Assembly (NCBI GenBank): GCA_008632985.1 | Contig: QPGO01000006.1 | Coordinates: 741,138-805,137 of the forward strand | Direction: 5' to 3' | From: Psammoneis japonica | Lineage: Eukaryota | Length of the DNA stretch: 64,000 nucleotides | Part shown: piece after piece, positions 1 through 64,000 of the stretch | Layout: each line of letters opens with the position of its first letter | How positions within the stretch are numbered: position 1 is the first letter of the stretch | The notes under the pieces: model-generated | Told to the model about the DNA's origin: nothing | The model's database searches: none | What the model saw: the letters and a program-made list of their open reading frames with translations, nothing else | Program-made: the position numbers and the translations under genes

Positions 1-227
1 CTCAAACTGGGGGAGGAGCTGTTGGTTCCGTCAGCACTTTGGGTGGCGGAAGTTCGTCACTGTCTTGAGGTTCAGGTGGCTGAATTGGTGTAGAGTCCAC
101 AGAGTCTGCAGGAGTTTGAGTTGCAGGTGGGGCTGGTGGCGTTGGCTGCTGAGTCGCAGGTGCGACTCGATCGGCAACGTCGTCGCGAGAAGTGGGTGAA
201 TCCGGCACAGCAATCGATGGAGCAGGC

Positions 228-2137
228 TCAAAATGGCCGCAAACACAATGTTGCTCTGGCCAGTTCTCGCTCTTTACGTTGACGCTCTGGAGGGGCAAGC
301 CACTCATCGTGTGAATGAACTGCTTGATCCTTCTCCAGAGGGATGCATGTCGATTGGTTGAGGCACAAGTGTTCCCAGTGATCAGGTGGATCCGTCTCCC
401 TCTTGATTGATGGCACGGTTGTGAAGAGATCGTCAAAGACCACATGATGCTGAGGAGTGACACTGCCAGTTTGTAGATTGAGGACCAAAGGAACCTCACT
501 GGAATGGATGGCACTGAGTCCCACGAACAAAGCGCGATGAGTGCGAGGTTCCCAACGCGGGAGTTTCGTTCTGGAAGCAAGGGTCGGATCAAGTGCGTGT
601 GCTGGACATCCCCATGTGTGAATGTCTCGCAGTCGATGTCTTGGCACTGTCGAGCTGGTGAAAATGTCCGCTGGGCAATGTCCCTTGGAATTTGGGGTGA
701 CATTGTAGATGTGCGTGGCACAAGAAACAGCCATGGGCCATGGGGAGCTGTCAACTCCCCCTTTCCAGTGGATTGATGCATGAAGCAACATCGCTCTTGC
801 CGTGTTGGAGATGCTTCGGATGCCCCGCTCTGCGACGCCGTTCTGATGATGGGCGTTGGTTCCACAAAAACAGAGACGTTGTCTGTGGTCTCATGCACGT
901 TGTGCAAAAGCGTTGGCCTTGAAAGCACCACTGTCGGCAAGAAATTCTTGGACGATGACACCGTGGTCCAAAGCATGTTTCTCAAACGCTTGCTTCGCTC
1001 GAATCGTCTCAACAGCGGAGAAACCAAGTTGGTGCTCGACCTGGACACATCCAGAGGCATGGTCGACAAAGATGCAACCGCCCTTGAATTGCTTGGATGT
1101 GGCTTTGCCACAGGAGTCGAAGGTTCGGCCCAAAAGGCGCGACTCAAAATGATCAACGCTGACAGCCTGACCCGGTCGAAGATGGTCAGCTCGAAGGGCC
1201 CCGTTGCGTTCAGGGACTGTCGACTTGTGAGTGGATCCAAGGGAGCGTCTGTGACCTTTAGCACACTCACATGCCTCGCATCTTGGGTGGTCACACTTCG
1301 CTGCGGACTTGAAACGGTTCGAAAGGAACGGAACTGCGCGGAGAAGTGCTTGGACGCGACCAAAGTTCAAATGGCCGAAACGGGCGTGCATTTCGATGAG
1401 AAGCTTCTGGCCTGCCGTGAGGTTTTGATTCTCCTCGTCAAGGATCTGTAGATTCACTTGTGGAGTGGCAGATGCGCCCTTGGTCATCAACGCAACAGGT
1501 GAGTGGCTTGATTGATGATGTGGCATGACCAACTTGCCTGTCCCGTCAACATGTAAACGGAAAGTGGTTTCATCGCCCTCACACTTCCCACGCACCCCCT
1601 TCTCTTCGTTGAAGAGGCATTGAGGCGACAGCAGGCGTTGACGGGCTCCAGGGACTGGTGTGCCATGGTGTTCAGTTGGATGGCAGCGCCACTCGGCGTT
1701 GTGAACACCCACGCAACCGGACCGGTGCCCTGGATGGTTAGACCGTTGGCAATCCCATTGATCTGCAAGGGTTTCTTGGGAACAGTCATGGGCCCCGTAA
1801 AATCATCTTTGTCGGGGGCAACAGCCAGCGTGGCACCAGTGTCCATGACGACCGTGAGAGCCTCGTCCAACAGGCCGATGAGTGCCTGCAGATCGGATGC
1901 AAGGAGGTCGGCTTGAGATTGTCCGGTGAGTAGTTGGATGGTGGAGGCATTGTAGACGACGGGTCTAACACTTGCTTCCTCCAACAGTTCCACAGGATCT
2001 TGAAAATGGGCAGTGTCCACGATGTGATTCGGCAGACAGAGCTCGTCAAACCGGAAGAAATCCGGGCTGAAGTCCTCAAGAGCGTCGGAAGAAATGCTTC
2101 TGGTCGTCGAGAGGTTCCAGTTCCTCACAGGTGTCAA
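228..2137 (-). pseudogene. Copia pol fragment (protease + integrase), broken over several frames
   Basis: DTG protease motif, HHCC pre-integrase motif, DDE integrase core and copia SH3-like tail KLPRWEPR...LFVG. Confidence 0.88.
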
Positions 2138-3249
2138 AGAAGGCTGATTCGTCTATCGCATCAGACCGTTCAGCCACTTCTGGGCTCTCCCAGCAGGCCT
2201 TGAGACGAGTGCTCAGTGCGTGTGATGGATGGCGGGCGACAAACTCGGTGAGCACTCGCGTGCCTTTGATCCTGTGACATTCGAACAGCGACCCCGTGTC
2301 TGACACCATCCGGTCATCTGGCTCTTCCACAATGTGGTAGACTTGAGAGCCAGCGGTCGAAAAACGGCTTGGAACGTTCAAGAATGGACACTCGGGCTGT
2401 TGACCGGCGTAAACTGCTGACCATGCCATCACTGCAACGGATGGGACCATCCAGGAGGCTGGAAACCCGTGCAAGGTTGGGAGTTTGCGCTGGCGGCGTA
2501 GAGCTCGAGGGACACATGGGATCGGAGCAAAGCAAAGATGCAGTGCCGTTTCCCAAAACATGGTGGCAAGCCAGAACATGAATGGCTTGACCCGTCCCAA
2601 GATTGATCGACGCGAAGTGGGCTCGTCTTCGACGTCCTCGTGACAATCATCCGCACCCAGGACCTCTGGATCGTAGAAATCGAAGCCACGACATGCACAC
2701 ACGGAGGTGAGTCGCAGTGTGCGTCTTCAAAGTGTACGTCGTGTTCAAGGATGAGATCTGACTTTGTGTCGTCTGACAGCACATCCGTCAAATGTGCGGG
2801 AGCATCAAAGAACTCATCTGGATGCTTGACAGAGCACAGCTTCGAGGCCGGAAACAACTCAACAGCCGGTGGTTCGTTTTCAAATGTAGAGAAAGCGTTG
2901 GAGCATTCGCAGAAGTCATCGGCGTCTTCGGGAGTGACAGTCTCAACCACGATGGGAGACACGACTGGATCCACGACTGAGGTGAGTGCAGGTGGGCTCG
3001 TTTCGTTGCAAACCACCTCAGCACTGACGACTGCATTGCTCTCCCTCTCGGCCGAAGAAGCCGGAGCAACAATGATTGCAGCAGCAACAGGGGCGGAACA
3101 GAAATCCGGGTCGGTGACGGCATCCGCAGCCGCGCACCACATTCCCGTGAAAACCAACTCGTTGGGGTCGGAGTCGTCTCCCTCTGGTTCCATGGCAGTC
3201 TGAGCTGGCGGACCCATGGGCACGCCACCATCCGGATCAGCAACAGAAG

Positions 3250-4628
3250 ACAAATTCCCGGCTGGGGTCTCCTTGGGAGGGCGCTTGTGGTGGTCTTCGG
3301 TGTGTTCCGCGGCAGAGTGCTTCTGGCAAATTCCAGGTTTGTCAGCACCCTTCGCCGTGCACGTGGCACACCATTTCCATTCCTTGCCATTCTTGTCCTT
3401 CTTCGTTTCCCCGTCAAATTTGGTGCGCCAGGCAGTGATGGGTCCCTCTTCTTCTTAAAGGGTCGGCTGCAGGCGGCGGATTGGGAGGAGGATCGTCGCG
3501 CGGCGGTTTGGCGTTGCACTTCGGGCACGTCTTCTTGGCGCACCCCTCGAGACCGCAACCAAAGCAGTGCTTCATCTTCCCAGGGTCATCCGCAGTCGAA
3601 AGATTACTCTCGGGTAGCTTGGCGACCAATGCAGGCCACTCCCCGTCCTTCACGAGTTCGTTGTGTTGCTCCTGAATCCACGCAATGATGCCGACCGGTC
3701 CGAGCGTGTTGCAATCGCCATCGGACACGATGTCAGCAGGATTCTTGAGGCGGCACTTGCGTTCCACAGCCTTGACATCGTCGAGCTTGTTGTAGACTCG
3801 CCGATTGAAGTGTTCAGAGGACGTAGAGGAGATCTTGTGGAGCAGCTTGGAGCTTGTGTTCGCCGGAAGAGCGCAGTTGGTCTGCACAATTTTCACGATG
3901 CGAAGAGCTTCGGTGGCAAAGTCCGTGCAATCCTCGCCGGGACAGTCAACCAAACTGGGGTCTTCTAGCTGCTTCTTGGCCGTCTCAACATCCGTCAGAG
4001 CACCAGCATTGCAAGCATCGAGAGCCATCATGAACAGAACAGATCCAGGGTGGTCTTGGCAGTCTTGGAGATGGTTGAACTTGGTCTCGATTTTCTCGCG
4101 AAAGGCATTGGTGATTCTTGAGTGAACGAGAAGTTGAGAGAGCCCAACATCGTCGAGCTCGATCTCGTCGCACTTGGTGTCATCGGCAGCTGCTTTCCGA
4201 ACCGTGCACTCGTTCACGAGATCGGTCACAGCAAACTCGTGAAGATGATCGAAGATGTGTTGAACCGTGTCGGCGCTGTTCTTGACATGGCAGAACGTCT
4301 GCTGACCGTGGGCTTCCACTAGATCTCGAACAGTCTTGACGAAATGGTCCTTGTCAAGTTCGTTGATGGGACCGTCCGAAATCTCAAGTCGACCGTTGAA
4401 CTTGGAAGTCATTGCGGAAGCTTGTTGATCGCGGAGAGATCGTTCTGTCGAGTCGAGAGCCTTGGGATGACGGCGCTGAGAGGCGAGTCGGCAGGTTCTG
4501 TCGTTGGATTGTTCATGCCTGTCGTTGAGTTTGGAACCACCAATGTAAACCCCGTGGGTTGGGTGAATTCCACCATGCAACGGCTTGGTTGGAGGCGGAG
4601 GAGCGGTCACTGCGGCGTTGGCGGCCAT
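3250..4628 (-). pseudogene. Copia gag with two zinc-knuckle-like motifs
   Basis: ORF 3414-4628 contains HCFGCGLEGCAKKTCP; a shifted frame near 3290-3380 reads KWCATC...KHSAAEH. Confidence 0.8.
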
Positions 4629-4702
4629 TGCGTCGGCAAACGCCTTCGCCAGAACAGCCGGATCGATGGCGCCATGACAGAGAGTGCAGCATGGGAGGTT
4701 CT

Positions 4703-4895
4703 TGTTAGAATGAAGACGAGAGAAGCGAGAGAGACTCAGCCATTTCCCGGGTTTGCTTCAAAATCAAAACCGAAAGCGTCCGTGACGATGACTCGGTCAG
4801 GAGCTCTCGTCAACGCACAATTTGGGCTCATGACCAGTCGAGATACAGTCCCACAGCTGGGCAGGATGGATGAGACCTCGAGGTTGGCAGCAACA
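4703..4895 (-). repeat. Candidate 5' LTR / leader of the copia element
   Basis: Minus strand runs TGTTG...TAACA just upstream of gag. An internal GGTCATGAGCCCA (4823-4835) resembles a copia-type PBS. The second LTR is outside the window, so boundaries are unverified. Confidence 0.4.
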
Positions 4896-5039
4896 TGAAT
4901 GGCACAGAGGCAAACAGACGCTTGTTCAAAGTCGTTGTCTAAAAATCACGACGAATGTCGTTGCTTCTGTTTGAATCGATTTTATGATGAGCCAATTGTT
5001 TCGAAGAGAAAATCTGAGTCTGGGTTGTGGTCGTGAGAT

Positions 5040-6620
5040 GCGACCAGAATGACGTTGAGTCATGACTGCCTTGGGTTGATGATGCCCACTTGCAGCATTT
5101 GTGGAGTTCAACTTGCCATTGGCGTCAGAAACCTCCAGTTCGCCAGCATGCAAAACCGGTTCTCCAGCCAAGATGCTGGCATGGTTGGCAGTGAAAGTGT
5201 TCCTGGCAACACACAGCTTCCTGTTGATGCCCCAAACAAATGTCCAGGGTCCACTGGGGATGGGACCATCTGTGAAGTACAATCGCATGGTGTTTCCGTT
5301 GTCCGAAACGTCGAATTTTACCGCCACCTTTTCTCTGTCGTTGACGTTGAACATGTGAAAACGGAGCCGGTTCATCATGGTGTGCGAGCAATCTTCATGC
5401 TCAAAGTGCTTCCCTTTCCCGCAGTCAAGCCATTGGAAGAAGGGTTCTCCCAAAAATGGTGTTTCAACAAGCAACCAATGTCGGAAGTGCTTCTTCAAAC
5501 ATCTGTTGCGCCTTGTCTTGGGGTCTTCTAGCTCTAAAACACCAGGCAAACCAATTCCTTGCGCGACAGACAAGGCCATGTCACTCTTGTTGCGTGCCTT
5601 TTCTGCACAACGGCTCCCCTTTGATGAAACGATTCCTCGAGCTTCGTCTTGGTGCGCTTCCTGATCCACCAACTCTCTCCCAATTCGTCGTTTGACATTT
5701 TTGCAAGAGACTTGTTCGTTTCCTTAACCTGCAGCATGTTTTGAACATGAACACTGCACTTGTCCTTTGTGTGATCATTTCGCTTTTGTGTGAAGCCAAC
5801 TGAAACTTTCCGCCCTTTTTCGTCTAGAGCAATTGTGCTCAGGATTGGTCCACCTGTCTCAGTGCAATTCAACTCAAGCTTGACTTTCTTTGCAGGTGTG
5901 TGTGACTGTTTGTGCTCCACAGGCCAGGAAAAGAGCCACCGCCTTCACTCAAGAAAATGCGATGCCGTGGCCAACCACTGTTTCAGTGGCAGACGCACTC
6001 GTCTGTCTTGTCATCAGTCGAACACTTGTTGCTTTTTGCATCACGCATCAAAGAAAGCAACACAAGATTGTGGTTCTTTGTCTTGATGTTTTCCTTGATT
6101 GGCCAATTCCCATGGTTTGGGACCCCCACCATCCTTGCATCTTTCGCGCATGCTGCCAAAGTGATCATGACATCATCACGAAGTAGACAGCCTCTGCAGG
6201 AATCCCTCCTTTCATGAGTGGGTGCAAACAAAGATGACTTTTGGTCAGTTCCATTGCTTTCCTTGTTGTTCGGGGTTCGTGAACGGCACACGGTGACAAG
6301 CAAACCGTTCGAACAGGCTTCGCTAAAACCACTCTGCTCTTGGCAACTAGATTTCGTTTTGACATCCGTTTTGCCTTTCTCCTTGAACAGGTTCAGATTC
6401 AACGCAAAATTTCCTTCGCCAAGGACTGCGCATTGCAGCCGATTGATGTGCAACATAGAGAGATGCACAGAATCAGCCTTTTCTTGATGCGTTCACCGCT
6501 GGCAGAGCCAACATCGAGAACTCGAGATGTCGTAGATAATTTTGACATCTGCAATGCTTTTGTCCAGTGGTCTCAACTTTGTTTTTGCTCAGTGCTGGTG
6601 AACAAGGTTGATGTGGTCAA
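5040..6620 (-). pseudogene. Hypermutated, frameshifted copy of the IQM-like gene at 9926-11644
   Basis: Collinear with about 10050-11600 (e.g. EPFFQWLDCGKGKHFEH vs EPFFQWLDYGKGKHFEH; ASGHHQPK vs ASGHYRPK), with frameshifts and systematic TA->TG/CA changes. Confidence 0.93.
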
Positions 6621-7399
6621 ACAAATTGAGGTGGGTTCTCGGAATCATCGATGGGGGCAAGCCCTGTCTGCGGTGCATGTGCCAATGTTGAATGTTGCGA
6701 CTCTGGATGGAAGATCGCAAAGCAGCTTGAAAATTTCAATTTCACTCGGGTTCGGGGACACACGGCACATTGTGAACACAGAAATCTTGTGGATGAATGT
6801 GACATTGCCACAACAGATTTTTCGACAAGACGAATTGAAGCACCTCTCTGGCAATGTGGCGAATTTTGCACTTGCAACTTGGCTTGGTTTGCAGGTCTTC
6901 TGTTTGCTTTTTGTCTCTTGCACCCGGTCAACACAGCAACTGCAGTTGATGGCAATGGGAACGCACTTGCAAGCCACACAGTGAGCTTTGAGAATCAGGA
7001 AGACCAAGCACGTGTGCCAGTTGGCAAGCTGCAAAAAATTCCAGCACAGAAGCCAAAAAGTCAAGTCATGACACTCAAAGAAGTGTTGTCATTCAGGGCT
7101 GGGAAGTTGAGAGGAATCTAACAGCAAAGGCTGGGAAGTCAACAGGAGTGCAAAAAAAAAGGGTGAGAAGACAACAGGAGTCTAAAGGTGCAGCTCACAT
7201 TGGCAGATCGCAGCAAACAAGCCAGCAGGACCAATGCAAAGAAATGGTCTCTGGAGGGCCTTGCTGTCAAAGAAGCTGTTGAGGGTCTGCTGCTGAAAAA
7301 GAGCATGGCAAGGTTGCATTGGGGATCAGTGGGACAGAGTGTGAAGCTGTTGGCAAACTGTGAAACTCTGGCACAAGTCCCAGGGAAAGATGGGGGCAA

Positions 7400-8345
7400 G
7401 GACACAGTTGAGTGTGGCTGGAAGCATGAAAGATTTGAAGGAGTGGGTTCATGATGCCGTTGCCAAATCAGGGCAACAGGCAGATAGATGGTCACACAGA
7501 AACCACAAGAAAGATTGGTGAGCATGTTGGAAGAGTGCTTGAGCCAAAGGTGAAGGTGCGCTGGCATCTCTGAGGCAGGAGAGCATGCCAAAAGAGCCGG
7601 TGCATCCATCGGGAGTCACCATGTTGGAGAAGGACAAGGCAATCTGGGGCAAGAAATGTGGTCACTGTGTGAAACAGAGTGCAATCTGCAAGATGATCCA
7701 TGCAGAAGGTGAAGGCATTCAATGCAATCATGGGAAAATGTGCAAAGGCCACTTGCCACAAACTTGAAGGAGTGATGGACTTTCCAAGAGTCCCAAAGGA
7801 GTTGGACATGGTGGCAGCACTGCTGGATGTTTTCAAGTTGATCTTGTTCAGGACCAATGAGAAGATGAACCTGCATGTCCAGGCCATCAAGGCTTGGAGG
7901 CAGTTGACACTCATGCATCAAGATGAAGGAAAGTTGCTTCAAGATCATTGCAGTCAATTTGTGAGTTGTGAGCATGGTTGAAGCAATGAAAAAGTCCCAT
8001 CTCAGGACCATCCCAGAAGAAATTGCCACGAAAGAAGATGGGTTCAGCAGCAAGGATGCTGATGACACCCAGAACAAAGGAGGAACAAGTCATTGACCAC
8101 GGTGCTGGTGGAGGGCACCAAGGAACACAAGCACCTCTTAAAAGACCTGCATTGGCAGCCTGCACTGGGAGTTGACACACTCACCCCAATTCAGCCAAGA
8201 ATCTGCTGCAGGTGTTGGACACCTGCAGGACCATCAAAAAACCCAGGGCACAAGCTTTGCACAGAACAAGAAGACACAGACCAAATGCTGGAAATGCAAC
8301 AAGGTTGGACATCAGGGGAGAGATTGTCCTGAGACAATGACCATC
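7400..8345 (+). mobile_element. Decayed LTR-retrotransposon gag fragment
   Basis: CCHC knuckle KCWKCNKVGHQGRDCPE at about 8282-8332, upstream gag-like segment AWRQLTLMHQDEGKLLQDH; almost no TA or CG. Confidence 0.7.
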
Positions 8346-9329
8346 TGTCAGCCGAGTTTGATGATGCAGACCATGGGAGTCAGTGGAGCAGTCAATGTGG
8401 TGTTGTGGGCATGGTTTCCAAGTGCCATCCTCCCATGCTTGATGCACATGATGGCTTGTGTGAAGGAGTGGCAGGTTGGAACATTAGAGTTGGCAGAGGC
8501 AGTTTTTGCTTGACAGACAATGTTGCCATGTGAGACACACTGACAACTGTGGACAATGCGGTGATTTTGCATTTGCAACTCAGATTGAATTGTGGGCCTT
8601 GTGTTCACTTTTAGCTTCTGCACCCGGCTGACATGGTGACAGTGGTTGACAGCATTGGGGTTTTGTTTGCAAGCTGCACGGTGAGCCCAGGGTCAGTGAG
8701 ACTGAACGCGTGCTGCTGGCTGCTGGCAAGCTGTGAAATTCCAACAGCTGTGGTGCCTGCACAAAATGGCCAGCAACATTGGCTGCTCTCACTCCTTGTG
8801 CACCACCCCAGCATTTGGCTGCTGCAAGCCTGAGAGCCAGCCAGCTGGCAATTTCTTGCAGCCTGTGGGTGGTCGAGAGTGAGCGAGTTGTTCAAAGCAT
8901 GCTGAGCACCAGCTTCTCTCTCACAATTGGCTGCAACAAGCTTGGCCTCAGCTTCTTGGTGAGTGACATGTGTGGAGCCCCCCACAGCTCATCCCATGCC
9001 ATGACCTGCACACCCAGCTGAAAGGCAGTGTGCCAGCACTTGACAATTTCCCCTGCAACACCAGCTTTGGCTGCTGCCAATGCTGGAGCACAGCTGCCAG
9101 CATGTTCCCCATTGTTGCTGGTGGATCTTTTGCACCAGATGGCGGATGAACAAGAGCGCCAGCATGGTGCTCAAGGTAGACTCCAGCAGCACCCGGACAG
9201 CCACTGGGATTCTTTCTTGAAACAGCCTCTTCTTGTCTTGTTTCTCTCTCCTGATGCTTTGAGGCACTTTGCCGTGTGCACCTGCCTCAAATTGGAGTGA
9301 CAAAGTTGATCCTCCACACATGTTTCCCA

Positions 9330-9520
9330 AACACAGTGGGTGGCAGCCCACACACAGTGGCAGAACAAGCTTTTTGAAAACAGGGTTTGGGAAAAAGTTC
9401 TCTTGGCACACAAAGTGGCTTTTGTTCATGTGTCTGGACTGCTTGACCTCATCTTCTTGAACAGGGTGAGATTCAGTGCAGCAACTTCACCAAGGACTGC
9501 ACATTGAAGCCTGATCATTG
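9330..9520 (-). pseudogene. Third, more diverged fragment of the IQM-like gene N-terminal region
   Basis: RLQCAVLGEVAALNLTLFKK matches RLQCAVLGEGNFALNLNLFKEK at about 6375-6445; shared DNA ttgaacagg...caaggactgc. Confidence 0.7.
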
Positions 9521-9925
9521 ACACACCAATCCATGATCCCGGGGCCACAAAACAAGAGAAACAAACAAACATGGGGGAGGTCAAGTTGGCAAATTGAGCC
9601 AGTGATCCTGTCCAGGGCTCTTGTGGACAATGTTCAATCAAGTTGATAACGTGCGTCAGACATCTCAAACAAAGAACACAAAGTTTCATTGCATTGCATC
9701 CTTGTGATCATCCCAAAGCGTCCCTCCACTTGACCCAAATGATGCAGTCATAACAGTGGCAGCCCAATCAAGTTTACCTGGTGTTCTTTTCAGCACAAAG
9801 CCATTTTCTGGAAGGCATGTTTGGAACAGAGATGAAAATAAAATGAGCATGTGTGCAAGATGTGTGAATGTTTTGCGGGGATGCTTTGAGCCATATTATA
9901 ATTGTCGGTGCTAAAGTTTGGATTC

Positions 9926-11644
9926 TTATGTAAAAATTGTCTGCCAAATTTCTTCTGGAAATATTGTGCAGTCATGGTCCCAAAAAATGGCTTGTCTCGT
10001 TATGCCATAATTATCGACGAGAAACTTATAGAACGACTTGACGTGTTCCATCTTGGGTCGATAATGCCCGCTTGCAGCATTCGTGGAATTCAACTTACCA
10101 TTGGCATCAGACACCTGCAGTTCCCCAGCATGCAAAACCGGTTCTCCAGCCAAGATACTGGCATGGTTGACAGTGGAGATATCTCTGGCAATGTACAGCT
10201 TCCTATTGATACCCCAAACAAATATCCAGGGTCCACTGGGGACGGGGCCGTCTGTGAAGTACAATCGAACCGTATTTCCGTTGTCCGAAACGTTGAATTT
10301 CACCATTGCCTTTTCCCTATCGACGGTATTGAAGACCTTAAAATGATGGCTGTTCAACATGGAATGCGAGCACTCCGTATGTTCAAAGTGCTTCCCTTTC
10401 CCGTAGTCAAGCCATTGGAAGAAGGGTTCTCCCGAAAATGGTGTCTCGTCAAGTAACCAATGTCGGAAGTACAGCTTCAAACATTTCGGAAGCCTTGCGA
10501 TCTTGGGGTCTTCTAGCTCTAAAACACCGGGCACACCGAGTCCTTGCTCGACAGACAAGGCGATGTCGCTCTTGTTGCGTGCACTTTCCACGTACCAGTT
10601 CCTCCTTTGACGAAACTCTTCTTCGAGCTTCTTCTTGGTGCGCTTCCTGATCCACCAATCCTCTCCCAATTCATCGCTTGACATTTTTGCAAGAGAATCG
10701 TTCTCTTGCTCATTATGCAGCATGTTTCGAATCAAAACACTGAAATTATCGTGTGTGTAATCGTGTAGCTCTTGTGTAAAGCTAACGGGAACGTTGCGCC
10801 CTTTTTCGTCAAGGGCAATCGCTCTCAGTACCGGCCTACCAGTCTCGGTGCAATTCAATATAAGCTTGACCTTCCTTAGAGATGGCTGCGACGTGCTTGT
10901 ATTCAGCATCCTGGGAAACGAGCCACCGCCGCCATCGCTCAAGAAAATGCGATGCCGTGGCCAACCACTGTTTCGATGGTAGACGTATTCGTGTATCTTG
11001 TCATCAGCCGAGTCGTTGCTGCTTTCTTTGTCACGTGTCAAAGACAGCAATACAAGATTGACGTTCTTGCTCTTGAATCTTTCCTTGACTATCCACTCTC
11101 CATGGTTTGGGACCCGCACTGCCGTTGCACCTGTTGCACATTCTGTCGAAGTGATCACTACATCGTCGCGAAGTAGAAAACCTTGACATGAGCCACTATT
11201 GCTCCCAAGAGTGGGCTCAAGACGAGATGATATCTTGTCAATATGATGACTTGGTGAACGATATACGTTGACAAGTAAACCTTTCGAACAGCCTTGGTTA
11301 ATAGATTTCGTCTTGTTTTCGATTGGAGCTTTCCTCGTGTACTGGACCAGATTATGCTTTCGGCCAGAACCATAGAGGCGTATTTGACTTTCTGTGATGC
11401 AAGATAAAATGGCATCATCAAGGATTGTGTACTGCAGCCCCATCATTGTGAAACACAGGGAGAAACACAGTATCAGCCTTCGCTTGGTGTGTTCATGGCT
11501 AGCAGAGCCGCAAACGAGAACCCGAGGTGTTTTTGACATTTGTGCAAGTGGTTTCGACTCAGTTCTGTTACTTCCCAGAACTGTGCATTCACGAGGACCA
11601 GTCTTGTTTGTTTCTTGTGTAACGGTGTTGAAGAAAGGTTCCAA
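9926..11644 (-). CDS. Protein with a C-terminal IQM-family-like domain and a degenerate trypsin-like N-terminal motif
   Basis: 572-aa ORF. EDPK...PFFQWLDYGKGK...WIFV...LYIA...HASILAG...AGEL...ASGHYRP resembles the conserved plant IQM C-terminal domain. True start uncertain. Confidence 0.8.
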   Translation of the reverse strand: MEPFFNTVTQETNKTGPRECTVLGSNRTESKPLAQMSKTPRVLVCGSASHEHTKRRLILCFSLCFTMMGLQYTILDDAILSCITESQIRLYGSGRKHNLVQYTRKAPIENKTKSINQGCSKGLLVNVYRSPSHHIDKISSRLEPTLGSNSGSCQGFLLRDDVVITSTECATGATAVRVPNHGEWIVKERFKSKNVNLVLLSLTRDKESSNDSADDKIHEYVYHRNSGWPRHRIFLSDGGGGSFPRMLNTSTSQPSLRKVKLILNCTETGRPVLRAIALDEKGRNVPVSFTQELHDYTHDNFSVLIRNMLHNEQENDSLAKMSSDELGEDWWIRKRTKKKLEEEFRQRRNWYVESARNKSDIALSVEQGLGVPGVLELEDPKIARLPKCLKLYFRHWLLDETPFSGEPFFQWLDYGKGKHFEHTECSHSMLNSHHFKVFNTVDREKAMVKFNVSDNGNTVRLYFTDGPVPSGPWIFVWGINRKLYIARDISTVNHASILAGEPVLHAGELQVSDANGKLNSTNAASGHYRPKMEHVKSFYKFLVDNYGITRQAIFWDHDCTIFPEEIWQTIFT

Positions 11645-12336
11645 TCACGACACCTCCTTGTAATTCTGTTGTTCTTATAGTTAGTTGGGAACGAAAGAAT
11701 CTTGCTTTGAGGAATGAGTGAAGCGACCCCGGGAGAGACGAGCTGAGTTGTCGAAACGATTTGTCTGCGCCAAAAAAGTACACAAACAACGATAGTGAAT
11801 CCATGTGATCATGTGCTATTGTATCAATTATTTATATGTTCACATATATTACATACATGGAAGAGGCATTAGGAGGTGAGTTTACATATGTCGAACAAAG
11901 AAATTCCTGAATTTCTTCACAAACTATGATAGCGAATCCAAAACTATGAACTTTTTTCTTTTCCTTATATATCAGCACTTAAAAAACAAAATTATCCTAC
12001 TTCCTTGTGCAGTATGATATTACAACCAAGTGCGGGACTCGGCAGTAAGTACCGTTCATTTTATTGAGTAATTAATAAAATGAATACTTTAATATTATCA
12101 TCAGTTTCTGTGGGAGTATTCCCGATCCCGCCGAGACGATCGATCTGAAATTAATCTCTGCGTCGTCCGTGCCGTTCGTATAACAGTACAGAGTTCTAAC
12201 ACCCCCCGAGTGCAATCGGCACTCTCTACTGTATGGTTGTGGTTTGCTCTTACCATCTGTTCATCCTGTGGAATGTTCTAAGTTAGTCTTATAGAGAGAT
12301 TTTGAGATTGATTCTTTTTTATTTGGCGCCGAAACC

Positions 12337-13221
12337 ATGTCTTTATGGGGTCGCTACATGATTGACAAGGTCAAGCACGCCGTTTCTCACCGCGTCACGC
12401 TTCCGGTTCCTCCGTATGGTAGTACAGGTTATTGGAACAAGGTGTATGCCACCTTAGGACCCGACGACGTGTATGAATGGGGCAATGTATCGTTTTCAAA
12501 AAACTTGTCAAAGCATAAGTACAACTTGCTCTATGAATATCCGGAACAGAATAATGAAGAAGGACAAGAAACGCAGTCGATCGAAACAACGTTTGACGAG
12601 GTCGTTGGAGTCCAACCGATTGTCGAATCAAAGATTTGTTTATTGGGATGTGGCAATTCCAAAATGGGGGAAGACATGGCGAATGAAGGCTGGAAGGGCC
12701 CGTTGATACAAGTGGATATCTCTCCGCGGGTTTTGGAGACAATGTCGCAGCGATGTGCAACGTTGGTCGGAACCAAGATGGATTTTGTACAGGACGATGC
12801 GACACACCTTTCAGCCTTTGATGACAATGGTCTAAATGGTAAATGAGGATCTTGGATCGCTGTGGTCAGTACTTTGTGCTTTGCTCACTACTTGCTTGTT
12901 TCCTGGTCTCTTTCCCGTTTAAAAGCGGTTGTTGATAAAGGACTTGTCGACGCATTGTTCTGCGCCAATGAGTTTGATCAAATCCAAAAGGTCATGACCA
13001 GTGTACATCGTGTGCTGAAACCAGGGTGCCTATTTACCGTCTTTAGCTTTTCGGCTCCGCAGTTTTTGTTGCCTCGCTTGTTGCCAGAAATCGAAAGCGA
13101 GCCTCGAGCCATTCGAAAAAAATGGCAGAATGTTCAGGTTCGAGAACTGGAGACTATTCTCATGTATCGCTTTCAGACGCAAAAAGAGCGCAATCGTCGC
13201 AACCATTACAAGAAAGCCTAA
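12337..13221 (+). CDS. Class I SAM-dependent methyltransferase (EEF1AKMT4/METTL13-N-like), 2 exons
   Basis: YGSTGYW...YEW, LLGCGNSKMGEDM, VDIS, VVDKGLVDAL; GT-AG intron 12839-12925 joins the frames. Confidence 0.9.
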
Positions 13222-13396
13222 AACAGGGCGACAACATTTTCGATCCAAAGCAAAAACAACAAGGCGTCAGTGATGAACGCGCTGGTAGGGACCTCACAGT
13301 TGATTGTCAAGTCTGTGGTGCTCTTGCAATTTCAGATTGACATTGCAAAGTCTGCGTCTGCTCATACCATATCCCAGATTACGGAGAAATGAAGCT

Positions 13397-15515
13397 ATGA
13401 GGCTCTTGGCTGTTTTGCACTTCGTGATTGTAGCCAGTCAACCTGCTGCTCAACCGTCCCCAACGGGAAGCCCATCGGCGTCCACGACAGATGGATCCGG
13501 GTCGAGTGCAGCTCCTACGCTTCGACCCAGCACTGCTACCCCATCTGCCACCGAGACTCCGATGCCTTTTAGGCCGGACCCAACAGTGGCTCCAAGCGCT
13601 TCACCAACTCAACGGCCTTCGAGCCCAACCCCAATTCCTAGTGCGTCTCCACCTGAAGCACCCTCTAAAGGCCCGAATTTGAGTCCGACCCCAACTCCAA
13701 GCACATCTCCAACCCCAAGCCCTTCTGTCGCGCTCACTTCAAGTCCGACCCCATTGCCCAGTGCGTCTCCATCTCAACGGCCTCCTTTCGGTCCTACGTC
13801 GAGCCCAAACAAAGCTCCGAGTGTGCCTCCAACGCCAAGCCCTTCCGTCATCCCGACCTCGATTCCAACTCCAGAAGCATCTCCAACATCTTCCACCCCA
13901 AGGACACCCTCGTCGCCGAGTGCGGAGCCAAACACCACCATGTCTCCCACAGGGGCTCCTGAAAAGAAGTGTAAAATCATAAAAGTGTGTCTCTTCGTCT
14001 TTAAGGGTGCCAATGGAAGAAAGAAACGACGCATGATGAAGACTCTAGAGCGTGCGTCCGACATCTGGAAAGAAAACTGCTGCTTGTCATTCAAGCCTAG
14101 TGAAAACAAGGTTCATGAGATTGACCCGGCAAAAGTGAAGATAACCGTGAATGGAAGAAAGAAAACGATGGCAGACATTCTGGTGAACGGTAAACTTCGA
14201 ATGAAGAAAAATACTGTGCTTAACAAAAATGGGAAGGAAGTCCAAAACGGCAACAAGAAGCTAACGCTGGGTGACATTCATAGTGCGTTCAGCAAGCATC
14301 GTAAGGAGAGCACCAAAATCTGTCCTGATGCTGGTGACGGGAAGAAGCTTCGTGTCTATGGCTTTTCCTTTGACCGTGATGGAGTTTTGCACGGGACGCA
14401 AGATATTGGTACTTTGAAGTTTGTTACGACTATTTTGAACTGCGAAACGGACATTGCCGGTAGCATCTTAGCTCATGAAATTGGTAAGATAGTCAGAGTT
14501 GCGTTCTTGAAACTCGCACCATAAGAATCATTGATGTTGACGTGCTTTCGCCGTTGATTCTGTAGGTCATAATTGCAACTTGATCCATGCTGACAAAAGT
14601 CCAAATAAGGAGGAACGGCACAAGGATAACTTGATGAGAAAGGAATTGTCTCATCCCGGGACAGGAATTGATTTCTATCTAAAAATATACAAGTTGTCGG
14701 ATGACCAGTGCACGAAGGCAATGGACTATGTTTGCAATCCTCCACAGCCATGGAGGAAACTGTCTTTCCGAGAAGTTAACAAGTGCCCCGACACTACATG
14801 GGATGGAATCCGTAGCAACGCGAAGGAAAAGGCGGGCACCAACGCGGTAAACAAGAAGAAAATCAACGACGAAGCAAAAGAGGCGACTGAAAAATTAAAG
14901 GAACAGCAGAAGAAGCTGGAAGAAAAACTGAAGAAGCTTGAGGAAGCTTCCGATGGATCAACAGAAGAGGAGGTAGTGAAAGCAAGGCGAAAGAAGAAAC
15001 AGTTCCTCGGAACCATCTTGATGGAGGCGGCTGAGCTTGTAAATCTCTACAAGCGCTTCAACATTAATCGAGAACCCAAACGAAAAGCAAATCGAAGTGC
15101 CTGGATTCGACAAGGACTGCTCAGGGATCGGTTTAACAAACTGCGAAGTTGCATGCTGCGAAGGTCTAAGAATAGGAAAAGGGTGAAGAATTTTCCATTT
15201 GTTCAAGTGAATCAAGCTTTGTTGAAAGCATGCTTGACGGAGCTAGGGAAAGCGCATAGGAACACTAGCGCCAAGAACAAGTCCTTCTACTACACCAAAA
15301 CTTACTACGTTCTCTTCAAGAATCTGGAGAATCTCGAGAAAGAAAGACAGCCAATTATGGACAAGATCAAGGAAATCAACGACATAAAGAAAAAGATCGC
15401 CGGAATTGAAAAGCAGAGGAAGGCAAATCAAACCGTAGAAAAGGATCGGTACGAGAAAGAAAAAGCAAAGTGTCTTAAGGATTTCAAGACAAAAACAGCA
15501 GGAATCACTCGGTAG
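13397..15515 (+). CDS. Secreted Pro/Ser/Thr-stalk protein with a metzincin-like zinc motif and a Lys-rich coiled-coil tail, 2 exons
   Basis: Signal-like MRLLAVLHFVIVA and PTPSPS repeats. Splicing intron 14484-14565 yields HEIGHNCNLIH followed by DNLM (possible Met-turn). Confidence 0.8.
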
Positions 15516-15649
15516 AACCAAACTGAAAATGGCCAACCTGTCTTTGATGCATACATCCACGCAAAGTACTGCTATTCGGGAGCACAAGTAATGTACTGAA
15601 TGAGATCATATGCCCGAAACTCATACGCTATCCATCAGAAATCTCTTTT

Positions 15650-15920
15650 GGATGCCATTCTGGCAACTGCTGCATAATGAATCCGGATTCGGAATGGGCT
15701 CAATGGTGGGAACACGAACTAAAGTATTTCTTGTCCAGACAGTTTAGCCAAGTTCGTCCTCGTACCCTGAGATACTGACTGTAGACAGCAACATCCATTA
15801 TTTTTATAGACTACACTGTCGTCCAACAGCAAGTAAGGAGGACTCGCATCAGGAGAAACCAAAGCCGGTTTCCTCGTCCACGGTTTCGCTTTTATCCACT
15901 GCCAACATGAAGATTGTTCA
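15650..15920 (-). pseudogene. Degenerate duplicate of the 3' end of the gene at 18553-19770
   Basis: KPWTRKPALV...LLLDD...LSGQEIL vs EPWAGKPVWV...LLLDD...LSGKEIL; shared caatggtgggaacacgaa. Confidence 0.75.
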
Positions 15921-16196
15921 CTCGTCTTTGCTCGTCTCTCATCAATGATGCTCTCGTCAATCACCATAAAAATGAATGTGGCGCTAGTAGTCACCATTAT
16001 CACATTTTCGGTGTTCCGTCCCATCCGTTATAAACTTGCGCCGAAGGTCAGGACCTTCGTTGACAACCTTCTTTGAGTTTAAAAAGGCTTAGGTACAACA
16101 CCATGCCAAAACTGGGAGCGACATTTTTTCCACTTTCAGCACTTTCTAGCTACGAAACCTTGAAAATGAAACTCGTGCGTTCTAAGTAAAGGAAGT

Positions 16197-18194
16197 TTAG
16201 GGGACACGCTCATCTGGTTCTTGGAGAAAGGGGTCATACAAGAAGACAAAAGGAGCGTCGAGATAGTTTCGCTTGTCGTAAAGCATGGTTTCGATTACGG
16301 CCGGATCTGTCGTTCCCCAGTAGTTGTTCTGGACATTCATGGGATCAGTGTAGTCTAGTCCATATTCACGTGCTTTAATTGCGATTCCATCGGTGTTGAG
16401 AAACGAATTTCCCGTGACTGTCACATTGCCGACGGGCTCATTCCAAAGCATCAGCCAGTAAGAGTCTCGCTGATTCTCGAACCGATTCCATCTAATATAT
16501 ACATTGTGCTCGTAATGAAGAATAGAGAAGCCTCGGCTATCCACAAACGTATTATACTCCATGTAAAAATCACTTTCTCGGTAGGAAACATAGGATTCTC
16601 CTCCCATATTCGTAACTAGGGAATGCCGCAGATGAAACGAGCCGCCATTGTGGTAGCCTCCGTCATAAAAAACTTGGTTGCCATTTTGAACGTGGCACAA
16701 GTCCAAATCCACAAGAGCAGTCGCAGGAGAATTTCTTACGGAAAAGAAATCGACGTATTTCCCAAGACCGTCAAACACAACTGGATTCGTCTCGGTGCCA
16801 TGCGCCAGTAAAGTGCCATGTACCAAAAACATGCCACCAAACCCTTCGTCGTTCCCATTTGGCACCACAACTACCCCGGAATCAATCAAAAGAGTGACCC
16901 CTTCTGGTACTTGTACTGTCGACAGCAACGAATAAGGACTTCCGGTTACGTCCCAGCGTGCATCGACCGCTATAACGCCACCCTCGACAACTGTTCCTGT
17001 AGCTGGAGTCGGTGCAATTGTGGGTGGAGTTGTTGGTAGCGGCGTGCTTGTGGTAGGCGGTGAAGTCGGCGGATCTGTGATGGGTTCTACTTCAGACGAG
17101 AGAGTTGTGGGCTGTGCAGTCGAAGGAGTGCTTGTAGTCGCCGGCGGAGTCGGTGGGCCAGTGATGGGTTCGACTTCAGAGGAGAAAGTAGTGGGTTGTG
17201 GTGTCGAAGGAGATCCGGATTGCGGCGCTGGGCTGAGGGTTGTGGCTGGCGGTGTCGTTGGTGCGGCAGTAGTAGGTTCTGTAGTTGTCCCGGGTGAAGC
17301 TTCATTCGCTGCTGAACTGGAAGTGCCATTGCTAGTTGGAATCGCAAAAAGCAACGCAACTGCAATGCCCACGATGACTAGCAACAAACCCGCTCCAATC
17401 AAGAACCAACGACAAATCTTTCCACGTTTTTGTGTTCTCAGAACATTTTCGATTTCTTGACGAAGGTGCTGCTGTTCCTCTTCCGGATCGACAACATGAG
17501 CAAGTTGTGCCGCATTGTCCTCTACAACATGCGCAGCAATAGGGAGTTGCGAATCGGTCTCCATCCCGCGTTCCATGGCAGAATCGGAGCGAGAGACTGA
17601 TGCTGCTCCTGCTGGTTCTGTCGCATCTCTACTCTGAATACCGGGAACGGCTTCGGCTCCCGGCGTGACGGAGCTGCCAGGTAACTGCTGGTCCAAGACA
17701 TTGACGATTTCATCCGGAGGAGGCGGTTGCTCCAAGGGGCTGAAATCAAACGCATCAGGCGAAGCTTCGGGCCGCGAGAATTCTTCTCTCGGCTCTTCAA
17801 CTTTCCTGGTCTTGCGATGAAGATGCTCCGGCCTTGGTTTGATTTCTTTTTTGTTACTTCTCCTTCTTTGATATTGAGTGCGAGCGCTTCGATGCTCGCG
17901 GTGTTTGTGAGGACGGTGTTTTTCGTGCGAGTCTCTGTCATTTGTGAGCCCCATTCCTAACGTTGTCATTCTTCTGCTGGTTCGTCCTAGTTGTTCTGGA
18001 AAGGTTTCAGGAACCTTGCAATCTACCTTCGACCTGCCATGGCTCTTGTGACTACGCTTGACACGGTTGGGCCTCCCGGTGGTGTCGTGCGTCGTGTCTG
18101 TTCTCCTGCTCTGCTCATTGCTTGCCAGGCTGGTGCTTCGTGTCGCATGAGCACCATGTTTCAAGTACGATTCCCTGTCATCTAATAGCTCCAT
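16197..18194 (-). CDS. Type II membrane protein: cytoplasmic N-terminus, TM helix, Pro/Thr stalk, right-handed beta-helix ectodomain
   Basis: TM WFLIGAGLLLVIVGIAVALLFAI, PT repeats, GSPY...VPEGVTLLIDSGV...GTLLAHGTETNPVVF and NNYWGTTD motifs. Start taken at MELLDD; the ORF is open to 18596. Confidence 0.82.
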   Translation of the reverse strand: MELLDDRESYLKHGAHATRSTSLASNEQSRRTDTTHDTTGRPNRVKRSHKSHGRSKVDCKVPETFPEQLGRTSRRMTTLGMGLTNDRDSHEKHRPHKHREHRSARTQYQRRRSNKKEIKPRPEHLHRKTRKVEEPREEFSRPEASPDAFDFSPLEQPPPPDEIVNVLDQQLPGSSVTPGAEAVPGIQSRDATEPAGAASVSRSDSAMERGMETDSQLPIAAHVVEDNAAQLAHVVDPEEEQQHLRQEIENVLRTQKRGKICRWFLIGAGLLLVIVGIAVALLFAIPTSNGTSSSAANEASPGTTTEPTTAAPTTPPATTLSPAPQSGSPSTPQPTTFSSEVEPITGPPTPPATTSTPSTAQPTTLSSEVEPITDPPTSPPTTSTPLPTTPPTIAPTPATGTVVEGGVIAVDARWDVTGSPYSLLSTVQVPEGVTLLIDSGVVVVPNGNDEGFGGMFLVHGTLLAHGTETNPVVFDGLGKYVDFFSVRNSPATALVDLDLCHVQNGNQVFYDGGYHNGGSFHLRHSLVTNMGGESYVSYRESDFYMEYNTFVDSRGFSILHYEHNVYIRWNRFENQRDSYWLMLWNEPVGNVTVTGNSFLNTDGIAIKAREYGLDYTDPMNVQNNYWGTTDPAVIETMLYDKRNYLDAPFVFLYDPFLQEPDERVP

Positions 18195-18552
18195 TGTTGA
18201 CGAAGTTAGGGGTTGTGGGTACTGTATTATCGCGATAGATGACAATGTGATGACCGCGGGTGCAACAGGGTTCGCATAAATCTCCTCCCGGGTCCGCGGG
18301 GGTGTTCGCGTTCTGAAATTCATTGCGATCGATCGCATCGCTCGCGATCGACACCTTCCGGTCTGTAAGTCTGTAAGTTGTGCGTTAGTGGTGCCGGGTG
18401 CCGGGAAGAAGTGAAGGCAGATACGGTGTAACTGAGAAGCTACCCGACCAAAATAGAAACGTAGAACGACCATTGCTCTAAGTTTCGCCGCCAGTTCATA
18501 TTGGTATTGAGTCGTTTGGTGGTCTTTCCGTGTATTGCCTAACAAGTTGGTT

Positions 18553-19770
18553 CTACAGTGTTGCATGCCCCGACACGACTTGCTGTGATTTGGCAATCTG
18601 CTCCAAGAACCAATCAGGGTTCATAATGGGTTCAATGGTGGGAACACGAACCAAATGGGAACCCTGCATACTTAATATTTCTTTGCCAGACAAGGTCTTG
18701 TACCCCGGAGCTTCATCATGTTGAATCCTTACACTTGCAATACTGTCGTGAGCAAGATTATGAATATTGTCGTCCAAGAGCAAATGGTGACGACTCGAGT
18801 CGCGGGGAACCCAAACCGGTTTGCCAGCCCACGGTTCGCATTCATTCTGACTCCAAAAGCTATAGTCATCTCGAATGCCACAAATCGTTTTCGATTCCAT
18901 CAACTCGACAATTTCAGCGTCACCGCTGGCCACCAATGTCCGCTCGTGGTCGTTTTCATCTGTACTGGTAGTCCACAATTGGTACAGCATGTCGTCGGTA
19001 CTGCTCGAATCACTTGCGTCGTTACTATTTGTACGTTTCCACCGTCCACAATAGAGACTGTCCTTTTCCAGAATTAAATTTGGATTGTGAAAGTTCGGGT
19101 ATTGTGGATGCTTTCCTTGAGCAAACGCCGAAATGGCTTGTGCAACATCCGGTAAATCGGAACCAAAGGTCCGAAACACAATTGTAAACGACTGTTCCTG
19201 TCGAGTCAATTCATCAAGAGTATGAAAGATGGCCGGAATCATGTGTGACAAGACATTGTTTTTTGGTGGGCCCTTCAATTCATGTTCTGCCAAGGTCAAG
19301 CGCCGTTCCATTTCCTCATAGAGGGGTTTGTAAATGGCACCGTCGAAATGAGTGAATTGCTTGGCACGTTTCTTGAAGGACGTTCGATAGTACGGACAAC
19401 ATCCCGGAGGCCAATGCCATCCAGTGTAGAGCGGTGGCAGCTGCTGCTCTTGTCCAATCGGCGTCCCGTCCCACCAGTGAGTCGGCACAAATTTCTTCAA
19501 ATTGGCAACGTCCGTATTCTCGTGACACTGAACAAAGGCCGACTTGGCTAGAATCTTGTTGAGACAATCTTCGCGTGTATCACCACCGGCTTCATCTCCA
19601 ACAAGAATTGTTTCATTTACATCAAAGTGAATCACCAAATGCCTGTTTGATTTTTTGAAACTACTTGTAGTCGTCTTTTCCTCCGAAAGTGAGGAAACAA
19701 TTTGGGGCAACCTCATGGTTTTGTCGGAAACGCTGTTGCTGTCGGGTCTAGGTAGTTCTTTTGGTGTCAT
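18553..19770 (-). CDS. Uncharacterised protein with a HAD-like N-terminal motif
   Basis: 405-aa single-exon ORF; LVIHFDVNETIL, IVFRTFGSDL, LLLDDNI. Confidence 0.8.
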   Translation of the reverse strand: MTPKELPRPDSNSVSDKTMRLPQIVSSLSEEKTTTSSFKKSNRHLVIHFDVNETILVGDEAGGDTREDCLNKILAKSAFVQCHENTDVANLKKFVPTHWWDGTPIGQEQQLPPLYTGWHWPPGCCPYYRTSFKKRAKQFTHFDGAIYKPLYEEMERRLTLAEHELKGPPKNNVLSHMIPAIFHTLDELTRQEQSFTIVFRTFGSDLPDVAQAISAFAQGKHPQYPNFHNPNLILEKDSLYCGRWKRTNSNDASDSSSTDDMLYQLWTTSTDENDHERTLVASGDAEIVELMESKTICGIRDDYSFWSQNECEPWAGKPVWVPRDSSRHHLLLDDNIHNLAHDSIASVRIQHDEAPGYKTLSGKEILSMQGSHLVRVPTIEPIMNPDWFLEQIAKSQQVVSGHATL

Positions 19771-20290
19771 GTTGATGTATTAAACAATGTATAAAACAAT
19801 TCTTGCTTTCCTTCTCACTTGCAGTCGACTTTCCTTCTCTTTTCTCAATCGTCAAACGACGGGGTCGTCGGTCATTTTCCGGGGTGAGGTGTTCATGCCG
19901 TGTTCATTCATCATCGCAGTTTCTGCGCGCGAGAACGACAAATTTCGAAAAAATTCAATATAACCTATGTGTATGAATATATGAAAATGAATGAAAACGT
20001 CACCTTTGCTCAAGATATTATATATATTCTTCAAGCATGTATGGTTGTATTTTTTTGTCGTGCGGCGCCGTCAGAACTTCAACGCGTGACATGACATGGC
20101 ATGGCAGTGCAGATTTCCGGATTTCGGCCTCCTCATCCTGCCGGGAGAGCACAAGTTGCACCCTGCACCCTAAAGCAGTGTTCAAGTTGCATAGGACGCT
20201 GCTGCTGGCCATTAACACTGCTATATATAAAGACCGTGCGTCTCATCTCCTTGCAATCCCAAGGTTAATTTGTCTTGAAGTTGCAGAATC

Positions 20291-22627
20291 ATGACGGATC
20301 AAGTTGCTAAAGACGAGAAAAGCAGCACACCTCTTCTCAAAAAAGAGGATGAAAAAGACAGCTTGAACGCAAAGGACGTGGCTGATAGTAAACAAGGCGA
20401 CGAACCGTTCGGAAGTAGACTTACCAATAGCCTACCGTTTCGAAAGAAGAAGGATAGTATTAATGACAACGAGGACGGTGACAAGCGAAACTTGATGCAA
20501 AAAGCATTTTCGGGGCCCAAATTGGTGGGAAAGTCTGTTGTAACTGGAATAGAAAAGATTATACCCAGCAAGAAAAATGATGCAAACGCGGAGGAAGGAG
20601 GTGAAACTCCTCAAGAAGAAAAGGTGGGCGTGGGGGGCTGTCTTGTGAATTCAGTCGCTTGCGCTACCGACGTAAGATGCAATTTTGTTTTTTTTTAACA
20701 AGTTCTGCATCATGCTTATGCTCTCTGTGTGTTGTGCTTTCTTTGTGTTTATTGTAGGCCGTAGAAGGTCCTATTGTGGGTGTCAGTAAAGCATTCAAAC
20801 GACCAAGAGGGCGAAAATATGAAAAGACACCGGATGCGGTAGACGAAAACAAAATGACTACAGTTCCAGAAGACGAGGTTTCAACGATCGAGGAAACAGA
20901 TATTAAGAAGCCGGTTCAACCCAAGCCATCAAAGCGCGAGGTTGTACCGGTAAATATCGAACCAACACCGCTGCAAAAATCAAAGGAAATCATCATGGGT
21001 CCCTTCATGTCCTTTTTGCTTTGTGACTCAACCCTTGTCATGGCTGCGGCGCTTACGGTGGGTATTTTCCCAACCATTTGGAAATGGGATTTGTTTTCGC
21101 AAAACCACATTCCCCTGGCAGCCGCGCTTGGCTGGGCCATGGCAGCGCACGTGATTGGCCAAGAGTTGGGACGAAAATGGGGACCTCGAGCAACGGATGA
21201 TAAGCAAGAAGAAGAAGCATCGTCATCTGTATCGATTGAGAAATCCGTAAAGAAATCCAAGATGAACCATTCCATCTTTATGAAAGCGACTCGCCGATTC
21301 TCGCATTCCATTCACTTTCAAGATAGCGACGTGTCTGCTCTGACTGCGCCGCCTCCCGTGAAAGAAGAGCAGTCTCGTGTGAAATTCAGCGGCGTGTCTC
21401 GTGTTCTGCGATTCCAACGGCGAAGAAAAGGGGAACCACGGCAGCAACCACCACCACCGCAAAAATCACAACAGGAATGGAAGAAGCGTCTTGCCACTCC
21501 CAGATCGTCCATTTTGGTGCAAACATTGAACCAAGACCAAACGCTTCAGCTGCCTGGTGAAGCAACGACCAGCTCCATGGGGTCGTTCGACATTGCCAGT
21601 ACTCCTGCAGAGTCCCTGTTCCAGAAATCAGACGTGGAGCCACTCCTCCCTCTCCGCGGTATGGACATCTTTTTATCTTCTGGAGATGGCGCGGAAGACG
21701 ACATTGGAAACCATCCCTTTGTGATCAAGTAAGTTGATATTGATGGATGCTTGTTAAATTGTCTTTTGTGTTTTTTGATCACTCAAACTTATTATTCGTC
21801 GACCTTTCAGTGGCGGCCTCCGTGATGTGAGCTCTTGCCTTGTCAACGTCTTGTTACCCGTAAGTTCCCTGCCGTTCGTTTGGTAACAAGTAGTACGCAT
21901 CACTCACATTTAACTTCTCTTGTGATCAATACCTGTACAGTGGGGGAACATGCTCATCTACTTTCAACTTCCGGAATGGTATGACGAGGAGGATGGTCAC
22001 GAAGAAAAGGAAGATGACCCGGAAAATGTCAAGGCGCTCAAGGTCTGTCCTTTCTATACTGAAGCACATGATGTGTTATACTGTATCGTCATAAGGTCTC
22101 AATCATCTGTTTGTTCTTTTGCCTTTTTTGTTCAGAGGTTCCTCAAGGGCGATAACGAATACAAGAGTCAGAGGCTGAGGCTCATGCCTTCCATCGTGGC
22201 CGGACCTCGAATCGTCCGCATGTTGGCTCCGTCTCACACGGAAATACCCATTCCACCCGCCGTTGTACCAGTGACGTACAACATTCAGCCGGAAAGCATG
22301 GGGCCATCGGGTAAAAAGTTGAGTCCACTGATTGAAGTGGAGATGGATTGCATGTCGAGCAAGGCGGTTCGTACCATGGCGGGTGTGTTTAAACGCAATC
22401 TGCAGAAACTTACGCTCGATTTGGCGGTGCTTATCCGTAGTCCCGAGAACAAGAGCGATGAGCCCAACGCTTGTATTGGCATGTGGCGTTTTGACAAGAT
22501 TGACGTGGATTCTTGTCCTGTGCTTCCTCAACGGGAAGTAACAGAGGAGGAAGAGTTTAGGCGTACAAGTGTTATTGTTGGGTTGCCACCGGAGGAAATT
22601 AAACGACTTGTTGAAGTCTCTGCATAG
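20291..22627 (+). CDS. Multi-exon protein with an EDR2 C-terminal (DUF1336)-like domain
   Basis: Exons approx. 20291-20670, 20759-21729, 21811-21859, 21941-22041, 22136-22627; LRGMDIF, RFLKGDNEYKSQRLRLMPSIVAGP, IEVEMDC, LDLAVLI...EPNACIG. Confidence 0.75.
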
Positions 22628-23069
22628 ATCACGTTTCGTGAAAATGTGCGTTTGGATCCTGTACAAAACATACTTTTTGGAAAGTCTTACTGTAGTTTAA
22701 GATATGTAAGTGTCTATGTTTTTGTTGTCTATGTTGTGGGGATGAAAATGTTTCACCGAGATATGTAGGAAAACCAGGGTGGCATGAATCGTATGCCCAT
22801 AGTGCATTGCCAGTATGCAGAATAAACCCAAATGTTGCGCATCTAGATTGGCATCAAATAATATTGGTTTGTGTGTGTGTCTTGGTCTGAGTGTATGTGG
22901 TGAACATTGTGGCAGCGTAACTAATGGCAGTCGATGCCAGTAGACTCTGCCGTCATCAAAAGTGTAAATGTAGTGTAATTCTCGCGTCCATGCCCCTCAC
23001 GGAACGCGTCTGAGTGTAGACAATGTCGAAACGCCGTCTCACTCTGCTAATATGCCTGTACCAATTCTC

Positions 23070-25310
23070 TTAGGCGTCCATGTCGAGCCCGGCACCAATG
23101 GCCCAGTCCTCTTCCGTTAGCTCAAACAAAAAGTCTTCGGCGTCCGCCGTGTCTGCCCCGTTGGGCAAAAAGCCCTCTTCAGGAACCACGTTGAGGTTGG
23201 GCGGCAAAAAGGGCGGAATCTCTTCGACCGCATACTTGTTGGACAAGGACGTGGGCGCCGCCGGTGCTTGTACAACTTGATACTGTTGCGGCTGAACGGG
23301 CTGCTGCTGCTGATACTGATATTGCGGTTCCTGCTGCATTGGTTGCGCATGAGAAACCACTTGCTGAGGATGCATTGTAGCTGGAGCACCCGGATGAGTC
23401 GGTTGCTGCTGCGGCTGTTGTGCAACAGCATGAGGAGACATGACAACCGGTTGTTGCGGCTGCCTCGAGACGGGAATCTTGAATGCGGACGGCAAGACAA
23501 AACTCGACCCCACCGCATCGGGAGCAGTCTCAATCTTGGGAGTTGGCTTTGGCGGTGGCACCAATTCCTTGATGAACCCCAAAGCGTCTTCAATAGCTTG
23601 ACCCGCCGCCGTTTGCGCTTCTTCCGGAGTCACGTGATGGACCGTATTGCGGTCCTCGTCGTCTTGGTCCACGGCGTGCATATCGTCCAAGGAACGCTTG
23701 AGCGAACCCATGGAACCCTCCGACGAAAAGGATACTTCACGCGCCAAGGGACGATTGCTGCCACCGTCCTTGCCATGGCTCTTACCCTCGCTCGTGGCGC
23801 TCTGCAACGACTCAAACGAGGGACGACGCGAAAGACGCTTGAGCACACGCGCAGGCACAATGGTGGGCGTCGGAGTCAGAGTGCGGCGCGTCTGCTGCAT
23901 GCGGTGATGCAAAATGTAGAGATTGGCCGCGTCGTGGTACTTTTCAGAAAACTCGTGCTGTTGCTGCTGTTGCTGCTGAACAACGAGCAGCGCCTGCTTT
24001 TTCGCCTCAAGACGAGCAAGTCGGTCCGCATTTTGGCGTGACCACTGAAGCAGCTTGAGTTGCTGCTCTTGTGTCAAGCAACGAAAGACACCACGTTCCC
24101 TCTCACCGGCGGCATGCATGGCGGCGTCCATGCAGTCATGGGTCGAGTCCATGGCGAGCTTGGAGGCGGCGCCCGTGTGGCGGTGAACCCACGATTCGGG
24201 AGTGAGCAACAACTGACGCTGAAAGCTGCGGACGCGCTCTTCTTGGTCGTACGAGAGACCGACTTCGTTGCATAAGAGTGGCCACATGCCACGGCTTGGA
24301 GGTACGTGATCGTTTCCGCCAGTAAGCATCTGTAGAGATTGAAACAGAGAAAGGAACGAGTTAGCATAAGGAAAGCCATCACATACAGTCGTACACTCTC
24401 CATCAAACACGCAAAAAATGATACTTACACGCTCTCCAATCCGCGCCGCAGAGAGCCGTTCACTGGCAGCCCGTCCGCCTCGAAAGAAGGAATCATTCTG
24501 TAGCATGAGCCACAGCAGAAACTTGACATTGGTGGGCAAGGACAAGCTCTGCAATTGCTGCGTCAAGAAGGTATTCGCCACCCTCAACTCTCGGCTGGTA
24601 CGACTGAGCGCAGTCGTAGTCAAGTCGTTTGCAAGAATGCTATTCTGCAACACGTGTGCACGCTTTTGGCAAATCACCTCGAGAGCTGTAAAGACGTGTT
24701 CTCGCCGTCCCTTGTCCATTTCGAGACTGAGCTTGTTGACACGGTCTTCCAAGACTTCGAGATATTGCTTTCGCCTCATGCGCGACAGACGTGCCGACTC
24801 GCGATTGCGTTCCAATCGTTTCTGTCTGCGATTGTTATTGTTGTTGTTGTTGTTGCTTTCCTTTGAGGATGTGTCCTTGCTGTTGCTACGCCGCATGGCT
24901 GTGGATCGAGACGTCGCCGAAGACGAAGCATAGCTTTGCTGTTTAGGCTTTGGTGCAGCCGTGCTGGTGGTAGTAGGAACGGTATTATCGAGACGAATTC
25001 CAGACGAAGCAATGACTACAGGATTCCCAGTCGCTTTCGTTGGAAACGTGGGGACCACCATGGGAGACGGTTCTTGCTGTGGCTCTGGCTGAGGACTAGT
25101 AGGCGTAGGCAGACCCCAATTTACCGCAGCCATTCCAGAGGCATCCGGAGGTGTGATACTCGTGGTTGGCGATATTGTTCTGCCTCCTCCCAACGTTGGT
25201 GGAGGACCCATTCCACCCTCGTTTGTCGTATTGCTTACTCCGCCATGGCTCTCGGTCTGAGCTGGCGCCTGGTGCACCAAGTGCTGCAGAGGACCGGTCG
25301 AGGTCGCCAT
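23070..25310 (-). CDS. bZIP transcription factor
   Basis: RRQKRLERNRESARLSRMRRKQYLEVLEDRV plus heptad leucines; in-frame 99-nt GT-AG intron 24330-24428; Gln-rich C-terminus. Confidence 0.92.
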   Translation of the reverse strand: MATSTGPLQHLVHQAPAQTESHGGVSNTTNEGGMGPPPTLGGGRTISPTTSITPPDASGMAAVNWGLPTPTSPQPEPQQEPSPMVVPTFPTKATGNPVVIASSGIRLDNTVPTTTSTAAPKPKQQSYASSSATSRSTAMRRSNSKDTSSKESNNNNNNNNRRQKRLERNRESARLSRMRRKQYLEVLEDRVNKLSLEMDKGRREHVFTALEVICQKRAHVLQNSILANDLTTTALSRTSRELRVANTFLTQQLQSLSLPTNVKFLLWLMLQNDSFFRGGRAASERLSAARIGERVSIIFCVFDGECTTVCDGFPYANSFLSLFQSLQMLTGGNDHVPPSRGMWPLLCNEVGLSYDQEERVRSFQRQLLLTPESWVHRHTGAASKLAMDSTHDCMDAAMHAAGERERGVFRCLTQEQQLKLLQWSRQNADRLARLEAKKQALLVVQQQQQQQHEFSEKYHDAANLYILHHRMQQTRRTLTPTPTIVPARVLKRLSRRPSFESLQSATSEGKSHGKDGGSNRPLAREVSFSSEGSMGSLKRSLDDMHAVDQDDEDRNTVHHVTPEEAQTAAGQAIEDALGFIKELVPPPKPTPKIETAPDAVGSSFVLPSAFKIPVSRQPQQPVVMSPHAVAQQPQQQPTHPGAPATMHPQQVVSHAQPMQQEPQYQYQQQQPVQPQQYQVVQAPAAPTSLSNKYAVEEIPPFLPPNLNVVPEEGFLPNGADTADAEDFLFELTEEDWAIGAGLDMDA

Positions 25311-26121
25311 TCCCGCTTTTGGTACAGTTACAAAAAGACCTCCACTCCAATCGCTTCGCTTTTGATGGGTCGCTAGAATGGAACGTATAACGTTCGGATG
25401 GCGTGGCCGCAACGTGCTTGCGTGGTTGCTTCTTTTGTTGGGGCGATCCGATTGGTCAACCTCTCCGATCTTGTGAGAAAAAGTGAAGTGCCCCCTCGTG
25501 CGTCAGACACGCGTGGAAATACGTTAAATTACAACACCCACGTCATTCACTAAATCTTAGACACTTAATTCGGAATAATAAATCTTGCCGACGCAGTCAC
25601 GACTGCCATTGTCGAACTCACGTGGAATTTTAGTACATTGACTGGTATTGGCGAACAGAGTTCGCAAATACTAGTCGGAGTATATCTCATAATACCCATT
25701 TAATACATTTATGAATAATCTATTGAAATTCCAAAATAAATCGACGAATCTATCTCAACGGATCTTTTTTCGAAACCGTTCCAAAGTTCAACTCCGACAA
25801 ACGGAGGTTCGCGCATGATTCGCGGCATTGCGTTTTGGTTCGTGACAAAGAGGAGCGATTGGCTATTCCTCGATCCAGTCCCACGCTTGATGTGATTCGG
25901 TGACAGGGGTCACTTTAGCTGGGTCGTTAACATAGAAAATGATAAAGATGATGTTATCTTCTTATCAAGTAGAGGATGTCAATGTCAGAAATACTTTTAG
26001 AGATGCCGATCTCTGCGTTAAGTTTAGCTGCTGTCACTAGTAGATACTCTAAGGTTGCACCAGATACCGTGTAATGAGAATCTGCAATCAAAAACTCAAC
26101 AATGATCATATTCTCTACATA

Positions 26122-27540
26122 CTACGTTAGACACTCGGCTACATTGATTTCAAACACCCGAACCGTCTTGTCATCACTGGCCGTAACAGCCACAATGGTT
26201 CCACCATTTTGATCCGGATTCAAGAAATCCACAGCCATATCATTAATCAGATCCGAGTGGCCCGTTTGCGTGTCCAACACTTGTCCGTTGCGAGCGTCCC
26301 ACAGTTTCAGAGTACCATTCGAGTGCGCCGTCAAAACGAGCGGCATGGTTGGATGCCATGCCAAGCGTGTAATGCCAGCAATATTACTATTGTTGTTGCT
26401 CCTGTCTTGACTGTCTTGAGCCGTTTCTTGACGACACGCTTGACGACATTGTCCTCCGTCATGCGTCAAGTCCCAAACCTTCAACACGCCGTCGACTCCA
26501 CCCGTGGCACACCAATTGGGATTGGACGGGGAGAATCCAACCGCTTCGACACTCATTGGTAATTCCATCATTTCATCGTCATGATTATTTAATTGTGTCG
26601 GTACTTCATAATGCCGCAACGACGCCACGACTTTATTCGTGGCGACATGACAGACATGCGCCATGCCGTCTTCGGCACCCACCACTACCAATTGTCCATC
26701 CGTACCACCACCGACCGCCATGCAAGTCAATCCAGCCGGTTCGTCGTTATTGAATTGAAATACGTGTCGCGACACTCCCGTTTTCGGTGCCCACACACGC
26801 AACGTCCCGTCCGAGCTGGCACTCAGTGCCCACTTGCCATTGCTGGAAAAACATCCCGCCGTGACGCCACTTTGGTGTCCAACAAAGACTTGGAGACACT
26901 TTTTTTGTGGCAAATGATACATCCATACCGTTCCGTCGGCTACCGAACCCGCCAACAAGACGGTACCACCCTTGGGATGAAAGCACAGCCATTCGACATC
27001 GCTCGGTCCTTCCAAATCAAAGAGTTTCGTGCCGTCCATGGCATTGTAAATACAAATGGCACCATCGTAGGCACCTACGGCTGCCAATGCTTGTCCGTTG
27101 GGAGCAAGGTACTTGGTATTGAGCGCCACGCATGCGACAGTGTCCGTGTGGGCGTGTTCCAATCGCATACTAGTGTTGTTGTCGCCGGGAACCTTGTGCA
27201 AATACGCCGTGTCGTCACCACCTCCCGACACAATTGTGAGAGTATTATTATCCTCCGCATTGACACTGGCAGCCACGGCATAGACTTGTCCTGTATGCGA
27301 TGATAGAATTGCCTTGGACATTTCGATAATTTCCGTTTCTTGCTGCTCGACTACAACCTCATCATCATCATCGTCGTTTTCTTCTTGCATGGGAACGTTT
27401 TCATCATCCACTTGCACTTCGACGGCGTCGTTGGGATCCAAAAAGACGGGACTCGTGTCATCGTCGTCATCATCTTGTGGATGTGGAATAGCATCGTTGC
27501 TTTCCATCGCCATTATGGTATCGTCTTGGGGATCGCTCAT
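26122..27540 (-). CDS. AAMP: WD40 protein, AAMP/Sqt1-like ribosome assembly factor
   Basis: Acidic N-terminus, SGGGDDTAYL, EVEW-type DVEWLCFHPKG, DGTVWMY, multiple GH...WD repeats. Confidence 0.85.
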   Translation of the reverse strand: MSDPQDDTIMAMESNDAIPHPQDDDDDDTSPVFLDPNDAVEVQVDDENVPMQEENDDDDDEVVVEQQETEIIEMSKAILSSHTGQVYAVAASVNAEDNNTLTIVSGGGDDTAYLHKVPGDNNTSMRLEHAHTDTVACVALNTKYLAPNGQALAAVGAYDGAICIYNAMDGTKLFDLEGPSDVEWLCFHPKGGTVLLAGSVADGTVWMYHLPQKKCLQVFVGHQSGVTAGCFSSNGKWALSASSDGTLRVWAPKTGVSRHVFQFNNDEPAGLTCMAVGGGTDGQLVVVGAEDGMAHVCHVATNKVVASLRHYEVPTQLNNHDDEMMELPMSVEAVGFSPSNPNWCATGGVDGVLKVWDLTHDGGQCRQACRQETAQDSQDRSNNNSNIAGITRLAWHPTMPLVLTAHSNGTLKLWDARNGQVLDTQTGHSDLINDMAVDFLNPDQNGGTIVAVTASDDKTVRVFEINVAECLT

Positions 27541-27789
27541 TGTAAGAGTTATTTTGACAAGAAAAAAGTGACAACAACAAGTCAATCGATTTCGATTTTT
27601 TCAATTTTTTCAATTTTGTGGTGCTGGATTTCATCTCATAACCTGTTTTCGATTTTCGCGGGCTTTCTGCGAACGTCCGGGTTTCCATGTGCGGGTTTCA
27701 AAACGGTGGACGGACGGACGACGCCGTCAATCTTTTTTATTTTATTTTACTGTGTGTATATTTTGGAATTTCACATTTCCCTCCACACC

Positions 27790-28453
27790 ATGATGTCGCA
27801 ACGCCTGCTTTTTGTTCCGTCACTGCTGCCGAAGCGTGGTGTCCGGTTTCTAGCAACGACAAGGGCGCTCACTTCTGAGGAAAAAACGGAGGCCTTGTCC
27901 AAACTGGAAGCTGGACCTCTAAACTCATCATGGAGTAGCGTGAGTGATGAACAGGCCGGGAAGGATATTTCACGTGGTAACGTCCGAGTCGGCGGCCCAT
28001 CAAGCTATCTATTTGCTCATATTCTCCCTTTTTTATTTTCTTACTTTCCATAGGCATCAGACCGAGACGCCATTACAAAGACTTTTGAATTTACCGACTT
28101 TAATCAAGCGTGGTCCTTCATGTCAAGGTCGGCCTTGTTGGCAGAAAAGGTGCGTAAACTAGTTGGGCACTGTTATGGTGACAGCGATTGTATTGTCTAA
28201 ATAATCTGTTTTTTTTTGTTCTCCGTAGATGGACCATCATCCCGAATGGTTCAATGTGTACAATCGTGTTGAAGTGACGCTTACGACTCATGATGCCGGT
28301 GGTGTTTCGGAAAAGGCATGTCTCGCGTGAACTCTATCTACTAGCGTGCGTCGTGCCACTTTTCTCACATATCCTCTACTTTCGCTCGCACGACAGGATA
28401 TTTCCATGGCAAAGAAAATGGATCAGTATGCTAGCGATATGCTTCATCGGTAG
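27790..28453 (+). CDS. PCBD: Pterin-4-alpha-carbinolamine dehydratase, 4 exons
   Basis: Spliced product [20 protein letters not shown]...[41 protein letters not shown]; third intron 28316-28396 is GC-AG. Confidence 0.95.
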
Positions 28454-28569
28454 AAGTGTAGTTTTATTATAATATATTGTCTAAAGTAGAGTGCATGATC
28501 AATACAAAGATGAAATGTAGTAAGATGAGCAGGTCCAGTTTCGATATTTTTCTTCGCATATTGTGGTTT

Positions 28570-29193
28570 TCAACTATCTTCTCCAATAAATCGATTCCTC
28601 GAATCAAATATTTTCTTGTAATCCGACATTTCCATGACGGTCTTCATGCTGCGCATGCTTGCCGCAATATCACGCTCCATGATTGTGGTGGTGTCGCTCT
28701 TTTCCTCAATTTCATTCTCAAACACATCCGACAAGGGCCGTGCCTCCCACGCTTCTTCTTCTGACATTTTCGCCATTAAATCACCATCTGTCGTGATGAG
28801 ACCGGTTTCGCTGTTTTTGGATTTTGTCACCTTGGAACGTTTCTCCAAGGAATCGTCCTTGACGGCAAAGAATGGCGTGTCAGCGTCGTCTTCTGCGGTG
28901 CTGCTCTTTGCTTCTGGTACGGTTTTCTTGTCGTCTTTTTTGCTTTCTTTTGCTGCCAATTTTGCTTTTGATTTTTCCAACAATTCCTTTGCTTGTGCTA
29001 ACTTTCGCGAAATTTCGCCTTCGGGTGTGTCTTTTTCAGAAAAAAGCACGGCGCCGTTTGTTCTTGATGCTCGTGTTGTTGCGAGAGGAGGAGCAAAGCC
29101 TAGCGCGATTGGGAACGACCACCCGCAAAAAATCAAGGCAATCACCACCACAAAACGTCTGTTGTTTCGTCGTCTGTCTATTGGTGAATTCAT
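28570..29193 (-). CDS. Probable plastid-targeted protein of unknown function
   Basis: Hydrophobic signal followed by ALG-FAPP (ASAF-like cleavage motif); C-terminal DYKKIFDSRNRFIGE. Confidence 0.75.
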   Translation of the reverse strand: MNSPIDRRRNNRRFVVVIALIFCGWSFPIALGFAPPLATTRASRTNGAVLFSEKDTPEGEISRKLAQAKELLEKSKAKLAAKESKKDDKKTVPEAKSSTAEDDADTPFFAVKDDSLEKRSKVTKSKNSETGLITTDGDLMAKMSEEEAWEARPLSDVFENEIEEKSDTTTIMERDIAASMRSMKTVMEMSDYKKIFDSRNRFIGEDS

Positions 29194-29796
29194 TAGCAAG
29201 TATTGTTTGACTGGGAGTGAATGGGTGATGGGTGTCGAAGCTGGTATGTCAACAGATTCACGACTGGTTGCGATTTCGAGAGAAGCGAAAGCAGCAGGCC
29301 TAGCTCGATGACACCAATAACTCTAAGACCTATTTCGTCGGCGATTGGCCGTCAAAGATAGCTTACAGCTGCTGTGGACCTAATGTCGGTGTTTGTAAAG
29401 TAACTTTGATTATTGATGGGGCGCTCCAACCATCGATTGAGAAAAATGGCAGCACGCAGCACGCGATGCGACGATTTTGCGTGCGTGTCGCTGACACCGT
29501 GTTTCCAACGTAGAAACATACTGAACCTCCACGTACAAAGTGTTCCTCGTGATTTCAGCTGTTTTGGAGCCCTTTCACTCATCGGCTTGCTGTAGTTTCC
29601 GACCTTGCTAGTTCCAGGAAAGTCTAACTTGAAGTAAGCCTCTAGTCTGATCTTGACACGACAGTTGCTTGATAGAGAAACACTAAGTTAGAAGAAACTG
29701 AAGTAGTTTTCACATGAAAATTTAGAGCGGTTAGATCGTGCATTCTATGGTACACAGAGTTGTCTGAGAGTAAATGCCCAGCGGTTCCCAACATTT

Positions 29797-31000
29797 TTAT
29801 GCCGAAGCTTCGGCCTTTTCAGCCTCGGCTTCTGCCTCAATGGAGGCTTCCTTCTCGGCAGCACGAAGTGCGGCTTCTGCCTTGGCTTCGAGACGTTCCG
29901 CCATTCTCTTCTTCTCTCTGATTTCGATCTCCTTCATCATGGTTTCCATAATGTCGAGCTTGTCCCTGCTCTTGAAGTACATGTCACTGTCAGACTGTGT
30001 TGACAAGAAGAATAAGACACGAAACTGTGAGATTTCTGTCCAAAACATTAGAAAAAACTGCAATAATCGAATAAAAACTTACGCATGCTGTCAAGTGTTC
30101 CTTGCCCAACTTATTTGTCATCCAGTCTTCCATCACCGGGTAGGCCTCATCCTTGTCCATTTCGACACCAACCTTCTCCATAATCTTTACAAGACCGATT
30201 CCAAAGAATTTAGAATACATCCAGTAGTTGTCGGCCTTGGCCGCCTTGGCAATTTCCGCAAGAGGACCATCGCCTTCTCCACTGAGAGCCGTCTCAATGT
30301 CTTCCTTATTCTTACCTTCCACCCAGTCCATCAGGGTCTTGGCTTCGGCAATCACCTCACTCTCTTCCATCTCCATGGCCTTGAAAAAGGCGGATTGGAT
30401 CTTTTCTGCGATATCCTTCTCGGGGTAGTTCTTGAGCAAGAGGTTGAGAATTTCAAGGATACCGGCACTCCAGATGGCGTCTCTCTTGAATCGGGCGTTG
30501 GCGACAATCAAGTGAGACGTTCCAACCAAGTCGGTGACATAGTTTTTGTAAATAGCATTCACAGAGTCTCCCAAGTGAGTAGTGAAATCGGCAAAGGCAT
30601 CTCCGACCGTCTTGACCTTGGCACCCGACAAGTGACCAAAACGCTTGGCCAACTCAGTGTCGGCTTGTCCAGGCTTGTAACCGGATTTCTGTGAAAACAA
30701 GAATTAGAGAGAACGATAATTGAGGACCATGAACACAACATTTTCGATTCCAACATGATTTCAAAATTATCACGACGGGCAGATAGCAGAAATTCTCGAA
30801 TCTCTCCAATGCCAGCGGAGCTCTCTCCGTACCTTGGTGAGGCGCTTGAGATCGCCCTCCCAACTGTCGTCAAAATCATCCTTTGTGAGAGCATTGACAG
30901 CAACCGAACGAGAGAATGCAGTGCGTGTAGACGGAGCCGTGAAAGCAGTTGTGGAGGCCACAAGGGCAAGAGCCAATAGAGCAGAGTTTCGAATGACCAT
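29797..31000 (-). CDS. THF1: Thylakoid formation 1 / Psb29, 3 exons, plastid-targeted
   Basis: Bipartite presequence [19 protein letters not shown]...[12 protein letters not shown]...HL...FKRDAIW...YSKFFGIGL. Confidence 0.9.
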
Positions 31001-31989
31001 GGTTGTTGTGTATTAAGCGATTCGTAATGATGATTATGAGAGAAAGCGTTCGACCACAACAAGCATCACAAAGAGTGTTCTGACTACGCGAAACGTCGTG
31101 TTGATCTTGCAGTGCTTCATCACTCAACACGTACGTGTTGTCGCGGGGTGATACCAATTACGTAGGCGTACGTATTGTTTCTACAGGAATCCTACGCGGC
31201 TTGCAGTGTGAGTCACAGGATCAACTCAACATATCATATTGTACGAGGATATGTCGTATGTACGATCCAACGAGCAAATCTTTTGGTATTCGACGTCAGC
31301 AAGATCCGACTGAATAATTGCTCAAGACATCGTGGTGTGAATGACTCACAATTTGACCAACATTGGAAAATCCATCATCCGAGGTGAACCGAGTGAGACA
31401 ATTCACAGCTACGTTATCGACGATATGAAAATCTTTTCTGACTATAGTCCATCTTGGCTTCTCGCACTGCACTCGCTCCTTGAGTTGAACTTTTTGTGAG
31501 TTCATCAGCCACCTCTTGTGTGCAGTGCTGTTGCATCCCAGCAAAGACCAAAGCGGCTGGCAACAACACAGTCTGTCCAATTGAGTTACATTGCGGGAAG
31601 GATGTGCTCAATTGAGTGTTGCCTCTCCAGGCCTCATTGGAAATTGGTCATTCAAATCTGGGCCATCGTCAGCGAATTTGCACGTTGGCTGTGGACCCGC
31701 CTTGTGCACCAGTTTGGTTGGAGATGACCTTTGCTTTAGATGGACAAAACAGCTCTTAAATGGCATGAAAGGCATCTTTAGTGCGAGGCTTCGTCGAGAG
31801 CCAAAGCAGGAAGCTCTTGTGCAGCAGTTGACTTGCCATGACCGAGCACCCATGACCCGCTCGCATTGCAGGAACCGATGACGTGTCAAAAAATCAAAAA
31901 AAAAAATCGACAACGTCCGACAAAAGCCTCTGCCCTTTCCTCTTCTTCCTTGGCTGCCCTGGTTAAATCGGCCACTCTCCCCGGTCTGG

Positions 31990-33172
31990 CCCGTCGTCTC
32001 TGCCATGAACATCAGCAACAAGCAGTGACCTCCATCCTTGCCAACTCATCTTACGACGTGCAATCTTCACTCCCTTCATTGCTGTCTCCGCTTGTGCAAG
32101 CCTCCCTCTTCATTCCTTCTCTCGTCGCTTTCCAAGCTCCCGCCTTTCTTCGGACGCCTGCGCTGTCACCGCCCTTCGCAAGCTTCGTCTCCCCATCCTT
32201 CCTCCGCCCCTTGTCAACACTCCCTGTCCCTGTGGCCATGCCATTCTGGATGCCTACGGTGATCATGCCTTTTCTTGCCGCCGTGCTCACAAGTCCAAGC
32301 TTTCCAATGGTCTCCGTGACACTGTTTTCATCCTAGCCCAAACTTTGGGTCCTCTTGCAGAGTTCTGTCAATCCCCAATGACGTTCATCTTGAACCCACC
32401 AACCTACTCCCCACCCGCCCGCTTCTCCGTCCCGCCGATGTTGGCATTTCAATCCCCCCTCCCGCCTCCCTTTCCGCTCCCTCCCGCCATCACTGCATTG
32501 CAGTGGACGTCACCGTCCCTCAAGCTTCCTCTCACCCTCCTCCAGGTCTGCCTGCCCCCTCTTCTCCTATCTTAACTGAGGCACACCACTCAAGCGCGAG
32601 ATTGAAGTTTCTTGGCCCTCTACTTCCTCTGCCGATGGATCCCTTGTTGTTTCTTCGCTTGACAACAATGGCATCTTTCTGCTCCCCTTCACTGTAGATC
32701 ACCTTGGTGGTCTCGGCTACTTTGCCCACCGCTTGCTCTTTGGTTCTACATCCCCTCTGTTTGCTCTCAGCCCAAGCCACCCTGGTCCTCTTCCTCTGAC
32801 CTTCGTCACTCCGATGCCTCCTACTCCGCCTTCCTCTACGCTTTGTCATCTCCGTCTGCAATCCTTCCCTCTGCTGACTCCGCATGGCGTCGCCTGTCCG
32901 CCGATCGCTTTGGAAACACCTACCGTACAGCCACCCCATCCCAGTGGGCCACCCAAACTCTTGGCTACAACGTTGTTCTTCACCTTTCTACGCACATCCT
33001 CCGATTCACCTCCTCTCTCCCTGCCCCCCTCCTCACCCATACCTTCCACAAAACGCCCTTCGTCTTGCGTCCATCGACCTTTTTACTCTACCGTCTCTAC
33101 AGCTACCTCCGTGCCTCCCTCTGCTGTTGCCTTCCGCTCTACATAGGCTTCCTTAATCTTCTATTTTAAAAA
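31990..33172 (+). mobile_element. 3' end of an RLE-type (CRE-like) non-LTR retrotransposon, 5'-truncated
   Basis: A frame not in the ORF track reads LRKLRLP...CPCGHAILDAYGDHAFSC...RPADVGI...VDVTVP...VDHLGGLG (CCHC finger + PD-(D/E)xK nuclease); very pyrimidine-rich sense strand. Confidence 0.78.
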
Positions 33173-33203
33173 GCTCTCGATGTGAAATAAGCGACAATCG
33201 ACA

Positions 33204-34542
33204 ATGAACATTCTTGTCCTAAAGCGGTTCGTGCTTTACTTTTTGCCAATCACACTATCTTTGATTGTTGTCTGTGGTTTTACGGCTCTTCCCCAACTTT
33301 CACGAGAGTGTTGTTTCGTTGCAATGGCGTGACCACCATCACAAACGACCACATCACTATCAATTGATACGCTTGTTCGAAAATAAGGGCGACTCGTCTG
33401 ACAAAAAGCCATGGGCATCACGCGCTCTGCTAATTTCTTCCTTTACAGATGGTGTAGTTCAATCTCCTGATGCTAAAGAATTTCTGAAACAAAGTTTGAT
33501 ACAATCGCTGGTATCCGAGCGGCAGCGAAAAGCAGAAACAGCCGTAGAGACATCGGTGCTTCAAAGCCCATGTTGTGGACCAAATGTGGATGCTCTGAAT
33601 GCGTTAGAAGCTGCAGACCAGGCCTCCAATGTGTTGAATGAGAATTCCGAGAGACTTGATGAAGCCCTGCAAAAAATGGAAGACGACGAGTTGGTGCTTC
33701 GATTCGTGTACATTCCAACCGCCATGTACGCCCTGCGACCCGATAGCAACAACACACCGGGAAAGCAACGGCAACGAGCGCGTGCCGACGGGAAAAAGAG
33801 AAGAAATCAAATTGTAAAGGAATTAAAGTCGTTGTTGCCCAACGTAGAGATACTGACAGTCACGCTGGATTTGGACGATGGCTCCATTAAACAACCGGAC
33901 GGATCGGACGACGCATCCGCTTTTCCCAAGGTAAGGACGCTGTGGAGCAGTATTTCGCAATACTTCTACCTTTATCAACGAACACCTCATCTTCGTACTG
34001 CTTTTGTCTATAGGATGGAAGGAATCATTGCAGAGTTGGGCTCCTCATTTTATTTATGTAGAAGGCGGCAACACGTTTTGGTTGCACCATTGCGTTGACA
34101 AGGGTGATTGGGGTCCAGATATTGTAAAGGCTTGCACGGGACCCAACAATGTGTGTATTGCGGAAAAAGCGCGGGAGCCATTCTGGCCGGTAAAACAGTA
34201 GAAACAGCCACTTGGAAGGTATGTTGTCAAAATGCCTTGTGTTTGCATGTTCGGACTTCTCTAAACGTGCCAGTCTCATGCTCATTTTAGGGATGGGACG
34301 ATCCGTCCATTATTGACGGAATGGAACAATACGAGGACTGGAAGTCGACTCCAGGCTTGGGGTTGGTTGGAGACCTTTCGTTTTTCCCTCACATGAGTGA
34401 TGAATGGGAGGAGCTTGTGAAGGAAAAGGCTGAGGATTTCAATGTGGTGTGTTTGCGAGAACAAGACGCGTCGTGTATCAATGGCCAACTCCGCCAACAT
34501 GACATGGTACACGGGACAGTCCTGAGCGAAAGCATTTTGTAA
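33204..34542 (+). CDS. Peptidase S51 (peptidase E / class I GAT-like) protein, 3 exons, with apparent 1-nt frameshifts
   Basis: FVYIPTA, FIYVEGGNTFWL, VYCGKSAGAIL nucleophile elbow, GLGLV...FFPH; introns about 33931-34012 and 34219-34290. Confidence 0.82.
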
Positions 34543-35209
34543 CTCAGAAAAGAAATGAAAAGTCAGGCTCTGTGCGGGAGTCCAAGCTATGCACGCATCA
34601 CTCGCATCACATGGATGCTTAGTTCTGTCTGTTATCCAGATCGTTATCGAGTAGGACGTACAGTGAGAATAAGTCGTGAACAGAAGAAGTGGACAGAAAA
34701 ATAGGACATTCTACTTAGAAGCGAAGAAATTCGAAAAGCTAGCAACTGCTCAATGATTCGCTCGCGACTCGCGGCTTGATCCGGCACATCGCTCGCGATC
34801 TGGCACATCCCTACTACCGTAAAGATCCACCCTTTCGAGACAATTGGATTCAGAAAAAGTTAGTCATTGAAAATATCCAACAAAGTAGTGAAAGTGGACT
34901 GGGTCGCGTAGTAGTTGGTGGTGGTGTATCTTCCGATCTGTAGCAAACGAACGACGCACATACAGCGCATTGGTCGTGCGATTTTTTTACGAGCGCGGAA
35001 AGATCTCATCGTACGACAGACAGAGCATTTGACGGTGGTCGCCAGATGCTTTTGGTCGGTGCACCGGTTGTTCCACGTAGCTTTTACGTAGAACTCGGTA
35101 CATTTTCCCATGGATTTTGTTCATTCTTCGCTCCGCTTTTCTTGTTGCAGCCAAAGACCTTACGACCAATAACAACAAGACATATTCAAGGACTGAACGC
35201 AACGTAATC

Positions 35210-37833
35210 ATGAAGGATTCCAGCACGCTGGAGTGTGCTGTATGTCACAGGGATGCTAGTGATCCAGTGACACTTGTTTGCTGTGGTGTAAGCGCTTGTA
35301 AGGAGTGCTTAGACAAGTATTGCGCCGAGCGAGCATCATTGCTCAGCAATAACTGCAAAAGCATTCCCTGTCTTTTCTGCAAGGCCTCTTTCCAGTGCAA
35401 TATTTACGATGAACTTGTTGTTAGTGACAAGTCAAGCATTGTACAGGACGAGAGCGCCGGGGAGGAGGACTCCAAGACGCGGGAGAGCGAGGATTTGGTC
35501 GCGCCATCGGGATTCAGCACACCCAATACGGGTCGTGCGCCAGATGTTGATGCACCAAATCAGATAAGAAGTCTCCAACTCACGTTCGTGACTCTTCTAG
35601 TCCGACGGAGTGGCATTCACCCTTAATGTTATTGTCAAGCATCGCCGGAAGCGAGAGCCTGGACGAGGAAGACCCCAAGACTCAGACCAACGAAGAGGAT
35701 TCGGATTCTGAGAATAGCGAGGACCATACGCCCGAGAGTCAACCTGCAGTTGCTACTGTAGTTCGGTATGAAGACTCTCCGACGCGTATTCTCGACTCTA
35801 CTGATCAGACTGAAGGCCATATGCCTTTGCTTATGCTGTCTAGCATTGCTGATGGTGAACGCCCAAACAAGGAAAACTCCGAGAAAGGTGAGGATCTGAA
35901 CGCTGTGACTGAAGACGACTCTACACAGAGCCATGCTTCCGCTCCTGCAGAAGATCAAGGCGGCGACACGTCCCCAACAAATATCCTTGACCTTACAGAT
36001 CCCAATGCACTTCGGAGCCGCATGTTCAGTGCAACTCCCGATCGATCGCCTCCTCGTAAGGGACCCCGGCAACTCGTGCGGAGAATGTCTCGATCGGACC
36101 AAGGATCGGATCTCTATTCTCCCCCCAAGGACCAAGAGTGGCACAAAATTCGCTCCTTTATCCACAATTTCAAGAGTCCAGAAGACCCTGATTTTGATAT
36201 GGAGGCGGAACCGGCCAATAACAAAAGTGCGGCGCCAGGACCAACCCGGCGTTCGCGTCGCATTGCGGGACCATCGTCCAATGACGCCTACATTGTGGGC
36301 TCGCCGGGGCCCCACGATGTTGTGTTGGGACGAGGTCAGGGACCCATGCACCATGCGGGAAACATTTTTTGGCACAAATGCCTAACGGCACATGTCGCTG
36401 CGTACCAAAAGGCCGAAATCCCGGAATGCAAGAAGATCTCCGCCAAGGTGGTAGCGGAGATTCAGGATCGTAAGCCTCCCGGACGTTTTGTTCAAAAGGA
36501 TCAAGAGACTGGCAAGTGGTTTGAGATTCCAAACAAGAGAGCAGAGGAGAAAACAAACAGAGCCTTGTACGACTTGGTGATTTCCCCCAACAAGGGGCTT
36601 CTTGCACGTTCTCTGTCCAAATCACAAGACGAATCATCTTCGAGGCCCGCCAAGAAACTCAAGATGACTTGTGAAGAGGAAATGTCTGATGAAGAACCTC
36701 TTTCTCCCCATTCTTCAGATTCAGGTTTCGTAGGGGAATACATACCGGGTGAACCGCACCCACACGACGTTCTTCTGGGACGAGGCTCAGGACTTATGAA
36801 GCACGAAGGCAACGTTTGGTGGCGTAGCCTCTTGTCAACCTATATGGACGACTATCGCGCCGCTAGCCGTCCGGAACGCAAGGTTATTGCCGCCAAGGCT
36901 GTCTTAGATGTTCAAGGCAGGGACCCGCCCGGTCGGTTCCTTGAACGAAACGCCAAGACAGGAAAGTGGGAAGATATCGGCCAGAACAAGGCCGAGAAGA
37001 AAGCAGTTACTGCTATTAGGGATATGCTCAACTCTGGTGGTCCATGTACTCCTTCTCCGTCTTTTGTCAAGCCCACGGAAAAGCCAGACAGGCCGGTCAA
37101 GAAAACCAAGGAGAAGAATCATTCCAGAAATCAGCGGGAGACGCCGTGTCGTCGATCAAGGGATCCGACATGTCGTCTCCTCCAGTGAAACCACAAGGAA
37201 GAAGAGGCAAAAAGTCGAGCCCCTCCTGATCCCAACAGTTTCGTGAATGGTGAACCGCACGAATTCGACGTTGTGCTGGGAAGAGGTGCGGGACCCATGG
37301 GCCACAAGGGCAACGTCAGGTGGCGTGACATGCTGGGTTCGTACCTGTAAGCTATGCCAATGCTCAACGTGAGGAGCGTAAGAGCATTGCGGCCACGGCT
37401 GTGTTTAGGATTCGAAGCCAATCCACTCCTGGACGGTTTCTCCAGCAGGACCGAGAGTCAGGAAGATGGTTTGACATTGGTGACAAGAAGGTACGTACAT
37501 TGGATTCGATCTTTGTGAATTTGACGTGGATACGGTTGAGCTAACAGTTGCTTGCTTTTGAAGGCCGAGAAAAAGGCTTCTCAGGGATTGAGAGACATGA
37601 TGGATCACGCTGGCATTTCTCCAGTTCCTCTTCTTCCGAGGCCTTCGAATAGGGACCTGCCAGAAGAGGAGAGGAAGCCGCCCAAGAAGATGCCGACAAA
37701 AAGGAAAACAAAGGACAAGAAAGTCTCAAAGACGCAGAATACGAAACAAAAAGAAGTCGAGTCATCTGAAATGAAGAGTAAGGAGGGAAAAGAAATCAAG
37801 TCTGCTAAATTGAAGCGAAAGCAAGAAAAATAG
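35210..37833 (+). CDS. Protein with an N-terminal RING-like finger and three DUF6824-like domains (frameshifts present)
   Basis: CAVC...CCGVSACKEC...CLFC; three copies of DV(V/L)LGRG...H.GN..W near 36310, 36760 and 37260, the first two followed by PPGRF...W. Confidence 0.75.
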
Positions 37834-38295
37834 AGCAAGTCCGCTTGATTTCGTAGTGTATACCGGGGTAAATGGCTGGATTGCCATTGGGGGGATTTAA
37901 TAGGTGTTTAGCGGCTTTCAAGCATTGTACAGCCGCAAGCGAGATGTGCTTTCTAACCAGCAGTATGCAAGAGAACGTTCGAGAGTCGCTGCTGCTGGAT
38001 ATATGATTGCCTAATCTACCGTTGTTGAAGGTGTGAAACCGTTTCGGCATGGAGATTCTACTCGTCTAAGAAGAATCTTCTAGATCTGCACACAAGTTAA
38101 GCTAGAGCAGAAAATCTAGAAAGAGGTGATGTGATTGTTTTGCCGGCATGTAAGACTTAGTGAGAGCCTGTACCAGAATGCTCACAAGCAGGCCTGAGCT
38201 CGCGTCGTCTATGGCAGCGTGGTTTGCTGCATCAGAACTCCAACCATTGTATGAAGACTGACCAAAAAATTTGTGAATTATTTTCTCATTATCCC

Positions 38296-40540
38296 TTAAA
38301 GTATACGATAAACGTATGCGGATCCGGGCCTGTCGCGGTCGGATAGAGCATCCTTTGCGCCAAGTTGTTCCCTTGCACCAACCGCGACCATGCGTCCGTT
38401 TCCCATCAAAGACACGGACCATCCAAACATACTCACTGTCGCATCACCGTTCAAATATTCGCCAACCTGACTCCACTCCATTGTGTCCTCGCCATCATAC
38501 TGATAGATACCGACGCGACCAGCGCTTCTCAAGTCGTCCGTCACGTTATGCCACCGACTTGCCACAGCCAGAACGTTTCCATCTGAGTTTAGGGAGACCG
38601 CATTTCCAAATCGATCACTTGGTTGTTCTGTTACTAACGTTTGTCCACGTTGCGTCCATGTGGCGGTTGCACGGTCATGCTCGTAAACATAAGCTCTGCC
38701 TTGCAGACCAGTTTCCGTCCAAAGTCCTCCTAGTTCGCCCACCGCCATGACCAACCCGCTGTCGTCAAGAGAAATAGAGTACCCAAGCCGACCACCTGTG
38801 ACTAGCCCATTGATTGGATCTGCCAATGGATTCCATCGTGATGAAGTAGCGTTGTATTCATAGACTGATACCTGGCCGGAATCATCCTTTCCACTGGAAT
38901 CATTAAAGACTGCTGCGACCCCAACAATCATGCCCGAGCTACTCAGGGAAACAGCCCAACCAAATTGATCTTTCGAGCCTTGACCAATAAGTGTCTGGCC
39001 AAGTTGGTTCCAAGATGATGTACTACGACTGTATTGAAACAGTCGAACAGAACCCGTATTGTGGCCGTTCCTCGACTTTTCAAATCGAGCTCCTACCGCA
39101 ACAATGTCTCCCGCGTCTGAGAGAGACACAGAATAACCAAAAGCATCAATTAATGACTCTCCTTGTAGGTCACTGCCAAGTTGAACCCAAAGGTCGGAGT
39201 CGGTATTGTACTCATACACTCGAACACGACCAGAAATGTCACCACCAATGCTGTTTCTCGGTGCTCCTACGGCGATTCTTGTGCCGTCACCATTTAATGA
39301 CACGGTAATTCCGAACTGGTCTCTTTTGGCTTCGCCTACTAAATCTTGACCCATGGGAATCCAATCTCGGCGGGAAACATCGTTCCAGCGAAACACGGAA
39401 ACAGAACCTGGCTTGTTGTTGGTAGCCAACTGGCTGCCTCCCACAGCCATGACACTTCCACCTCGTGACAGGGAGATAGATTCACCAAAATATCCTGACG
39501 GATCCTTTCCACGCAACACTTGTCCGTGCGGATCCCATGGTCCATCTGGCAGAGGAACAAAGGGAGCGGGGGATGGAGTTGGGAAACGGTTGGGATTGGC
39601 GTAGGACTCGACTCACTCTTGCTGTTGTTGGACGACACTGTGACAGCAACCACAATAGCAGCAGCTACCACTAAAAGACAACTCCCGCTATAATGATCGG
39701 TCTGCGACGACGTTTCCGTTTTCCATCCTTCTCGTCTTGAGCAACCTCAGCATGAGCCAAGGGCAATCGTACTTGTACTGACTCCTCACGAAGACGGTTG
39801 TCCTCTTCTTGCAAACGAGCAACAAACTCGTCATCAGCAGGCTGTGCTAATTGAGCTTCTAAAATCACAGCATTATCATCACCCTCGGCAAGGGGTTGAG
39901 GAGCGGGATTCAAGTCTAAAGCAACAGCCTCGTCGGCGGTAAGAGAAATGTCATCGTCAACTAGCCCTCGTCGAACCTCTCCCCCTTCTTGGTATACCGC
40001 GAAGGCACCAGTCACGGGAGTTTCTCCCTCTTCTTCGACTTCCTCATCACTCTCCAGCAGACAGCTCACAGCACGAACATTCTGGTTCGGCTCTTCAGGA
40101 ATCTGCTCAGCCCGTTCTTCTTCTCGCTCGTTGGCTTGAACCTCAAAAGATGCAGACAGAGAGGTTTCTGGAAGTCGACCATCAAGAGCTTTTTCAACCG
40201 TTTTCTTCCTAGTTCGGTGTGGCACCATGGGGTTTAGAGAATCAACAGTCTTCACCATTTCGGAAGAGTGACTGTCGGCTCGTTCAGGTCTGACCTTTTC
40301 TTCGTCTGACAAAGCCAAGTCACCTGCCACGAGAGATGCATCCTGTTTTTCACCCTCATTGTTGACAAAGCCATTCCCTTCAAAACGTTGGTTTTGTTCC
40401 GTATCTTCTGCTTCCTGAATGACTATGGAATTAGAGGATTCTTCAAGCAGTCGGTCGGGAACCTCTTCCACCACCACGTCATCCGCTCCTTCATTCTCTT
40501 GACCAAAACGGCCTCCATTAGGATTATGGTCTTCGCGCAT
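38296..40540 (-). CDS. Type II membrane protein with an FG-GAP/integrin-alpha-like beta-propeller, paralog 1 (frameshifts near 39570-39675)
   Basis: Seven FGxSVSLxxxGxxxAVGA repeats; TM after KRKRRRRP; PT stalk. Confidence 0.85.
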
Positions 40541-40827
40541 CGTCCTCTTTTCTTTCTCTTGATCGAGACGGAAAATATGTTGAGACAGTCACTGTCCAAG
40601 CAGAACAAGTGATTCCAGATTGTAGCGTGGTGGAAGGTGGAGGGATTAGAATGACAACAACCTGAAACCGTGACCGTTTCTGTGACTTCTTTGCGCTTTT
40701 TCGGTGCGATTTGGAGAGATTGCTTCGTCGGAATGATCGGTTTTTGTTGACATTTTTAAAAATGACCGTCTAATGGTCTCGGTAACCTACTTCAACCAAC
40801 CCGGATCTTCCAACATCCAACTCCAGG

Positions 40828-40978
40828 GCTACTGCTAGCTACTAGAGCTAGCTAGAGTAGTCACTACTCTCTACAGTAGTAGTAGCCGGGCAGAACTCAT
40901 CCCAACTCAAAAGTCTCAGAAGTAACTACTAGCTAGAGTAGAGAGAGGGTCTCTACTACTATTGTAGCCTACCTAACC
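40828..40978. repeat. CTA/TAG-rich low-complexity intergenic tract
   Basis: Dense ctact/agtag/gctag motifs. Confidence 0.6.
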
Positions 40979-41054
40979 AAAGACGAGTCACGAACACCAC
41001 ATTGTTCAACACGACGACAGACCAAAAAACTGGTGCAATTTTGCTGTTATCCCT

Positions 41055-43381
41055 CTAAAGTACACGATAGACGTATGCGGATCCGGGCCTGTCACGGTCG
41101 GATAGAGCATCCTTTGCACCAAGTTGTTCCTTTGCACCAACCGCGACCATGCGTCCGTTTCCCATCAAAGACACGGACCATCCAAACATACTCACTGTCG
41201 CATCACCGTTCAAATATTCGCCAACCTGACTCCACTCCATTGTGTCGTCGCCATCATACTGATAGATTCCGACGCGACCAGCGCTTCTCAAGTCGTCGTC
41301 CGTCACGTTGTGCCACCGACTTGCTACTGCCAGAACGTTTCCATCTGAGTTTAGCGAGACCGCATTTCCAAATCTATCACTTGGTTGTTCTGTTACTAAC
41401 GTTTGGCCACGTTGTGTCCACGTCGAAGTTTCACGGTCATGCTCGTAAACAAAAGCTCTCCCTTGGAATTCAGTCTCTGACCATAATCCTCCTAGTTCGC
41501 CCACTGCCAAGACCAACCCACTATCATCAAGAGAAATCGAGTACCCAAGCCGACCGCCCTTGACTTGTCCATCAATTGAATCGCCCAATGGATTCCACTG
41601 CGATAATGTAGAGTTATATTCATACACTGAGACCTGACCCGAATCGTGATTTTCACCAAAATCATGAAAAATGGCTGCAACCGCAACAATCGTACCCGAA
41701 CTACTCAAAGAAACCGCCCAACCAAACTGATCTTTAGCGGCCTTACCAATGATTGCCCGACCAAGTTGGTTCCAAGATGATGTATCACGGTTGTATCGAA
41801 ACAATCGAACCGAACCTGTATTGTGGCCATTTATTGATTCCTCAAACCGAGCTCCTACCGCAACAATGTCTCCCGCTTCTGAGAGAGACACAGAACAACC
41901 AAAACCATCAATAGAAGACAACTCTCCTCGGAGGTCGCTCCCAAGTTGAACCCAAATGTCGGAGTCGCTATCATATTCGTACACACGAACACGCCCTGTA
42001 TTATCGCCACCCCCGCTATGCCTCGGTGCTCCTACAGCGATTATTGTGCCGTCACCGTTCAACGACACAGTTATTCCAAACTGGTCTTTTTTGGCTTCTC
42101 CCATCAACTCTTGGCCCATAGGAATCCACTCTCGGCGGTTGACATCGTTCCAACGAAACACCGAAACTGATCCTGGTTTATCGTTAGAAGGCATCTGACT
42201 ACCTCCCACTGCCATGACAATCCCACCTCTCGACAGCGAGATCGATTCACCAAAATATCCTGACGGGTCCTTTCCACGCAATACTTGGCCATGTGGATCC
42301 CATGGTCCATCTGGCAGAGGAATAAAGGGAATTGTTGGAGATGGAGTTGGAGGAGGCGTCTGAGGGATTGGCGTAGGCCTTGACTTGCTGTTGTCATTGT
42401 TCATTGTAACTGCAATTACAATCGAAAGACCAATTACGAAAAAAAAATGCCCAATACAGTCAAAATTCTGTAGCATCGTTTCCGCTTCCCAACCTTCTCG
42501 TCTGAAGCTACCTCCGCATGAGCCAATGGTAAGTGTGATTGTCCTGACTCCTCGCGAAGACGAGTGTTTTCTTCTTGCAAACGAGCAACAAACTCGTCGT
42601 CAGCGCCTGGCTGTGCAAGTTGAGCTTCCAAGAGAACCATCCCATTGTTGTCCCCAGCTGGAATAGGTTGCCGATCCGAGTTATCAGTGACCTCGTCGGA
42701 GAATACGGAGACATCATCGTCCCCTCGTTCACGTCGAAGAACTTCTCCTTCCTCGTGATATACTGCAAAAGCACCAGTAATTGGAGTTTCACCCTCATAT
42801 TCTCCTTCCTCCTCATCACTTTCAAGCAAAGAGTTCACTCCTCCAACGTTCTGGTTAAGCTCAGTTCCGGAGGATTCAGAGATGGCCGAAACTTGCCTGT
42901 CAAGAATCTGCTTCACCGTTTCTTCCTGGATCGGATCCTCTTCAACTTCTTCTGGGGGGCGACGAATAGTGTGGCTCTTCACATGACGCGTCGTTCTCTT
43001 TGACGCCTGTTTGCTGTGTGGGCGTGAAAGTGCTGACATTGATTTAGCTCTTTTCTTTTCTTCTTTTCGTTTTTGGTAGCTGCTTCTCTTCTCTCGCAAA
43101 CGTGGAGAAATTGAGGGATTCCGGGTATTCGTAGTGATGTCCAACATTGATTTAGCTCTTTTCTTTTCTTCTCTTCGTTTTTGGTATCTGCTTCTCTTCT
43201 CTCGCAAACGTGGAGAAATTGAGGGATTCCGGGTATTCGTAGTGATGGCCAACGCTTCTTCATCTACATATTCTTCCCCTTGCTCTTCATCGTTTGTTCG
43301 ACGACGACCACGCTCCTCTGACGTGTCGTCGTTACTGTCTTTTGGTAGTATGAACGGTGTCTGATTGAAACGATTCTTCAT
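41055..43381 (-). CDS. Type II membrane protein with an FG-GAP-like beta-propeller, paralog 2 (frameshift near 42440)
   Basis: Closely similar to 38296-39570 over the propeller; the frameshift falls at an A homopolymer. Confidence 0.85.
43037..43247. repeat. Two-copy direct repeat, 108-bp period, in frame within paralog 2
   Basis: ITTNTRNPSISPRLREKRS.YQKR.EEKKRAKSM occurs twice. Confidence 0.9.
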
Positions 43382-44737
43382 TGTTATCGATCGAGGCGAA
43401 AAATATGATCTTAACGTACAGTACGAGGTGTGTACCACTGAGGATTGCAGAAAATGGAGTGAAACGAACTTTGCCTGAGGTCGGGACTGGAAGTTCTCGA
43501 TTGCGTGTTTGACGGAGCTTGTCCCGAGTCTGCTATAATATCCAAGGCAGAAAGGGCCCTAACAAAGAAAATGTCCACAATGAAGCCTATTTATAGATGT
43601 GCATGTAGCTGCTTATTGAAACGTTTTCGTAACATTCAATATTAAACTCTCTGATTTTAGAATGACAGCTAGCAACAAGATAAGATGAAGCTGCTTACTG
43701 TACTGTACGTCGGTCGTATTGAACGAAAACGTCTTTCGAATATTAGGAGGTACTCTGGTACAGGATTTGTCATTGACTGAATGCTATCGTCGCTTTTTAG
43801 TATGACAATAAATACCTATATACATTCTCTTTAGGTTTATAATTTATAATGTAAAAAAGCGAGGTGAATGAATGTGCACCCACATTTTGCTCAGTTCCGC
43901 CACGTACCGTCCTGCCGATTTCTTCGGATGACAACCAGGTGGGGGAGACGAACATCAAATTTCCGACTGCTGGCATCTGTGACTTCGGAGCTGCCATTTG
44001 CTGTGACAGTGCGCGAGCTGGAATGAGTTGAGAACAACAGTGGACAATGAACGCATTGTCGCTGCAGCAAGACTTTGAAAATGTCAGGAATTTTTTAAAA
44101 TTGCTGGCCAATAATGGTGTCTGACAAGTCCCATGCTATCAATGTGTCGGTATTGTGCCACATTTCGTCACTACGTTTTCAAAGTGGACAACCGCAAACG
44201 TCGATAAATCGGACCCCCAATGAAACGTTTCTTGCCGGATCACCTCCCCAAACGAGAATGCTTGGCGAACTCATAAGATCTTACGCAATTGCCTCCGTCG
44301 TTTTGATTCCTATCCTGAAAAATACGGATTTTAGCCCTCCAATGAATAAGAAGACAAGGGTGAACCCAAGTGACTTTCGGTGGAGAGTCTCGAAACAAAA
44401 CCGAAGTGCGCCAGAAGCGCCTAAAGAAACCTCTTTTTCATCAATAAACGCTGATCTGCCGCGAAAGTCAAAGCCATTCTTTTTGTACTTGTGATGATGA
44501 TTCAACTGAGCTCGGCTTGGATCCCAAGCATTGGGAATGTGGACGAGTGACAAAAATGAAACGGGAATTCATGGTACCTATCTAAAACAAACAACGATCG
44601 TAAAGGTGTTACTCTCTCGAGAGCCACTTTCGTCTACAACCTAGCGAGTCCGAAAACAAAAGGGTATTGCGATTGAAACAATCTCTAGCTGCCAGTAGCA
44701 TTTATACCGTATCGACCAAGTTTTAAACAGGTCAAGA

Positions 44738-46132
44738 CTACTTTGTTTCTTCTTTTGTTTCCTCCTTTGGACTGCCGCCGTCTCCACTACTGCGTCGTCC
44801 ACGATTTCTGTTTTTCTTTTTCGATCCACGATGCCGTTTGTGACTCTTTCGTGATTTCTTTTCCGACGCTGCAGACGACACACTCGTCGGGCTAGCATGA
44901 CGCCTCCTGCGGCGTTTTCTTCGTCGCTGACTCGACGACGCCACAGATCCGCCGTGCTCATAATGACGATCATGACTCGAGCTACGGTGTCTGCGTCCCT
45001 TTTTCGCACGATCATCATCGTCGATGTGGTCGTCGTCTTCATCATGATGGTGGTGATAATGATGATGATGATGACGCTCACTCCGTCTACTACTACGCGG
45101 AGGAGGAGAAGAGGAACGGTGTCGCCTTCTGCTCCTCCTATCCTCGTCATCATTGCTGTCTGGCGTTCTTCGGCGACTATGACTGCGAGAAGAACGCCGT
45201 CTCGTCCTTCGTTCACCACTACGGCTTCGACTACTCTTTGCTCTGCGTGACGATGTCCTGCGACGGCTTTTACGGGTCGGTGAAGGTGTCTGAGAAAGTG
45301 ACGAAGGAGTCGGCAAGGGCTCTACAATCGCTTTCTCTTCATTGTTGTTGTTATTTCGAACCTTTGATTCAAGAAGTTCCTTTCGACGTGGTGACTCCTC
45401 ATCCACAGACCTGCTCCTACTACCGTGACGTCGATGTTGTTGTTGTTGTCGCCGACGATCCTCATAACTCCTCGACCGACGGCGTCTACGACTCAAACTG
45501 CGACTGGAACTGCTTCGTCTGTTGCTGCTCTTGTAGCGATATTCATCGTTGTGTCTGCGACGACTCCTGCTGCGGCTGCGCCGATGACGTGGTGGTGGTG
45601 ACGGGGAACGTGAAGACCGTCTCCGATGATGATGATGATGATAATGCCGATCGCGTCGATCATCATAAGGCCTAAAGTACGGATCATCATAATAACCGCT
45701 GTTGTTGTTGTAGGGTGGTGGAGGCGGAAAAGGCGGCGGGTGTTGTTGCTGATGTTGATGCGGGAAACCACCACCGCTGCCTACACTCCCTCCTCTATAA
45801 TAATCCGGACGTCTCCCATCTCGCTTTTGTTGTTGTTGCTGCTGCTGCTCCTTGTTTCGAGATTGTTTTTTATTAGCACGTTGTTGCAATACGACCGTAT
45901 CATAGGTTCGTTTTGCGGCAAGTTTGGACCCACTGTAAAACAAGGAATCCACTCCCTCATTCACAGCTTCTCGGTCCGCTGCCGACAACCCATCATACCA
46001 CGCCTGAGCTTCCTTGGAAAGAGTCTTTTGTGATAAAATCTTTTCCACGTTAATGTTTGGTAATTCTTCTTTCGATGCTGCTTCCTTCATGCCATTCGTT
46101 GTTGCCTCCTTTTTTTCCTCCACATTTCCCAT
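44738..46132 (-). CDS. Arg/Ser- and His-rich low-complexity (RS-like) protein
   Basis: 464-aa ORF with RSRSRS tracts, poly-Q and poly-H. Confidence 0.75.
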   Translation of the reverse strand: MGNVEEKKEATTNGMKEAASKEELPNINVEKILSQKTLSKEAQAWYDGLSAADREAVNEGVDSLFYSGSKLAAKRTYDTVVLQQRANKKQSRNKEQQQQQQQKRDGRRPDYYRGGSVGSGGGFPHQHQQQHPPPFPPPPPYNNNSGYYDDPYFRPYDDRRDRHYHHHHHRRRSSRSPSPPPRHRRSRSRSRRRHNDEYRYKSSNRRSSSSRSLSRRRRRSRSYEDRRRQQQQHRRHGSRSRSVDEESPRRKELLESKVRNNNNNEEKAIVEPLPTPSSLSQTPSPTRKSRRRTSSRRAKSSRSRSGERRTRRRSSRSHSRRRTPDSNDDEDRRSRRRHRSSSPPPRSSRRSERHHHHHYHHHHDEDDDHIDDDDRAKKGRRHRSSSHDRHYEHGGSVASSSQRRRKRRRRRHASPTSVSSAASEKKSRKSHKRHRGSKKKNRNRGRRSSGDGGSPKEETKEETK

Positions 46133-46619
46133 AATTTTTCAAATTTTGCAGTCCACGAACGTCCCTACTGCGTTTTAGTACCAATTCCGACGTAGAATTT
46201 TGGAAAGCATGCGTGACAAATTTTGAAAAAAAAAAACGCGTGTGTGTGACGAGTGACGATTGGAGATTATCGGATATATGAATTGTAAGTCTTGTGCTGC
46301 AAAAAGTATGAAAGTAGTATCGTAGCGAGTGTTTTGTTGTGACAATTTCAGTGGTGGCGGAGTGGTTGCAATTACACACGCACCGTGGGCGGCGGAAAAA
46401 GAGGCGGCGGCGTCGTCGGTCCACCTGCCTCTGCTGGTTGTGCGCCGTTGATTTGATTTTGGTGGGCTTGCAGCAGCACGTGTCTGGGCGGCGTCCGTTT
46501 CGAAAGTGCGGCGCCCGCGCGTACCGTACTGTACTGTAGGTAAGGTTCATCTTGTTGTATTTCTACATACTGTACGAAAGAACCACCATGATTCTACGGC
46601 GGCAGCTTGAGATCATTGC

Positions 46620-48690
46620 TCTTCCCTCACATTTCACAAACTTGCAAACAAGAACATCAACAACAACCATCATGGCATCTTTGTTTGACACATCAATGGG
46701 ACCCGGCTTTCCACATTCATTTCAATGGCAGTGCTGGAGTCAGCATCATCCCAGCAGACAGGGGCACAGCTTTGTCTCCTCCTTTTCCAGAGCATGGAGA
46801 AGACACACATTTGGAGCAGCTTGTGCTGGAAAACAATGGCACAAAAGACAGTGCAGTTCAGGCATTTTCCAAGTAAAAACTCACATGGGGAGAACCCACC
46901 AGGCATTTGCACACTGAGGCAGCGCTGCTCTCTCAGTGGCAGGCCTCCTCTGTGCTGCCCTGCCTGCTGTGGGTGACAATGACAGCACTGGTGCAGCCAA
47001 ACTGGCCCCGCTGGGGTGCACGTGTTCTTCTGCCAGGCCACTTGTGGCAGATGATGGTGGCAGCAATGACAATGACAGCCCAGATTGGATCTCCCTGTCC
47101 CCAAAGTGGGGGCACAGTTGTCTTGCTGACAGCATGCTGTGCTGCCCGCCTTTGCTTGTCAGAAGGAAGGGGGGGGGCGTGCAAAGCAAAGAGAAAATGA
47201 GCTCTTCTTCTGGCAACTCATCTCTCTGTTCTGTTCAATTGACAAGTGCTGGGGTGTCAAAAATGACCCATGGATTTTGTCCCACCATGCCAACATCAAG
47301 AGCATCTCAAATTTTTGCACTGTGTGGAACTTGGGCATGTCCAACTCTTGCACGGCACAAAGTCCCACTTGGCTTGCATGCCCACACACCACACTTTGAT
47401 GGCACTGTGGCGCAAGAGGATGTGCCATGCTGAGCAATGGCATGATTTTCTGCCAGCTGCAGGTTGGTTGCTCTGATTGCAGCTGAGCAACTGCTGCGCG
47501 CCAATCAACCACACCCTGATGGCTCCAGATCAAGTGCACAGCAGAGCTGTGCAACAACAACCTTGCTGGCCCAAAGCATGGCTGGGGCAATGAGGAGGGG
47601 TGCACAAGCACAGCATGTGCTGGCACAAGGTCTTCCACAATGTTGACACCATTGCCAAGCATGCCAGCTGCAATCAATGTGGTGCCACGGCAATGCCAGG
47701 CCATGGCGGCATTGGCAAAGCCAGCTGGTGATTGGCAGCACCCACTGTGCTTGCCCATGCACTTACATTCACTGCCACAAAGCAGGTTTCCAAATGGACA
47801 GCAATGGGGTGGGGTGACTTGGTGTGTGGGTGACATCAGAGCAGGTTGATGGCATGGTTGAGAGCAGCTCAATCAACTGATGCTGGGAAACAGGCAAAGC
47901 AAGTTTTTAAGGCAAGCCGCCACAAAGCACCTGGGACAAGAATTTTTCATTGGCTGGGTGGGTGAGCAGGAGGCACCTGGAGTGGCACACAATGTTTGTT
48001 GCAAGGAGATGGCAGAGGAAAACCTGCTTCACAGAGGTTGGAAGGTCAGCAGCTGAGTGGGCCATTCTTGCACATGTTTTGGGACAAGAAGCTTTCAAAG
48101 CCAATGCTGTGGTGTTGTCAATGGCAAGAGCTTGGGACATGTCCTGGTGACAGTGCAATGAGAACAGCAAGCAACATTGATGGGGTGGCGAAAGACTGCA
48201 GCTGCTGTTGCAAGACTGGCTCTCACACAAATGATGACAAGAAAGAAGATGTGCACACAATTCAGAGCAGTGAAATGCCATGGTGGCATGTCTTCCATCT
48301 CCCACCAATGCTGGAAATGCCAAGGCTGTGGTCTCACCTTCTTCTTGGTTTGCTCATTGGAGGCTTTTGTGGCTGCATCGCTGGAGGTTGAGCAGCATGG
48401 CATGTCTTTTCATTGTCGTCAATCTCTGCCTGAGTCTGCTGAAATGGGATGGAGCCATGCACAGGGGTGATCATGACTGCAGTTGCCATGGCAGAAGTCG
48501 GGACAGCTTTTTGAGCAAAAATGTGGTGAAGATGGAGAGGTTTGTCGGTGCCACTTACCTGTCCCACTGCACCTTCACTTGCGAGTGTGCCTCGCACACG
48601 TGCACTGCACCAGGCACTGTTTGCACGGTCGATGAATCAATCGTGCACGTGCAGTCTGTGGCACACATAGTTCGCCCACAAGCAGAGATA
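46620..48690. mobile_element. Heavily decayed transposon relic, class uncertain
   Basis: Almost no TA or CG over about 2 kb, no coherent ORF, sharp return to normal composition on both sides. Confidence 0.6.
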
Positions 48691-48789
48691 CGACTCTACG
48701 TGTACTCATTCGAGTACAAGAGAGATAACAAAGGAATGTAAATAAAGATAGTTTAGTCTTTAGGCACTCAAAACCGACCAGACAAGAAA

Positions 48790-49110
48790 GAATCTTGCAA
48801 CGCATTTGGGTGCCCATTCCGGATGGAGATGGATCATGAAGGCACCGGTTTTTCCCGCTACTCCATCAAGATTGGCAACCTCAATCTCAACCACCGATCC
48901 CCTCTCGTCATCCACAAGAGCTGGACTAGTTCCGGTTACAAGTGTCGAAGCCAAGAGGTGGAGTTGCCCTCGACACCAAATAATGCTGGTCTATGACGGA
49001 AAAGCAACAAACTTCAAGAGCCAAAGCCACTGTCACCACGACGAACCGCTCATCATTCTGTTGCTCGTCAACTAGACTACGCTTCGACTGCCGTTGCGTT
49101 AGAATGTCAC
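48790..49110 (-). pseudogene. N-terminal fragment of a cyclophilin-type peptidyl-prolyl isomerase
   Basis: Signal-like segment, a frameshift, then VVEIEVANLDGVAGKTGAFMIHLHPEWAPKCVARF; the rest of the domain is missing next to the relic. Confidence 0.6.
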
Positions 49111-49176
49111 CAGCAAGACCAAAGATATCCGATGAAGTCAATCAAGCGAGCTACCGAACATCATGCGCTAACTTTC

Positions 49177-52100
49177 CTATTCCTTTCGACGCCTGTCTAT
49201 CCACGTAGTCGCAGCACCACGAAGCACCGGATGGAACTTCTTCGTTTGTCTTTCCAGCCAACCGCAGAAAAAATCGACATCTTCTTCATCTTGTTCAGGC
49301 ATGTGCTTCCATAGTTCATTCAGGACGTGATTTGTCATTAAGGTATATGAGGAAGTGGCATCAAGAATTTGATCTGTTTCGTAAGTCAGCTTGCGTTCGA
49401 CAGCTGTGGATAATTTTTCTAGAAAAGTCCCTGAGGCACCAGTGAAGTATGCCCACTGCCTTTCCATAGTACCTCCCTTTGCCCTCAACTTTTTTGGCAG
49501 CATTTTTGATACCATTTTGCCAAAGAGTAGGTCTACAATGAAATGGCTGTTGGTATCGCATGCTGCGACGTAGTCTTCACACAAAGTTTTCGAATCTCTG
49601 CTCTGGAAAACTCCCGCATTGGAGTATAGTTCCACAACAAAATTAGCCGCATACTCCAGTATTCGAAAGTAATCTTTTTCATGCAAAGGGTTGCCCAGTT
49701 TCAATCGAGCGTCTTCACAGGTAGCAAGTCTTTGAATGAAACTTCGTGCAAGATCATTACCCCACAGCATGCTCCCCAAAGAAGAAGAATTGCCGCCTTC
49801 TGACGCATTCAGCTCATCTGCAAAGACCAATGCATCGCATAAGCCGTGGAATAGCTCTTCATCGAAGAACAAATCCCTCCGCGCATGAATGAAATAGTCT
49901 CTATACTGTGCGACAAACATCTCATAAGAATCGCCGCCCATTTGAATGTCATGAACCATCGCCATCTCGATAATTAAGCCGAGAAGCGGTGCAAGATCGC
50001 CGTCTGCGTCCTCTAGAAACATCTTTCCGTGGTCAACTTGGTCTTCTGCGCCGACAATGTAATCATGAAAGTCTTGGAATGGGTCACTCAAATCTTCAGG
50101 TGGCTTCCTTACGGAAGCTGGAAAGAACAGGTCGCCATAGTCTATGGCAGACGATGCTAGTGCGACGTCTGATAGAAGATGGTAATAAAACACAGCAGCG
50201 CCCAATAATTCTTGATCTGTATACAGACGAAGACGGACAAATTCCTTCATCATGGTCTGAAGAGCCTCTTTCGCTCCGTTATCCGAGGCGCCATGTTTCC
50301 AGTACTGAGAAGTGGAAAATTCGTCTAAGCCTGAAACTAGGTGCATCGCATCTTTCAAAACACACTGGACTAGGTCCGTGAAATCGACGGCACTTTCAGC
50401 GGCAGAAGACGCTGCGGCTGCTGCCTCCGAAATGTCTCGAATCAACAAGACAGTTGCAGGAACCACGGAAGACAAGTACTTGTTTTCGAACGGTGGAATC
50501 GAAGCGTCGTCGTTTGCAGGTCTTGTATTTATCAACGGCTCAAGCTCTTCTCGCATATCTTCCAAAACTTTCACAAACAGTTCGACACGTAAGGGCTGAT
50601 TTCTCATTTCCTTTATACTCGACAAAAGATTTGCCGCCAACTCAAAGTATTCGACTTCAGTCTCAAAATGGTCGAGTAGAGTCTCCCAACAATTTTGAAT
50701 GACTGCAAACAACAGTGACGTTCCATGCGGGCTACCAAAGTGCCGTGCCCACGTACAAACCGCGTATGCTGCCATACAAAAATTGCTACTGTTGTGGTTT
50801 CGAAGAAAGTCGTGACTTGCATCCGTTACTTCACCTTTCTTGTCCAAGGTGATGATTGATGTCAAGACATTCCATGAATCCGTAGCGAGCAAATGATCCA
50901 GAGTTTTCCGAGACTCCTTGCCCTCTGTCGTCCAGAGGGGTGCCAATACTTGAGCTCTGGCGGACAAACTCAAAGACGAGTACCACGGTATAATTCCTTT
51001 CGCATTGCGACTCTTTGGGGAATACCGTCCAAGGGATTCCACGACAGCAATAAGATCACTGTCATCGTCCTCATTGAATTTTACCAAGAGTTGCGATAAA
51101 AGTTCCGGCTCGTCGATCAATTGCTGTTCGGCAAGCAGGACTTGGATCGTGAACCTGGCTATCGTTTGATGCATTCTCGATGGAAAATCGAAACCTTTGA
51201 TCTCATCCGTCAATGATGTGTTTGCTAGGGTTTTCAATACGAGCTTTAGCACTTCAATTGCGGTTTTCTTATCTCCATTCATGTTTTCTGAAAGGATTTC
51301 AATATCATCGAAACCATATGCTTGAAAGAGTGATTCGGAAAAGGAGTCAACGTCACCCAAGGCATCTTCCATGAGAGAAACATCACCCAATTCCGCTGCA
51401 CATTTGAGGGCTAATCGATGTGACTCCTCATCAAGTATTGCAGTCGCAACAGCAGTGGGAGAATCGGTAGAATTCCTTGACTGCGATTGCAGATCCTTCA
51501 GTTGAACAACCTCCTGGAAAAGGCTTTTCGCTTCATTCAATTCTCCCATTCGAAGATAAGAATGAAGCAAGCAATTGAGTGAAGCAGCACTGGATGGGAT
51601 CGAAGATAGGGACGATAAAAGCAGTTCTCTGCCCTGGGAAATGTGTTGATCTGTCGTTGCAAAAGCCTGGATCACAAAATGCCGCAGTTGATCCCGTTCT
51701 TCGTCATGGCCAAAAACACCAGTCGATGGTTCAATTTCCTCTGCATTATAGTCTTTGTCTGTAATGACTTTGTAGTATCGCTCCGCATACGGGAGGGCGG
51801 AATTCCAATCTTCCATCTCGGCATAAGCCCACAACCCGAACTTATCAAACAGTTCATTGTTCGTTTCATCTTGTTTTTTGTCCGGCAACAGCGCCACTAT
51901 TTCGGCGGGTTTGTTTCCCTTGTAGAATATTTCTAATGCTAAAAGTCGAGCTTCCATCCCAATGTCGATTAAGCCGTCGTGTAGGGCGTTCTTCAATAGC
52001 TTCTTTGCCTGTCTGGTCTTGAGCGTAGTCTTCTTTTTCTTCTTGCTCTGTGGCCCTTCCATCGTTTCTCGGAGTTTGAGGGCGAGCCGGTTCTGCGCTA

Positions 52101-52365
52101 GTGTGGTTTCGACTTCCTGCAACGCATCGATTCGTTCCTTCCTTTCTCGGAGAAGACGTTTTTCTTTCTGTGAGACCATAAATAACCGAGGACGGACAAG
52201 GCGAAGATTTTTTGGTCCTGCATTAGTGGCTGTCGTTGCATGTAAATAATGCTGCTGTCGGAGCGGCACGAACGCTGAAACACATGCTGTCTTATGCGTG
52301 CCATTGCCGTGCAGTGCAAACAGCACAAACAGGGAGAACACAACGAGATGATGGGCGGGCCTCAT
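49177..52365 (-). CDS. Large helical-repeat (PPR/TPR-like) protein, probably plastid-targeted
   Basis: 1062-aa ORF; signal + VSA-FVPL motif; PPR-like SLNCLLHSYLRMGELNEAKSLFQEV. Confidence 0.8.
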   Translation of the reverse strand: MRPAHHLVVFSLFVLFALHGNGTHKTACVSAFVPLRQQHYLHATTATNAGPKNLRLVRPRLFMVSQKEKRLLRERKERIDALQEVETTLAQNRLALKLRETMEGPQSKKKKKTTLKTRQAKKLLKNALHDGLIDIGMEARLLALEIFYKGNKPAEIVALLPDKKQDETNNELFDKFGLWAYAEMEDWNSALPYAERYYKVITDKDYNAEEIEPSTGVFGHDEERDQLRHFVIQAFATTDQHISQGRELLLSSLSSIPSSAASLNCLLHSYLRMGELNEAKSLFQEVVQLKDLQSQSRNSTDSPTAVATAILDEESHRLALKCAAELGDVSLMEDALGDVDSFSESLFQAYGFDDIEILSENMNGDKKTAIEVLKLVLKTLANTSLTDEIKGFDFPSRMHQTIARFTIQVLLAEQQLIDEPELLSQLLVKFNEDDDSDLIAVVESLGRYSPKSRNAKGIIPWYSSLSLSARAQVLAPLWTTEGKESRKTLDHLLATDSWNVLTSIITLDKKGEVTDASHDFLRNHNSSNFCMAAYAVCTWARHFGSPHGTSLLFAVIQNCWETLLDHFETEVEYFELAANLLSSIKEMRNQPLRVELFVKVLEDMREELEPLINTRPANDDASIPPFENKYLSSVVPATVLLIRDISEAAAAASSAAESAVDFTDLVQCVLKDAMHLVSGLDEFSTSQYWKHGASDNGAKEALQTMMKEFVRLRLYTDQELLGAAVFYYHLLSDVALASSAIDYGDLFFPASVRKPPEDLSDPFQDFHDYIVGAEDQVDHGKMFLEDADGDLAPLLGLIIEMAMVHDIQMGGDSYEMFVAQYRDYFIHARRDLFFDEELFHGLCDALVFADELNASEGGNSSSLGSMLWGNDLARSFIQRLATCEDARLKLGNPLHEKDYFRILEYAANFVVELYSNAGVFQSRDSKTLCEDYVAACDTNSHFIVDLLFGKMVSKMLPKKLRAKGGTMERQWAYFTGASGTFLEKLSTAVERKLTYETDQILDATSSYTLMTNHVLNELWKHMPEQDEEDVDFFCGWLERQTKKFHPVLRGAATTWIDRRRKE

Positions 52366-52719
52366 GGCGTCCTTGTCCTCAACGAAGATATGAAATGCGC
52401 CCTGCGCATCGCGACGCTGTCAACATTATTTTAGGATACAATGGCTATCCAGCAGTTCCTCACATCCAGCCACGCTTACATAATAAGTAGGATTTGTACA
52501 GTAGAATTCGTTGAAACATACTGTACGACGTCAGCAAGAACATGTGTCTGGCATGCATCCCACACATCTGTTACACTTGGCAGTAGATCGAGATATGAGG
52601 CGTCATAGTCGTACAAACGTCGTATAGTCGTAGTGGGTAGAACCGACTTCAACTACGAGATACATCATCGCACATTGAACTTCCACAAGATGTCGTTCCC
52701 GCTGACGTTCATAACCTCA

Positions 52720-55678
52720 CCGGTGTGATGCCGCTGCTGTTAGCAGTGCATCCCAATGTGGAATGCACGAGCGAACGATGACGTGTCAAGTGAATCGAGA
52801 CGAGCGATCTGCAACGTGTCGGGTCCGTCAATCATGCACGGAAGTTTGCTTCAACCCCAATTTTTCATGAGATCTGAACTTTTGCAAAGGAAGACTCTCC
52901 AGCCATCTCGACACAAAGCATCGCCAGTTGCAGCTGAGACAACATCTGCGGGGACCAGAATGCACTGGTCGCAGAGTCTGCAGAGACCGGGAAACACCGG
53001 CTGCAGATTTGTCATGTCGCATTCATTGTCATTCATTGCACTCTTGACACACTGAAGATTTGTTGCACACACTCGTCTGCTGACTCCAGAAAACACTGGA
53101 AGTGGACCCTGCAGTGACTGGGAACACCAGTTGCAGGTCGGATTGTCTGCCATCTGTTGATCACATTGACTTTGCTCAGATTGTTCTCATTGCAAGTCTC
53201 ATGGGTCGTCGTGTCATCTGGTGTGCACCTGTTGCTGCGTTGTTGGTTCAACTTATCTTTGCGCAGTGTGAGCCTGCCGTTGCAAGCTGTCTTGTGGATG
53301 ACAGCAACACCAGGCACCGAGACAACACAAACAGATGTTTTGAGAAGCTTTGTTGCAGGAATGGAAACGAGTGCGTCCCTTGGGTTTGTTTGGTGTGTGA
53401 CAGATTGTCAAAACTGTCTCAGACTGCTCGACTTTCTGTCAACAAATTGAAAGAAGCCAGACACCTGTTGACTCCATCTGAATGGAACCAAGTGTCGGAA
53501 GACCCACACGATTGTCATCGCATCGATGACGACCACATTCCACGGGATTGCCGATGGATTTCCGACCTGTCACTTTCGCCAAGAGCTCGACACATTGTTC
53601 CGAACGACAACAGAAGGTCTGAAGGATTCACTTGTTGCAGGCCTTGTAAAAGGAGTCTCTGCACTGCTTCTATGCCTCCACACGCAACAGCAAATAATTG
53701 CTGTTTTGGAACACCACCACCTGAATTATCGTGTCTTGCCAAAGTGGAGCTGGCTTTGTTGACACCTGTGAAAACACATGGCTGCTGCTTCAGTTTTGTC
53801 GGTGGCAAACAGAAGAAACTGCAAGGCAGTCTTTCCTGTTGCAAGACAAACACAAAGAGCATCGCCCGCACCATTGTGCACTTTGACGTGTTGAACCTTC
53901 ATCAAAATGTGGTTGTGTTGGCATCCGGCAAAATGACACCAGAGCAAAGGCGAATGGCCAGACAAAAGAACAAAATCAGGACTCACCATGTGATGAGAGC
54001 ACCAGAATGGCTTGTCCATCACCACGAGAATTGGATGAATCAAGACATCGATCTAGAGGAAGTGCGGAGTAATTTGCAGAGTCCAGTTTCAGTGGACAAT
54101 GGCAGCCCAGACGAAAGCGAAAATGCAAACATTGAAACCACGGAGTCCTGCAGTGTTCATTTCCCCGATGGCGCCGTTTCTTCAACAACTGGTGGACAAC
54201 GTAATTTAGACAGCTTCAAAGACTTGGTGCACGATGCAGCTGCAAGCGGTTTTGACATTGAATTCAAAGCTGATCTTTTGAAAGAATCAGTCAGTGACTT
54301 TAAGGATGACAACCTGGCAAATGCTTGCTTGCTGCAATTTCCTTGTGGGTGTGGCGGTGTTGATGAAACAAGAATGAAAGAAGACGGGAGTCTCACCGAC
54401 TGTGCAAATCTAGCACATTGCGCAGATCACTTGGCCCGCATTTCTCAGCCCCATTTCCACAAGCAACTCTTTGTTCTGACCCTGTGCAATCTGACTGTGA
54501 AGCAACGAATGGTGCACAGTGCTGGATGGAAAGTAAGAGACAAAAATCAAGCCAGACAATTCTCAAATGAACTGACACAAGACGACGTCGACTGTGCCAT
54601 GTGTGACAGACAGACCGGTGAACGCAGGAATTATGCATTGGGACATCGTTTCTTAAGTGCAGTGGATGTGGTGTCGGCATCTGTTCCACGTGCAAATGAA
54701 GCAGCAAAAAAAATGAGAAGAAATGCTGAAACCTGCCAACACCACTTTGGACAACCTGGAGCATTTTTAACGACAAGCCCCGATGATGCCAACTCCTTTT
54801 TAGTTCAAATTTATGCGGACATGCTCATCGACAAAGGCAGAGATGTGACAGAAATGTCGGATGAAGAATCAACCGAAAAGGCTAAGGCAAGAAACGAGCT
54901 TCGTGTGGAGCACCCGGGTGTCACGGCTTTTGCACTCGAAATGTCATTGGAAATCGTCACAGAAGAAGCAACAGGATGGGACTTAAAAAGGAATTCACCC
55001 AGAGAAGATTTTGAATTCCACATGGGGAGACCCTCCGCTTTCACAGCTGCAATGGAAGAACAAGGTAGACTCTCGGCACACGGTCACATTCAGGCATGGT
55101 TTGAAGACATGAACACAGCAAGAGACAATCTGCACTCTGACAACAGAGATTTTAGGCGTGATGGTAAAAGAACACTGTCCAAACTGACCAGTCAGATCTG
55201 CACAACTGGGTTGACATGTTTAAAGGACCCAACCCAACAGATGACAGCTGAGGAAAAAGAGAAACACATGCTCGGACTGAAAGCAACCCAATTGGCATTC
55301 ACAATGAACAACGCGACTGCAGGACACAAGCTTCAAGGAAGCGGTGTCGACAATGTGTTTGCACACAGCTGGAGCCACACACAAAACTGGGCACATGTCA
55401 TGCTCTCCAGGGTTAAGACCAGAAATGGTCTGCATCTTCGGCAACCGCTGAAGAGAGACTTAAGTCTGCACAGACTGCCGGACGGGTGTAACACCCTGCT
55501 CCGGTTGATGGAAGGAAAAAGTGTCACATGCTTCACCAACGAACAGCATGATGACATTTTGCAGTCCAATTGACACACAGAACATTTTGACACTGCATGT
55601 GGGAATTGTTTCTACATTTTGGAAAATGTTCCAAGCTTTGTGCGCGGGCTTGCAGGCGTGCCCGGCAACAACCGATAG
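52720..55678 (+). mobile_element. Internally deleted Helitron (Rep-helicase), TA-hypermutated
   Basis: ORF 53102-55573: LLQFPCGCGG, HHFGQPGAFLTTSP, HUH motif EEQGRLSAHGHIQAW fused to a Pif1 C-terminus TAGHKLQG...AHVMLSRVKT; 3' hairpin CGGGC/GCCCG (55645-55664) then GATAG ending at 55678. Confidence 0.88.
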
Positions 55679-55999
55679 AAAACAAAGGGTCTAATCTAAC
55701 AAATCGATGTTAGCACATTATTGCAATGACAGACACACTCAGCAACCAGTGACACACAACGTTAGGACAGTTCTCTTATCATCTGCCATAGAGCGATCAC
55801 ACCAGAATTATCAAAAAGGGGAAACCCACGTCTCTTCTTATAATGTGTCCATACACAAATGCAAGAATTAAATCGCCATTTTTTGATATAATGTTAAAAC
55901 ACAAATGTAGAATTACGTCGCACATTAATTAATTGCGAACCCATCATTTAAGCGTGCGAATTTTTTAAAAAATGATTGGTGGCAAGTAAAGATCAAAGC

Positions 56000-57700
56000 T
56001 CTAAAATTTGATGCTCGCGCGCATGGCAATCCAAACCAGCCCGGGTTCCACACCTCCTCACTTCGTGTCCAGAGTTCCTGCCATGAAGGAGGAACCAATT
56101 TTTCGGGGAGTTGCTTGTGGGTTGTGTTGTCCGTTCCCTGCAGAAGAAAGGAGAAAGGCGCACTCTGTGCCGTGTTGAAGATTTGGCGCTCTTGTGCTTG
56201 TTCCCAGTGGCGGCTGACAACCTGAGACCGTTCCGTGAGTGTTGCTGACTCTCACAGGATCATCCGAAATGTTTGTGGATCGCCATTTCCCTTGAACACT
56301 GGGGTCACTGATGATGCCAAAGAAGCGTCGTGAAAGACTGCTGGGTGACATTTGAAAGAAATGACAACTGCTCCAGAGCAAACTCTTTGGACAACTCCCA
56401 AGTGAGTTCAGCTGTGAGGTTGTGGAGCGTCATCAAAATCATGTGATGCACACTCAACATCAACCAGATGGAAGGGGGGGGGCAGCAAGTTTTGGTGCAG
56501 CAGCACACCACCTCTCAAGAAATCCGGCAGTGCCTTTGGGTGCACTCATCCCAGGGTGCGGAGCTGGTGGCAGCTTTGCAGCACTCATTGAGGTCTTGCA
56601 GCAAAAAGACTTTGGAGCATGAACTCATCTTGAGAGGTCTCATCCAACAGGGAGTCAACAACAGAGGCACCAAAATTAAAATGTCTGCACTGTGCAGTGT
56701 CACAATCAACCCCATCTTCAAGAAGCCCAGCTTGCTGAAGAAGAAGAACAGCCGCTCTGCGATTGTTCCATGACCAAGACAGATCAAGACATGCACTGTC
56801 ATCCTTTTTGTCCAAAGGCAACAACCAATCTCAGTCAAGAGGAGCTTTGGTGCAGTTCCTCAGGACTTGCTCATTGCTGCTGGCTCTCAAGCCTGCATTG
56901 TGAGATGAGTTGTTCTGTCAAGGTGACACTTGTCACCACCGCGGTCGTGGCTTGCCAGAACAGGGTGGGTTGGCATGGCATTTTCAATGGTGGCATGCTC
57001 TCCTTGTGTTGATGGAATGATGCACAGAGGAGGCACATCTTCTGGCCCAGCACTCAAGCAGTCTGGGGCAAGAGGAGGAGGAGCATCACAACAAGCTGGA
57101 GATTGGGCCATGCCTGCTGGCAATTGCACCTGGCTGCAGTGGTTGAAGTTGTGGGATTCTCACATCAACGCCATTCATGGGCATGACAAACCAGGAAATT
57201 CATGAAAGAATGTTGAGATGTGGAGGCTGAGGCCAGTGCATTTGCTCCTCCTACAAGGATGGCCACCAGTGCCCACACCTGCCTGAGGACATTTTGCATG
57301 ATTTGTTGGACTTGGTGGATGAGCACCTTCAACATTCAATGCACAGGTTTTGAAACTGGATTGTGATGGCAATGTCCAAGTCAAGCATTGGGGATGCTCA
57401 TTGTTTGGCATTGAGGGCCACATGAACGATTGCCAGTCACTTCGGCTCCCACACACTCCTGCCTCACATTGGTGCATGACTGGGGGTGTGGGTTGGCTTG
57501 TTGCTGGAGTTGCTGGGTAGAAGCATGGTGGCACCTTTGAAAACAGAGTTTGTTTGGTTTGGGTTGAGTTACCTTGTCATCTCGACAATTGAGAAATGAG
57601 ACGGTGAAATTGATGTGAGGGCCGCCATTGTAATTTCAAGTTGTGTGTTCTGCACAAGAAGGCAGGGTGTCACACGCATGGCAGGGGAATGGAGCAGAGA
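56000..57700. mobile_element. Decayed transposon relic, class unknown
   Basis: TA- and CG-depleted block with no recognisable intact domain. Confidence 0.55.
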
Positions 57701-57949
57701 TGGTTATTTGTCCTCACGCTACCATGGCTGTTGCTACAGATCGTTTCTGTTGCCTCCAATGTTCCAGTCTGACATCTTGACTTTTTCAGGAGAGTGAAAC
57801 ACTTAGCTTTCCCTCTCTGGTCGAACTAAAGCACATTTTGTCAACCTGGATCTTCTTGCTCTCCAGCTCTAGAGAAAGCCATCAGCTGTTCCTGACATAT
57901 AAATAATGTTCTCGAATGCATAGGTATTACAATAACGTGCCTCTCTAGC

Positions 57950-59077
57950 TTATCTTGTCTCTTCGACTTGATTGAAAAACTCACAATCCACTCGCATCAC
58001 GTCTTGAGCATAACGGTACAATTCCCGATCCACCGCATTCATTTGCCCATAGAGATCTACATGGTACAATTCTGCATCTTCGTTCTTGCCGCTTGTTTGA
58101 ATCAACGACATGTCTATTTTTGCTTGATTTGGGCTCTTGATGTAGTGCAAGCTTTGTTCCAGACACGGCGACGATTTGAGATCCATCACGATATCAAACC
58201 GGCTCAACATTTGCTTGGCCAGCGCCACGTCTTTATGCGACACTTGATAATTCATGGGACGATCATTCGTAGAAGCACTCACAAGACTCCACGTTTGAAA
58301 ATTGGATTGAAGGATGTTGAGTCTTGGTCCACGCGACGTGGGGAGACGGCCTGGTTCTCGCAAGAAGGCATCCACGTGAAGAATGGCTCGCGTGGTGGCT
58401 TCTCGTACCGATATGGAATAAAGTCGATCCGGACAAAAAGGCGCATGATCGAGATAGCGCTCATTCGTGACGAATGCATGAGACTTTAAATTCAAACAAG
58501 ACGATGCTTCCTTGTTTGGGACATTGTCACACGCATCCGTCCAGAATTGACACAAGCTTTGGAATCGACACGGCTTACGCTGTGGAGTGATGGGACCTCG
58601 TGCCCATTTTCGTCTCTTGACACGAGGCAGCTCGTCTTCTTCCAGTACCTGATTGTTGGGATCGGGTCCCCATACGTGACATAGCAAGTCGTCCTGTGCC
58701 ACGGTTTCTGGAATGAGAAAATGAAAACGATTCGGCACCTCGATGCGTTCCTGAAAGGACTCGACAAAAAAAGCAATATGCTTTTTGTAGCACCATGGAT
58801 CGTCCAGTAACGCCAAATATCGTCTCTGTATATTAATTTCAAACGGATCGTCTGTTTCTTTTAGTTGCTGTATAATGTCATGGCATTCCGAAGCACTCAT
58901 TCTTGCTGACTCTGATGCTGAAACAGTATTTTTGCAATTCGACTTCTTATACTGATGATGCAACAATACAAACGAAAATATGAGAGCAATACTGAGCAGT
59001 ATGTTTGCAAACGATCGCTGACGCCTTCTCGAGCGAGGCAGAGACGGCTCTCTGGATGCTTTCGAGACGGCCACCAT
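57950..59077 (-). CDS. Type II membrane protein, possibly sulfotransferase-like
   Basis: N-terminal TM ILLSIALIFSFVLL; AKQMLSRFDIVMDL and NAVDRELYRYA resemble sulfotransferase C-terminal motifs; no clear PAPS motif seen. Confidence 0.7.
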   Translation of the reverse strand: MVAVSKASREPSLPRSRRRQRSFANILLSIALIFSFVLLHHQYKKSNCKNTVSASESARMSASECHDIIQQLKETDDPFEINIQRRYLALLDDPWCYKKHIAFFVESFQERIEVPNRFHFLIPETVAQDDLLCHVWGPDPNNQVLEEDELPRVKRRKWARGPITPQRKPCRFQSLCQFWTDACDNVPNKEASSCLNLKSHAFVTNERYLDHAPFCPDRLYSISVREATTRAILHVDAFLREPGRLPTSRGPRLNILQSNFQTWSLVSASTNDRPMNYQVSHKDVALAKQMLSRFDIVMDLKSSPCLEQSLHYIKSPNQAKIDMSLIQTSGKNEDAELYHVDLYGQMNAVDRELYRYAQDVMRVDCEFFNQVEETR

Positions 59078-59713
59078 GGTGCAGAGCGCTTTTTGTCGTT
59101 ATTTTGCTGTGTGACGCTTTTTCAAAAAAACATTGCCGGGTGATAGACAGAGCGAAGAACACATGCGAGTCCTGCCGGCGGGCAGTAAGCGCCCAATCCG
59201 AAAGACACACATACAACACAGAACGCCATTTTTCGTTTGGCGCGCGACGTCTTAGTTTATCTGGGCGGCCGCCTTTGGCACAAGCTGCTCAGCGGCCCGC
59301 CATTAAAGTCTATCATTTCACAAACACTCGTATTGACTACGGTTACAGAGCGCTCAATGTGCCCAACTCAAGTGTTTTGGAAAACTTCATGCCGACAAAA
59401 GCTACGGCCTTGTACTGGTAGTACAGAACGCCGTAGGATTTTACGAAGCGGCTTTTTCACGCATCCACGACTCACGAGCTAGATATTTCGACAGCGTGGA
59501 CCGTGTCGAAACGCATTGGCGACAACACACAGTGCCACAACGCAGTCGTTGCTTGATATCGACACCAACACGCCGTCGTCGAACGAACTCCATCCAAAAG
59601 CATCGCCGCCGTTGCTCCTTTTACCCTGCTGTCGACCTTTCTAAAAGCGTCGCAACCACACGCACTACTACTTTATCCTTCCATTCTACAATCTCATTCA
59701 AACACGTTCCATC

Positions 59714-60990
59714 ATGTCGCTCTACGGAAAAATCGAATATTGGAATGAACGGTACCAGGCGTAAGTACCTTGTGAACCACTCGTCGCTCGTTTCTATATC
59801 GATGGCAATGTGACTTTGTGTGCCGGATGATATTCCATGAGCGTTGCGTTTGAGTATCGACAATGTCAACGAGATGGAAGCATGGAGTTCCGTAGATGGA
59901 AGCTTCCACGGGCGTATTGGTTGTGTAGATGGAAGCTTCCACGGGCGTATTGGTTGTGTCTCTCATCATCGTTGCATCCTTCTCTGACACGCACGCCCTT
60001 CTTCTTTGCCCATCTCTTCTCTCGTTGTTGCAGTGATCAAGAGCCGTTCGAGTGGTATCAAGATTACAATTGCATCAAGCACTTGTTGCCCTTTTCTTCG
60101 TCCTCCAACCATCAACAACCGTCCCGCGAGGACTGTCGTGTCTTGATTCTTGGTTGCGGCAATTCGCGTCTCGGCGAAGACTTACTTCGTGACGGATGGC
60201 GCGGCTCGATTTGCAATATCGACTTTTCGCCCGTAGTCGTTGCACAAATGCAACGCAAGTACAATGATGCCTTTTACAGGGAACTCGAAGCGCCCTACAA
60301 TCGTGCATGTCGCTTGGCGTCGATTGCCGAAGAGCACGGCGTGTCCAAGAAGCCAATTCCACGCATGGAATTTATTTGCGCCGACGTGACGGAGCCCTTT
60401 CCATTCGAGACTGGCTCGTTTGATTTGATTTTGTGCAAGGGAACGCTCGATGCCGTCCTTTGCAGCGACGGGTCCGTGGCCAATGCCAAGCGCATGATGC
60501 AAGAGTGTTCTCGCGTCTTGCACGACAAACACGGCGCCATGGTGGTGGTATCGTATGCCAATTCGGACAATCGTGTCGAGTACTTTGAGAATCCCGGAGA
60601 CGAATGGTGGGCACGTGTGGATGTTTTCAAGCTACCTCAAATGGTGGATCCCGACAAGTGAGTAGTATTGCTGGGTGATTCTACCGATGAAGTGATTTGT
60701 GTGTTGGCATGTTGTCTCATGGACGTCTCTTTCTTTTTTGCTATCTTGTTTACAGATTTCACTACGTCTTTGTGAGTCACAAGCGCGTCGAAGACTCGAC
60801 TTCCGAGGAATCTGGAAAGGGCGTCGACCAGTCACTTGGAAAGTCCTCGTCGAACGAAGAGAATGATGCCTCCGTCAAGCAAACCTCCACCGGGAATTCT
60901 GTCTCGACCCAAACCACCTTTGGCGCCAAGAAGTATCCCGCGACCAAGTTGGTCAAGCTCAATGGGGGTCGTGCTTCCTCGTTGCGTTAG
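59714..60990 (+). CDS. Class I SAM-dependent methyltransferase (EEF1AKMT4-like), 3 exons
   Basis: MSLYGKIEYWNERY / EPFEWYQDY / VLILGCGNSRLGEDL / NIDFS / FDLILCKGTLDAVLC; introns 59761-60033 and 60658-60755. Confidence 0.92.
59892..59957. repeat. Perfect 33-bp tandem duplication inside an intron
   Basis: gtagatggaagcttccacgggcgtattggttgt twice. Confidence 0.9.
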
Positions 60991-61221
60991 ATACCCCCTT
61001 CGGACAGCGCTCTTGTGTGTCAAGTCGCACATGTCACATGCCATATCGGGTACACATGCCATATCGGGTACGGCCGCGATAGCATGGAAAAGAAATAATG
61101 AGAGGTCTCCCCTTTCAGGAGAGACGTGTGTGATCGTTTGTAGGGGCTTGAAAGCAGTTGCTCGTTGTCCTTCAACTGTTTTTGTAAAACGCCCGTAGTA
61201 AACCCAACTCTAGCCCTTCAA

Positions 61222-63004
61222 TTACAAACTCGAATTTATCGATCGCCATCTCCGTCTCTTGCGTCGATCTTCACTGGAACTGGATAGGTGGTGATGCCCA
61301 CTCCCTCGTACCCCTGAATCGTGCCCACCACGGCGAGCCTGCCGGGTGTATCTGGATTCGACGTTTTGAATTTCTCGTTGTATCTTTGCATCCTTGTCCA
61401 TATCACAATCACCACACTTGTCCAGCACGGCTTGTGTATGCTTCAATTCGGCATCGAGCCGGTCCACTTCATGATAAACTTCATTCAAGTCCGCCTCGAG
61501 CGCTTCTGCGTGTCGTTTCCACAAGTCACTCTGGTGTATCCAATCCTGCCGCGACATGCATCGTGGAACCATGGGATGCGTAAAGCCATAATTGGCAATC
61601 ATGGCGTCTTCGCAATCGTCCGAATACCAATAGGTGACTTCTTGTCCCTTTTTGTAGGGACACGTGGCAATGAGCTCAAATCGCTTGGTTTCCGAATTGT
61701 ACGAACCCCGTATACATGGAGGACCAAAGTTGAGCAAGTCGGCAATGGGTGCCAAAAAGGAATGTTGCTGTGGAGGAATGGTTGCCTCTTTGTTGCTATT
61801 GCTGTTTTCTTCTACGTTCTCATCATCCAACTCTCGGACCCACTCTTCGGTGGGTGTTTCGGCGGGTGGTACGCCGACGGCAACCATGGGGGATATAACT
61901 TCGTGTTCACTGCTTGCTACACCATGATCTCTTGTTGTAGCATGTTCTTGTTGTTGATCCAACTCCTTGACGGGCAATTGCCAATGTCTTGAATTCACCA
62001 TGGCGAAGGCCCATTGAAACTTTTCAAACGAATACGAATCACTACCTTTCTGAAACACATTGGGATGCTGTTCCATCAAGCGCTCCATGACTTGCTTGTA
62101 CATTTCTCGAACATCCCGTTTAATCCCACGTGCAATCCGTGCCACTCCCTCGGTGGCGTCTTGTCTCAGCGGGTGGAATCCCATAAGAAGGGCATTTCAT
62201 TTGTTGGACTGGATTTGAGTATTTGCAAATAATGATGCAACGGAGAGATCGTCCGAGTTGCAAGTGGTACAGTATGGCTACCGTCAGGAGCGGCAGCTCG
62301 GCATTGTCCTCCCAACCGTACTGCTTTCGTGCTTGGGGTCCCAACAGCTGACTCAGGACGGGATCATGATCAATCGTTGTGGATACAGTAATCATGGCGT
62401 GAAAGGGAATGGAAATGACAACGTCCTGTAGAGAAAGGAGGAGAAACGTGAGTATTGGATTAGAAACCATAGGGCGCATAGATTGGAGAGAAACCTGTAT
62501 GGGATTGACAGAAAGTAGCAATTCTTACACACGTATAAGCTCACATGGTACTGTACTTACACCAATCGCCACATCTTTTGTCGCTGCCAATCCTCGTACT
62601 TTTATTCTCGGTACATCTTCCACAGACGGTGAGTAAAACGCATCGTCGTCACTCTCCATTCCAAAACTTTCTTCTCCCTCTTCTGGTTCAACATACTCGA
62701 GACTGACTCGAAAAAAGTCGTAATAATCAAACACTCGTACTTCTAATGACGTTTCAATACCCATGACTGTATGACACCAATCAAAAAATTCCATTTCCAG
62801 AGATGCGGGATTGGGAGACGCGAATTGATCACGTCGTGGTTTGACATGGTCCTTGCGAATTGTGCTTGGGACTTTTTCCGAAGAAGCAATTGATGGTGCA
62901 GCGTTGTTATTATTCTCGTCCTTTTCATGTTGGGTTCGTCGAACAGACGAGTCACTGGGACTTATATAAAGTAGTAATAGTGCAAGTTGCTTCAGTCGAA
63001 TCAT
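61222..63004 (-). CDS. SET-domain lysine methyltransferase (Rubisco LSMT/SETD3-like) with a signal peptide; intron and frameshifts
   Basis: FFDWC, VRGLAATKDVAIG/DVVISIP, FQWAFAMVNSR, LAPIADLLNF, GQEVTYWY...ANYGF. Confidence 0.85.
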
Positions 63005-63239
63005 GATGTGCAGTTCTGATTCTCAAACAAGCCGTCGCAATGGTCATTGTCACGGATTGCTTTTTTTTTTCTGTCCCACCATGTCCGTCTGCCAATCGCG
63101 AATAATCATCGTGCATCGCGCGAACGACACTCACGGAAAGACAGACAGGCAGACGGTTTTCATCCCCCATCGATCGATCTGTCAACGACATTTTGAAGTG
63201 ATCCACCATCTACGTAGGAATGACCCTCTCCACTGACAC

Positions 63240-64000
63240 CCCCCCACACTAAGGAGAATCAAAAGCCTGGTAAAAACAGGATTGAAGATCTGCTAGTGCA
63301 AAAGAGAAGTGGTGAGAGTCATGACTGCCAGACAGACAGACAGCAAAACAGAGACAATGCATCGTCCGTTTCTGCGCCCGACACCATGTCCCACTCATTA
63401 AACCAATCCATTGAATCGCCAACAATTGACAGACCAGGAGATTGCTCGGAGCATGAGCAGGACAGCAAACTGGGAGGTCTGCTGGGATGATGCCAGAGTG
63501 CACTGTCAGGAGGGCCGTCCAGACCTGGTCTCCAATCCAAGAGGAAATCAGGTGGGCGACCGGAGCAGCGCCAATTTGGCAGCAGTGAGTCACCAGGGAT
63601 TGGCCAAGGCAACAACTGACAACAACTCCAAGCAGTGCAACCCCCCCACAATGGGAGGCTTGCAACATTGGCAGGGTTGGGGCAAGGAGAATCCGAGACA
63701 ATTGACTTCCCAGAAAAGACAATGGACCCATTTGCCTCGTTCGCGGTGCACAGAGAAGCTGTCTGCATGCAGCACACAGATGGAAGCTTGTGCCACACAA
63801 TGTGTTGATGAGCATCAAGGGAGTGTGTTTTGATTGAACCAATCGCCTTGTTCACAACACACACCATTGCTGCTCGGTAACAGCAACACCAGCTTTCTTG
63901 TGCTCAACCAGCTTGCCAAGTTTGCCCAAAGCAATCTTAAAAATAGCCAGTGGGTCAGTCTTGACATTCTCAGAAAAAGAACAAGGGTCAACTGGTGGAG
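63240..64000 (-). mobile_element. Decayed retroelement-like relic, continues beyond the window
   Basis: TA-depleted; FALADLQSCFYQ resembles an RT motif. Confidence 0.45.

Follow-up and report, generated by a model that had tools for sequence, protein, structure and literature searches.

Five TpA-depleted islands in 64 kb of a probable diatom genome bear the footprint of a TpA-specific A:T→G:C change

The window, i.e., the whole 64,000-nucleotide stretch that was analysed, contains five islands depleted of TpA and rich in TpG and CpA. These are probably decayed mobile or duplicated DNA that was hit by local TpA→TpG/CpA (A:T→G:C) hypermutation, for which an adenine deaminase recruited to silenced DNA would be responsible. 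Represented among them are relics of a copia element and of a Helitron Rep, a duplicate of a neighbouring gene and three relics without known protein. The assignment of the genome to diatoms is based on one domain family. The features are as follows (o/e, observed/expected).

1..4900, minus strand: copia-type LTR retrotransposon relic (Pfam gag_pre-integrase and retroviral SH3), cut off at the window's left edge; 4900 is an estimated end
5049..6563, minus strand: hypermutated copy B of gene A, inside island 1 (blastn and tblastn)
6600..9890, plus strand: retroelement relic with a zf-CCHC knuckle (Pfam zf-CCHC at 8142-8510, E = 1.4e-5)
9926..11644, minus strand: gene A, 572-aa ORF without Pfam family, the TA-normal reference copy
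38253..42862, minus strand: two FG-GAP paralogs of the host, at 38253-40093 and at 41013-42862 (80% identity), control duplication
46600..48690, no strand: island 2, single-copy relic without Pfam family (dinucleotides and depth)
52431..52741, no strand: left flank of a 3667-bp repeat unit, TA-normal (o/e 1.02) and CpG-normal
52742..55675, plus strand: island 3, Helitron Rep relic (Pfam Helitron_like_N and DUF6570 in ORF 53102-55573), TA o/e 0.14
55676..56002, no strand: spacer inside the repeat unit, TA-normal (o/e 0.70), G+C 0.36, repeat depth
56003..57700, no strand: island 4, relic without Pfam family, TA o/e 0.00-0.05, CG o/e 0.27
63241..64000, no strand: island 5, repeat cut off at the window's right edge, TA o/e 0.16, CG o/e 0.32

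With island limits at 1-9890, 46600-48690, 52742-55675, 56003-57700 and 63241-64000, TpA o/e was 0.05-0.16 in the five islands versus 0.54 in the host DNA of the window (0.43 over the whole window), which bears out an earlier note describing TA-poor, TG/CA-rich islands between host genes of ordinary TA content. Values in 1-kb windows were 0.03-0.28 for the islands and 0.37-0.71 for the remainder; a separate tally of 1-kb windows gave a mean of 0.54 for the host (n = 89, sd 0.11, minimum 0.22) and 0.10 for the islands (n = 30, sd 0.05, maximum 0.21). A 300-bp scan with a cut-off of 0.25 recovered 1-9800 (0.09, 53 TA), 46601-48700 (0.06, 7 TA), 52701-55600 (0.14, 28 TA), 56001-57700 (0.06, 6 TA) and 63301-64000 (0.10, 4 TA), and also picked up ten host stretches, all short (300-1000 bp), with values of 0.08-0.26. 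The island borders are steps, sharp to tens of bases: TpA o/e runs 0.93, 0.05 and 0.66 from left to right across island 2 and 1.02, 0.14, 0.70, 0.00-0.05 and 0.62 across islands 3 and 4, and gene A begins 36 bp past the border of island 1, with 0.67 at 9891-10200. Pooled islands exceeded the host in TG (o/e 1.58 vs. 1.18), CA (1.63 vs. 1.13) and G+C (0.512 vs. 0.479) and were low in CG (0.55 vs. 1.02), a feature not stressed earlier; AA, at 1.17 vs. 1.23, shows that ApA is not depleted.

All five islands had been taken for transposons. This holds for the copia class in island 1, where 894-1802 (minus strand) gave 2476 HMMER hits in addition to the gag_pre-integrase and SH3 matches and tblastn covered 231-2092 and a gag piece at 3669-3824 (both minus strand), and for the Helitron class in island 3, based on the two Pfam families in the plus-strand, 823-aa ORF 53102-55573, from which the helicase part is absent. 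No Pfam protein family was found in islands 2, 4 and 5, so that their transposon status is unproven.

The loss is reflected in the encoded proteins, where, as claimed earlier, conserved Tyr positions read Cys or His. The Helitron ORF contains 0.2% Tyr versus 3.0-4.6% in eight of nine relatives, and its seven conserved Tyr read four Cys, two His and one Phe; none was kept, versus 196 of 259 other conserved residues (p = 7e-5). The copia integrase has no Tyr in 259 aa, versus 1.9-5.2% in 28 relatives, with 0/5 conserved Tyr and 87/95 other conserved residues kept (p = 1.7e-5). Three Tyr→Phe changes in the Helitron and copia alignments are not explicable as TA→TG/CA.

Selection against TA in transposons (for instance, because TA can create stop codons, attract UA-cleaving RNases or serve as an insertion target) would fit the under-representation of TA in most genomes, this host included (0.54), and the loss of TAA and TAG would keep frames open, as in the 823-aa ORF of a dead Helitron. 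This explanation is nevertheless extremely improbable: the destruction of all conserved Tyr in Rep and integrase is the opposite of selection on the element, pseudogene copy B was hit too, and TA is depleted in non-coding relics and in all three codon phases (0.8/4.4/5.3 per kb vs. 10.4/11.4/11.5 in relatives).

The direction of change was read from gene A and its copy. By blastn, copy B (5070-6193) matches gene A (10052-11183) at 80% identity, and tblastn with protein A, whose three distant relatives contain 2.1-3.2% Tyr, extends the copy to 6563. Only 4 of 39 TA in gene A were kept in copy B, while 28 had become TG (17) or CA (11); the reverse change, to TA, was seen in 2/7. Of the 14 Tyr of protein A, five read Cys, three His and one Tyr in copy B. 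In the FG-GAP pair, which is equally diverged, TA was kept at 33/64 and 33/62 (p = 1.7e-5 against the A/B pair) and TA→TG/CA was symmetric by direction (17 vs. 12). Thus gene A, adjacent to the island, and an ordinary host gene duplication were spared. The earlier claim of A:T→G:C change at TpA, confined to the repeat islands, is supported in every comparison made here, relatives or the unmutated paralog having TA or Tyr where the islands have TG/CA or Cys/His.

Strand-folded A→G changes in the A/B pair amounted to 32/78 at TpA versus 38/499 elsewhere, i.e., a rate of 0.41 at TpA versus 0.06 at ApA, 0.09 at CpA and 0.08 at GpA (p = 7e-13). The change is directional and specific for TpA. By 3' base the rate was 0.59 for TAT, 0.41 for TAC, 0.31 for TAA and 0.21 for TAG (TAY vs. 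TAR inside the A/B pair alone, p = 0.057). The preferred site is 5'-TAY-3', owing to which palindromic RTAY is almost extinct in the islands (3 of 98 residual TA vs. 523 of 1717 in the host, p = 2e-11), YTAR making up 38/98 and 282/1717, respectively. Both strands were affected about equally (TG 1754, CA 1722), and no strand runs were detected (z = -0.55).

Alternatively, the elements could have been TA-poor from a master copy or donor before entry or amplification, with nothing happening in place. The repeat unit at 52431-56097 lends itself to this reading: it is present in about 30 copies by depth, is absent from one contig of the public sequencing run X1 and may be recent, and its TA-poor body (depth 1316-2155 in island 3 vs. 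about 60 in the host) lies between TA-normal, CpG-normal flanks of equal copy number, the left flank being represented by six contigs at 52475 and by a bin depth implying the copy number of the body. Differences between repeat copies are also about equal both ways (A>G 84, T>C 76, G>A 68 and C>T 85 places). We consider inheritance improbable, though, since TA or Tyr is normal in all 28 copia relatives that were aligned and in 13 of the 14 Helitron relatives from metagenomes, copy B is mutated and gene A, 3.4 kb away, is not, and unrelated classes and unnamed relics share footprint and context bias. Moreover, at least five CA↔TG doublets between Helitron copies, among the 40 of 402 differences listed, suggest independent hits on one ancestral palindrome (TA, although it could be CG), and a TA-poor master would itself need an origin for its TA loss. 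The body of this unit may nonetheless have been TA-poor before amplification. Had whole insertions been the target, normal flanks would not be left, and targeting of the whole transposon is thus too simple a description.

The TG/CA richness, which had been ascribed to TpA, is explained by it for about half: the TG+CA excess of 973 compares with a TA deficit of 463 plus a CG deficit of 531 (994 together), ordinary CpG decay supplying the other half. On the presupposition that the elements began with host-like TpA, TA loss is 70-91% in all islands, while CpG loss varies from 11 to 86%. The copia relic is TA-poor (o/e 0.08-0.16) but has kept almost all of its CpG (0.74-1.09), the relic at 6600..9890 is poor in both (0.05-0.17 and 0.11-0.20), and island 2 has o/e values of 0.05 (TA), 0.19 (CG), 1.84 (TG) and 2.03 (CA). 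At 1-5000, a TA loss of 78% accompanies a CpG loss of only 11%, and hence TpA loss is not simply coupled to long-term methylation. The TpA change overlies ordinary methyl-CpG decay, whose extent differs greatly between elements.

The palindromic nature of TpA makes A→G following T indistinguishable from T→C preceding A, and thymine-based chemistry fits equally. The footprint could accordingly be real and yet be a by-product of repeat chromatin instead of a dedicated deaminase defence, arising from a modified thymine of the 5-hydroxymethyluracil type that mispairs with G or from biased or error-prone heterochromatin repair. T→C at R-T-A equals A→G at T-A-Y, the losses of TA and CpG share domains and are both missing from the TA-normal flanks, and in dinoflagellates 5-hydroxymethyluracil is located at TpA (a literature search on this point returned no matching paper). 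The uncoupled losses at 1-5000 speak against a by-product, as does the apparent regulation of a similar process in Bigelowiella natans described below, and we regard it as rather unlikely. Repair by Pol-eta (WA→WG), one of the mechanisms proposed earlier, does not fit and was rejected, ApA being at background both in the A/B pair and in AA o/e; the other two candidates put forward earlier are a TadA/ADAT-like DNA adenine deaminase and deamination of a modified adenine.

Systematic errors of sequencing or assembly, e.g., miscalls at modified bases, are conceivable in that assemblies and basecallers err in repeats. The contigs of X1, the only run found, agree with the assembled bases, but X1 is possibly the very sample assembled, and its support is then not independent. 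One 4296-bp k-mer contig of X1 at depth 60, equal to host depth, spans island 2 with 10 differing letters, nine of them within the island; island 5 has a depth of 643 at 63344-64000. Given this contig, the clean codon-level Tyr→Cys/His changes in amino-acid alignments, the mass balance with CpG and the footprint in DNA and proteins of other sources, an artefact deserves hardly any credence. No de novo event was seen, the sole hint of one being that X1 reads CA at 47764, one of six residual TAs in island 2.

Outside the window, one of the 14 metagenomic Helitron relatives, on an unrelated contig (L009), has the same footprint, with TA o/e of 0.02-0.04 and the same context bias, the other 13 loci being at 0.32-0.86. 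Tyr-free public proteins were also found (P0001, P0123, P0154 and P0101).

Our literature search found no TpA hypermutation described for diatoms, in keeping with the novelty supposed earlier; the kind of phenomenon is, however, in print and not unprecedented. According to the part of the preprint available, TpA-only A:T→G:C hypermutation occurs in integrated NCLDV and virophage DNA of B. natans, where two viral regions together acquired 231 de novo mutations, 230 of which were either A→G or T→C and lay without exception at TpA (Mettrop et al., bioRxiv 10.64898/2026.01.13.699255). The process had switched on in no more than 11 of the 15 lines, a single line taking as many as 45 hits, and thus looks regulated rather than passive. 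As far as that text goes, the island footprint is the same: A:T→G:C only at TpA, yielding TpG/CpA, in foreign DNA only, with regional borders and long-term scarcity of TpA and abundance of CpA+TpG. In B. natans, reverse transcriptase and DDE domains are over-represented among low-TpA coding sequences, and an adenine deaminase is proposed there. The two cases differ in that B. natans is a chlorarachniophyte, of another supergroup lineage than the probable diatom; its mutations were measured de novo in mutation-accumulation lines, whereas ours are deduced from sequence comparisons. Its main target has a Rho TpA of 0.45 versus 0.05-0.16 in the near-saturated islands, and the targets are viral DNA versus copia, Helitron and a gene copy. 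TAY preference and interplay with CpG were found in the window and are absent from the available B. natans text, where 'trinucleotide' and 'diatom' occur 0 times.

In comparison with other known systems, the islands resemble the products of fungal RIP in that dinucleotide-specific transitions riddle repeats, inactivate transposon genes and leave skewed islands. RIP converts CpA to TpA through the cytosine methyltransferase-like RID and mutates all copies of a duplication. It thereby raises TpA, the opposite of the islands, and hits every duplicate, whereas here gene A and both FG-GAP paralogs escaped mutation (RIP is treated in the accessible part of PMC9998398). Methyl-CpG deamination (CpG→TpG/CpA) is also present in the islands but cannot remove TpA. 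APOBEC3, likewise a deaminase whose hypermutation of mobile elements becomes fixed in the genome, acts strand-asymmetrically, converting C to U on one cDNA strand in TC/CC context; here, A:T→G:C occurs at TpA on both strands and includes a DNA transposon.

As to mechanism, adenine in DNA may be deaminated to inosine, read as G, by a TadA/ADAT-like deaminase, which would be recruited to silenced foreign DNA and act in quickly saturating bursts, killing transposon genes and removing every Tyr codon. The tRNA target of TadA and ADAT2-3, A34, always follows U33, bacterial TadA reads U-A-C, and engineered TadA acts on DNA. The U33 matches the 5' T of the islands, and U-A-C is close to TAY. ADAR prefers 5' U or A and 3' G; its pattern was rejected, ApA being at background and TAG the slowest TA context. 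Natural TadA/ADAT2-3 and ADAR are RNA enzymes, unlike the DNA process proposed, and an RNA editing route cannot reach the Helitron and the gene copy. DNA activity of amphioxus ADAT2 is cited by Mettrop et al. (10.64898/2026.01.13.699255), in the part available. Domain searches of the 64-kb window found no deaminase, as the earlier note had anticipated, a point that also suits a by-product of chromatin. On our preferred reading, deaminase-driven hypermutation of silenced DNA, the footprint may mark a genome defence like fungal RIP, with the opposite chemical direction.

Across the full window, the observed/expected ratio (o/e) of TpA was 0.43, but its distribution was bimodal: in 1-kb windows, values ranged from 0.03 to 0.28 in five islands and from 0.37 to 0.71 everywhere else. 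Summarised over 1-kb windows, the host DNA outside the islands (n = 89) had a mean of 0.54 (sd 0.11, minimum 0.22) and the islands (n = 30) a mean of 0.10 (maximum 0.21). A 300-bp scan recovered 1–9800, 46601–48700, 52701–55600, 56001–57700 and 63301–64000 at TpA o/e of 0.06–0.14, together with ten short host stretches at 0.08–0.26. The island borders are step-like, within tens of bases; TpA o/e was 0.93 to the left of island 2, 0.05 inside and 0.66 to its right, and across islands 3 and 4 it stepped through 1.02, 0.14, 0.70, 0.00–0.05 and 0.62. Pooled island DNA differed from host DNA in TG (1.58 vs 1.18), CA (1.63 vs 1.13) and CG (0.55 vs 1.02), with AA at 1.17 vs 1.23 and G+C at 0.512 vs 0.479. 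The TA-poor, TG/CA-rich islands amid TA-normal host DNA that the earlier note described from the sequence are thus confirmed, and the coordinates it gave for them are correct to about 60 bases.

Low TA was also seen in short host stretches at 31501–32500, 40001–40400 and 23401–24300 (TA o/e 0.08–0.23), in which TA density is far above that of the islands (nine TA in 1.1 kb at 31.5–32.5 kb). No Pfam family was found for the ORF at 31866–32333 in one of them. They may represent coding sequence rich in G+C, or else small, old relics.

The features to which the analysis refers are as follows.

1–9890: island 1
231–2092 (−), with a gag piece at 3669–3824 (−): copia-type element in island 1 as covered by tblastn, with gag_pre-integrase and retroviral SH3 domains
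5049–6563 (−): degenerate gene copy B inside island 1, its source being gene A just beyond the border
8142–8510: zinc knuckle of a CpG-poor relic in island 1
9926–11644 (−): gene A, TA-normal, 572-aa ORF
38253–40093 and 41013–42862: tandem FG-GAP repeat genes, TA-normal, 80% identical over 1.87 kb
46600–48690: island 2, single-copy by read depth
52431–56097: repeat unit of 3667 bp, comprising a left flank (52431–52741), island 3 as its body and a spacer (55676–56002)
52742–55675: island 3, with a Helitron protein represented by its N-terminal and Rep portions
56003–57700: island 4
63241–64000: island 5

Judged from its sequence, island 1 is a composite of the copia-type element, gene copy B and the CpG-poor zinc-knuckle relic. 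The copia region at 894–1802 (−) gave 2476 HMMER hits, and 22 further short stop-free frames of this island matched no Pfam family. The frames of islands 2, 4 and 5 gave chance-level Pfam matches alone (E 0.008–0.08) and no protein family; the claim that unrelated transposon classes are affected therefore stands for copia and Helitron and is not carried by these three islands. Rfam returned no matches within the window. Gene A has only three distant relatives (26–37% identity, all from Logan assemblies) and no Pfam family; it could be of host origin or else come from a mobile element, unmutated beside its mutated copy.

The host is probably a diatom. Its ORFs are dense and mostly uninterrupted, which fits a diatom; a 520-aa host protein carries DUF6824 (E = 1.6e-42), and its three nearest Atlas clusters, which serve as leads only, are DUF6824 clusters with Bacillariophyta as the commonest phylum (scores 0.87–0.88). 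A host WD40 protein is AAMP-like with animal, plant and fungal neighbours, and a 1062-aa host ORF has two relatives only (31–33%); neither of these two gives information on the taxon. Downstream of the FG-GAP genes lies a 110-bp tandem duplication of 97% identity (43036–43253).

The direction of change was read from three comparisons. Gene A and copy B are 80% identical over 1132 bp; the 39 TA of A read TG in 17 and CA in 11 cases in B, with four kept, and in the reverse direction two of the seven TA of B match CA in A. Of 14 aligned Tyr of protein A, five are Cys, three His and one Tyr in B, while the Tyr content of three outgroup proteins (2.1–3.2%) is similar to that of A. The Helitron ORF contains 0.2% Tyr vs 3.0–4.6% in eight of nine relatives; in the seven columns where the relatives agree on Tyr it reads Cys (four), His (two) and Phe (one), with other conserved residues kept at 196/259 positions (p = 7e-5 vs Tyr). 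In the copia integrase, no Tyr is present in 259 residues vs 1.9–5.2% in 28 relatives, and five conserved Tyr were replaced by His (three) and Phe (two), with other conserved residues kept at 87/95 positions (p = 1.7e-5). The statement of the earlier note that conserved Tyr positions read Cys or His accordingly applies to six of seven such positions in the Helitron and three of five in copia.

As a control, the equally diverged host FG-GAP paralogs (80% over 1867 bp) were compared. Here, TA was kept at 33/64 and 33/62 sites, and TA→TG/CA changes numbered 17 in one direction and 12 in the reverse; retention differed from that of the A/B pair with p = 1.7e-5. Given the A/B, Helitron and copia comparisons and this control, the TA-poor state is derived and island-specific, which upholds the proposed TpA→TpG/CpA process confined to repeat islands. 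Since the FG-GAP paralogs keep TA, duplication per se is not the trigger.

Folding both strands, A→G changes from A to B were found at 32/78 TpA vs 38/499 other adenines (ApA 11/177, CpA 15/166, GpA 12/156; p = 7e-13 vs TpA), a specificity for TpA that comes from comparing copies and not from de novo events. By 3′ base, the rate was 0.59 for TAT, 0.41 for TAC, 0.31 for TAA and 0.21 for TAG (TAY vs TAR, p = 0.057). The surviving TA back this TAY preference, since RTAY, which is TAY on both strands, makes up 3/98 in islands vs 523/1717 in host (p = 2e-11), and YTAR, which is TAY on neither, 38/98 vs 282/1717 (p = 3e-7). In the Helitron ORF, TA per kb by codon phase was 0.8, 4.4 and 5.3 vs 10.4, 11.4 and 11.5 in relatives, the deepest depletion falling in the phase of Tyr codons, all of which are TAY.

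Both strands were hit, as evident from 1754 TG and 1722 CA in the islands and from the absence of runs of a single outcome in the A/B pair (z = −0.55). A strand bias was considered from plus-strand counts (residual RTAR 41 vs YTAY 15; RCA 1014 vs TGY 834; TGR 893 vs YCA 697) and rejected, since for a mutator acting on one strand these asymmetries contradict each other; they agree with the plus-strand purine skew found in six of seven segments (0.52–0.56).

Some surviving TA lie in GTAGA context, namely within 90–3823 (copia relic) and at 6183, 6532, 9176, 55065 and 57517. On the plus strand, 16 GTAGA and one TCTAC were counted among 99 residual island TA, compared with 41 and 43 among 1718 in host (p = 1.5e-5). 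Their codon phase is variable, and none occurs in L009, a metagenome contig with a Helitron relative. The enrichment may reflect a refractory context or mere purine skew.

In a mass balance against host ratios, 463 TA and 531 CG were missing from the islands and TG+CA was in excess by 973. Methyl-CpG decay as the sole cause was rejected, as it covers 531 of the 994 lost dinucleotides but leaves the loss of 463 TpA wholly unaccounted for; such decay does operate in the islands, alongside the TpA change and not as the explanation of the skew. Two processes, TA loss and CpG decay, converge on TG/CA. The earlier attribution of the TG/CA excess to TpA change is right for the 463 lost TA and left uncredited the larger CG share. 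TA loss amounted to 70–91% in each segment, and CG loss ranged from 11% (1–5000) to 86% (7001–9890). Assuming that the elements began with host-like ratios, we interpret this as slow methyl-CpG decay overlaid by a TA process that is fast and saturates. We conclude that the islands record a TpA-specific, TAY-preferring, two-strand and sharply bounded A:T→G:C process that spares adjoining genes and runs independently of CpG decay.

Fungal RIP changes C:G to T:A at CpA, so that TpA goes up and CpA/TpG go down, whereas the islands show the opposite (TpA 0.10, TG/CA 1.58/1.63). In RIP, all copies of a duplicated segment are mutated, whereas here A is normal, B is mutated and the FG-GAP paralogs are unmutated. 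RIP is excluded as a poor fit by the opposite direction, which the earlier note had recognised and the A/B pair demonstrates as TA→TG/CA, and by the spared copy A.

The available text of a preprint on mutation accumulation in Bigelowiella natans counts 302 nuclear mutations, 231 of them within two viral regions integrated in the genome; all but one of the latter (230) were A→G or T→C changes, each of which hit a TpA, and such events occurred in 11 of 15 lines only (bioRxiv 10.64898/2026.01.13.699255). According to the same text, low-TpA, high-CpA+TpG windows and CDS occur genome-wide and are enriched in RT and DDE domains, and an ADAT2 homologue is put forward as the candidate enzyme; that text makes no mention of diatoms or of 3′ context. 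As far as it allows comparison, the likeness is close. The excess in our islands is likewise A→G/T→C at TpA only, here by copy comparison and in B. natans de novo. With o/e here perhaps not computed exactly as the Rho of B. natans, 6001–10000 (TA 0.05–0.17; TG/CA 1.60–1.90) and 53001–58000 (TA 0.03–0.41; TG/CA 1.52–1.74) fall into its low-TpA, high-TG/CA class, and 1–5000 does so on TA alone (TG/CA 1.25–1.49). In both organisms the footprint is restricted to DNA of foreign or mobile origin and host DNA is normal, copia and Helitron being identified here and islands 2, 4 and 5 being without a family.

A literature search found no further description of TpA-type hypermutation and none for diatoms. 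The accessible part of a P. tricornutum mutation accumulation study identifies CG, CC and TG as contexts prone to mutation, without reporting an effect at TpA (PMC6604790), and that of a study on diatom retrotransposons does not address dinucleotides, point mutation or hypermutation (PMC2806351). A 'TpA' match in the accessible text of PMC4504042 was 'Tpase'.

The stretch was found in one public study, among whose runs no RNA run is listed. In its run X1, a contig of 4296 bp (k-mer depth 60) covers 46508–50799, from island 2 into a host gene, with ten differing letters and four gaps. Read support for the assembled island bases, on which the earlier note had made its reading depend, is thereby provided for island 2; X1 may come from the very sample that was assembled. 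Of the ten differences, nine fall in the 2.1-kb island (p = 0.01), which suggests that diversity is raised there. At 47764, a residual TA of the island, X1 reads CA; this change and the concentration of differences in the island may hint at de novo events of the kind measured in B. natans. Four X1 changes cluster at 47786–47790.

For the Helitron island, depth summed to 1316–2155 vs ~60. The 923 contigs aligned at ≥80% likeness differed at 395 places, 313 of them by transitions, and at least five CA↔TG doublets were present among the rows listed (40 of 402). Such doublets are expected where a palindromic ancestral dinucleotide, either TA or CG, was hit independently in different copies.

The repeat unit at 52431–56097 shows repeat depth throughout, ~30x single-copy. 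An X1 contig (depth 68) links 52430 to 56098 without the 3667 bp, with eight other letters in between; the composite unit is therefore an insertion/deletion polymorphism. No recognisable Helitron, TIR or LTR termini were found at its ends. Its first 311 bp and the 327-bp spacer are TA- and CpG-normal (TA o/e 1.02 and 0.70) and enclose the TA-poor body of 2934 bp. These TA-normal flanks may mean that the body was mutated before the unit amplified, that selection kept the termini in a transposing lineage, or that targeting tracks homology to transposon coding sequence and not the insertion.

Among 14 metagenome loci with Helitron relatives, TA o/e was 0.32–0.86 in 13 and 0.02–0.04 in L009 alone. 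This contig (1–7761, 7.8 kb) is TA-depleted end to end, with 13 TA, and CpG-poor too (0.27–0.31), so that the footprint recurs in a second organism or sample. Its context bias is as in the islands (RTAY 0/13; TAY:TAR 8:18 vs 2728:2212, p = 0.016). Since TAA and TAG have vanished, many reading frames of the islands stay open simultaneously. Island 1 has 26 stop-to-stop frames of ≥120 aa in 9.9 kb, and a spurious 454-aa frame spans the copia integrase. As the relics keep long open frames, gene callers make proteins of them; of 164 retrieved proteins, four had Tyr below 0.5% with raised Cys/His, and one of these four, a public copia polyprotein of 2061 aa (P0123), contains a single Tyr.

As to mechanism, adenine in the DNA may be deaminated by a TadA/ADAT-like enzyme, which would be a deaminase of the CDA fold (HxE...PCxxC) acting on A after T. 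In tRNA, A34, the natural target of TadA/ADAT, always follows U33, and bacterial TadA reads U-A-C, which is why such an enzyme is suggested; a T on the 5′ side and a Y on the 3′ side of the A, as found here, are compatible with it. No deaminase domain was detected in any ORF scanned within the window, in line with the earlier remark that the responsible enzyme is not visible there. Error-prone synthesis by Pol-eta, offered earlier as a candidate, leaves a WA→WG signature in which TpA and ApA are both hot; with ApA at background (11/177 vs 32/78 for TpA; AA o/e 1.17 vs 1.23 in host), it is a poor fit. ADAR prefers U or A on the 5′ side and G on the 3′ side. ADAR-type editing via an RNA intermediate was rejected as a poor fit, since ApA is at background (0.06), TAG has the lowest rate of all TA contexts (0.21) and DNA elements (Helitron, gene copy) are affected. 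Because TpA is palindromic, thymine-based chemistry at R-T-A could act in place of adenine deamination; a literature search found no paper joining 5-hydroxymethyluracil, dinoflagellate and TpA.

Tentatively, and with the odds rather against it, adenine deamination could belong to an old and dedicated defence shared by diatoms and chlorarachniophytes, in which a homology-guided 5′-TAY-3′ DNA adenine deaminase acts in bursts and erases Tyr codons. Going by the repeat unit of 3667 bp, whose flanks are TA-normal, such guidance would follow homology to transposon or viral coding sequence and would not extend over the entire inserted segment; the bursts would be short, saturating and independent of cytosine methylation, and elements would be killed through erasure of every Tyr codon. 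If true, fungal RIP would have a mirror-image counterpart spread across the SAR supergroup.

The footprint is real and striking and supports the earlier inference, and its kind, going by the available preprint text, was first described in 2026 in another alga. TpA-specific A:T→G:C hypermutation has so far been the subject of that one report, on integrated viruses of one chlorarachniophyte. New here are a probable diatom, transposon targets, near saturation and a defined TAY context. For an enzyme search, handles are provided by the TAY preference, by the sharp island borders and by a TA loss that does not depend on CpG decay, and Tyr-free, Cys/His-rich 'proteins' together with TA-poor windows offer a cheap cross-genome screen. 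The near-saturated footprint on retrotransposon and Helitron relics, its recurrence in L009 and the Tyr-free proteins suggest that this is no single-species curiosity, and it may be a widespread means of disabling mobile DNA among major marine algae.

Follow-up and report, generated by a model that had tools for sequence, protein, structure and literature searches.

Features of the locus

The window analysed here is the whole of a 64,000 nucleotide stretch from the diatom Psammoneis japonica (assembly GCA_008632985.1, contig QPGO01000006.1, positions 741,138 to 805,137 of the forward strand). It holds an intact gene, called A below, and, across a gap of 3.3 kb, a damaged copy of that gene, called B. 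Copy B lies in a block of 9.7 kb in which the dinucleotide TA occurs at about 0.1 of expectation. The features are as follows, with TA and CpG levels given as observed over expected.

1 to 5069, minus strand: Copia-like LTR retrotransposon, high copy, running off the left edge; TA 0.04-0.25, CpG near normal. Parts: gag with zinc knuckle (3417-4757), integrase remnants (231-1802), probable 5' LTR (~4770-5069).
5070 to 6583, minus strand: copy B, a single-copy pseudogene of gene A; 46 of 51 TA sites lost.
6584 to 9700: rest of the same TA-depleted block; CpG also low from ~7000 (0.09-0.31).
~6986 to 8724: low-copy element, zf-CCHC knuckle at 8142-8510 on the plus strand; missing from one contig of run X1.
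9452 to 9511: fragment C, a short third piece of the gene, resembling B at 6378-6440 and in the same block as B.
9701 to 9925: right edge of the block; TA density is normal again between ~9650 and 9890.
9926 to 11539, minus strand: gene A, intact reading frame of 537 codons, from a small family without a name.
38235 to 40100 and 40992 to 42871, minus strand: tandem paralogous FG-GAP genes, the control; both intact and TA-normal, 82.1% identical.
46600 to 48660: sharp-edged block of unknown element type; TA and CpG both depleted.
52750 to 55610, plus strand: Helitron-like element with an open frame of 829 codons (53084-55570); TA 0.03-0.23, tyrosine 0.24%.
55613 to 56002: TA-normal island of 390 bases between the Helitron-like element and the next block.
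56003 to 57500: block with TA and CpG both depleted; 2 TA in 1.5 kb.
63000 to 64000: TA-depleted block cut by the right edge of the window.

Gene A belongs to a family with 19 homologues, the nearest at 37-39% protein identity. A Pfam scan of it gave no match or weak ones only, and no transposon domain. Its N-terminal half weakly resembles trypsin-like proteins, and the predicted fold, of middling confidence (pLDDT 68), gives weak trypsin-like structure matches only. The C-terminal domain is conserved and has no assigned family. The TA level of A, 0.51-0.63, is that of the other genes in the window.

Copy B is single copy, given a word depth of 57-93. Over 4000-5067, in the element to its left, word depth is 2847-6433, and it drops to 89 at 5068. 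A tblastn search of the window with gene A matched A and B only. The homology of B to A stops at 5070, right beside the high-copy element, which places B inside the depleted block; its last 42 codons are gone. Its other lesions are 1-base frameshifts and one TGA stop, which came from CGA and is of the CpG type. At 9% transversions from A, it is an old paralogue and not a fresh duplicate.

The initial annotation described B as a host-type gene lying between transposons. This is supported by the lack of a transposon domain, the small family of homologues and the weakly trypsin-like half. The neighbours also agree: the Copia-like retrotransposon is on one side, and on the other is the low-copy element with its gag zinc knuckle.

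The Copia-like assignment is based on weak Pfam matches (gag_pre-integrs and SH3_retrovirus). Pfam gave weak matches or none for the gag reading frame and most other block reading frames. A motif search for the primer-binding site at the LTR end yielded two one-mismatch matches, both elsewhere, where 1.24 are expected by chance. No convincing LTRs or terminal inverted repeats were found at block edges, and no deaminase domain among the scanned reading frames of the window. Apart from short matches, self-BLAST of the window returned only two pairs, A/B and FG-GAP; it detected no relationship among the depleted blocks.

Which dinucleotides changed

A local alignment pairs A 10052-11564 with B 5070-6583. 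Its 1552 columns contain 1152 matches, 323 mismatches (186 transitions and 137 transversions) and 77 gap columns, for an identity of 78.1%.

Gene A has 51 aligned TA sites. At these, B has TA at 5, TG at 18, CA at 15 and something else at 13, so that 33 of the 46 lost sites now read TG or CA. Pooling the remaining 15 dinucleotides gives 899 conserved sites out of 1405 (64%), with a range from 29/73 for CG to 98/129 for TT. The loss of TA against all other dinucleotides has a Fisher p of 3e-15. It is also asymmetric: the 33 sites with TA in A and TG or CA in B compare with 3 of the reverse kind (binomial p = 2e-7). Transitions outside TA and CpG are even, with 62 AT-to-GC and 63 GC-to-AT (arithmetic from the same alignment). 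The TA-specific loss in B relative to A is confirmed, and it is near saturation.

The initial annotation had compared a part of this by hand, 10058-10530, and counted 16 of 19 TA sites changed, all by transition (11 TG, 4 CA, 1 CG). The total stands. The breakdown is recounted as 10 TG, 4 CA, 1 CG and 1 GA, and 15 of the 16 are transitions; the one at 10339 is a transversion in a poorly aligned stretch. Its statement that most other bases are retained is borne out by the counts above, in which TA also changes more often than the other dinucleotides. It further held that many CpGs survive. That is so for 29 of 73, but CpG is nevertheless the second most eroded dinucleotide: 28 sites have become TG or CA, compared with 11 changes the other way (p = 0.009). 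By a rough estimate from A/B versus the FG-GAP pair, the extra loss in B per TA site is about four times that per CpG site.

Read on the sense strand, the 33 changed sites of B are 15 TG and 18 CA. Since TG and CA are about equally likely, the same chemical change occurs on either strand. The order of TG and CA along B has no significant strand-coordinated runs (15 runs versus 17.4 expected, P = 0.25), and so gives no hint of how the process tracks along DNA.

The FG-GAP genes serve as a control. TA is kept at 33/63 and 33/65 sites, and changes to TG or CA number 12 in one direction and 17 in the other. TA retention in B (5/51) versus this pair (33/63) differs with a Fisher p of 1e-6.

Direction of change

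The direction given in the initial annotation, from TA in the intact gene to TG or CA in the copy, is supported both by tyrosines conserved in outgroup proteins and by haplotype variants of B. At 18 non-synonymous sites where TA became TG or CA, 114 outgroup residues can be compared; 41 equal the residue of A and 2 that of B. Four of these sites, Cys or His in B, are Tyr in 9/9, 9/9, 8/9 and 7/9 homologues. The TA changes add missense to B, these conserved tyrosines included. As the outgroups are distant (26-39% identity), this polarisation is at the amino-acid level only.

The haplotype variants come from contigs of one run (X1), possibly the window's own source; rare variants do not show in contigs. 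At 5291-5292 and 5913-5914, where A has TA, one B haplotype has TG and the other CA. Among the 40 read variants listed, 38 fall within 4609-9117 and 2 within 9874-12000. Four of them are doubles in which adjacent bases change TG to CA, and six are single differences of the TA/TG or TA/CA kind. Of those in the block, 14 positions are of the TA type, and 15 of the 40 are of the CpG type. The concentration in the block serves as a proxy for recent activity.

The opposite direction would have A gaining TA from CA or TG, leaving B ancestral. Repeat-induced point mutation (RIP) does make TA in this way. However, the tyrosine codons of A are common to all or nearly all of nine outgroups, the TA level of A is that of ordinary genes, and unrelated sequence adjoining B is in the same state as B. 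The TG/CA doubles between haplotypes also point to a TA ancestor. The chance that the direction is reversed is practically negligible.

Depleted blocks and their edges

TA stands at 0.10 of expectation in the blocks, 0.48 in genes and 0.64 in intergenic DNA outside the blocks. Of 128 bins of 500 bases, 37 have TA below 0.3, and these form 15 runs (shuffled mean 53.6, minimum 37). TA correlates with TG/CA at r = -0.71. G+C is 0.51 in blocks versus 0.48 outside. TAA and TAG together number 129 in 16.5 kb of blocks versus 1169 in 36.7 kb of normal DNA.

At block edges the TA density shifts within some 100-250 bases. Next to gene A, normal TA resumes only tens of bases beyond its stop codon. In 1-7000, TA is 0.04-0.25 yet CpG is 0.59-1.17, so the losses of TA and CpG are separable.

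It could be that nothing is targeted, and that TA decays in any unconstrained DNA, B being just one more pseudogene. The genes of the window are already well below TA expectation, and, leaving TA and CpG aside, B differs from A nearly evenly across the codon positions (72, 78 and 99). But TA is highest in intergenic DNA outside the blocks, and the block edges are sharp. This explanation is very improbable.

A more specific proposal is that homology triggers the process, as in fungal RIP, with B recognised as a duplicate of A and not by its location. B is indeed paralogous to a gene very close by, and fragment C lies in the same block. In addition, the 390-base island of host DNA stays normal amid two depleted blocks, which means that spreading over neighbouring DNA is not universal. 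Against this, gene A is undepleted even at synonymous sites and in its 3' flank, and the tandem FG-GAP pair, of similar divergence, is untouched. The single-copy stretches 6584-7200 and 8539-9700, for which no copy was detected elsewhere in the window, are depleted as well. Targeting by homology is therefore considered unlikely.

A third idea is that transcripts were edited by an ADAR-type enzyme and then copied back to DNA. ADAR prefers a U before the edited A, and favours a G 3' of it. At the TA sites studied here, a following G is the second least affected context. One edited RNA would yield A-to-G on a single strand, whereas B has TG and CA in similar numbers. Hits also occur in the Helitron-like element, which belongs to a kind that transposes as DNA, and in single-copy sequence. 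What speaks for this idea is that the left neighbour of B is a retrotransposon, along with the 5' U preference, on which a preprint agrees (10.64898/2026.01.13.699255). We regard it as extremely unlikely: ADAR hyper-editing fixed by reverse transcription should leave changes on a single strand and in retro-copied sequence, which is not the pattern found.

The same signature outside the window

Relatives of the Helitron-like element provide a comparison. Homologues have Tyr at 8 columns; in the window copy these are filled by Cys (5), His (1), Phe (1) and Lys (1), and none by Tyr, whereas Trp is kept at 7 of 7 columns. Tyr-free Helitron relatives in metagenomes have the same signature. One such metagenome contig, L007, has 13 TA in 7761 bases. 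Its best DNA relatives are 65-75% identical, too distant for a site-by-site spectrum. Among the best 150 representatives, 2 have no Tyr at all (866 and 1355 residues).

For the Copia-like family, many contigs match the depleted copy at 95% or more, so its depletion could predate the spread of the element.

These data also bear on a technical concern, which is that modified bases at heterochromatic TA sites were miscalled by a long-read base-caller. Strand-specific miscalls could yield TG/CA doubles at about half depth. However, only 4 doubles are listed in 8 kb holding hundreds of lost TA sites, and in an alternative contig at 5273-5326 the double is in phase with CpG-type variants. The signature is also found in independent metagenome contigs and database proteins. 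In Bigelowiella natans, according to the preprint, it arose de novo in Illumina-sequenced lines (10.64898/2026.01.13.699255). The odds of such an artefact are very slim.

Relation to known systems

Mettrop et al. (bioRxiv 10.64898/2026.01.13.699255) found, in B. natans, integrated viral DNA that is locally hypermutated at TpA. Changes there are almost exclusively TpA to TpG or CpA. They are restricted to separate regions that derive from foreign or mobile DNA, where CpA and TpG increase as TpA falls; all of this matches the window. The preprint also reports that, in real time, the mutation rate rose by orders of magnitude, episodically between lines, and that TpA-poor coding sequences have an excess of reverse transcriptase and DDE transposase domains. 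As a hypothesis, its authors put forward a DNA adenine deaminase of the ADAT2-like kind.

There are differences too. B. natans is a chlorarachniophyte (Rhizaria) and not a diatom, and the sequences affected here are an LTR retrotransposon, a Helitron and a host pseudogene that is single copy and trapped. The TA level is down to 0.10 here versus 0.45 in the giant-virus region described there, and some of the blocks here show CpG decay. No report of TpA hypermutation in diatoms was found in the literature searched, which included the B. natans preprint.

RIP in ascomycetes is similar in that it causes dinucleotide-specific transitions, affects repeats and leaves sharply bounded blocks. It changes CpA/TpG to TpA, creates stop codons, lowers G+C and hits both copies of a duplicate; it can also leak from repeats into adjacent single-copy DNA. 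In the window, by contrast, TA is destroyed, no stops are made, G+C is higher in blocks, gene A is TA-normal and the FG-GAP pair is untouched. Membership of RIP is ruled out, as TA is lost and not gained, and TAA and TAG are scarce in blocks.

Deamination of 5-methylcytosine at CpG likewise yields TG and CA, and it is active in the same blocks, as the CpG level at 7000-9700 indicates. It affects another dinucleotide and is a separable second process. As the sole cause it is ruled out, since the loss is not confined to CpG, and TA is beyond its reach. Diatom transposons are methylated according to Hoguin et al. 2023 (PMC9998398).

In animals, ADAR (on RNA) and APOBEC (on cDNA) also use base deamination against mobile DNA. 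These enzymes and TadA/ADAT2 act on a single strand of RNA or cDNA, while in the window resident chromosomal DNA is changed equally on its two strands.

Interpretation

The best explanation, to which we assign a probability of roughly 0.8, is a local, TpA-specific transition process that acts on silenced, transposon-rich blocks of this diatom genome. Each TA would become TG or CA with about equal chance. The old single-copy paralogue B, inside a block, would have been carried near saturation, and A, tens of bases past the edge, would have been spared. The data show the TA specificity, the direction, hits on both strands, sharp block edges, reach into single-copy DNA and differences between haplotypes. 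Points against this explanation are the TA-normal island between two blocks, the possibly earlier depletion of the Copia-like family and the absence of a deaminase domain among the reading frames scanned. We infer that a block is marked by its chromatin state, with copy number not being the mark.

The agent may well be a DNA adenine deaminase that prefers a 5' T and turns adenine into hypoxanthine, which is read as G; we give this an even chance. The proposal follows the one made for B. natans. The tRNA adenosine deaminases TadA and ADAT2 are the source of adenine base editors, and their natural target, A34, comes after U33, which would fit a preference for TA. Because TA equals its reverse complement, a route via modified thymine would leave an identical footprint.

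B is host-type, single copy and between two elements, so the process reaches non-transposon DNA, as the initial annotation had claimed. It had also claimed that the process turns such DNA into pseudogenes. No new stop codon can arise when TA turns into TG or CA, and the disabling lesions of B are truncation, a CpG-type TGA and frameshifts. Pseudogenisation by this process is therefore not established.

To our knowledge, TpA-specific mutation of resident DNA had not been described in any eukaryote before the 2026 preprint. The same footprint in a diatom places it in a distant and ecologically dominant lineage, with a natural control in the form of an intact and a mutated copy side by side. Taken together, and with somewhat less than even confidence, TpA hypermutation might be a genome defence common to distant algae (Rhizaria and diatoms, possibly old in SAR), with silenced domains of chromatin as its target rather than repeats in themselves. 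It would still be active in living populations, given that two alleles were hit independently at the same TA. It would silence without stops, and the long open frames left behind, free of tyrosine, are annotated as proteins by gene finders.

Such long false reading frames follow from the removal of TAA and TAG stops and of Tyr codons. They are an annotation trap: the Tyr-free 'proteins' mentioned above are already in public databases. Since single-copy host DNA among transposons is reached, the process can shape the decay of gene families. It may be common among genomes, and its enzyme may be conserved; a comparison of genomes that carry the footprint with genomes that lack it could then reveal the enzyme. 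Should the agent prove to be a natural adenine deaminase acting on double-strand DNA, builders of base editors would have an interest in it.

Results

TA loss in copy B

The comparison is between an intact gene and its damaged relative, with a second gene pair as control.

9926-11539, minus strand: gene A, an intact open reading frame of 537 codons
5070-6583, minus strand: copy B, a TA-poor paralogous pseudogene of gene A
38235-40100 and 40992-42871: control FG-GAP paralogues, both intact, 82.1% identical, with divergence equal to that of A and B

Local alignment of 10052-11564 (gene A) with 5070-6583 (copy B) gives 78.1% identity, with 1152 matches, 323 mismatches (186 transitions, 137 transversions) and 77 gap columns. 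Gene A has 51 aligned TA sites. In copy B, 5 of these are still TA, 18 have become TG, 15 CA, and 13 something else. Other dinucleotides of gene A are kept at 899 of 1405 positions, so TA changed far more often than the rest, as the initial annotation had supposed (Fisher p = 3e-15). Its hand count over 10058-10530 is almost exactly matched: 16 of 19 TA sites changed, 10 to TG, 4 to CA, 1 to CG and 1 to GA. At 33 sites gene A has TA and copy B TG or CA; the opposite is seen at 3 (p = 2e-7). Copy B has 9 TA sites in total. Setting TA and CpG aside, the transitions are balanced by our own arithmetic (62 AT-to-GC versus 63 GC-to-AT), which means that there is no general drift towards GC between the two.

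The FG-GAP pair differs by 185 transitions and 145 transversions. Of the TA sites, 33 of 63 and 33 of 65 are kept; TA versus TG/CA differences number 12 in one direction and 17 in the other. Retention in copy B is significantly below this control (p = 1e-6). Survival of TA is 0.10 in copy B versus 0.52 in the control, and that of CpG 0.40 versus 0.60; a rough estimate puts the extra loss at about four times as much for a TA site as for a CpG site.

Direction of change

The best homologue of gene A is only 37-39% identical. Without a close orthologue, the change was therefore polarised at the protein level, using nine homologues as distant outgroups. The 33 sites comprise 15 synonymous and 18 non-synonymous changes. 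At the latter, 114 outgroup residues agree with gene A 41 times and with copy B twice; by site, 9 vote for gene A, 2 for copy B and 7 are uninformative. At four sites where gene A codes for tyrosine, Tyr is also the residue of 9/9, 9/9, 8/9 and 7/9 homologues; copy B has Cys or His there. The outgroup proteins thus bear out the direction first proposed, from TA to TG or CA.

TA levels, given as observed over expected, agree. Gene A is at 0.51-0.63, as in ordinary genes. Long reading frames outside the depleted blocks are at 0.48, other outside DNA at 0.64 and the blocks at 0.10. Depletion is therefore derived, and does not represent the genome's neutral equilibrium.

Changing TA to TG or CA makes no new stop codons: TAA can only turn into TGA or CAA, and TAG into TGG or CAG. 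Instead, stops are erased in all six frames: TAA and TAG together number 129 in 16.5 kb of blocks, and 36.7 kb of normal DNA has 1169. This leaves many overlapping reading frames in the blocks, nearly without tyrosine.

Copy B was disabled by other means. Its last 42 codons are missing, where homology to gene A ends beside a transposon, and it carries a CGA-to-TGA stop of CpG type and 1-base deletions. The earlier claim that the process hits non-transposon DNA and pseudogenises it thus stands in its first half, since single-copy copy B was hit; its second half finds no support in these lesions. Outside TA and CpG, the differences fall near-evenly on the codon positions (72, 78, 99), so copy B has long been unconstrained.

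The gene A family is small and unnamed, with 19 homologues, nearly all metagenomic. Its N-terminal half weakly resembles a trypsin-fold protease, going by a PDB profile match to cathepsin G (E = 8.5e-5) and a predicted model (pLDDT 68; Foldseek E about 4e-4, Atlas score 0.83). The C-terminal domain is well conserved (FSGEPFF..WLDYG..SGHYRP).

Depleted blocks

Sharp-edged TA-depleted blocks and contents of the first block
1 to about 9700: block
46600-48660: block
52750-55610: block
56003-57500: block
63000 to window end: block
31450-32560: partial block, 9 TA in 1.1 kb
3417-4757, minus strand: gag and zinc knuckle of a Copia-like retrotransposon
5070-6583, minus strand: copy B
6986-8724: low-copy element with zf-CCHC (gag zinc knuckle), almost free of TA and CpG
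9452-9511: fragment C, a third piece of 60 bases resembling the 5' part of copy B

In 500-base bins, 37 of 128 have TA below 0.3, in 15 runs (shuffled mean 53.6, minimum 37). TA correlates negatively with TG/CA (r = -0.71). All contexts are depleted: with both strands pooled, block-to-normal ratios are 0.05 for TAT, 0.12 for TAC, 0.23 for TAG and 0.27 for TAA. Strong CpG depletion is confined to 7000-9700, 46.7-48.5 kb and 56-57.5 kb. In TA-depleted 1-7000, CpG stays close to normal, which makes CpG decay a second, separable process. In copy B, 28 CpG were removed and 11 gained.

The Copia-like element also has weak gag_pre-integrs and SH3_retrovirus matches at 231-1802. Its summed word depth (4000-5067) is some 50-100 times single-copy, peaking over the presumed LTR at 4801-5067. 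The family is large, and its copies are at least 95% identical to the TA-depleted copy here. Pfam gave no match on reading frames of the partial block; GC skew near it is strongly negative (-0.42 over 32001-33000).

Between the Helitron block and 56003-57500 lies a 390-base A+T-rich island (55613-56002) with normal TA (about 25 sites). It is either escaped host DNA or a younger insertion.

Other genes and reading frames

The window is nuclear diatom DNA.

26122-27540: conserved WD40 (SQT1/AAMP-type) reading frame, 44-56% identical to its best named relatives
49177-52365, minus strand: long intact frame, 1062 codons
16197-18566, minus strand: long intact frame, 789 codons

The best named WD40 relatives are from Skeletonema, Cylindrotheca, Mayamaea, Pseudo-nitzschia, Nitzschia, Seminavis and Thalassiosira. 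Both long frames have normal TA and tyrosine content, and no Pfam family. Further frames carry DUF6824, FG-GAP_2, bZIP and Helitron domains. A tandem pair of 108-110-base units (43036-43253, 97% identity) lies just downstream of the FG-GAP genes.

A Helitron-like frame nearly free of tyrosine

53084-55570: Helitron-like open frame, 829 codons

Tyrosine makes up 0.24% of this frame, versus a mean of 2.7% in 20 homologues. In 8 columns, 60% or more of the homologues have Tyr; the frame here has Cys at 5 of them, His, Phe and Lys at one each, and Tyr at none. Conserved Trp (7/7) and Phe (14/21) are retained. This is a second polarised case of TA loss.

Two of these homologues, the metagenome records P0141 with 866 residues and P0154 with 1355, are devoid of Tyr. 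Among the best 150 representatives from a library of 1.84 billion proteins, 2 lack Tyr and 6 are under 1%, with a median of 3.3%. Of 32 metagenome loci encoding relatives, L007 has 13 TA in 7761 bases, a TA level of 0.02 over the match and 0.03 in the flanking DNA; its open frame of 640 residues has 1 Tyr, 28 Cys and 27 His. L031, at 0.13, passes abruptly into a normal flank; the remaining 30 are at 0.32-0.75. P0141, P0154 and L007 are hypermutated Helitrons reported as genes.

Haplotypes in run X1

Contigs of one public sequencing run, X1, possibly the source of the window itself, were aligned on 4000-12000. Word depth is 2847-6433 across 4000-5067 and 57-93 from 5068 on. The high-copy Copia-like element therefore ends a few bases from 5070, exactly the limit of A/B homology, and copy B is single copy. 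So are 6670-7203 and 8539-9873. In one contig (depth 40), 33 other letters link 6985 to 8725, which makes the zf-CCHC element a presence/absence variant. Several more internal skips occur in 7118-8409.

Among the 40 variant positions listed (there are 6 further), 38 lie in 4609-9117 and 2 in 9874-12000. Of these 40, 8 belong to four TG-to-CA doubles of neighbouring bases, 6 are single differences of TA/TG or TA/CA, 15 are CpG/TpG-CpA differences, 5 are other transitions and 6 are transversions. The doubles at 5291-5292 and 5913-5914, in the well-aligned part of copy B, are TA in gene A. From an ancestral TA, one haplotype thus came to carry TG and the other CA, through independent hits on the two strands after the alleles split. 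In the alternative contig at 5273-5326, the double is phased with CpG-type variants, which favours a real allele over a strand-specific miscall. The TA process is recent, and probably still active.

Discussion

The evidence comes from one window, one run as contigs, and distant outgroups. Within it, DNA is the target and both strands are hit: the sense strand of copy B has 15 TG and 18 CA, and a DNA transposon and single-copy DNA are also affected. The process is strictly TA-specific, and stops at block edges that lie as little as tens of bases from a functional gene.

Repeated and unique DNA are depleted alike within the blocks, so it is probably a silenced state of the chromatin that defines them. 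The TA-normal island between two blocks means that neighbouring DNA is not always included.

Most simply, an enzyme with a 5' T preference would deaminate adenine to hypoxanthine. A modified thymine turning from T to C would leave the same footprint, as TA is palindromic. Adenine deamination, with an ADAT2-like candidate, is also what the authors of a 2026 preprint propose for the chlorarachniophyte Bigelowiella natans (10.64898/2026.01.13.699255). In the window, the frames scanned showed no deaminase domain.

The diatom footprint matches the local hypermutation at TpA that mutation accumulation revealed there (10.64898/2026.01.13.699255); the preprint text consulted does not mention diatoms. 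The literature searched contained no report of TpA hypermutation in diatoms. The consulted parts of a paper on diatom DNA methyltransferases (PMC9998398) treat the RID-like DNMT4, and their discussion does not include a TA-loss signature. Compared with fungal RIP, the diatom process is a mirror image, in both direction and consequences.

The process is of a very recently described kind. New here are the lineage, the kinds of target, the allele evidence, and the signature of reading frames free of stops and tyrosine. Long reading frames with zero tyrosine could serve as a cheap screen for it.

What the first reader, a model, noticed from the sequence alone, without database searches (positions are those of the whole stretch)
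53102..55573. Sequence specificity: the target looks like the A of 5'-TAY; YTAR is spared
In this 2.47-kb ORF I count about 26 TA dinucleotides and none is RTAY; roughly half are YTAR (TTAA, CTAG, TTAG, CTAA). In the gene pair, TG outcomes are mostly at TAC/TAT and all CA outcomes are at GTA (TAC on the other strand), while CTAG and CTAA survive. In the copia element most survivors are GTAGA/GTAAA (TCTAC/TTTAC), so surviving tyrosines follow Ile/Val/Phe/Leu. Such context dependence suggests an enzyme. TadA acts natively on U-A-C-G, which makes a TadA-like deaminase a testable inference.
Basis: partly seen in the sequence, partly recalled or inferred. Interest (0 to 1): 0.82.

Follow-up and report, generated by a model that had tools for sequence, protein, structure and literature searches.

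The report
TA-to-TG/CA hypermutation of diatom transposons
The long open frame is a dead Helitron transposon copy in a diatom-like genome, and like the other transposon relics nearby it has lost almost all its TA dinucleotides through motif-specific A-to-G changes, a transposon-confined mutation pattern that my literature searches did not find described.

Summary
The ORF is a truncated, multi-copy Helitron Rep fragment in a diatom-like genome.

Five sharply bounded blocks (16.9 kb) have TA o/e 0.02-0.13 with TG/CA excess. The direction is TA->TG/CA:
- 3 of 71 conserved Tyr columns keep Tyr, 35 are Cys (TGY) and 16 are His (CAY).
- A gene fragment inside a block lost 28 of 39 TA that its normal paralogue keeps.

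Loss depends on context. Density relative to normal DNA is RTAY 0.016, mixed 0.145, YTAR 0.35; control dinucleotides give 0.57-1.58. Outcomes place the change on the A followed by a pyrimidine: YTAY gives Cys 27, His 4 (P=3e-5). A T at -3 protects (TCTAC 0.49 against 0.03-0.05). AA, CA and GA are not affected.

A metagenome Helitron (L009) and protein P0002 carry the same mark.

Best reading: TE-confined, strand-symmetric DNA adenine deamination at 5'-TAY. The enzyme is untested, since no genome is held. Ten literature searches found no prior description.

The parts
53102..55573 (+). The 823-codon open frame of the finding. It is a truncated, mutated Helitron Rep fragment (DUF6570 + Helitron_like_N, no helicase part).
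   Evidence: Pfam DUF6570 E=5e-14 and Helitron_like_N E=2.2e-7. Nine homologues at 36-48% identity. Tyr is 0.24% of residues against 3.0-4.6% in the eight homologues P0003-P0010; P0002 has none. Of 16 conserved Tyr columns, 7 are Cys, 4 His and 1 Tyr.
52745..55610 (.). TA-depleted tract of the Helitron copy. It has a sharp left edge, is heaviest at 52840-53640 and lighter toward 55610.
   Evidence: 26 TA in 2866 bp, o/e 0.13; CG o/e 0.62; TG 1.73; CA 1.53. TA positions; 200-bp profile.
52431..56097 (+). Inserted multi-copy unit that carries the ORF. It is absent from one contig of the organism's own reads (an allele or locus without the insertion).
   Evidence: An X1 contig joins 52430 to 56098, skipping 3667 bp with 8 other letters between. 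Summed contig depth is 1018-2527 over the bins from 52673 to 55591, against about 60 in single-copy flanks.
52438..52741 (.). Left end of the inserted unit. It is multi-copy but normal for TA and CG (unexplained).
   Evidence: TA is dense here. By my reading of the sequence printed, about 22 TA of which 8 are RTAY. Depth 1150 in bin 52256-52672.
55613..56002 (.). Right-hand part of the unit, only lightly affected. TA is plentiful but RTAY is scarce.
   Evidence: 24 TA with only 2 RTAY over 55640-56039. Depth 1515.
56005..57515 (.). Older relic depleted of both TA and CG, mostly at single-copy depth.
   Evidence: 2 TA (o/e 0.02); CG o/e 0.28. Depth 49-61 over 56426-57259; 528 in the bin that still overlaps the inserted unit; 997 in bin 57260-57676.
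46600..48660 (.). Relic depleted of both TA and CG, between two normal genes.
   Evidence: 4 TA (o/e 0.03); CG o/e 0.19; TG 1.85; CA 2.03. An X1 contig reproduces it with 10 differences over 46508-50799, 9 of them inside this block.
1..9750 (.). Largest TA-depleted block. It holds a copia element, unidentified relics and a captured gene fragment. CG is also depleted from about 7000.
   Evidence: 51 TA in 9750 bp (o/e 0.09). Per-kb table.
1..4757 (-). Copia-type LTR retrotransposon (gag, protease, integrase part; cut by the window start), heavily mutated.
   Evidence: Pfam gag_pre-integrs and SH3_retrovirus, both weak. 131 homologues at E<=0.001; those listed at 31-66% identity include Fragilaria crotonensis proteins. 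Of 25 conserved Tyr columns, 10 are Cys, 8 His and 1 Tyr.
5070..6193 (+). Mutated duplicate of part of the neighbouring gene, lying inside the depleted block.
   Evidence: 80% identical to 10052-11183. Of the 39 TA in the normal copy, 4 are kept, 17 are TG and 11 are CA here.
10052..11183 (+). Unmutated paralogue (part of ORF 9926-11644, minus strand). It serves as the ancestral-state reference.
   Evidence: TA o/e about 0.6. Only 2 of the 7 TA in the depleted copy align to CA in this copy, and none to TG.
63295..64000 (.). Another TA-depleted block, running off the window end.
   Evidence: 4 TA (o/e 0.10); CG o/e 0.34.

Best explanation
The ORF is not a working gene. It is a truncated, multi-copy Helitron Rep fragment in a diatom-like nuclear genome. 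Together with a copia element and several unrecognisable relics in the window, it has been hit by a mutation process confined to transposon blocks.

The process turns A:T into G:C at TpA, on both strands about equally. The rule per adenine is: T required at -1; the +1 base sets the rate (T > C > G > A, about 7:4:2:1); T at -3 protects. RTAY has two good targets and vanishes. YTAR has two poor ones and lingers. TCTAC and TTTAC persist.

TA->TG/CA destroys TAA and TAG and never makes a new stop. Frames therefore stay open while Tyr becomes Cys or His.

Shown: the signature, its direction, its context rule, its confinement to blocks with sharp edges, and its occurrence in other records.

Inferred: that the chemistry is enzymatic hydrolytic deamination of adenine to hypoxanthine in DNA (read as G), guided to transposon chromatin or transcription units. 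CpG decay (5mC deamination) is a second, slower process in the same blocks.
For: Direction:
- 71 conserved Tyr columns in three elements give 35 Cys (TGY), 16 His (CAY) and 3 Tyr. Conserved Cys is kept in 45/56 and His in 48/62.
- In the paralogue pair, 28 of 39 TA became TG or CA in the block copy; only 2 of that copy's 7 TA align to CA or TG in the normal copy. Between the two copies of the control gene pair 38253-40093 / 41013-42862, 12 of 63 and 17 of 64 TA align to TG or CA.

Specificity:
- A>G per adenine is 32/78 at TA, against 11/177 at AA, 15/168 at CA and 12/157 at GA.
- After T the figure is 16/20, against 6/143 elsewhere (P=6e-14).
- Density relative to normal DNA is RTAY 0.016, mixed 0.145, YTAR 0.352. 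A four-parameter additive half-site model fits all 10 tetranucleotide classes.
- YTAY gives Cys 27 against His 4 (P=3.4e-5). RTAY gives 8 against 12.
- TCTAC is 15 in blocks against 86 in normal DNA. A/C/G-CTAC is 3 against 198 (P=1e-5).

Strand symmetry: RTGY against RCAY on the coding strand is 55:70, 111:113 and 84:92.

DNA level, in place:
- It affects a DNA transposon, a retrotransposon, a gene fragment and single-copy relics alike.
- At the Tyr codon 53516-53518 the window has CAT and another genomic copy has TGT.

Not intrinsic to the family: 13 of 14 related Helitron loci are TA-normal.

Seen elsewhere: L009 has 9 TA in 7 kb, 0 RTAY, and a 1651-codon RepHel frame still open. P0002 has 0 Tyr in 866 aa.
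Against: - No enzyme was seen. The genome is not held, so deamination is chemistry inferred from a mutation spectrum.
- The complementary reading, a modified T in 5'-RTA, fits the same data.
- The left end of the inserted Helitron unit (52438-52741) is multi-copy yet fully TA-normal, and 55613-56002 is only lightly affected. So 'every repeat is hit' is false, and what defines a target is not known.
- The unmutated gene copy lies only about 300 bp from a block.
- The ancestral composition of the blocks is approximated by normal DNA and by relatives, not observed.
- Read laying printed only 40 of 224 difference rows, so the copy-to-copy spectrum is partly seen.
- CA/TG differences between copies can also come from an ancestral CG.
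- The X1 run may be the data the window was assembled from, and is then not independent.
Confidence: 0.6

Rival explanations
1. The altered base is the thymine of 5'-RTA, not the adenine. An example would be oxidation of T to 5-hydroxymethyl- or 5-formyl-uracil by a TET/JBP-type dioxygenase in silent chromatin. The product mispairs with G and gives T>C. The chemistry is recalled from memory, not from a call.
For: T>C at RTA is the exact complement of A>G at TAY, so every count fits equally. TA loss and CG loss sit in the same blocks. T in TpA and 5mC in CpG are both 5-methylpyrimidines before a purine, so a single enzyme acting on both can be imagined.
Against: Nothing in the sequence favours it over adenine deamination. 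Block 1-7000 has strong TA loss with nearly normal CG, so the two processes separate. No enzyme was tested.
Confidence: 0.12
2. Adenines in T-A-Y are first N6-methylated by a DNA adenine methyltransferase that marks transposons. The methylated base is then lost to G through deamination or mispairing.
For: The best context, T-A-T, contains ApT, the dinucleotide methylated in several protists and algae (recalled). The rule acts per half-site and per strand, as for a base-flipping enzyme.
Against: A, C or G before A-T gives only 4/32 A>G against 11/12 for T-A-T. An ApT methylase does not explain the absolute need for T at -1. No route of high mutagenicity for 6mA is known to me (recalled).
Confidence: 0.08
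3. RNA editing (ADAR- or ADAT-like) of transposon transcripts, written back into DNA by reverse transcription.
For: A-to-G clusters and a 5' U preference recall A-to-I editing (recalled). The copia element replicates through RNA.
Against: The same mark is on a Helitron (a DNA transposon), on a host gene fragment and on single-copy relics. Both strands are hit equally within one element: RTAY gives Cys 8 and His 12, and RTGY is about equal to RCAY. Different genomic copies carry different outcomes at one site.
Confidence: 0.04
4. Error-prone repair synthesis of the Pol-eta type at WA motifs in silent chromatin.
For: In immunoglobulin hypermutation, TA is the hottest WA motif and A>G the commonest change (recalled).
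Against: AA is not raised: 11/177 against 32/78 at TA. At TA sites 28 changes are transitions to TG or CA, against 7 other changes. Pol eta is not known to depend on the -3 base (recalled).
Confidence: 0.03
5. No mutation process at all. Either selection or foreign origin gives these elements a TA-poor composition, or base-calling errors at modified bases create it.
For: TA is under-represented in most genomes; here the o/e is about 0.37-0.71 even in normal DNA. Nanopore callers are known to misread modified bases (recalled).
Against: Conserved Tyr codons read Cys or His. 13 of 14 relatives are TA-normal. The paralogue pair is directional. Contigs of a separate run at k-mer depth about 60 reproduce the depleted block 46600-48660. 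A metagenome contig from another project shows the same mark.
Confidence: 0.03

Closest known systems
Repeat-induced point mutation (RIP) of ascomycete fungi (RID / DIM-2 dependent; recalled, and the passages of PMC9998398 read)
   Same: Dense transitions confined to transposon or repeat blocks with sharp edges. One dinucleotide is the target. Both strands are hit. Different copies receive different hits. It works as permanent inactivation of mobile DNA.
   Different: The base and direction are opposite: A:T>G:C at TpA, which removes TpA and raises GC, against C:G>T:A at CpA, which creates TpA and AT-rich DNA. It makes no stop codons and instead erases TAA and TAG. A duplicated gene copy outside the block is untouched, and the end of a multi-copy element is untouched. 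The host is diatom-like, not a fungus.
TadA / ADAT2-ADAT3 tRNA adenosine-34 deaminases, fungal A-to-I mRNA editing, and laboratory adenine base editors derived from TadA (all recalled)
   Same: A is changed to a base read as G. There is a strict pyrimidine (U/T) at -1. TadA's native site U-A-C-G matches T-A-C. TadA variants evolved in the laboratory do deaminate dA in DNA.
   Different: The natural enzymes act on RNA loops. Here the record is in DNA on both strands. T at +1 is at least as good as C. Fungal mRNA editing prefers a purine at +1, which is the poor context here. No enzyme gene could be looked for.
ADAR hyper-editing of double-stranded RNA in animals (recalled)
   Same: Clustered A-to-G changes. 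The 5' neighbour matters.
   Different: ADAR tolerates A and C at -1 and favours G at +1. Here only T at -1 counts (16/20 against 6/143) and G at +1 is poor. A DNA transposon and single-copy relics are affected. ADARs are known from animals only.
AID/APOBEC cytosine deaminase hypermutation of retroelements and immunoglobulin genes (recalled)
   Same: Enzyme-like short-motif specificity. Mutation serves as defence. In the Helitron copy the tract starts abruptly and thins with distance, which resembles AID tracts downstream of promoters.
   Different: The target base is C, not A. No C>T excess outside CpG was seen to need it.
CpG decay by 5-methylcytosine deamination in methylated transposons
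   Same: It is present here as a second layer. CG o/e is 0.19-0.34 in three blocks, and 25 CG>TG/CA against 8 in the reverse direction in the paralogue pair.
   Different: It explains CG loss only. TA loss occurs without it at 1-7000.

Membership tests
Fungal RIP | C:G to T:A transitions, mainly CpA>TpA, so that TpA rises | tested here: not met
   TpA falls to o/e 0.02-0.13 while TG and CA rise to 1.5-2.0. Tyr TAY becomes TGY or CAY.
Fungal RIP | All copies of a duplicated sequence are mutated, over the duplicated length | tested here: not met
   Copy 5070-6193 is mutated and copy 10052-11183 is not. The multi-copy end 52438-52741 is unmutated. Blocks at single-copy depth are mutated.
Fungal RIP | Depends on a RID or DIM-2 type cytosine methyltransferase | not testable with these tools
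   No genome is held. Diatoms do encode RID-related DNMT4 of unknown function (passages of PMC9998398).
TadA/ADAT-like adenine deaminase action | U/T immediately 5' of the edited A | tested here: met
   16/20 after T against 6/143 otherwise. 32/78 at TA against 6-9% at AA, CA and GA.
TadA/ADAT-like adenine deaminase action | C at +1 (TadA native U-A-C-G; recalled) | tested here: inconclusive
   A pyrimidine at +1 is favoured, but T at least as much as C. Fitted loss is T 2.26 and C 1.28. ATAT is 0/258 and GTAC 4/280.
TadA/ADAT-like adenine deaminase action | A CDA-fold deaminase gene present beyond the housekeeping set | not testable with these tools
   No genome is held. None of the 27 window ORFs scanned, nor the 15 window ORFs, is a deaminase.
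ADAR hyper-editing | Acts through RNA; clusters fall on one strand per molecule; G preferred at +1 | tested here: not met
   A Helitron and a gene fragment are affected. The strands are equal. G at +1 is poor.
Pol-eta WA hypermutation | AA as well as TA is mutated, with many transversions at A | tested here: not met
   AA 11/177 against TA 32/78. 28 transitions against 7 other changes at TA.
Helitron (for the ORF itself) | Rep (Helitron_like_N) domain | tested here: met
   PF14214 E=2.2e-7 and PF20209 E=5e-14. Homologues at E down to 1e-184.
Helitron (for the ORF itself) | PIF1-type helicase fused to Rep; intact catalytic residues | tested here: not met
   There is no helicase match in the 823 residues. 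The relative L009 has PIF1 at 1376-1547. 15 of 16 conserved Tyr are replaced. The copy is dead and truncated.

The most novel reading that the evidence does not exclude
Diatoms run a 'RIP in reverse'. A natural DNA adenine deaminase, possibly derived from a tRNA- or toxin-type deaminase, is guided to transposon chromatin or transposon transcription units. It rewrites 5'-(not T)-N-T-A-Y to T-G-Y on either strand. This kills mobile elements by missense changes (Tyr>Cys/His) while leaving their frames open. It would be the first natural eukaryotic enzyme known to deaminate adenine in DNA, and the first adenine-based genome defence.
Probability: 0.4. Interest if true: 0.92.

Novelty: new variant of a known kind. 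Interest (0 to 1): 0.86.

Why it matters
Transposon-directed hypermutation is known from fungi as C-to-T change. An A-to-G counterpart with a 5-nt motif, in a major group of marine algae, would be a new chemistry of genome defence.

If an enzyme lies behind it, that enzyme would be a natural DNA adenine deaminase. As far as I recall, adenine base editors had to be evolved in the laboratory because no natural enzyme of this kind was available.

There are practical consequences.
- RIP indices miss this mark.
- Marked elements become GC-richer and keep long open frames, such as the 823 codons here, the 1651 codons in L009, and the Tyr-free database protein P0002. Gene finders will call such frames 'hypothetical proteins'.
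- The missing Tyr and excess Cys and His weaken domain searches.
- The mark could be used to date and classify diatom transposons, and to ask which lineages have the process.

Tried and rejected
- Whole-genome search: no genome is held for this window. So there was no TE-family alignment and no deaminase search.
- Earlier scan notes: four look-ups returned nothing.
- Sequencing runs: no RNA holder is listed, so nothing can be said about expression. X2 (a sediment metagenome) and X3 gave only short or few pieces. X4 laid nothing.
- Read laying printed 40 of 224 difference rows. I used protein-homologue ancestral inference instead.
- Pfam on 16 frames of block 1-9500 gave only two weak copia matches. 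The relics at 46600-48660, 56005-57515 and 63295-64000 were not identified.
- Copia homologues P0011-P0130 all have normal Tyr content of 1.7-4.9%. None is a further marked example.
- Product-side counts (YTGY 1.43 against RTGR 1.17 relative to normal DNA) agree with the +1 rule. They are confounded by CpG decay and I give them little weight.
- Literature: ten searches found no paper on A>G or TpA-directed transposon hypermutation in diatoms or elsewhere. Passages read in PMC9258296 and PMC7884421 were irrelevant. Subscription-only papers are not in that library.
- Considered and dropped without a test: UV thymine-adenine photoproducts with poorer repair in silent chromatin. The blocks have sharp edges next to untranscribed, TA-normal spacers. 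The lesion is not known to me to give A>G (recalled).
Full report
**What is there**

The window (64 kb, GC about 49%) has TA o/e 0.43 overall, but the value is bimodal. Most 1-kb bins lie at about 0.37-0.71, while some lie at 0.03-0.2 with TG and CA raised to 1.5-2.0. TA positions show sharp edges.

I defined five depleted blocks, 16,894 bp in all: 1-9750, 46600-48660, 52745-55610, 56005-57515 and 63295-64000. The rest is 47,106 bp of normal DNA. TA o/e per block is 0.09, 0.03, 0.13, 0.02 and 0.10. CG o/e is 0.66, 0.19, 0.62, 0.28 and 0.34.

The genes between the blocks are ordinary eukaryotic genes: WD40, bZIP, FG-GAP, methyltransferase, EDR2_C and DUF6824. The nearest Atlas clusters of the DUF6824 protein are eukaryotic, most often Bacillariophyta. 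The copia homologues include named Fragilaria crotonensis proteins. I therefore treat the organism as a diatom or a close relative. No genome is held for it.

The ORF 53102-55573 has exactly 26 TA: 0 RTAY, 13 YTAR, 8 RTAR and 5 YTAY. In normal DNA of the window 30.3% of TA are RTAY and 16.5% are YTAR. Both deviations have P about 8e-5.

The ORF is a Helitron Rep fragment, with DUF6570 (E=5e-14) and Helitron_like_N (E=2.2e-7). It has no helicase part, and nine homologues lie at 36-48% identity. Tyr makes up 0.24% of its residues, Cys 4.6% and His 4.7%. In the homologues P0003-P0010 these values are 3.0-4.6%, 2.1-3.4% and 2.3-3.8%.

Thirteen of 14 related Helitron loci from metagenomes have normal TA (o/e 0.32-0.90), with 22-35% of TA as RTAY. 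The poverty in TA is therefore acquired, not a family trait.

**Direction of change**

I used three elements: the window Helitron, the metagenome Helitron L009 and the window copia. I took alignment columns where at least 60% of the unmutated relatives have one residue.

- Of 71 conserved Tyr columns, 3 still have Tyr, 35 have Cys (TGY), 16 have His (CAY) and 17 have something else.
- Conserved Cys is kept in 45 of 56 columns and conserved His in 48 of 62.

Independently, a 1.1-kb gene fragment inside block 1 (5070-6193) is 80% identical to part of the normal gene next door (10052-11183).

- Of the 39 TA in the normal copy, 4 are kept, 17 read TG, 11 read CA and 7 read something else in the block copy.
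- Of the block copy's 7 TA, only 2 align to CA in the normal copy, and none to TG.
- A tandem gene pair in normal DNA (38253-40093 / 41013-42862, also 80% identical) is symmetric. There, 12 of 63 and 17 of 64 TA go to TG or CA.
- CG behaves likewise in the block copy: 25 CG>TG/CA against 8 in reverse. This is ordinary decay of methylated CpG.
- The two layers separate. Block 1-7000 has lost TA but kept most CG.

**Specificity**

The change needs T before the A.
- In the paralogue pair, A>G is 32/78 at TA, against 11/177 at AA, 15/168 at CA and 12/157 at GA.
- At first codon positions of conserved Ile, Met, Thr, Asn and Lys codons, it is 16/20 after T against 6/143 otherwise (P=6e-14).

The flanks matter strongly.
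- Strand-symmetrised density in blocks relative to normal DNA is 0.016 for RTAY (6 against 1048), 0.145 for RTAR/YTAY and 0.352 for YTAR (72 against 570).
- ATAT is 0/258, ATAC 1/255, GTAC 4/280, CTAG 14/134 and TTAA 28/146.
- For the 15 other central dinucleotides, all flank classes lie at 0.57-1.58 and R..Y and Y..R differ by at most about 1.25-fold. Composition does not explain the pattern.
- An additive half-site model with four parameters fits all ten tetranucleotide classes. The loss per adenine by its 3' neighbour is T 2.26, C 1.28, G 0.63 and A 0.33.

**Which flank is read**

Survivors alone cannot say whether the 3' pyrimidine of the A or the purine two bases 5' of it is read. Outcomes can.

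- At Tyr codons preceded by a pyrimidine (YTAY), only the coding-strand A has a 3' pyrimidine. The result is Cys 27, His 4 (P=3.4e-5).
- After a purine (RTAY), both adenines qualify. The result is Cys 8, His 12.
- After T, A became G in 11/12 TAT, 3/3 TAC and 2/5 TAA.
- In the paralogue pair, 13 of 17 TG outcomes and 9 of 11 CA outcomes fit the rule.

YTAR is slowed rather than spared.

**Position -3**

A further position counts. TCTAC survives at 0.49 (15 against 86), against 0.03-0.05 for ACTAC, CCTAC and GCTAC (P=1e-5). TTTAC survives at 0.38.

It also explains the in-frame Tyr codons that persist after ATC, GTC or GTT codons.

**Level and symmetry**

Both strands are hit alike. RTGY against RCAY on the coding strand is 55:70, 111:113 and 84:92.

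The mark lies on a DNA transposon, a retrotransposon, a host gene fragment and relics at single-copy depth. Contigs of a DNA run of the same organism (X1, depth about 60) give several facts.
- They reproduce block 46600-48660 with 10 differences over 46508-50799, 9 of them inside the block.
- They show the Helitron unit at summed depth 1018-2527 in the bins from 52673 to 55591, so it is multi-copy.
- They contain a contig that joins 52430 to 56098. That is an allele or locus without the 3667-bp insertion.
- Places that differ between the window and the X1 contigs over the whole laid stretch are mostly transitions: A>G 47, T>C 55, C>T 45, G>A 40, and 35 transversions. Only 40 of 224 rows were printed.
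- At the conserved Tyr codon 53516-53518 the window has CAT and another copy has TGT. One ancestral TA was therefore changed independently on opposite strands in different copies.

Together these findings argue for a DNA-level process acting in place. They argue against RNA editing and against a base-calling artefact.

**Other records**

L009 is a 7-kb metagenome contig with a RepHel frame of 1651 codons still open (DUF6570, Helitron_like_N, PIF1). It has 9 TA (o/e 0.02), none RTAY, and CG o/e about 0.3. Its 30 conserved Tyr columns read 18 Cys, 4 His and 1 Tyr.

P0002 is the closest database homologue of the ORF. It has no Tyr in 866 residues and reads 6 Cys and 4 His at 11 conserved Tyr columns.

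**Consequences of the rule**

TA>TG/CA removes TAA and TAG. By the genetic code it cannot create a stop, because TAA>TGA merely swaps one stop for another. TAA plus TAG fall to 120 in 16.9 kb of blocks, against 1492 in 47.1 kb of normal DNA, counting both strands.

This is why block 1 is full of overlapping 'ORFs' on both strands. It is also why the 823-codon frame is no evidence of a live gene.

**What I cannot explain**

The left 300 bp of the inserted unit (52438-52741) is as multi-copy as the rest. Yet it is rich in TA, including RTAY, and normal in CG.

The tract starts abruptly at about 52745, roughly 340 bp before the frame. It is heaviest over the first kilobase and thins toward 55610, about 40 bp after the stop. 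The stretch 55640-56039 then keeps 24 TA but only 2 RTAY.

Light zones that have lost RTAY first also flank block 56005-57515. This looks like targeting of a transcription unit or a chromatin domain rather than of 'any repeat'. That is a hypothesis only. Later capture of unmutated ends is an alternative.

**Mechanism**

Motif-dependent A>G, acting per strand, spanning at least five bases, and confined to mobile DNA, is most simply an enzyme that flips out and deaminates adenine to hypoxanthine.

T at -1 and C at +1 recall TadA's U-A-C-G site (recalled). But T at +1 is at least as good. The fungal mRNA-editing preference for a purine at +1 (recalled) is the opposite. No enzyme could be sought.

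The complementary possibility, a modified thymine in RTA, cannot be excluded from sequence. Pol-eta-type synthesis, RNA editing, selection and artefact are rejected for the reasons given under the rival explanations.

**Novelty**

Ten full-text searches found no description of TpA-directed A>G hypermutation of transposons.

The one relevant paper is Hoguin et al. 2023 (PMC9998398; passages read). It reports that many diatoms encode DNMT4 enzymes related to the RIP enzyme RID, with unknown function. That bears on the CpG layer at most.

I rate the finding as a new variant of a known kind, namely transposon-directed hypermutation. There is a substantial chance that it reflects a new enzyme activity.

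Noticed in passing
window 1-9750, 46600-48660, 56005-57515; L009 2047-6999: Depleted blocks have few TAA and TAG (120 in 16.9 kb against 1492 in 47.1 kb, both strands). Long spurious open frames therefore pile up on both strands. Database protein P0002 (866 aa, no Tyr) looks like such a frame called as a gene.
   Followed up: partly
window 7000-9750, 46750-48500, 56250-57500: CG is depleted (o/e 0.1-0.3) only inside TA-depleted blocks. Block 1-7000 has TA loss with nearly normal CG. This suggests two processes of different speed or age in the same domains.
   Followed up: partly
window 52430/56098: A contig of run X1 joins these two places, with 8 other letters between them. The 3.67-kb Helitron unit is therefore absent from another allele or locus, that is, an insertion polymorphism.
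   Followed up: partly
window 52438-52741 and 55613-56002: These parts of the multi-copy unit escaped the TA loss wholly (left) or largely (right, where only RTAY is scarce). The mutated tract resembles a transcription unit with a 5'-to-3' gradient.
   Followed up: partly
window 46508-50799: Nine of the 10 differences between the window and the X1 contig lie in the 2-kb depleted block. One is a surviving TA (47764) read as CA. Variation is concentrated in the block.
   Followed up: no
window 38253-40093 and 41013-42862: A tandem pair of FG-GAP repeat genes, 80% identical, with a symmetric substitution pattern. I used it as a control.
   Followed up: yes
window 43036-43253 and 17041-17212: Short tandem duplications: two 110-bp units at 97% identity, and two 88-bp units at 81% identity.
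   Followed up: no
window 57260-57676: A short stretch with summed contig depth about 1000 at the right edge of a depleted block otherwise mostly at single-copy depth. It belongs to another repeat family that I did not identify.
   Followed up: no
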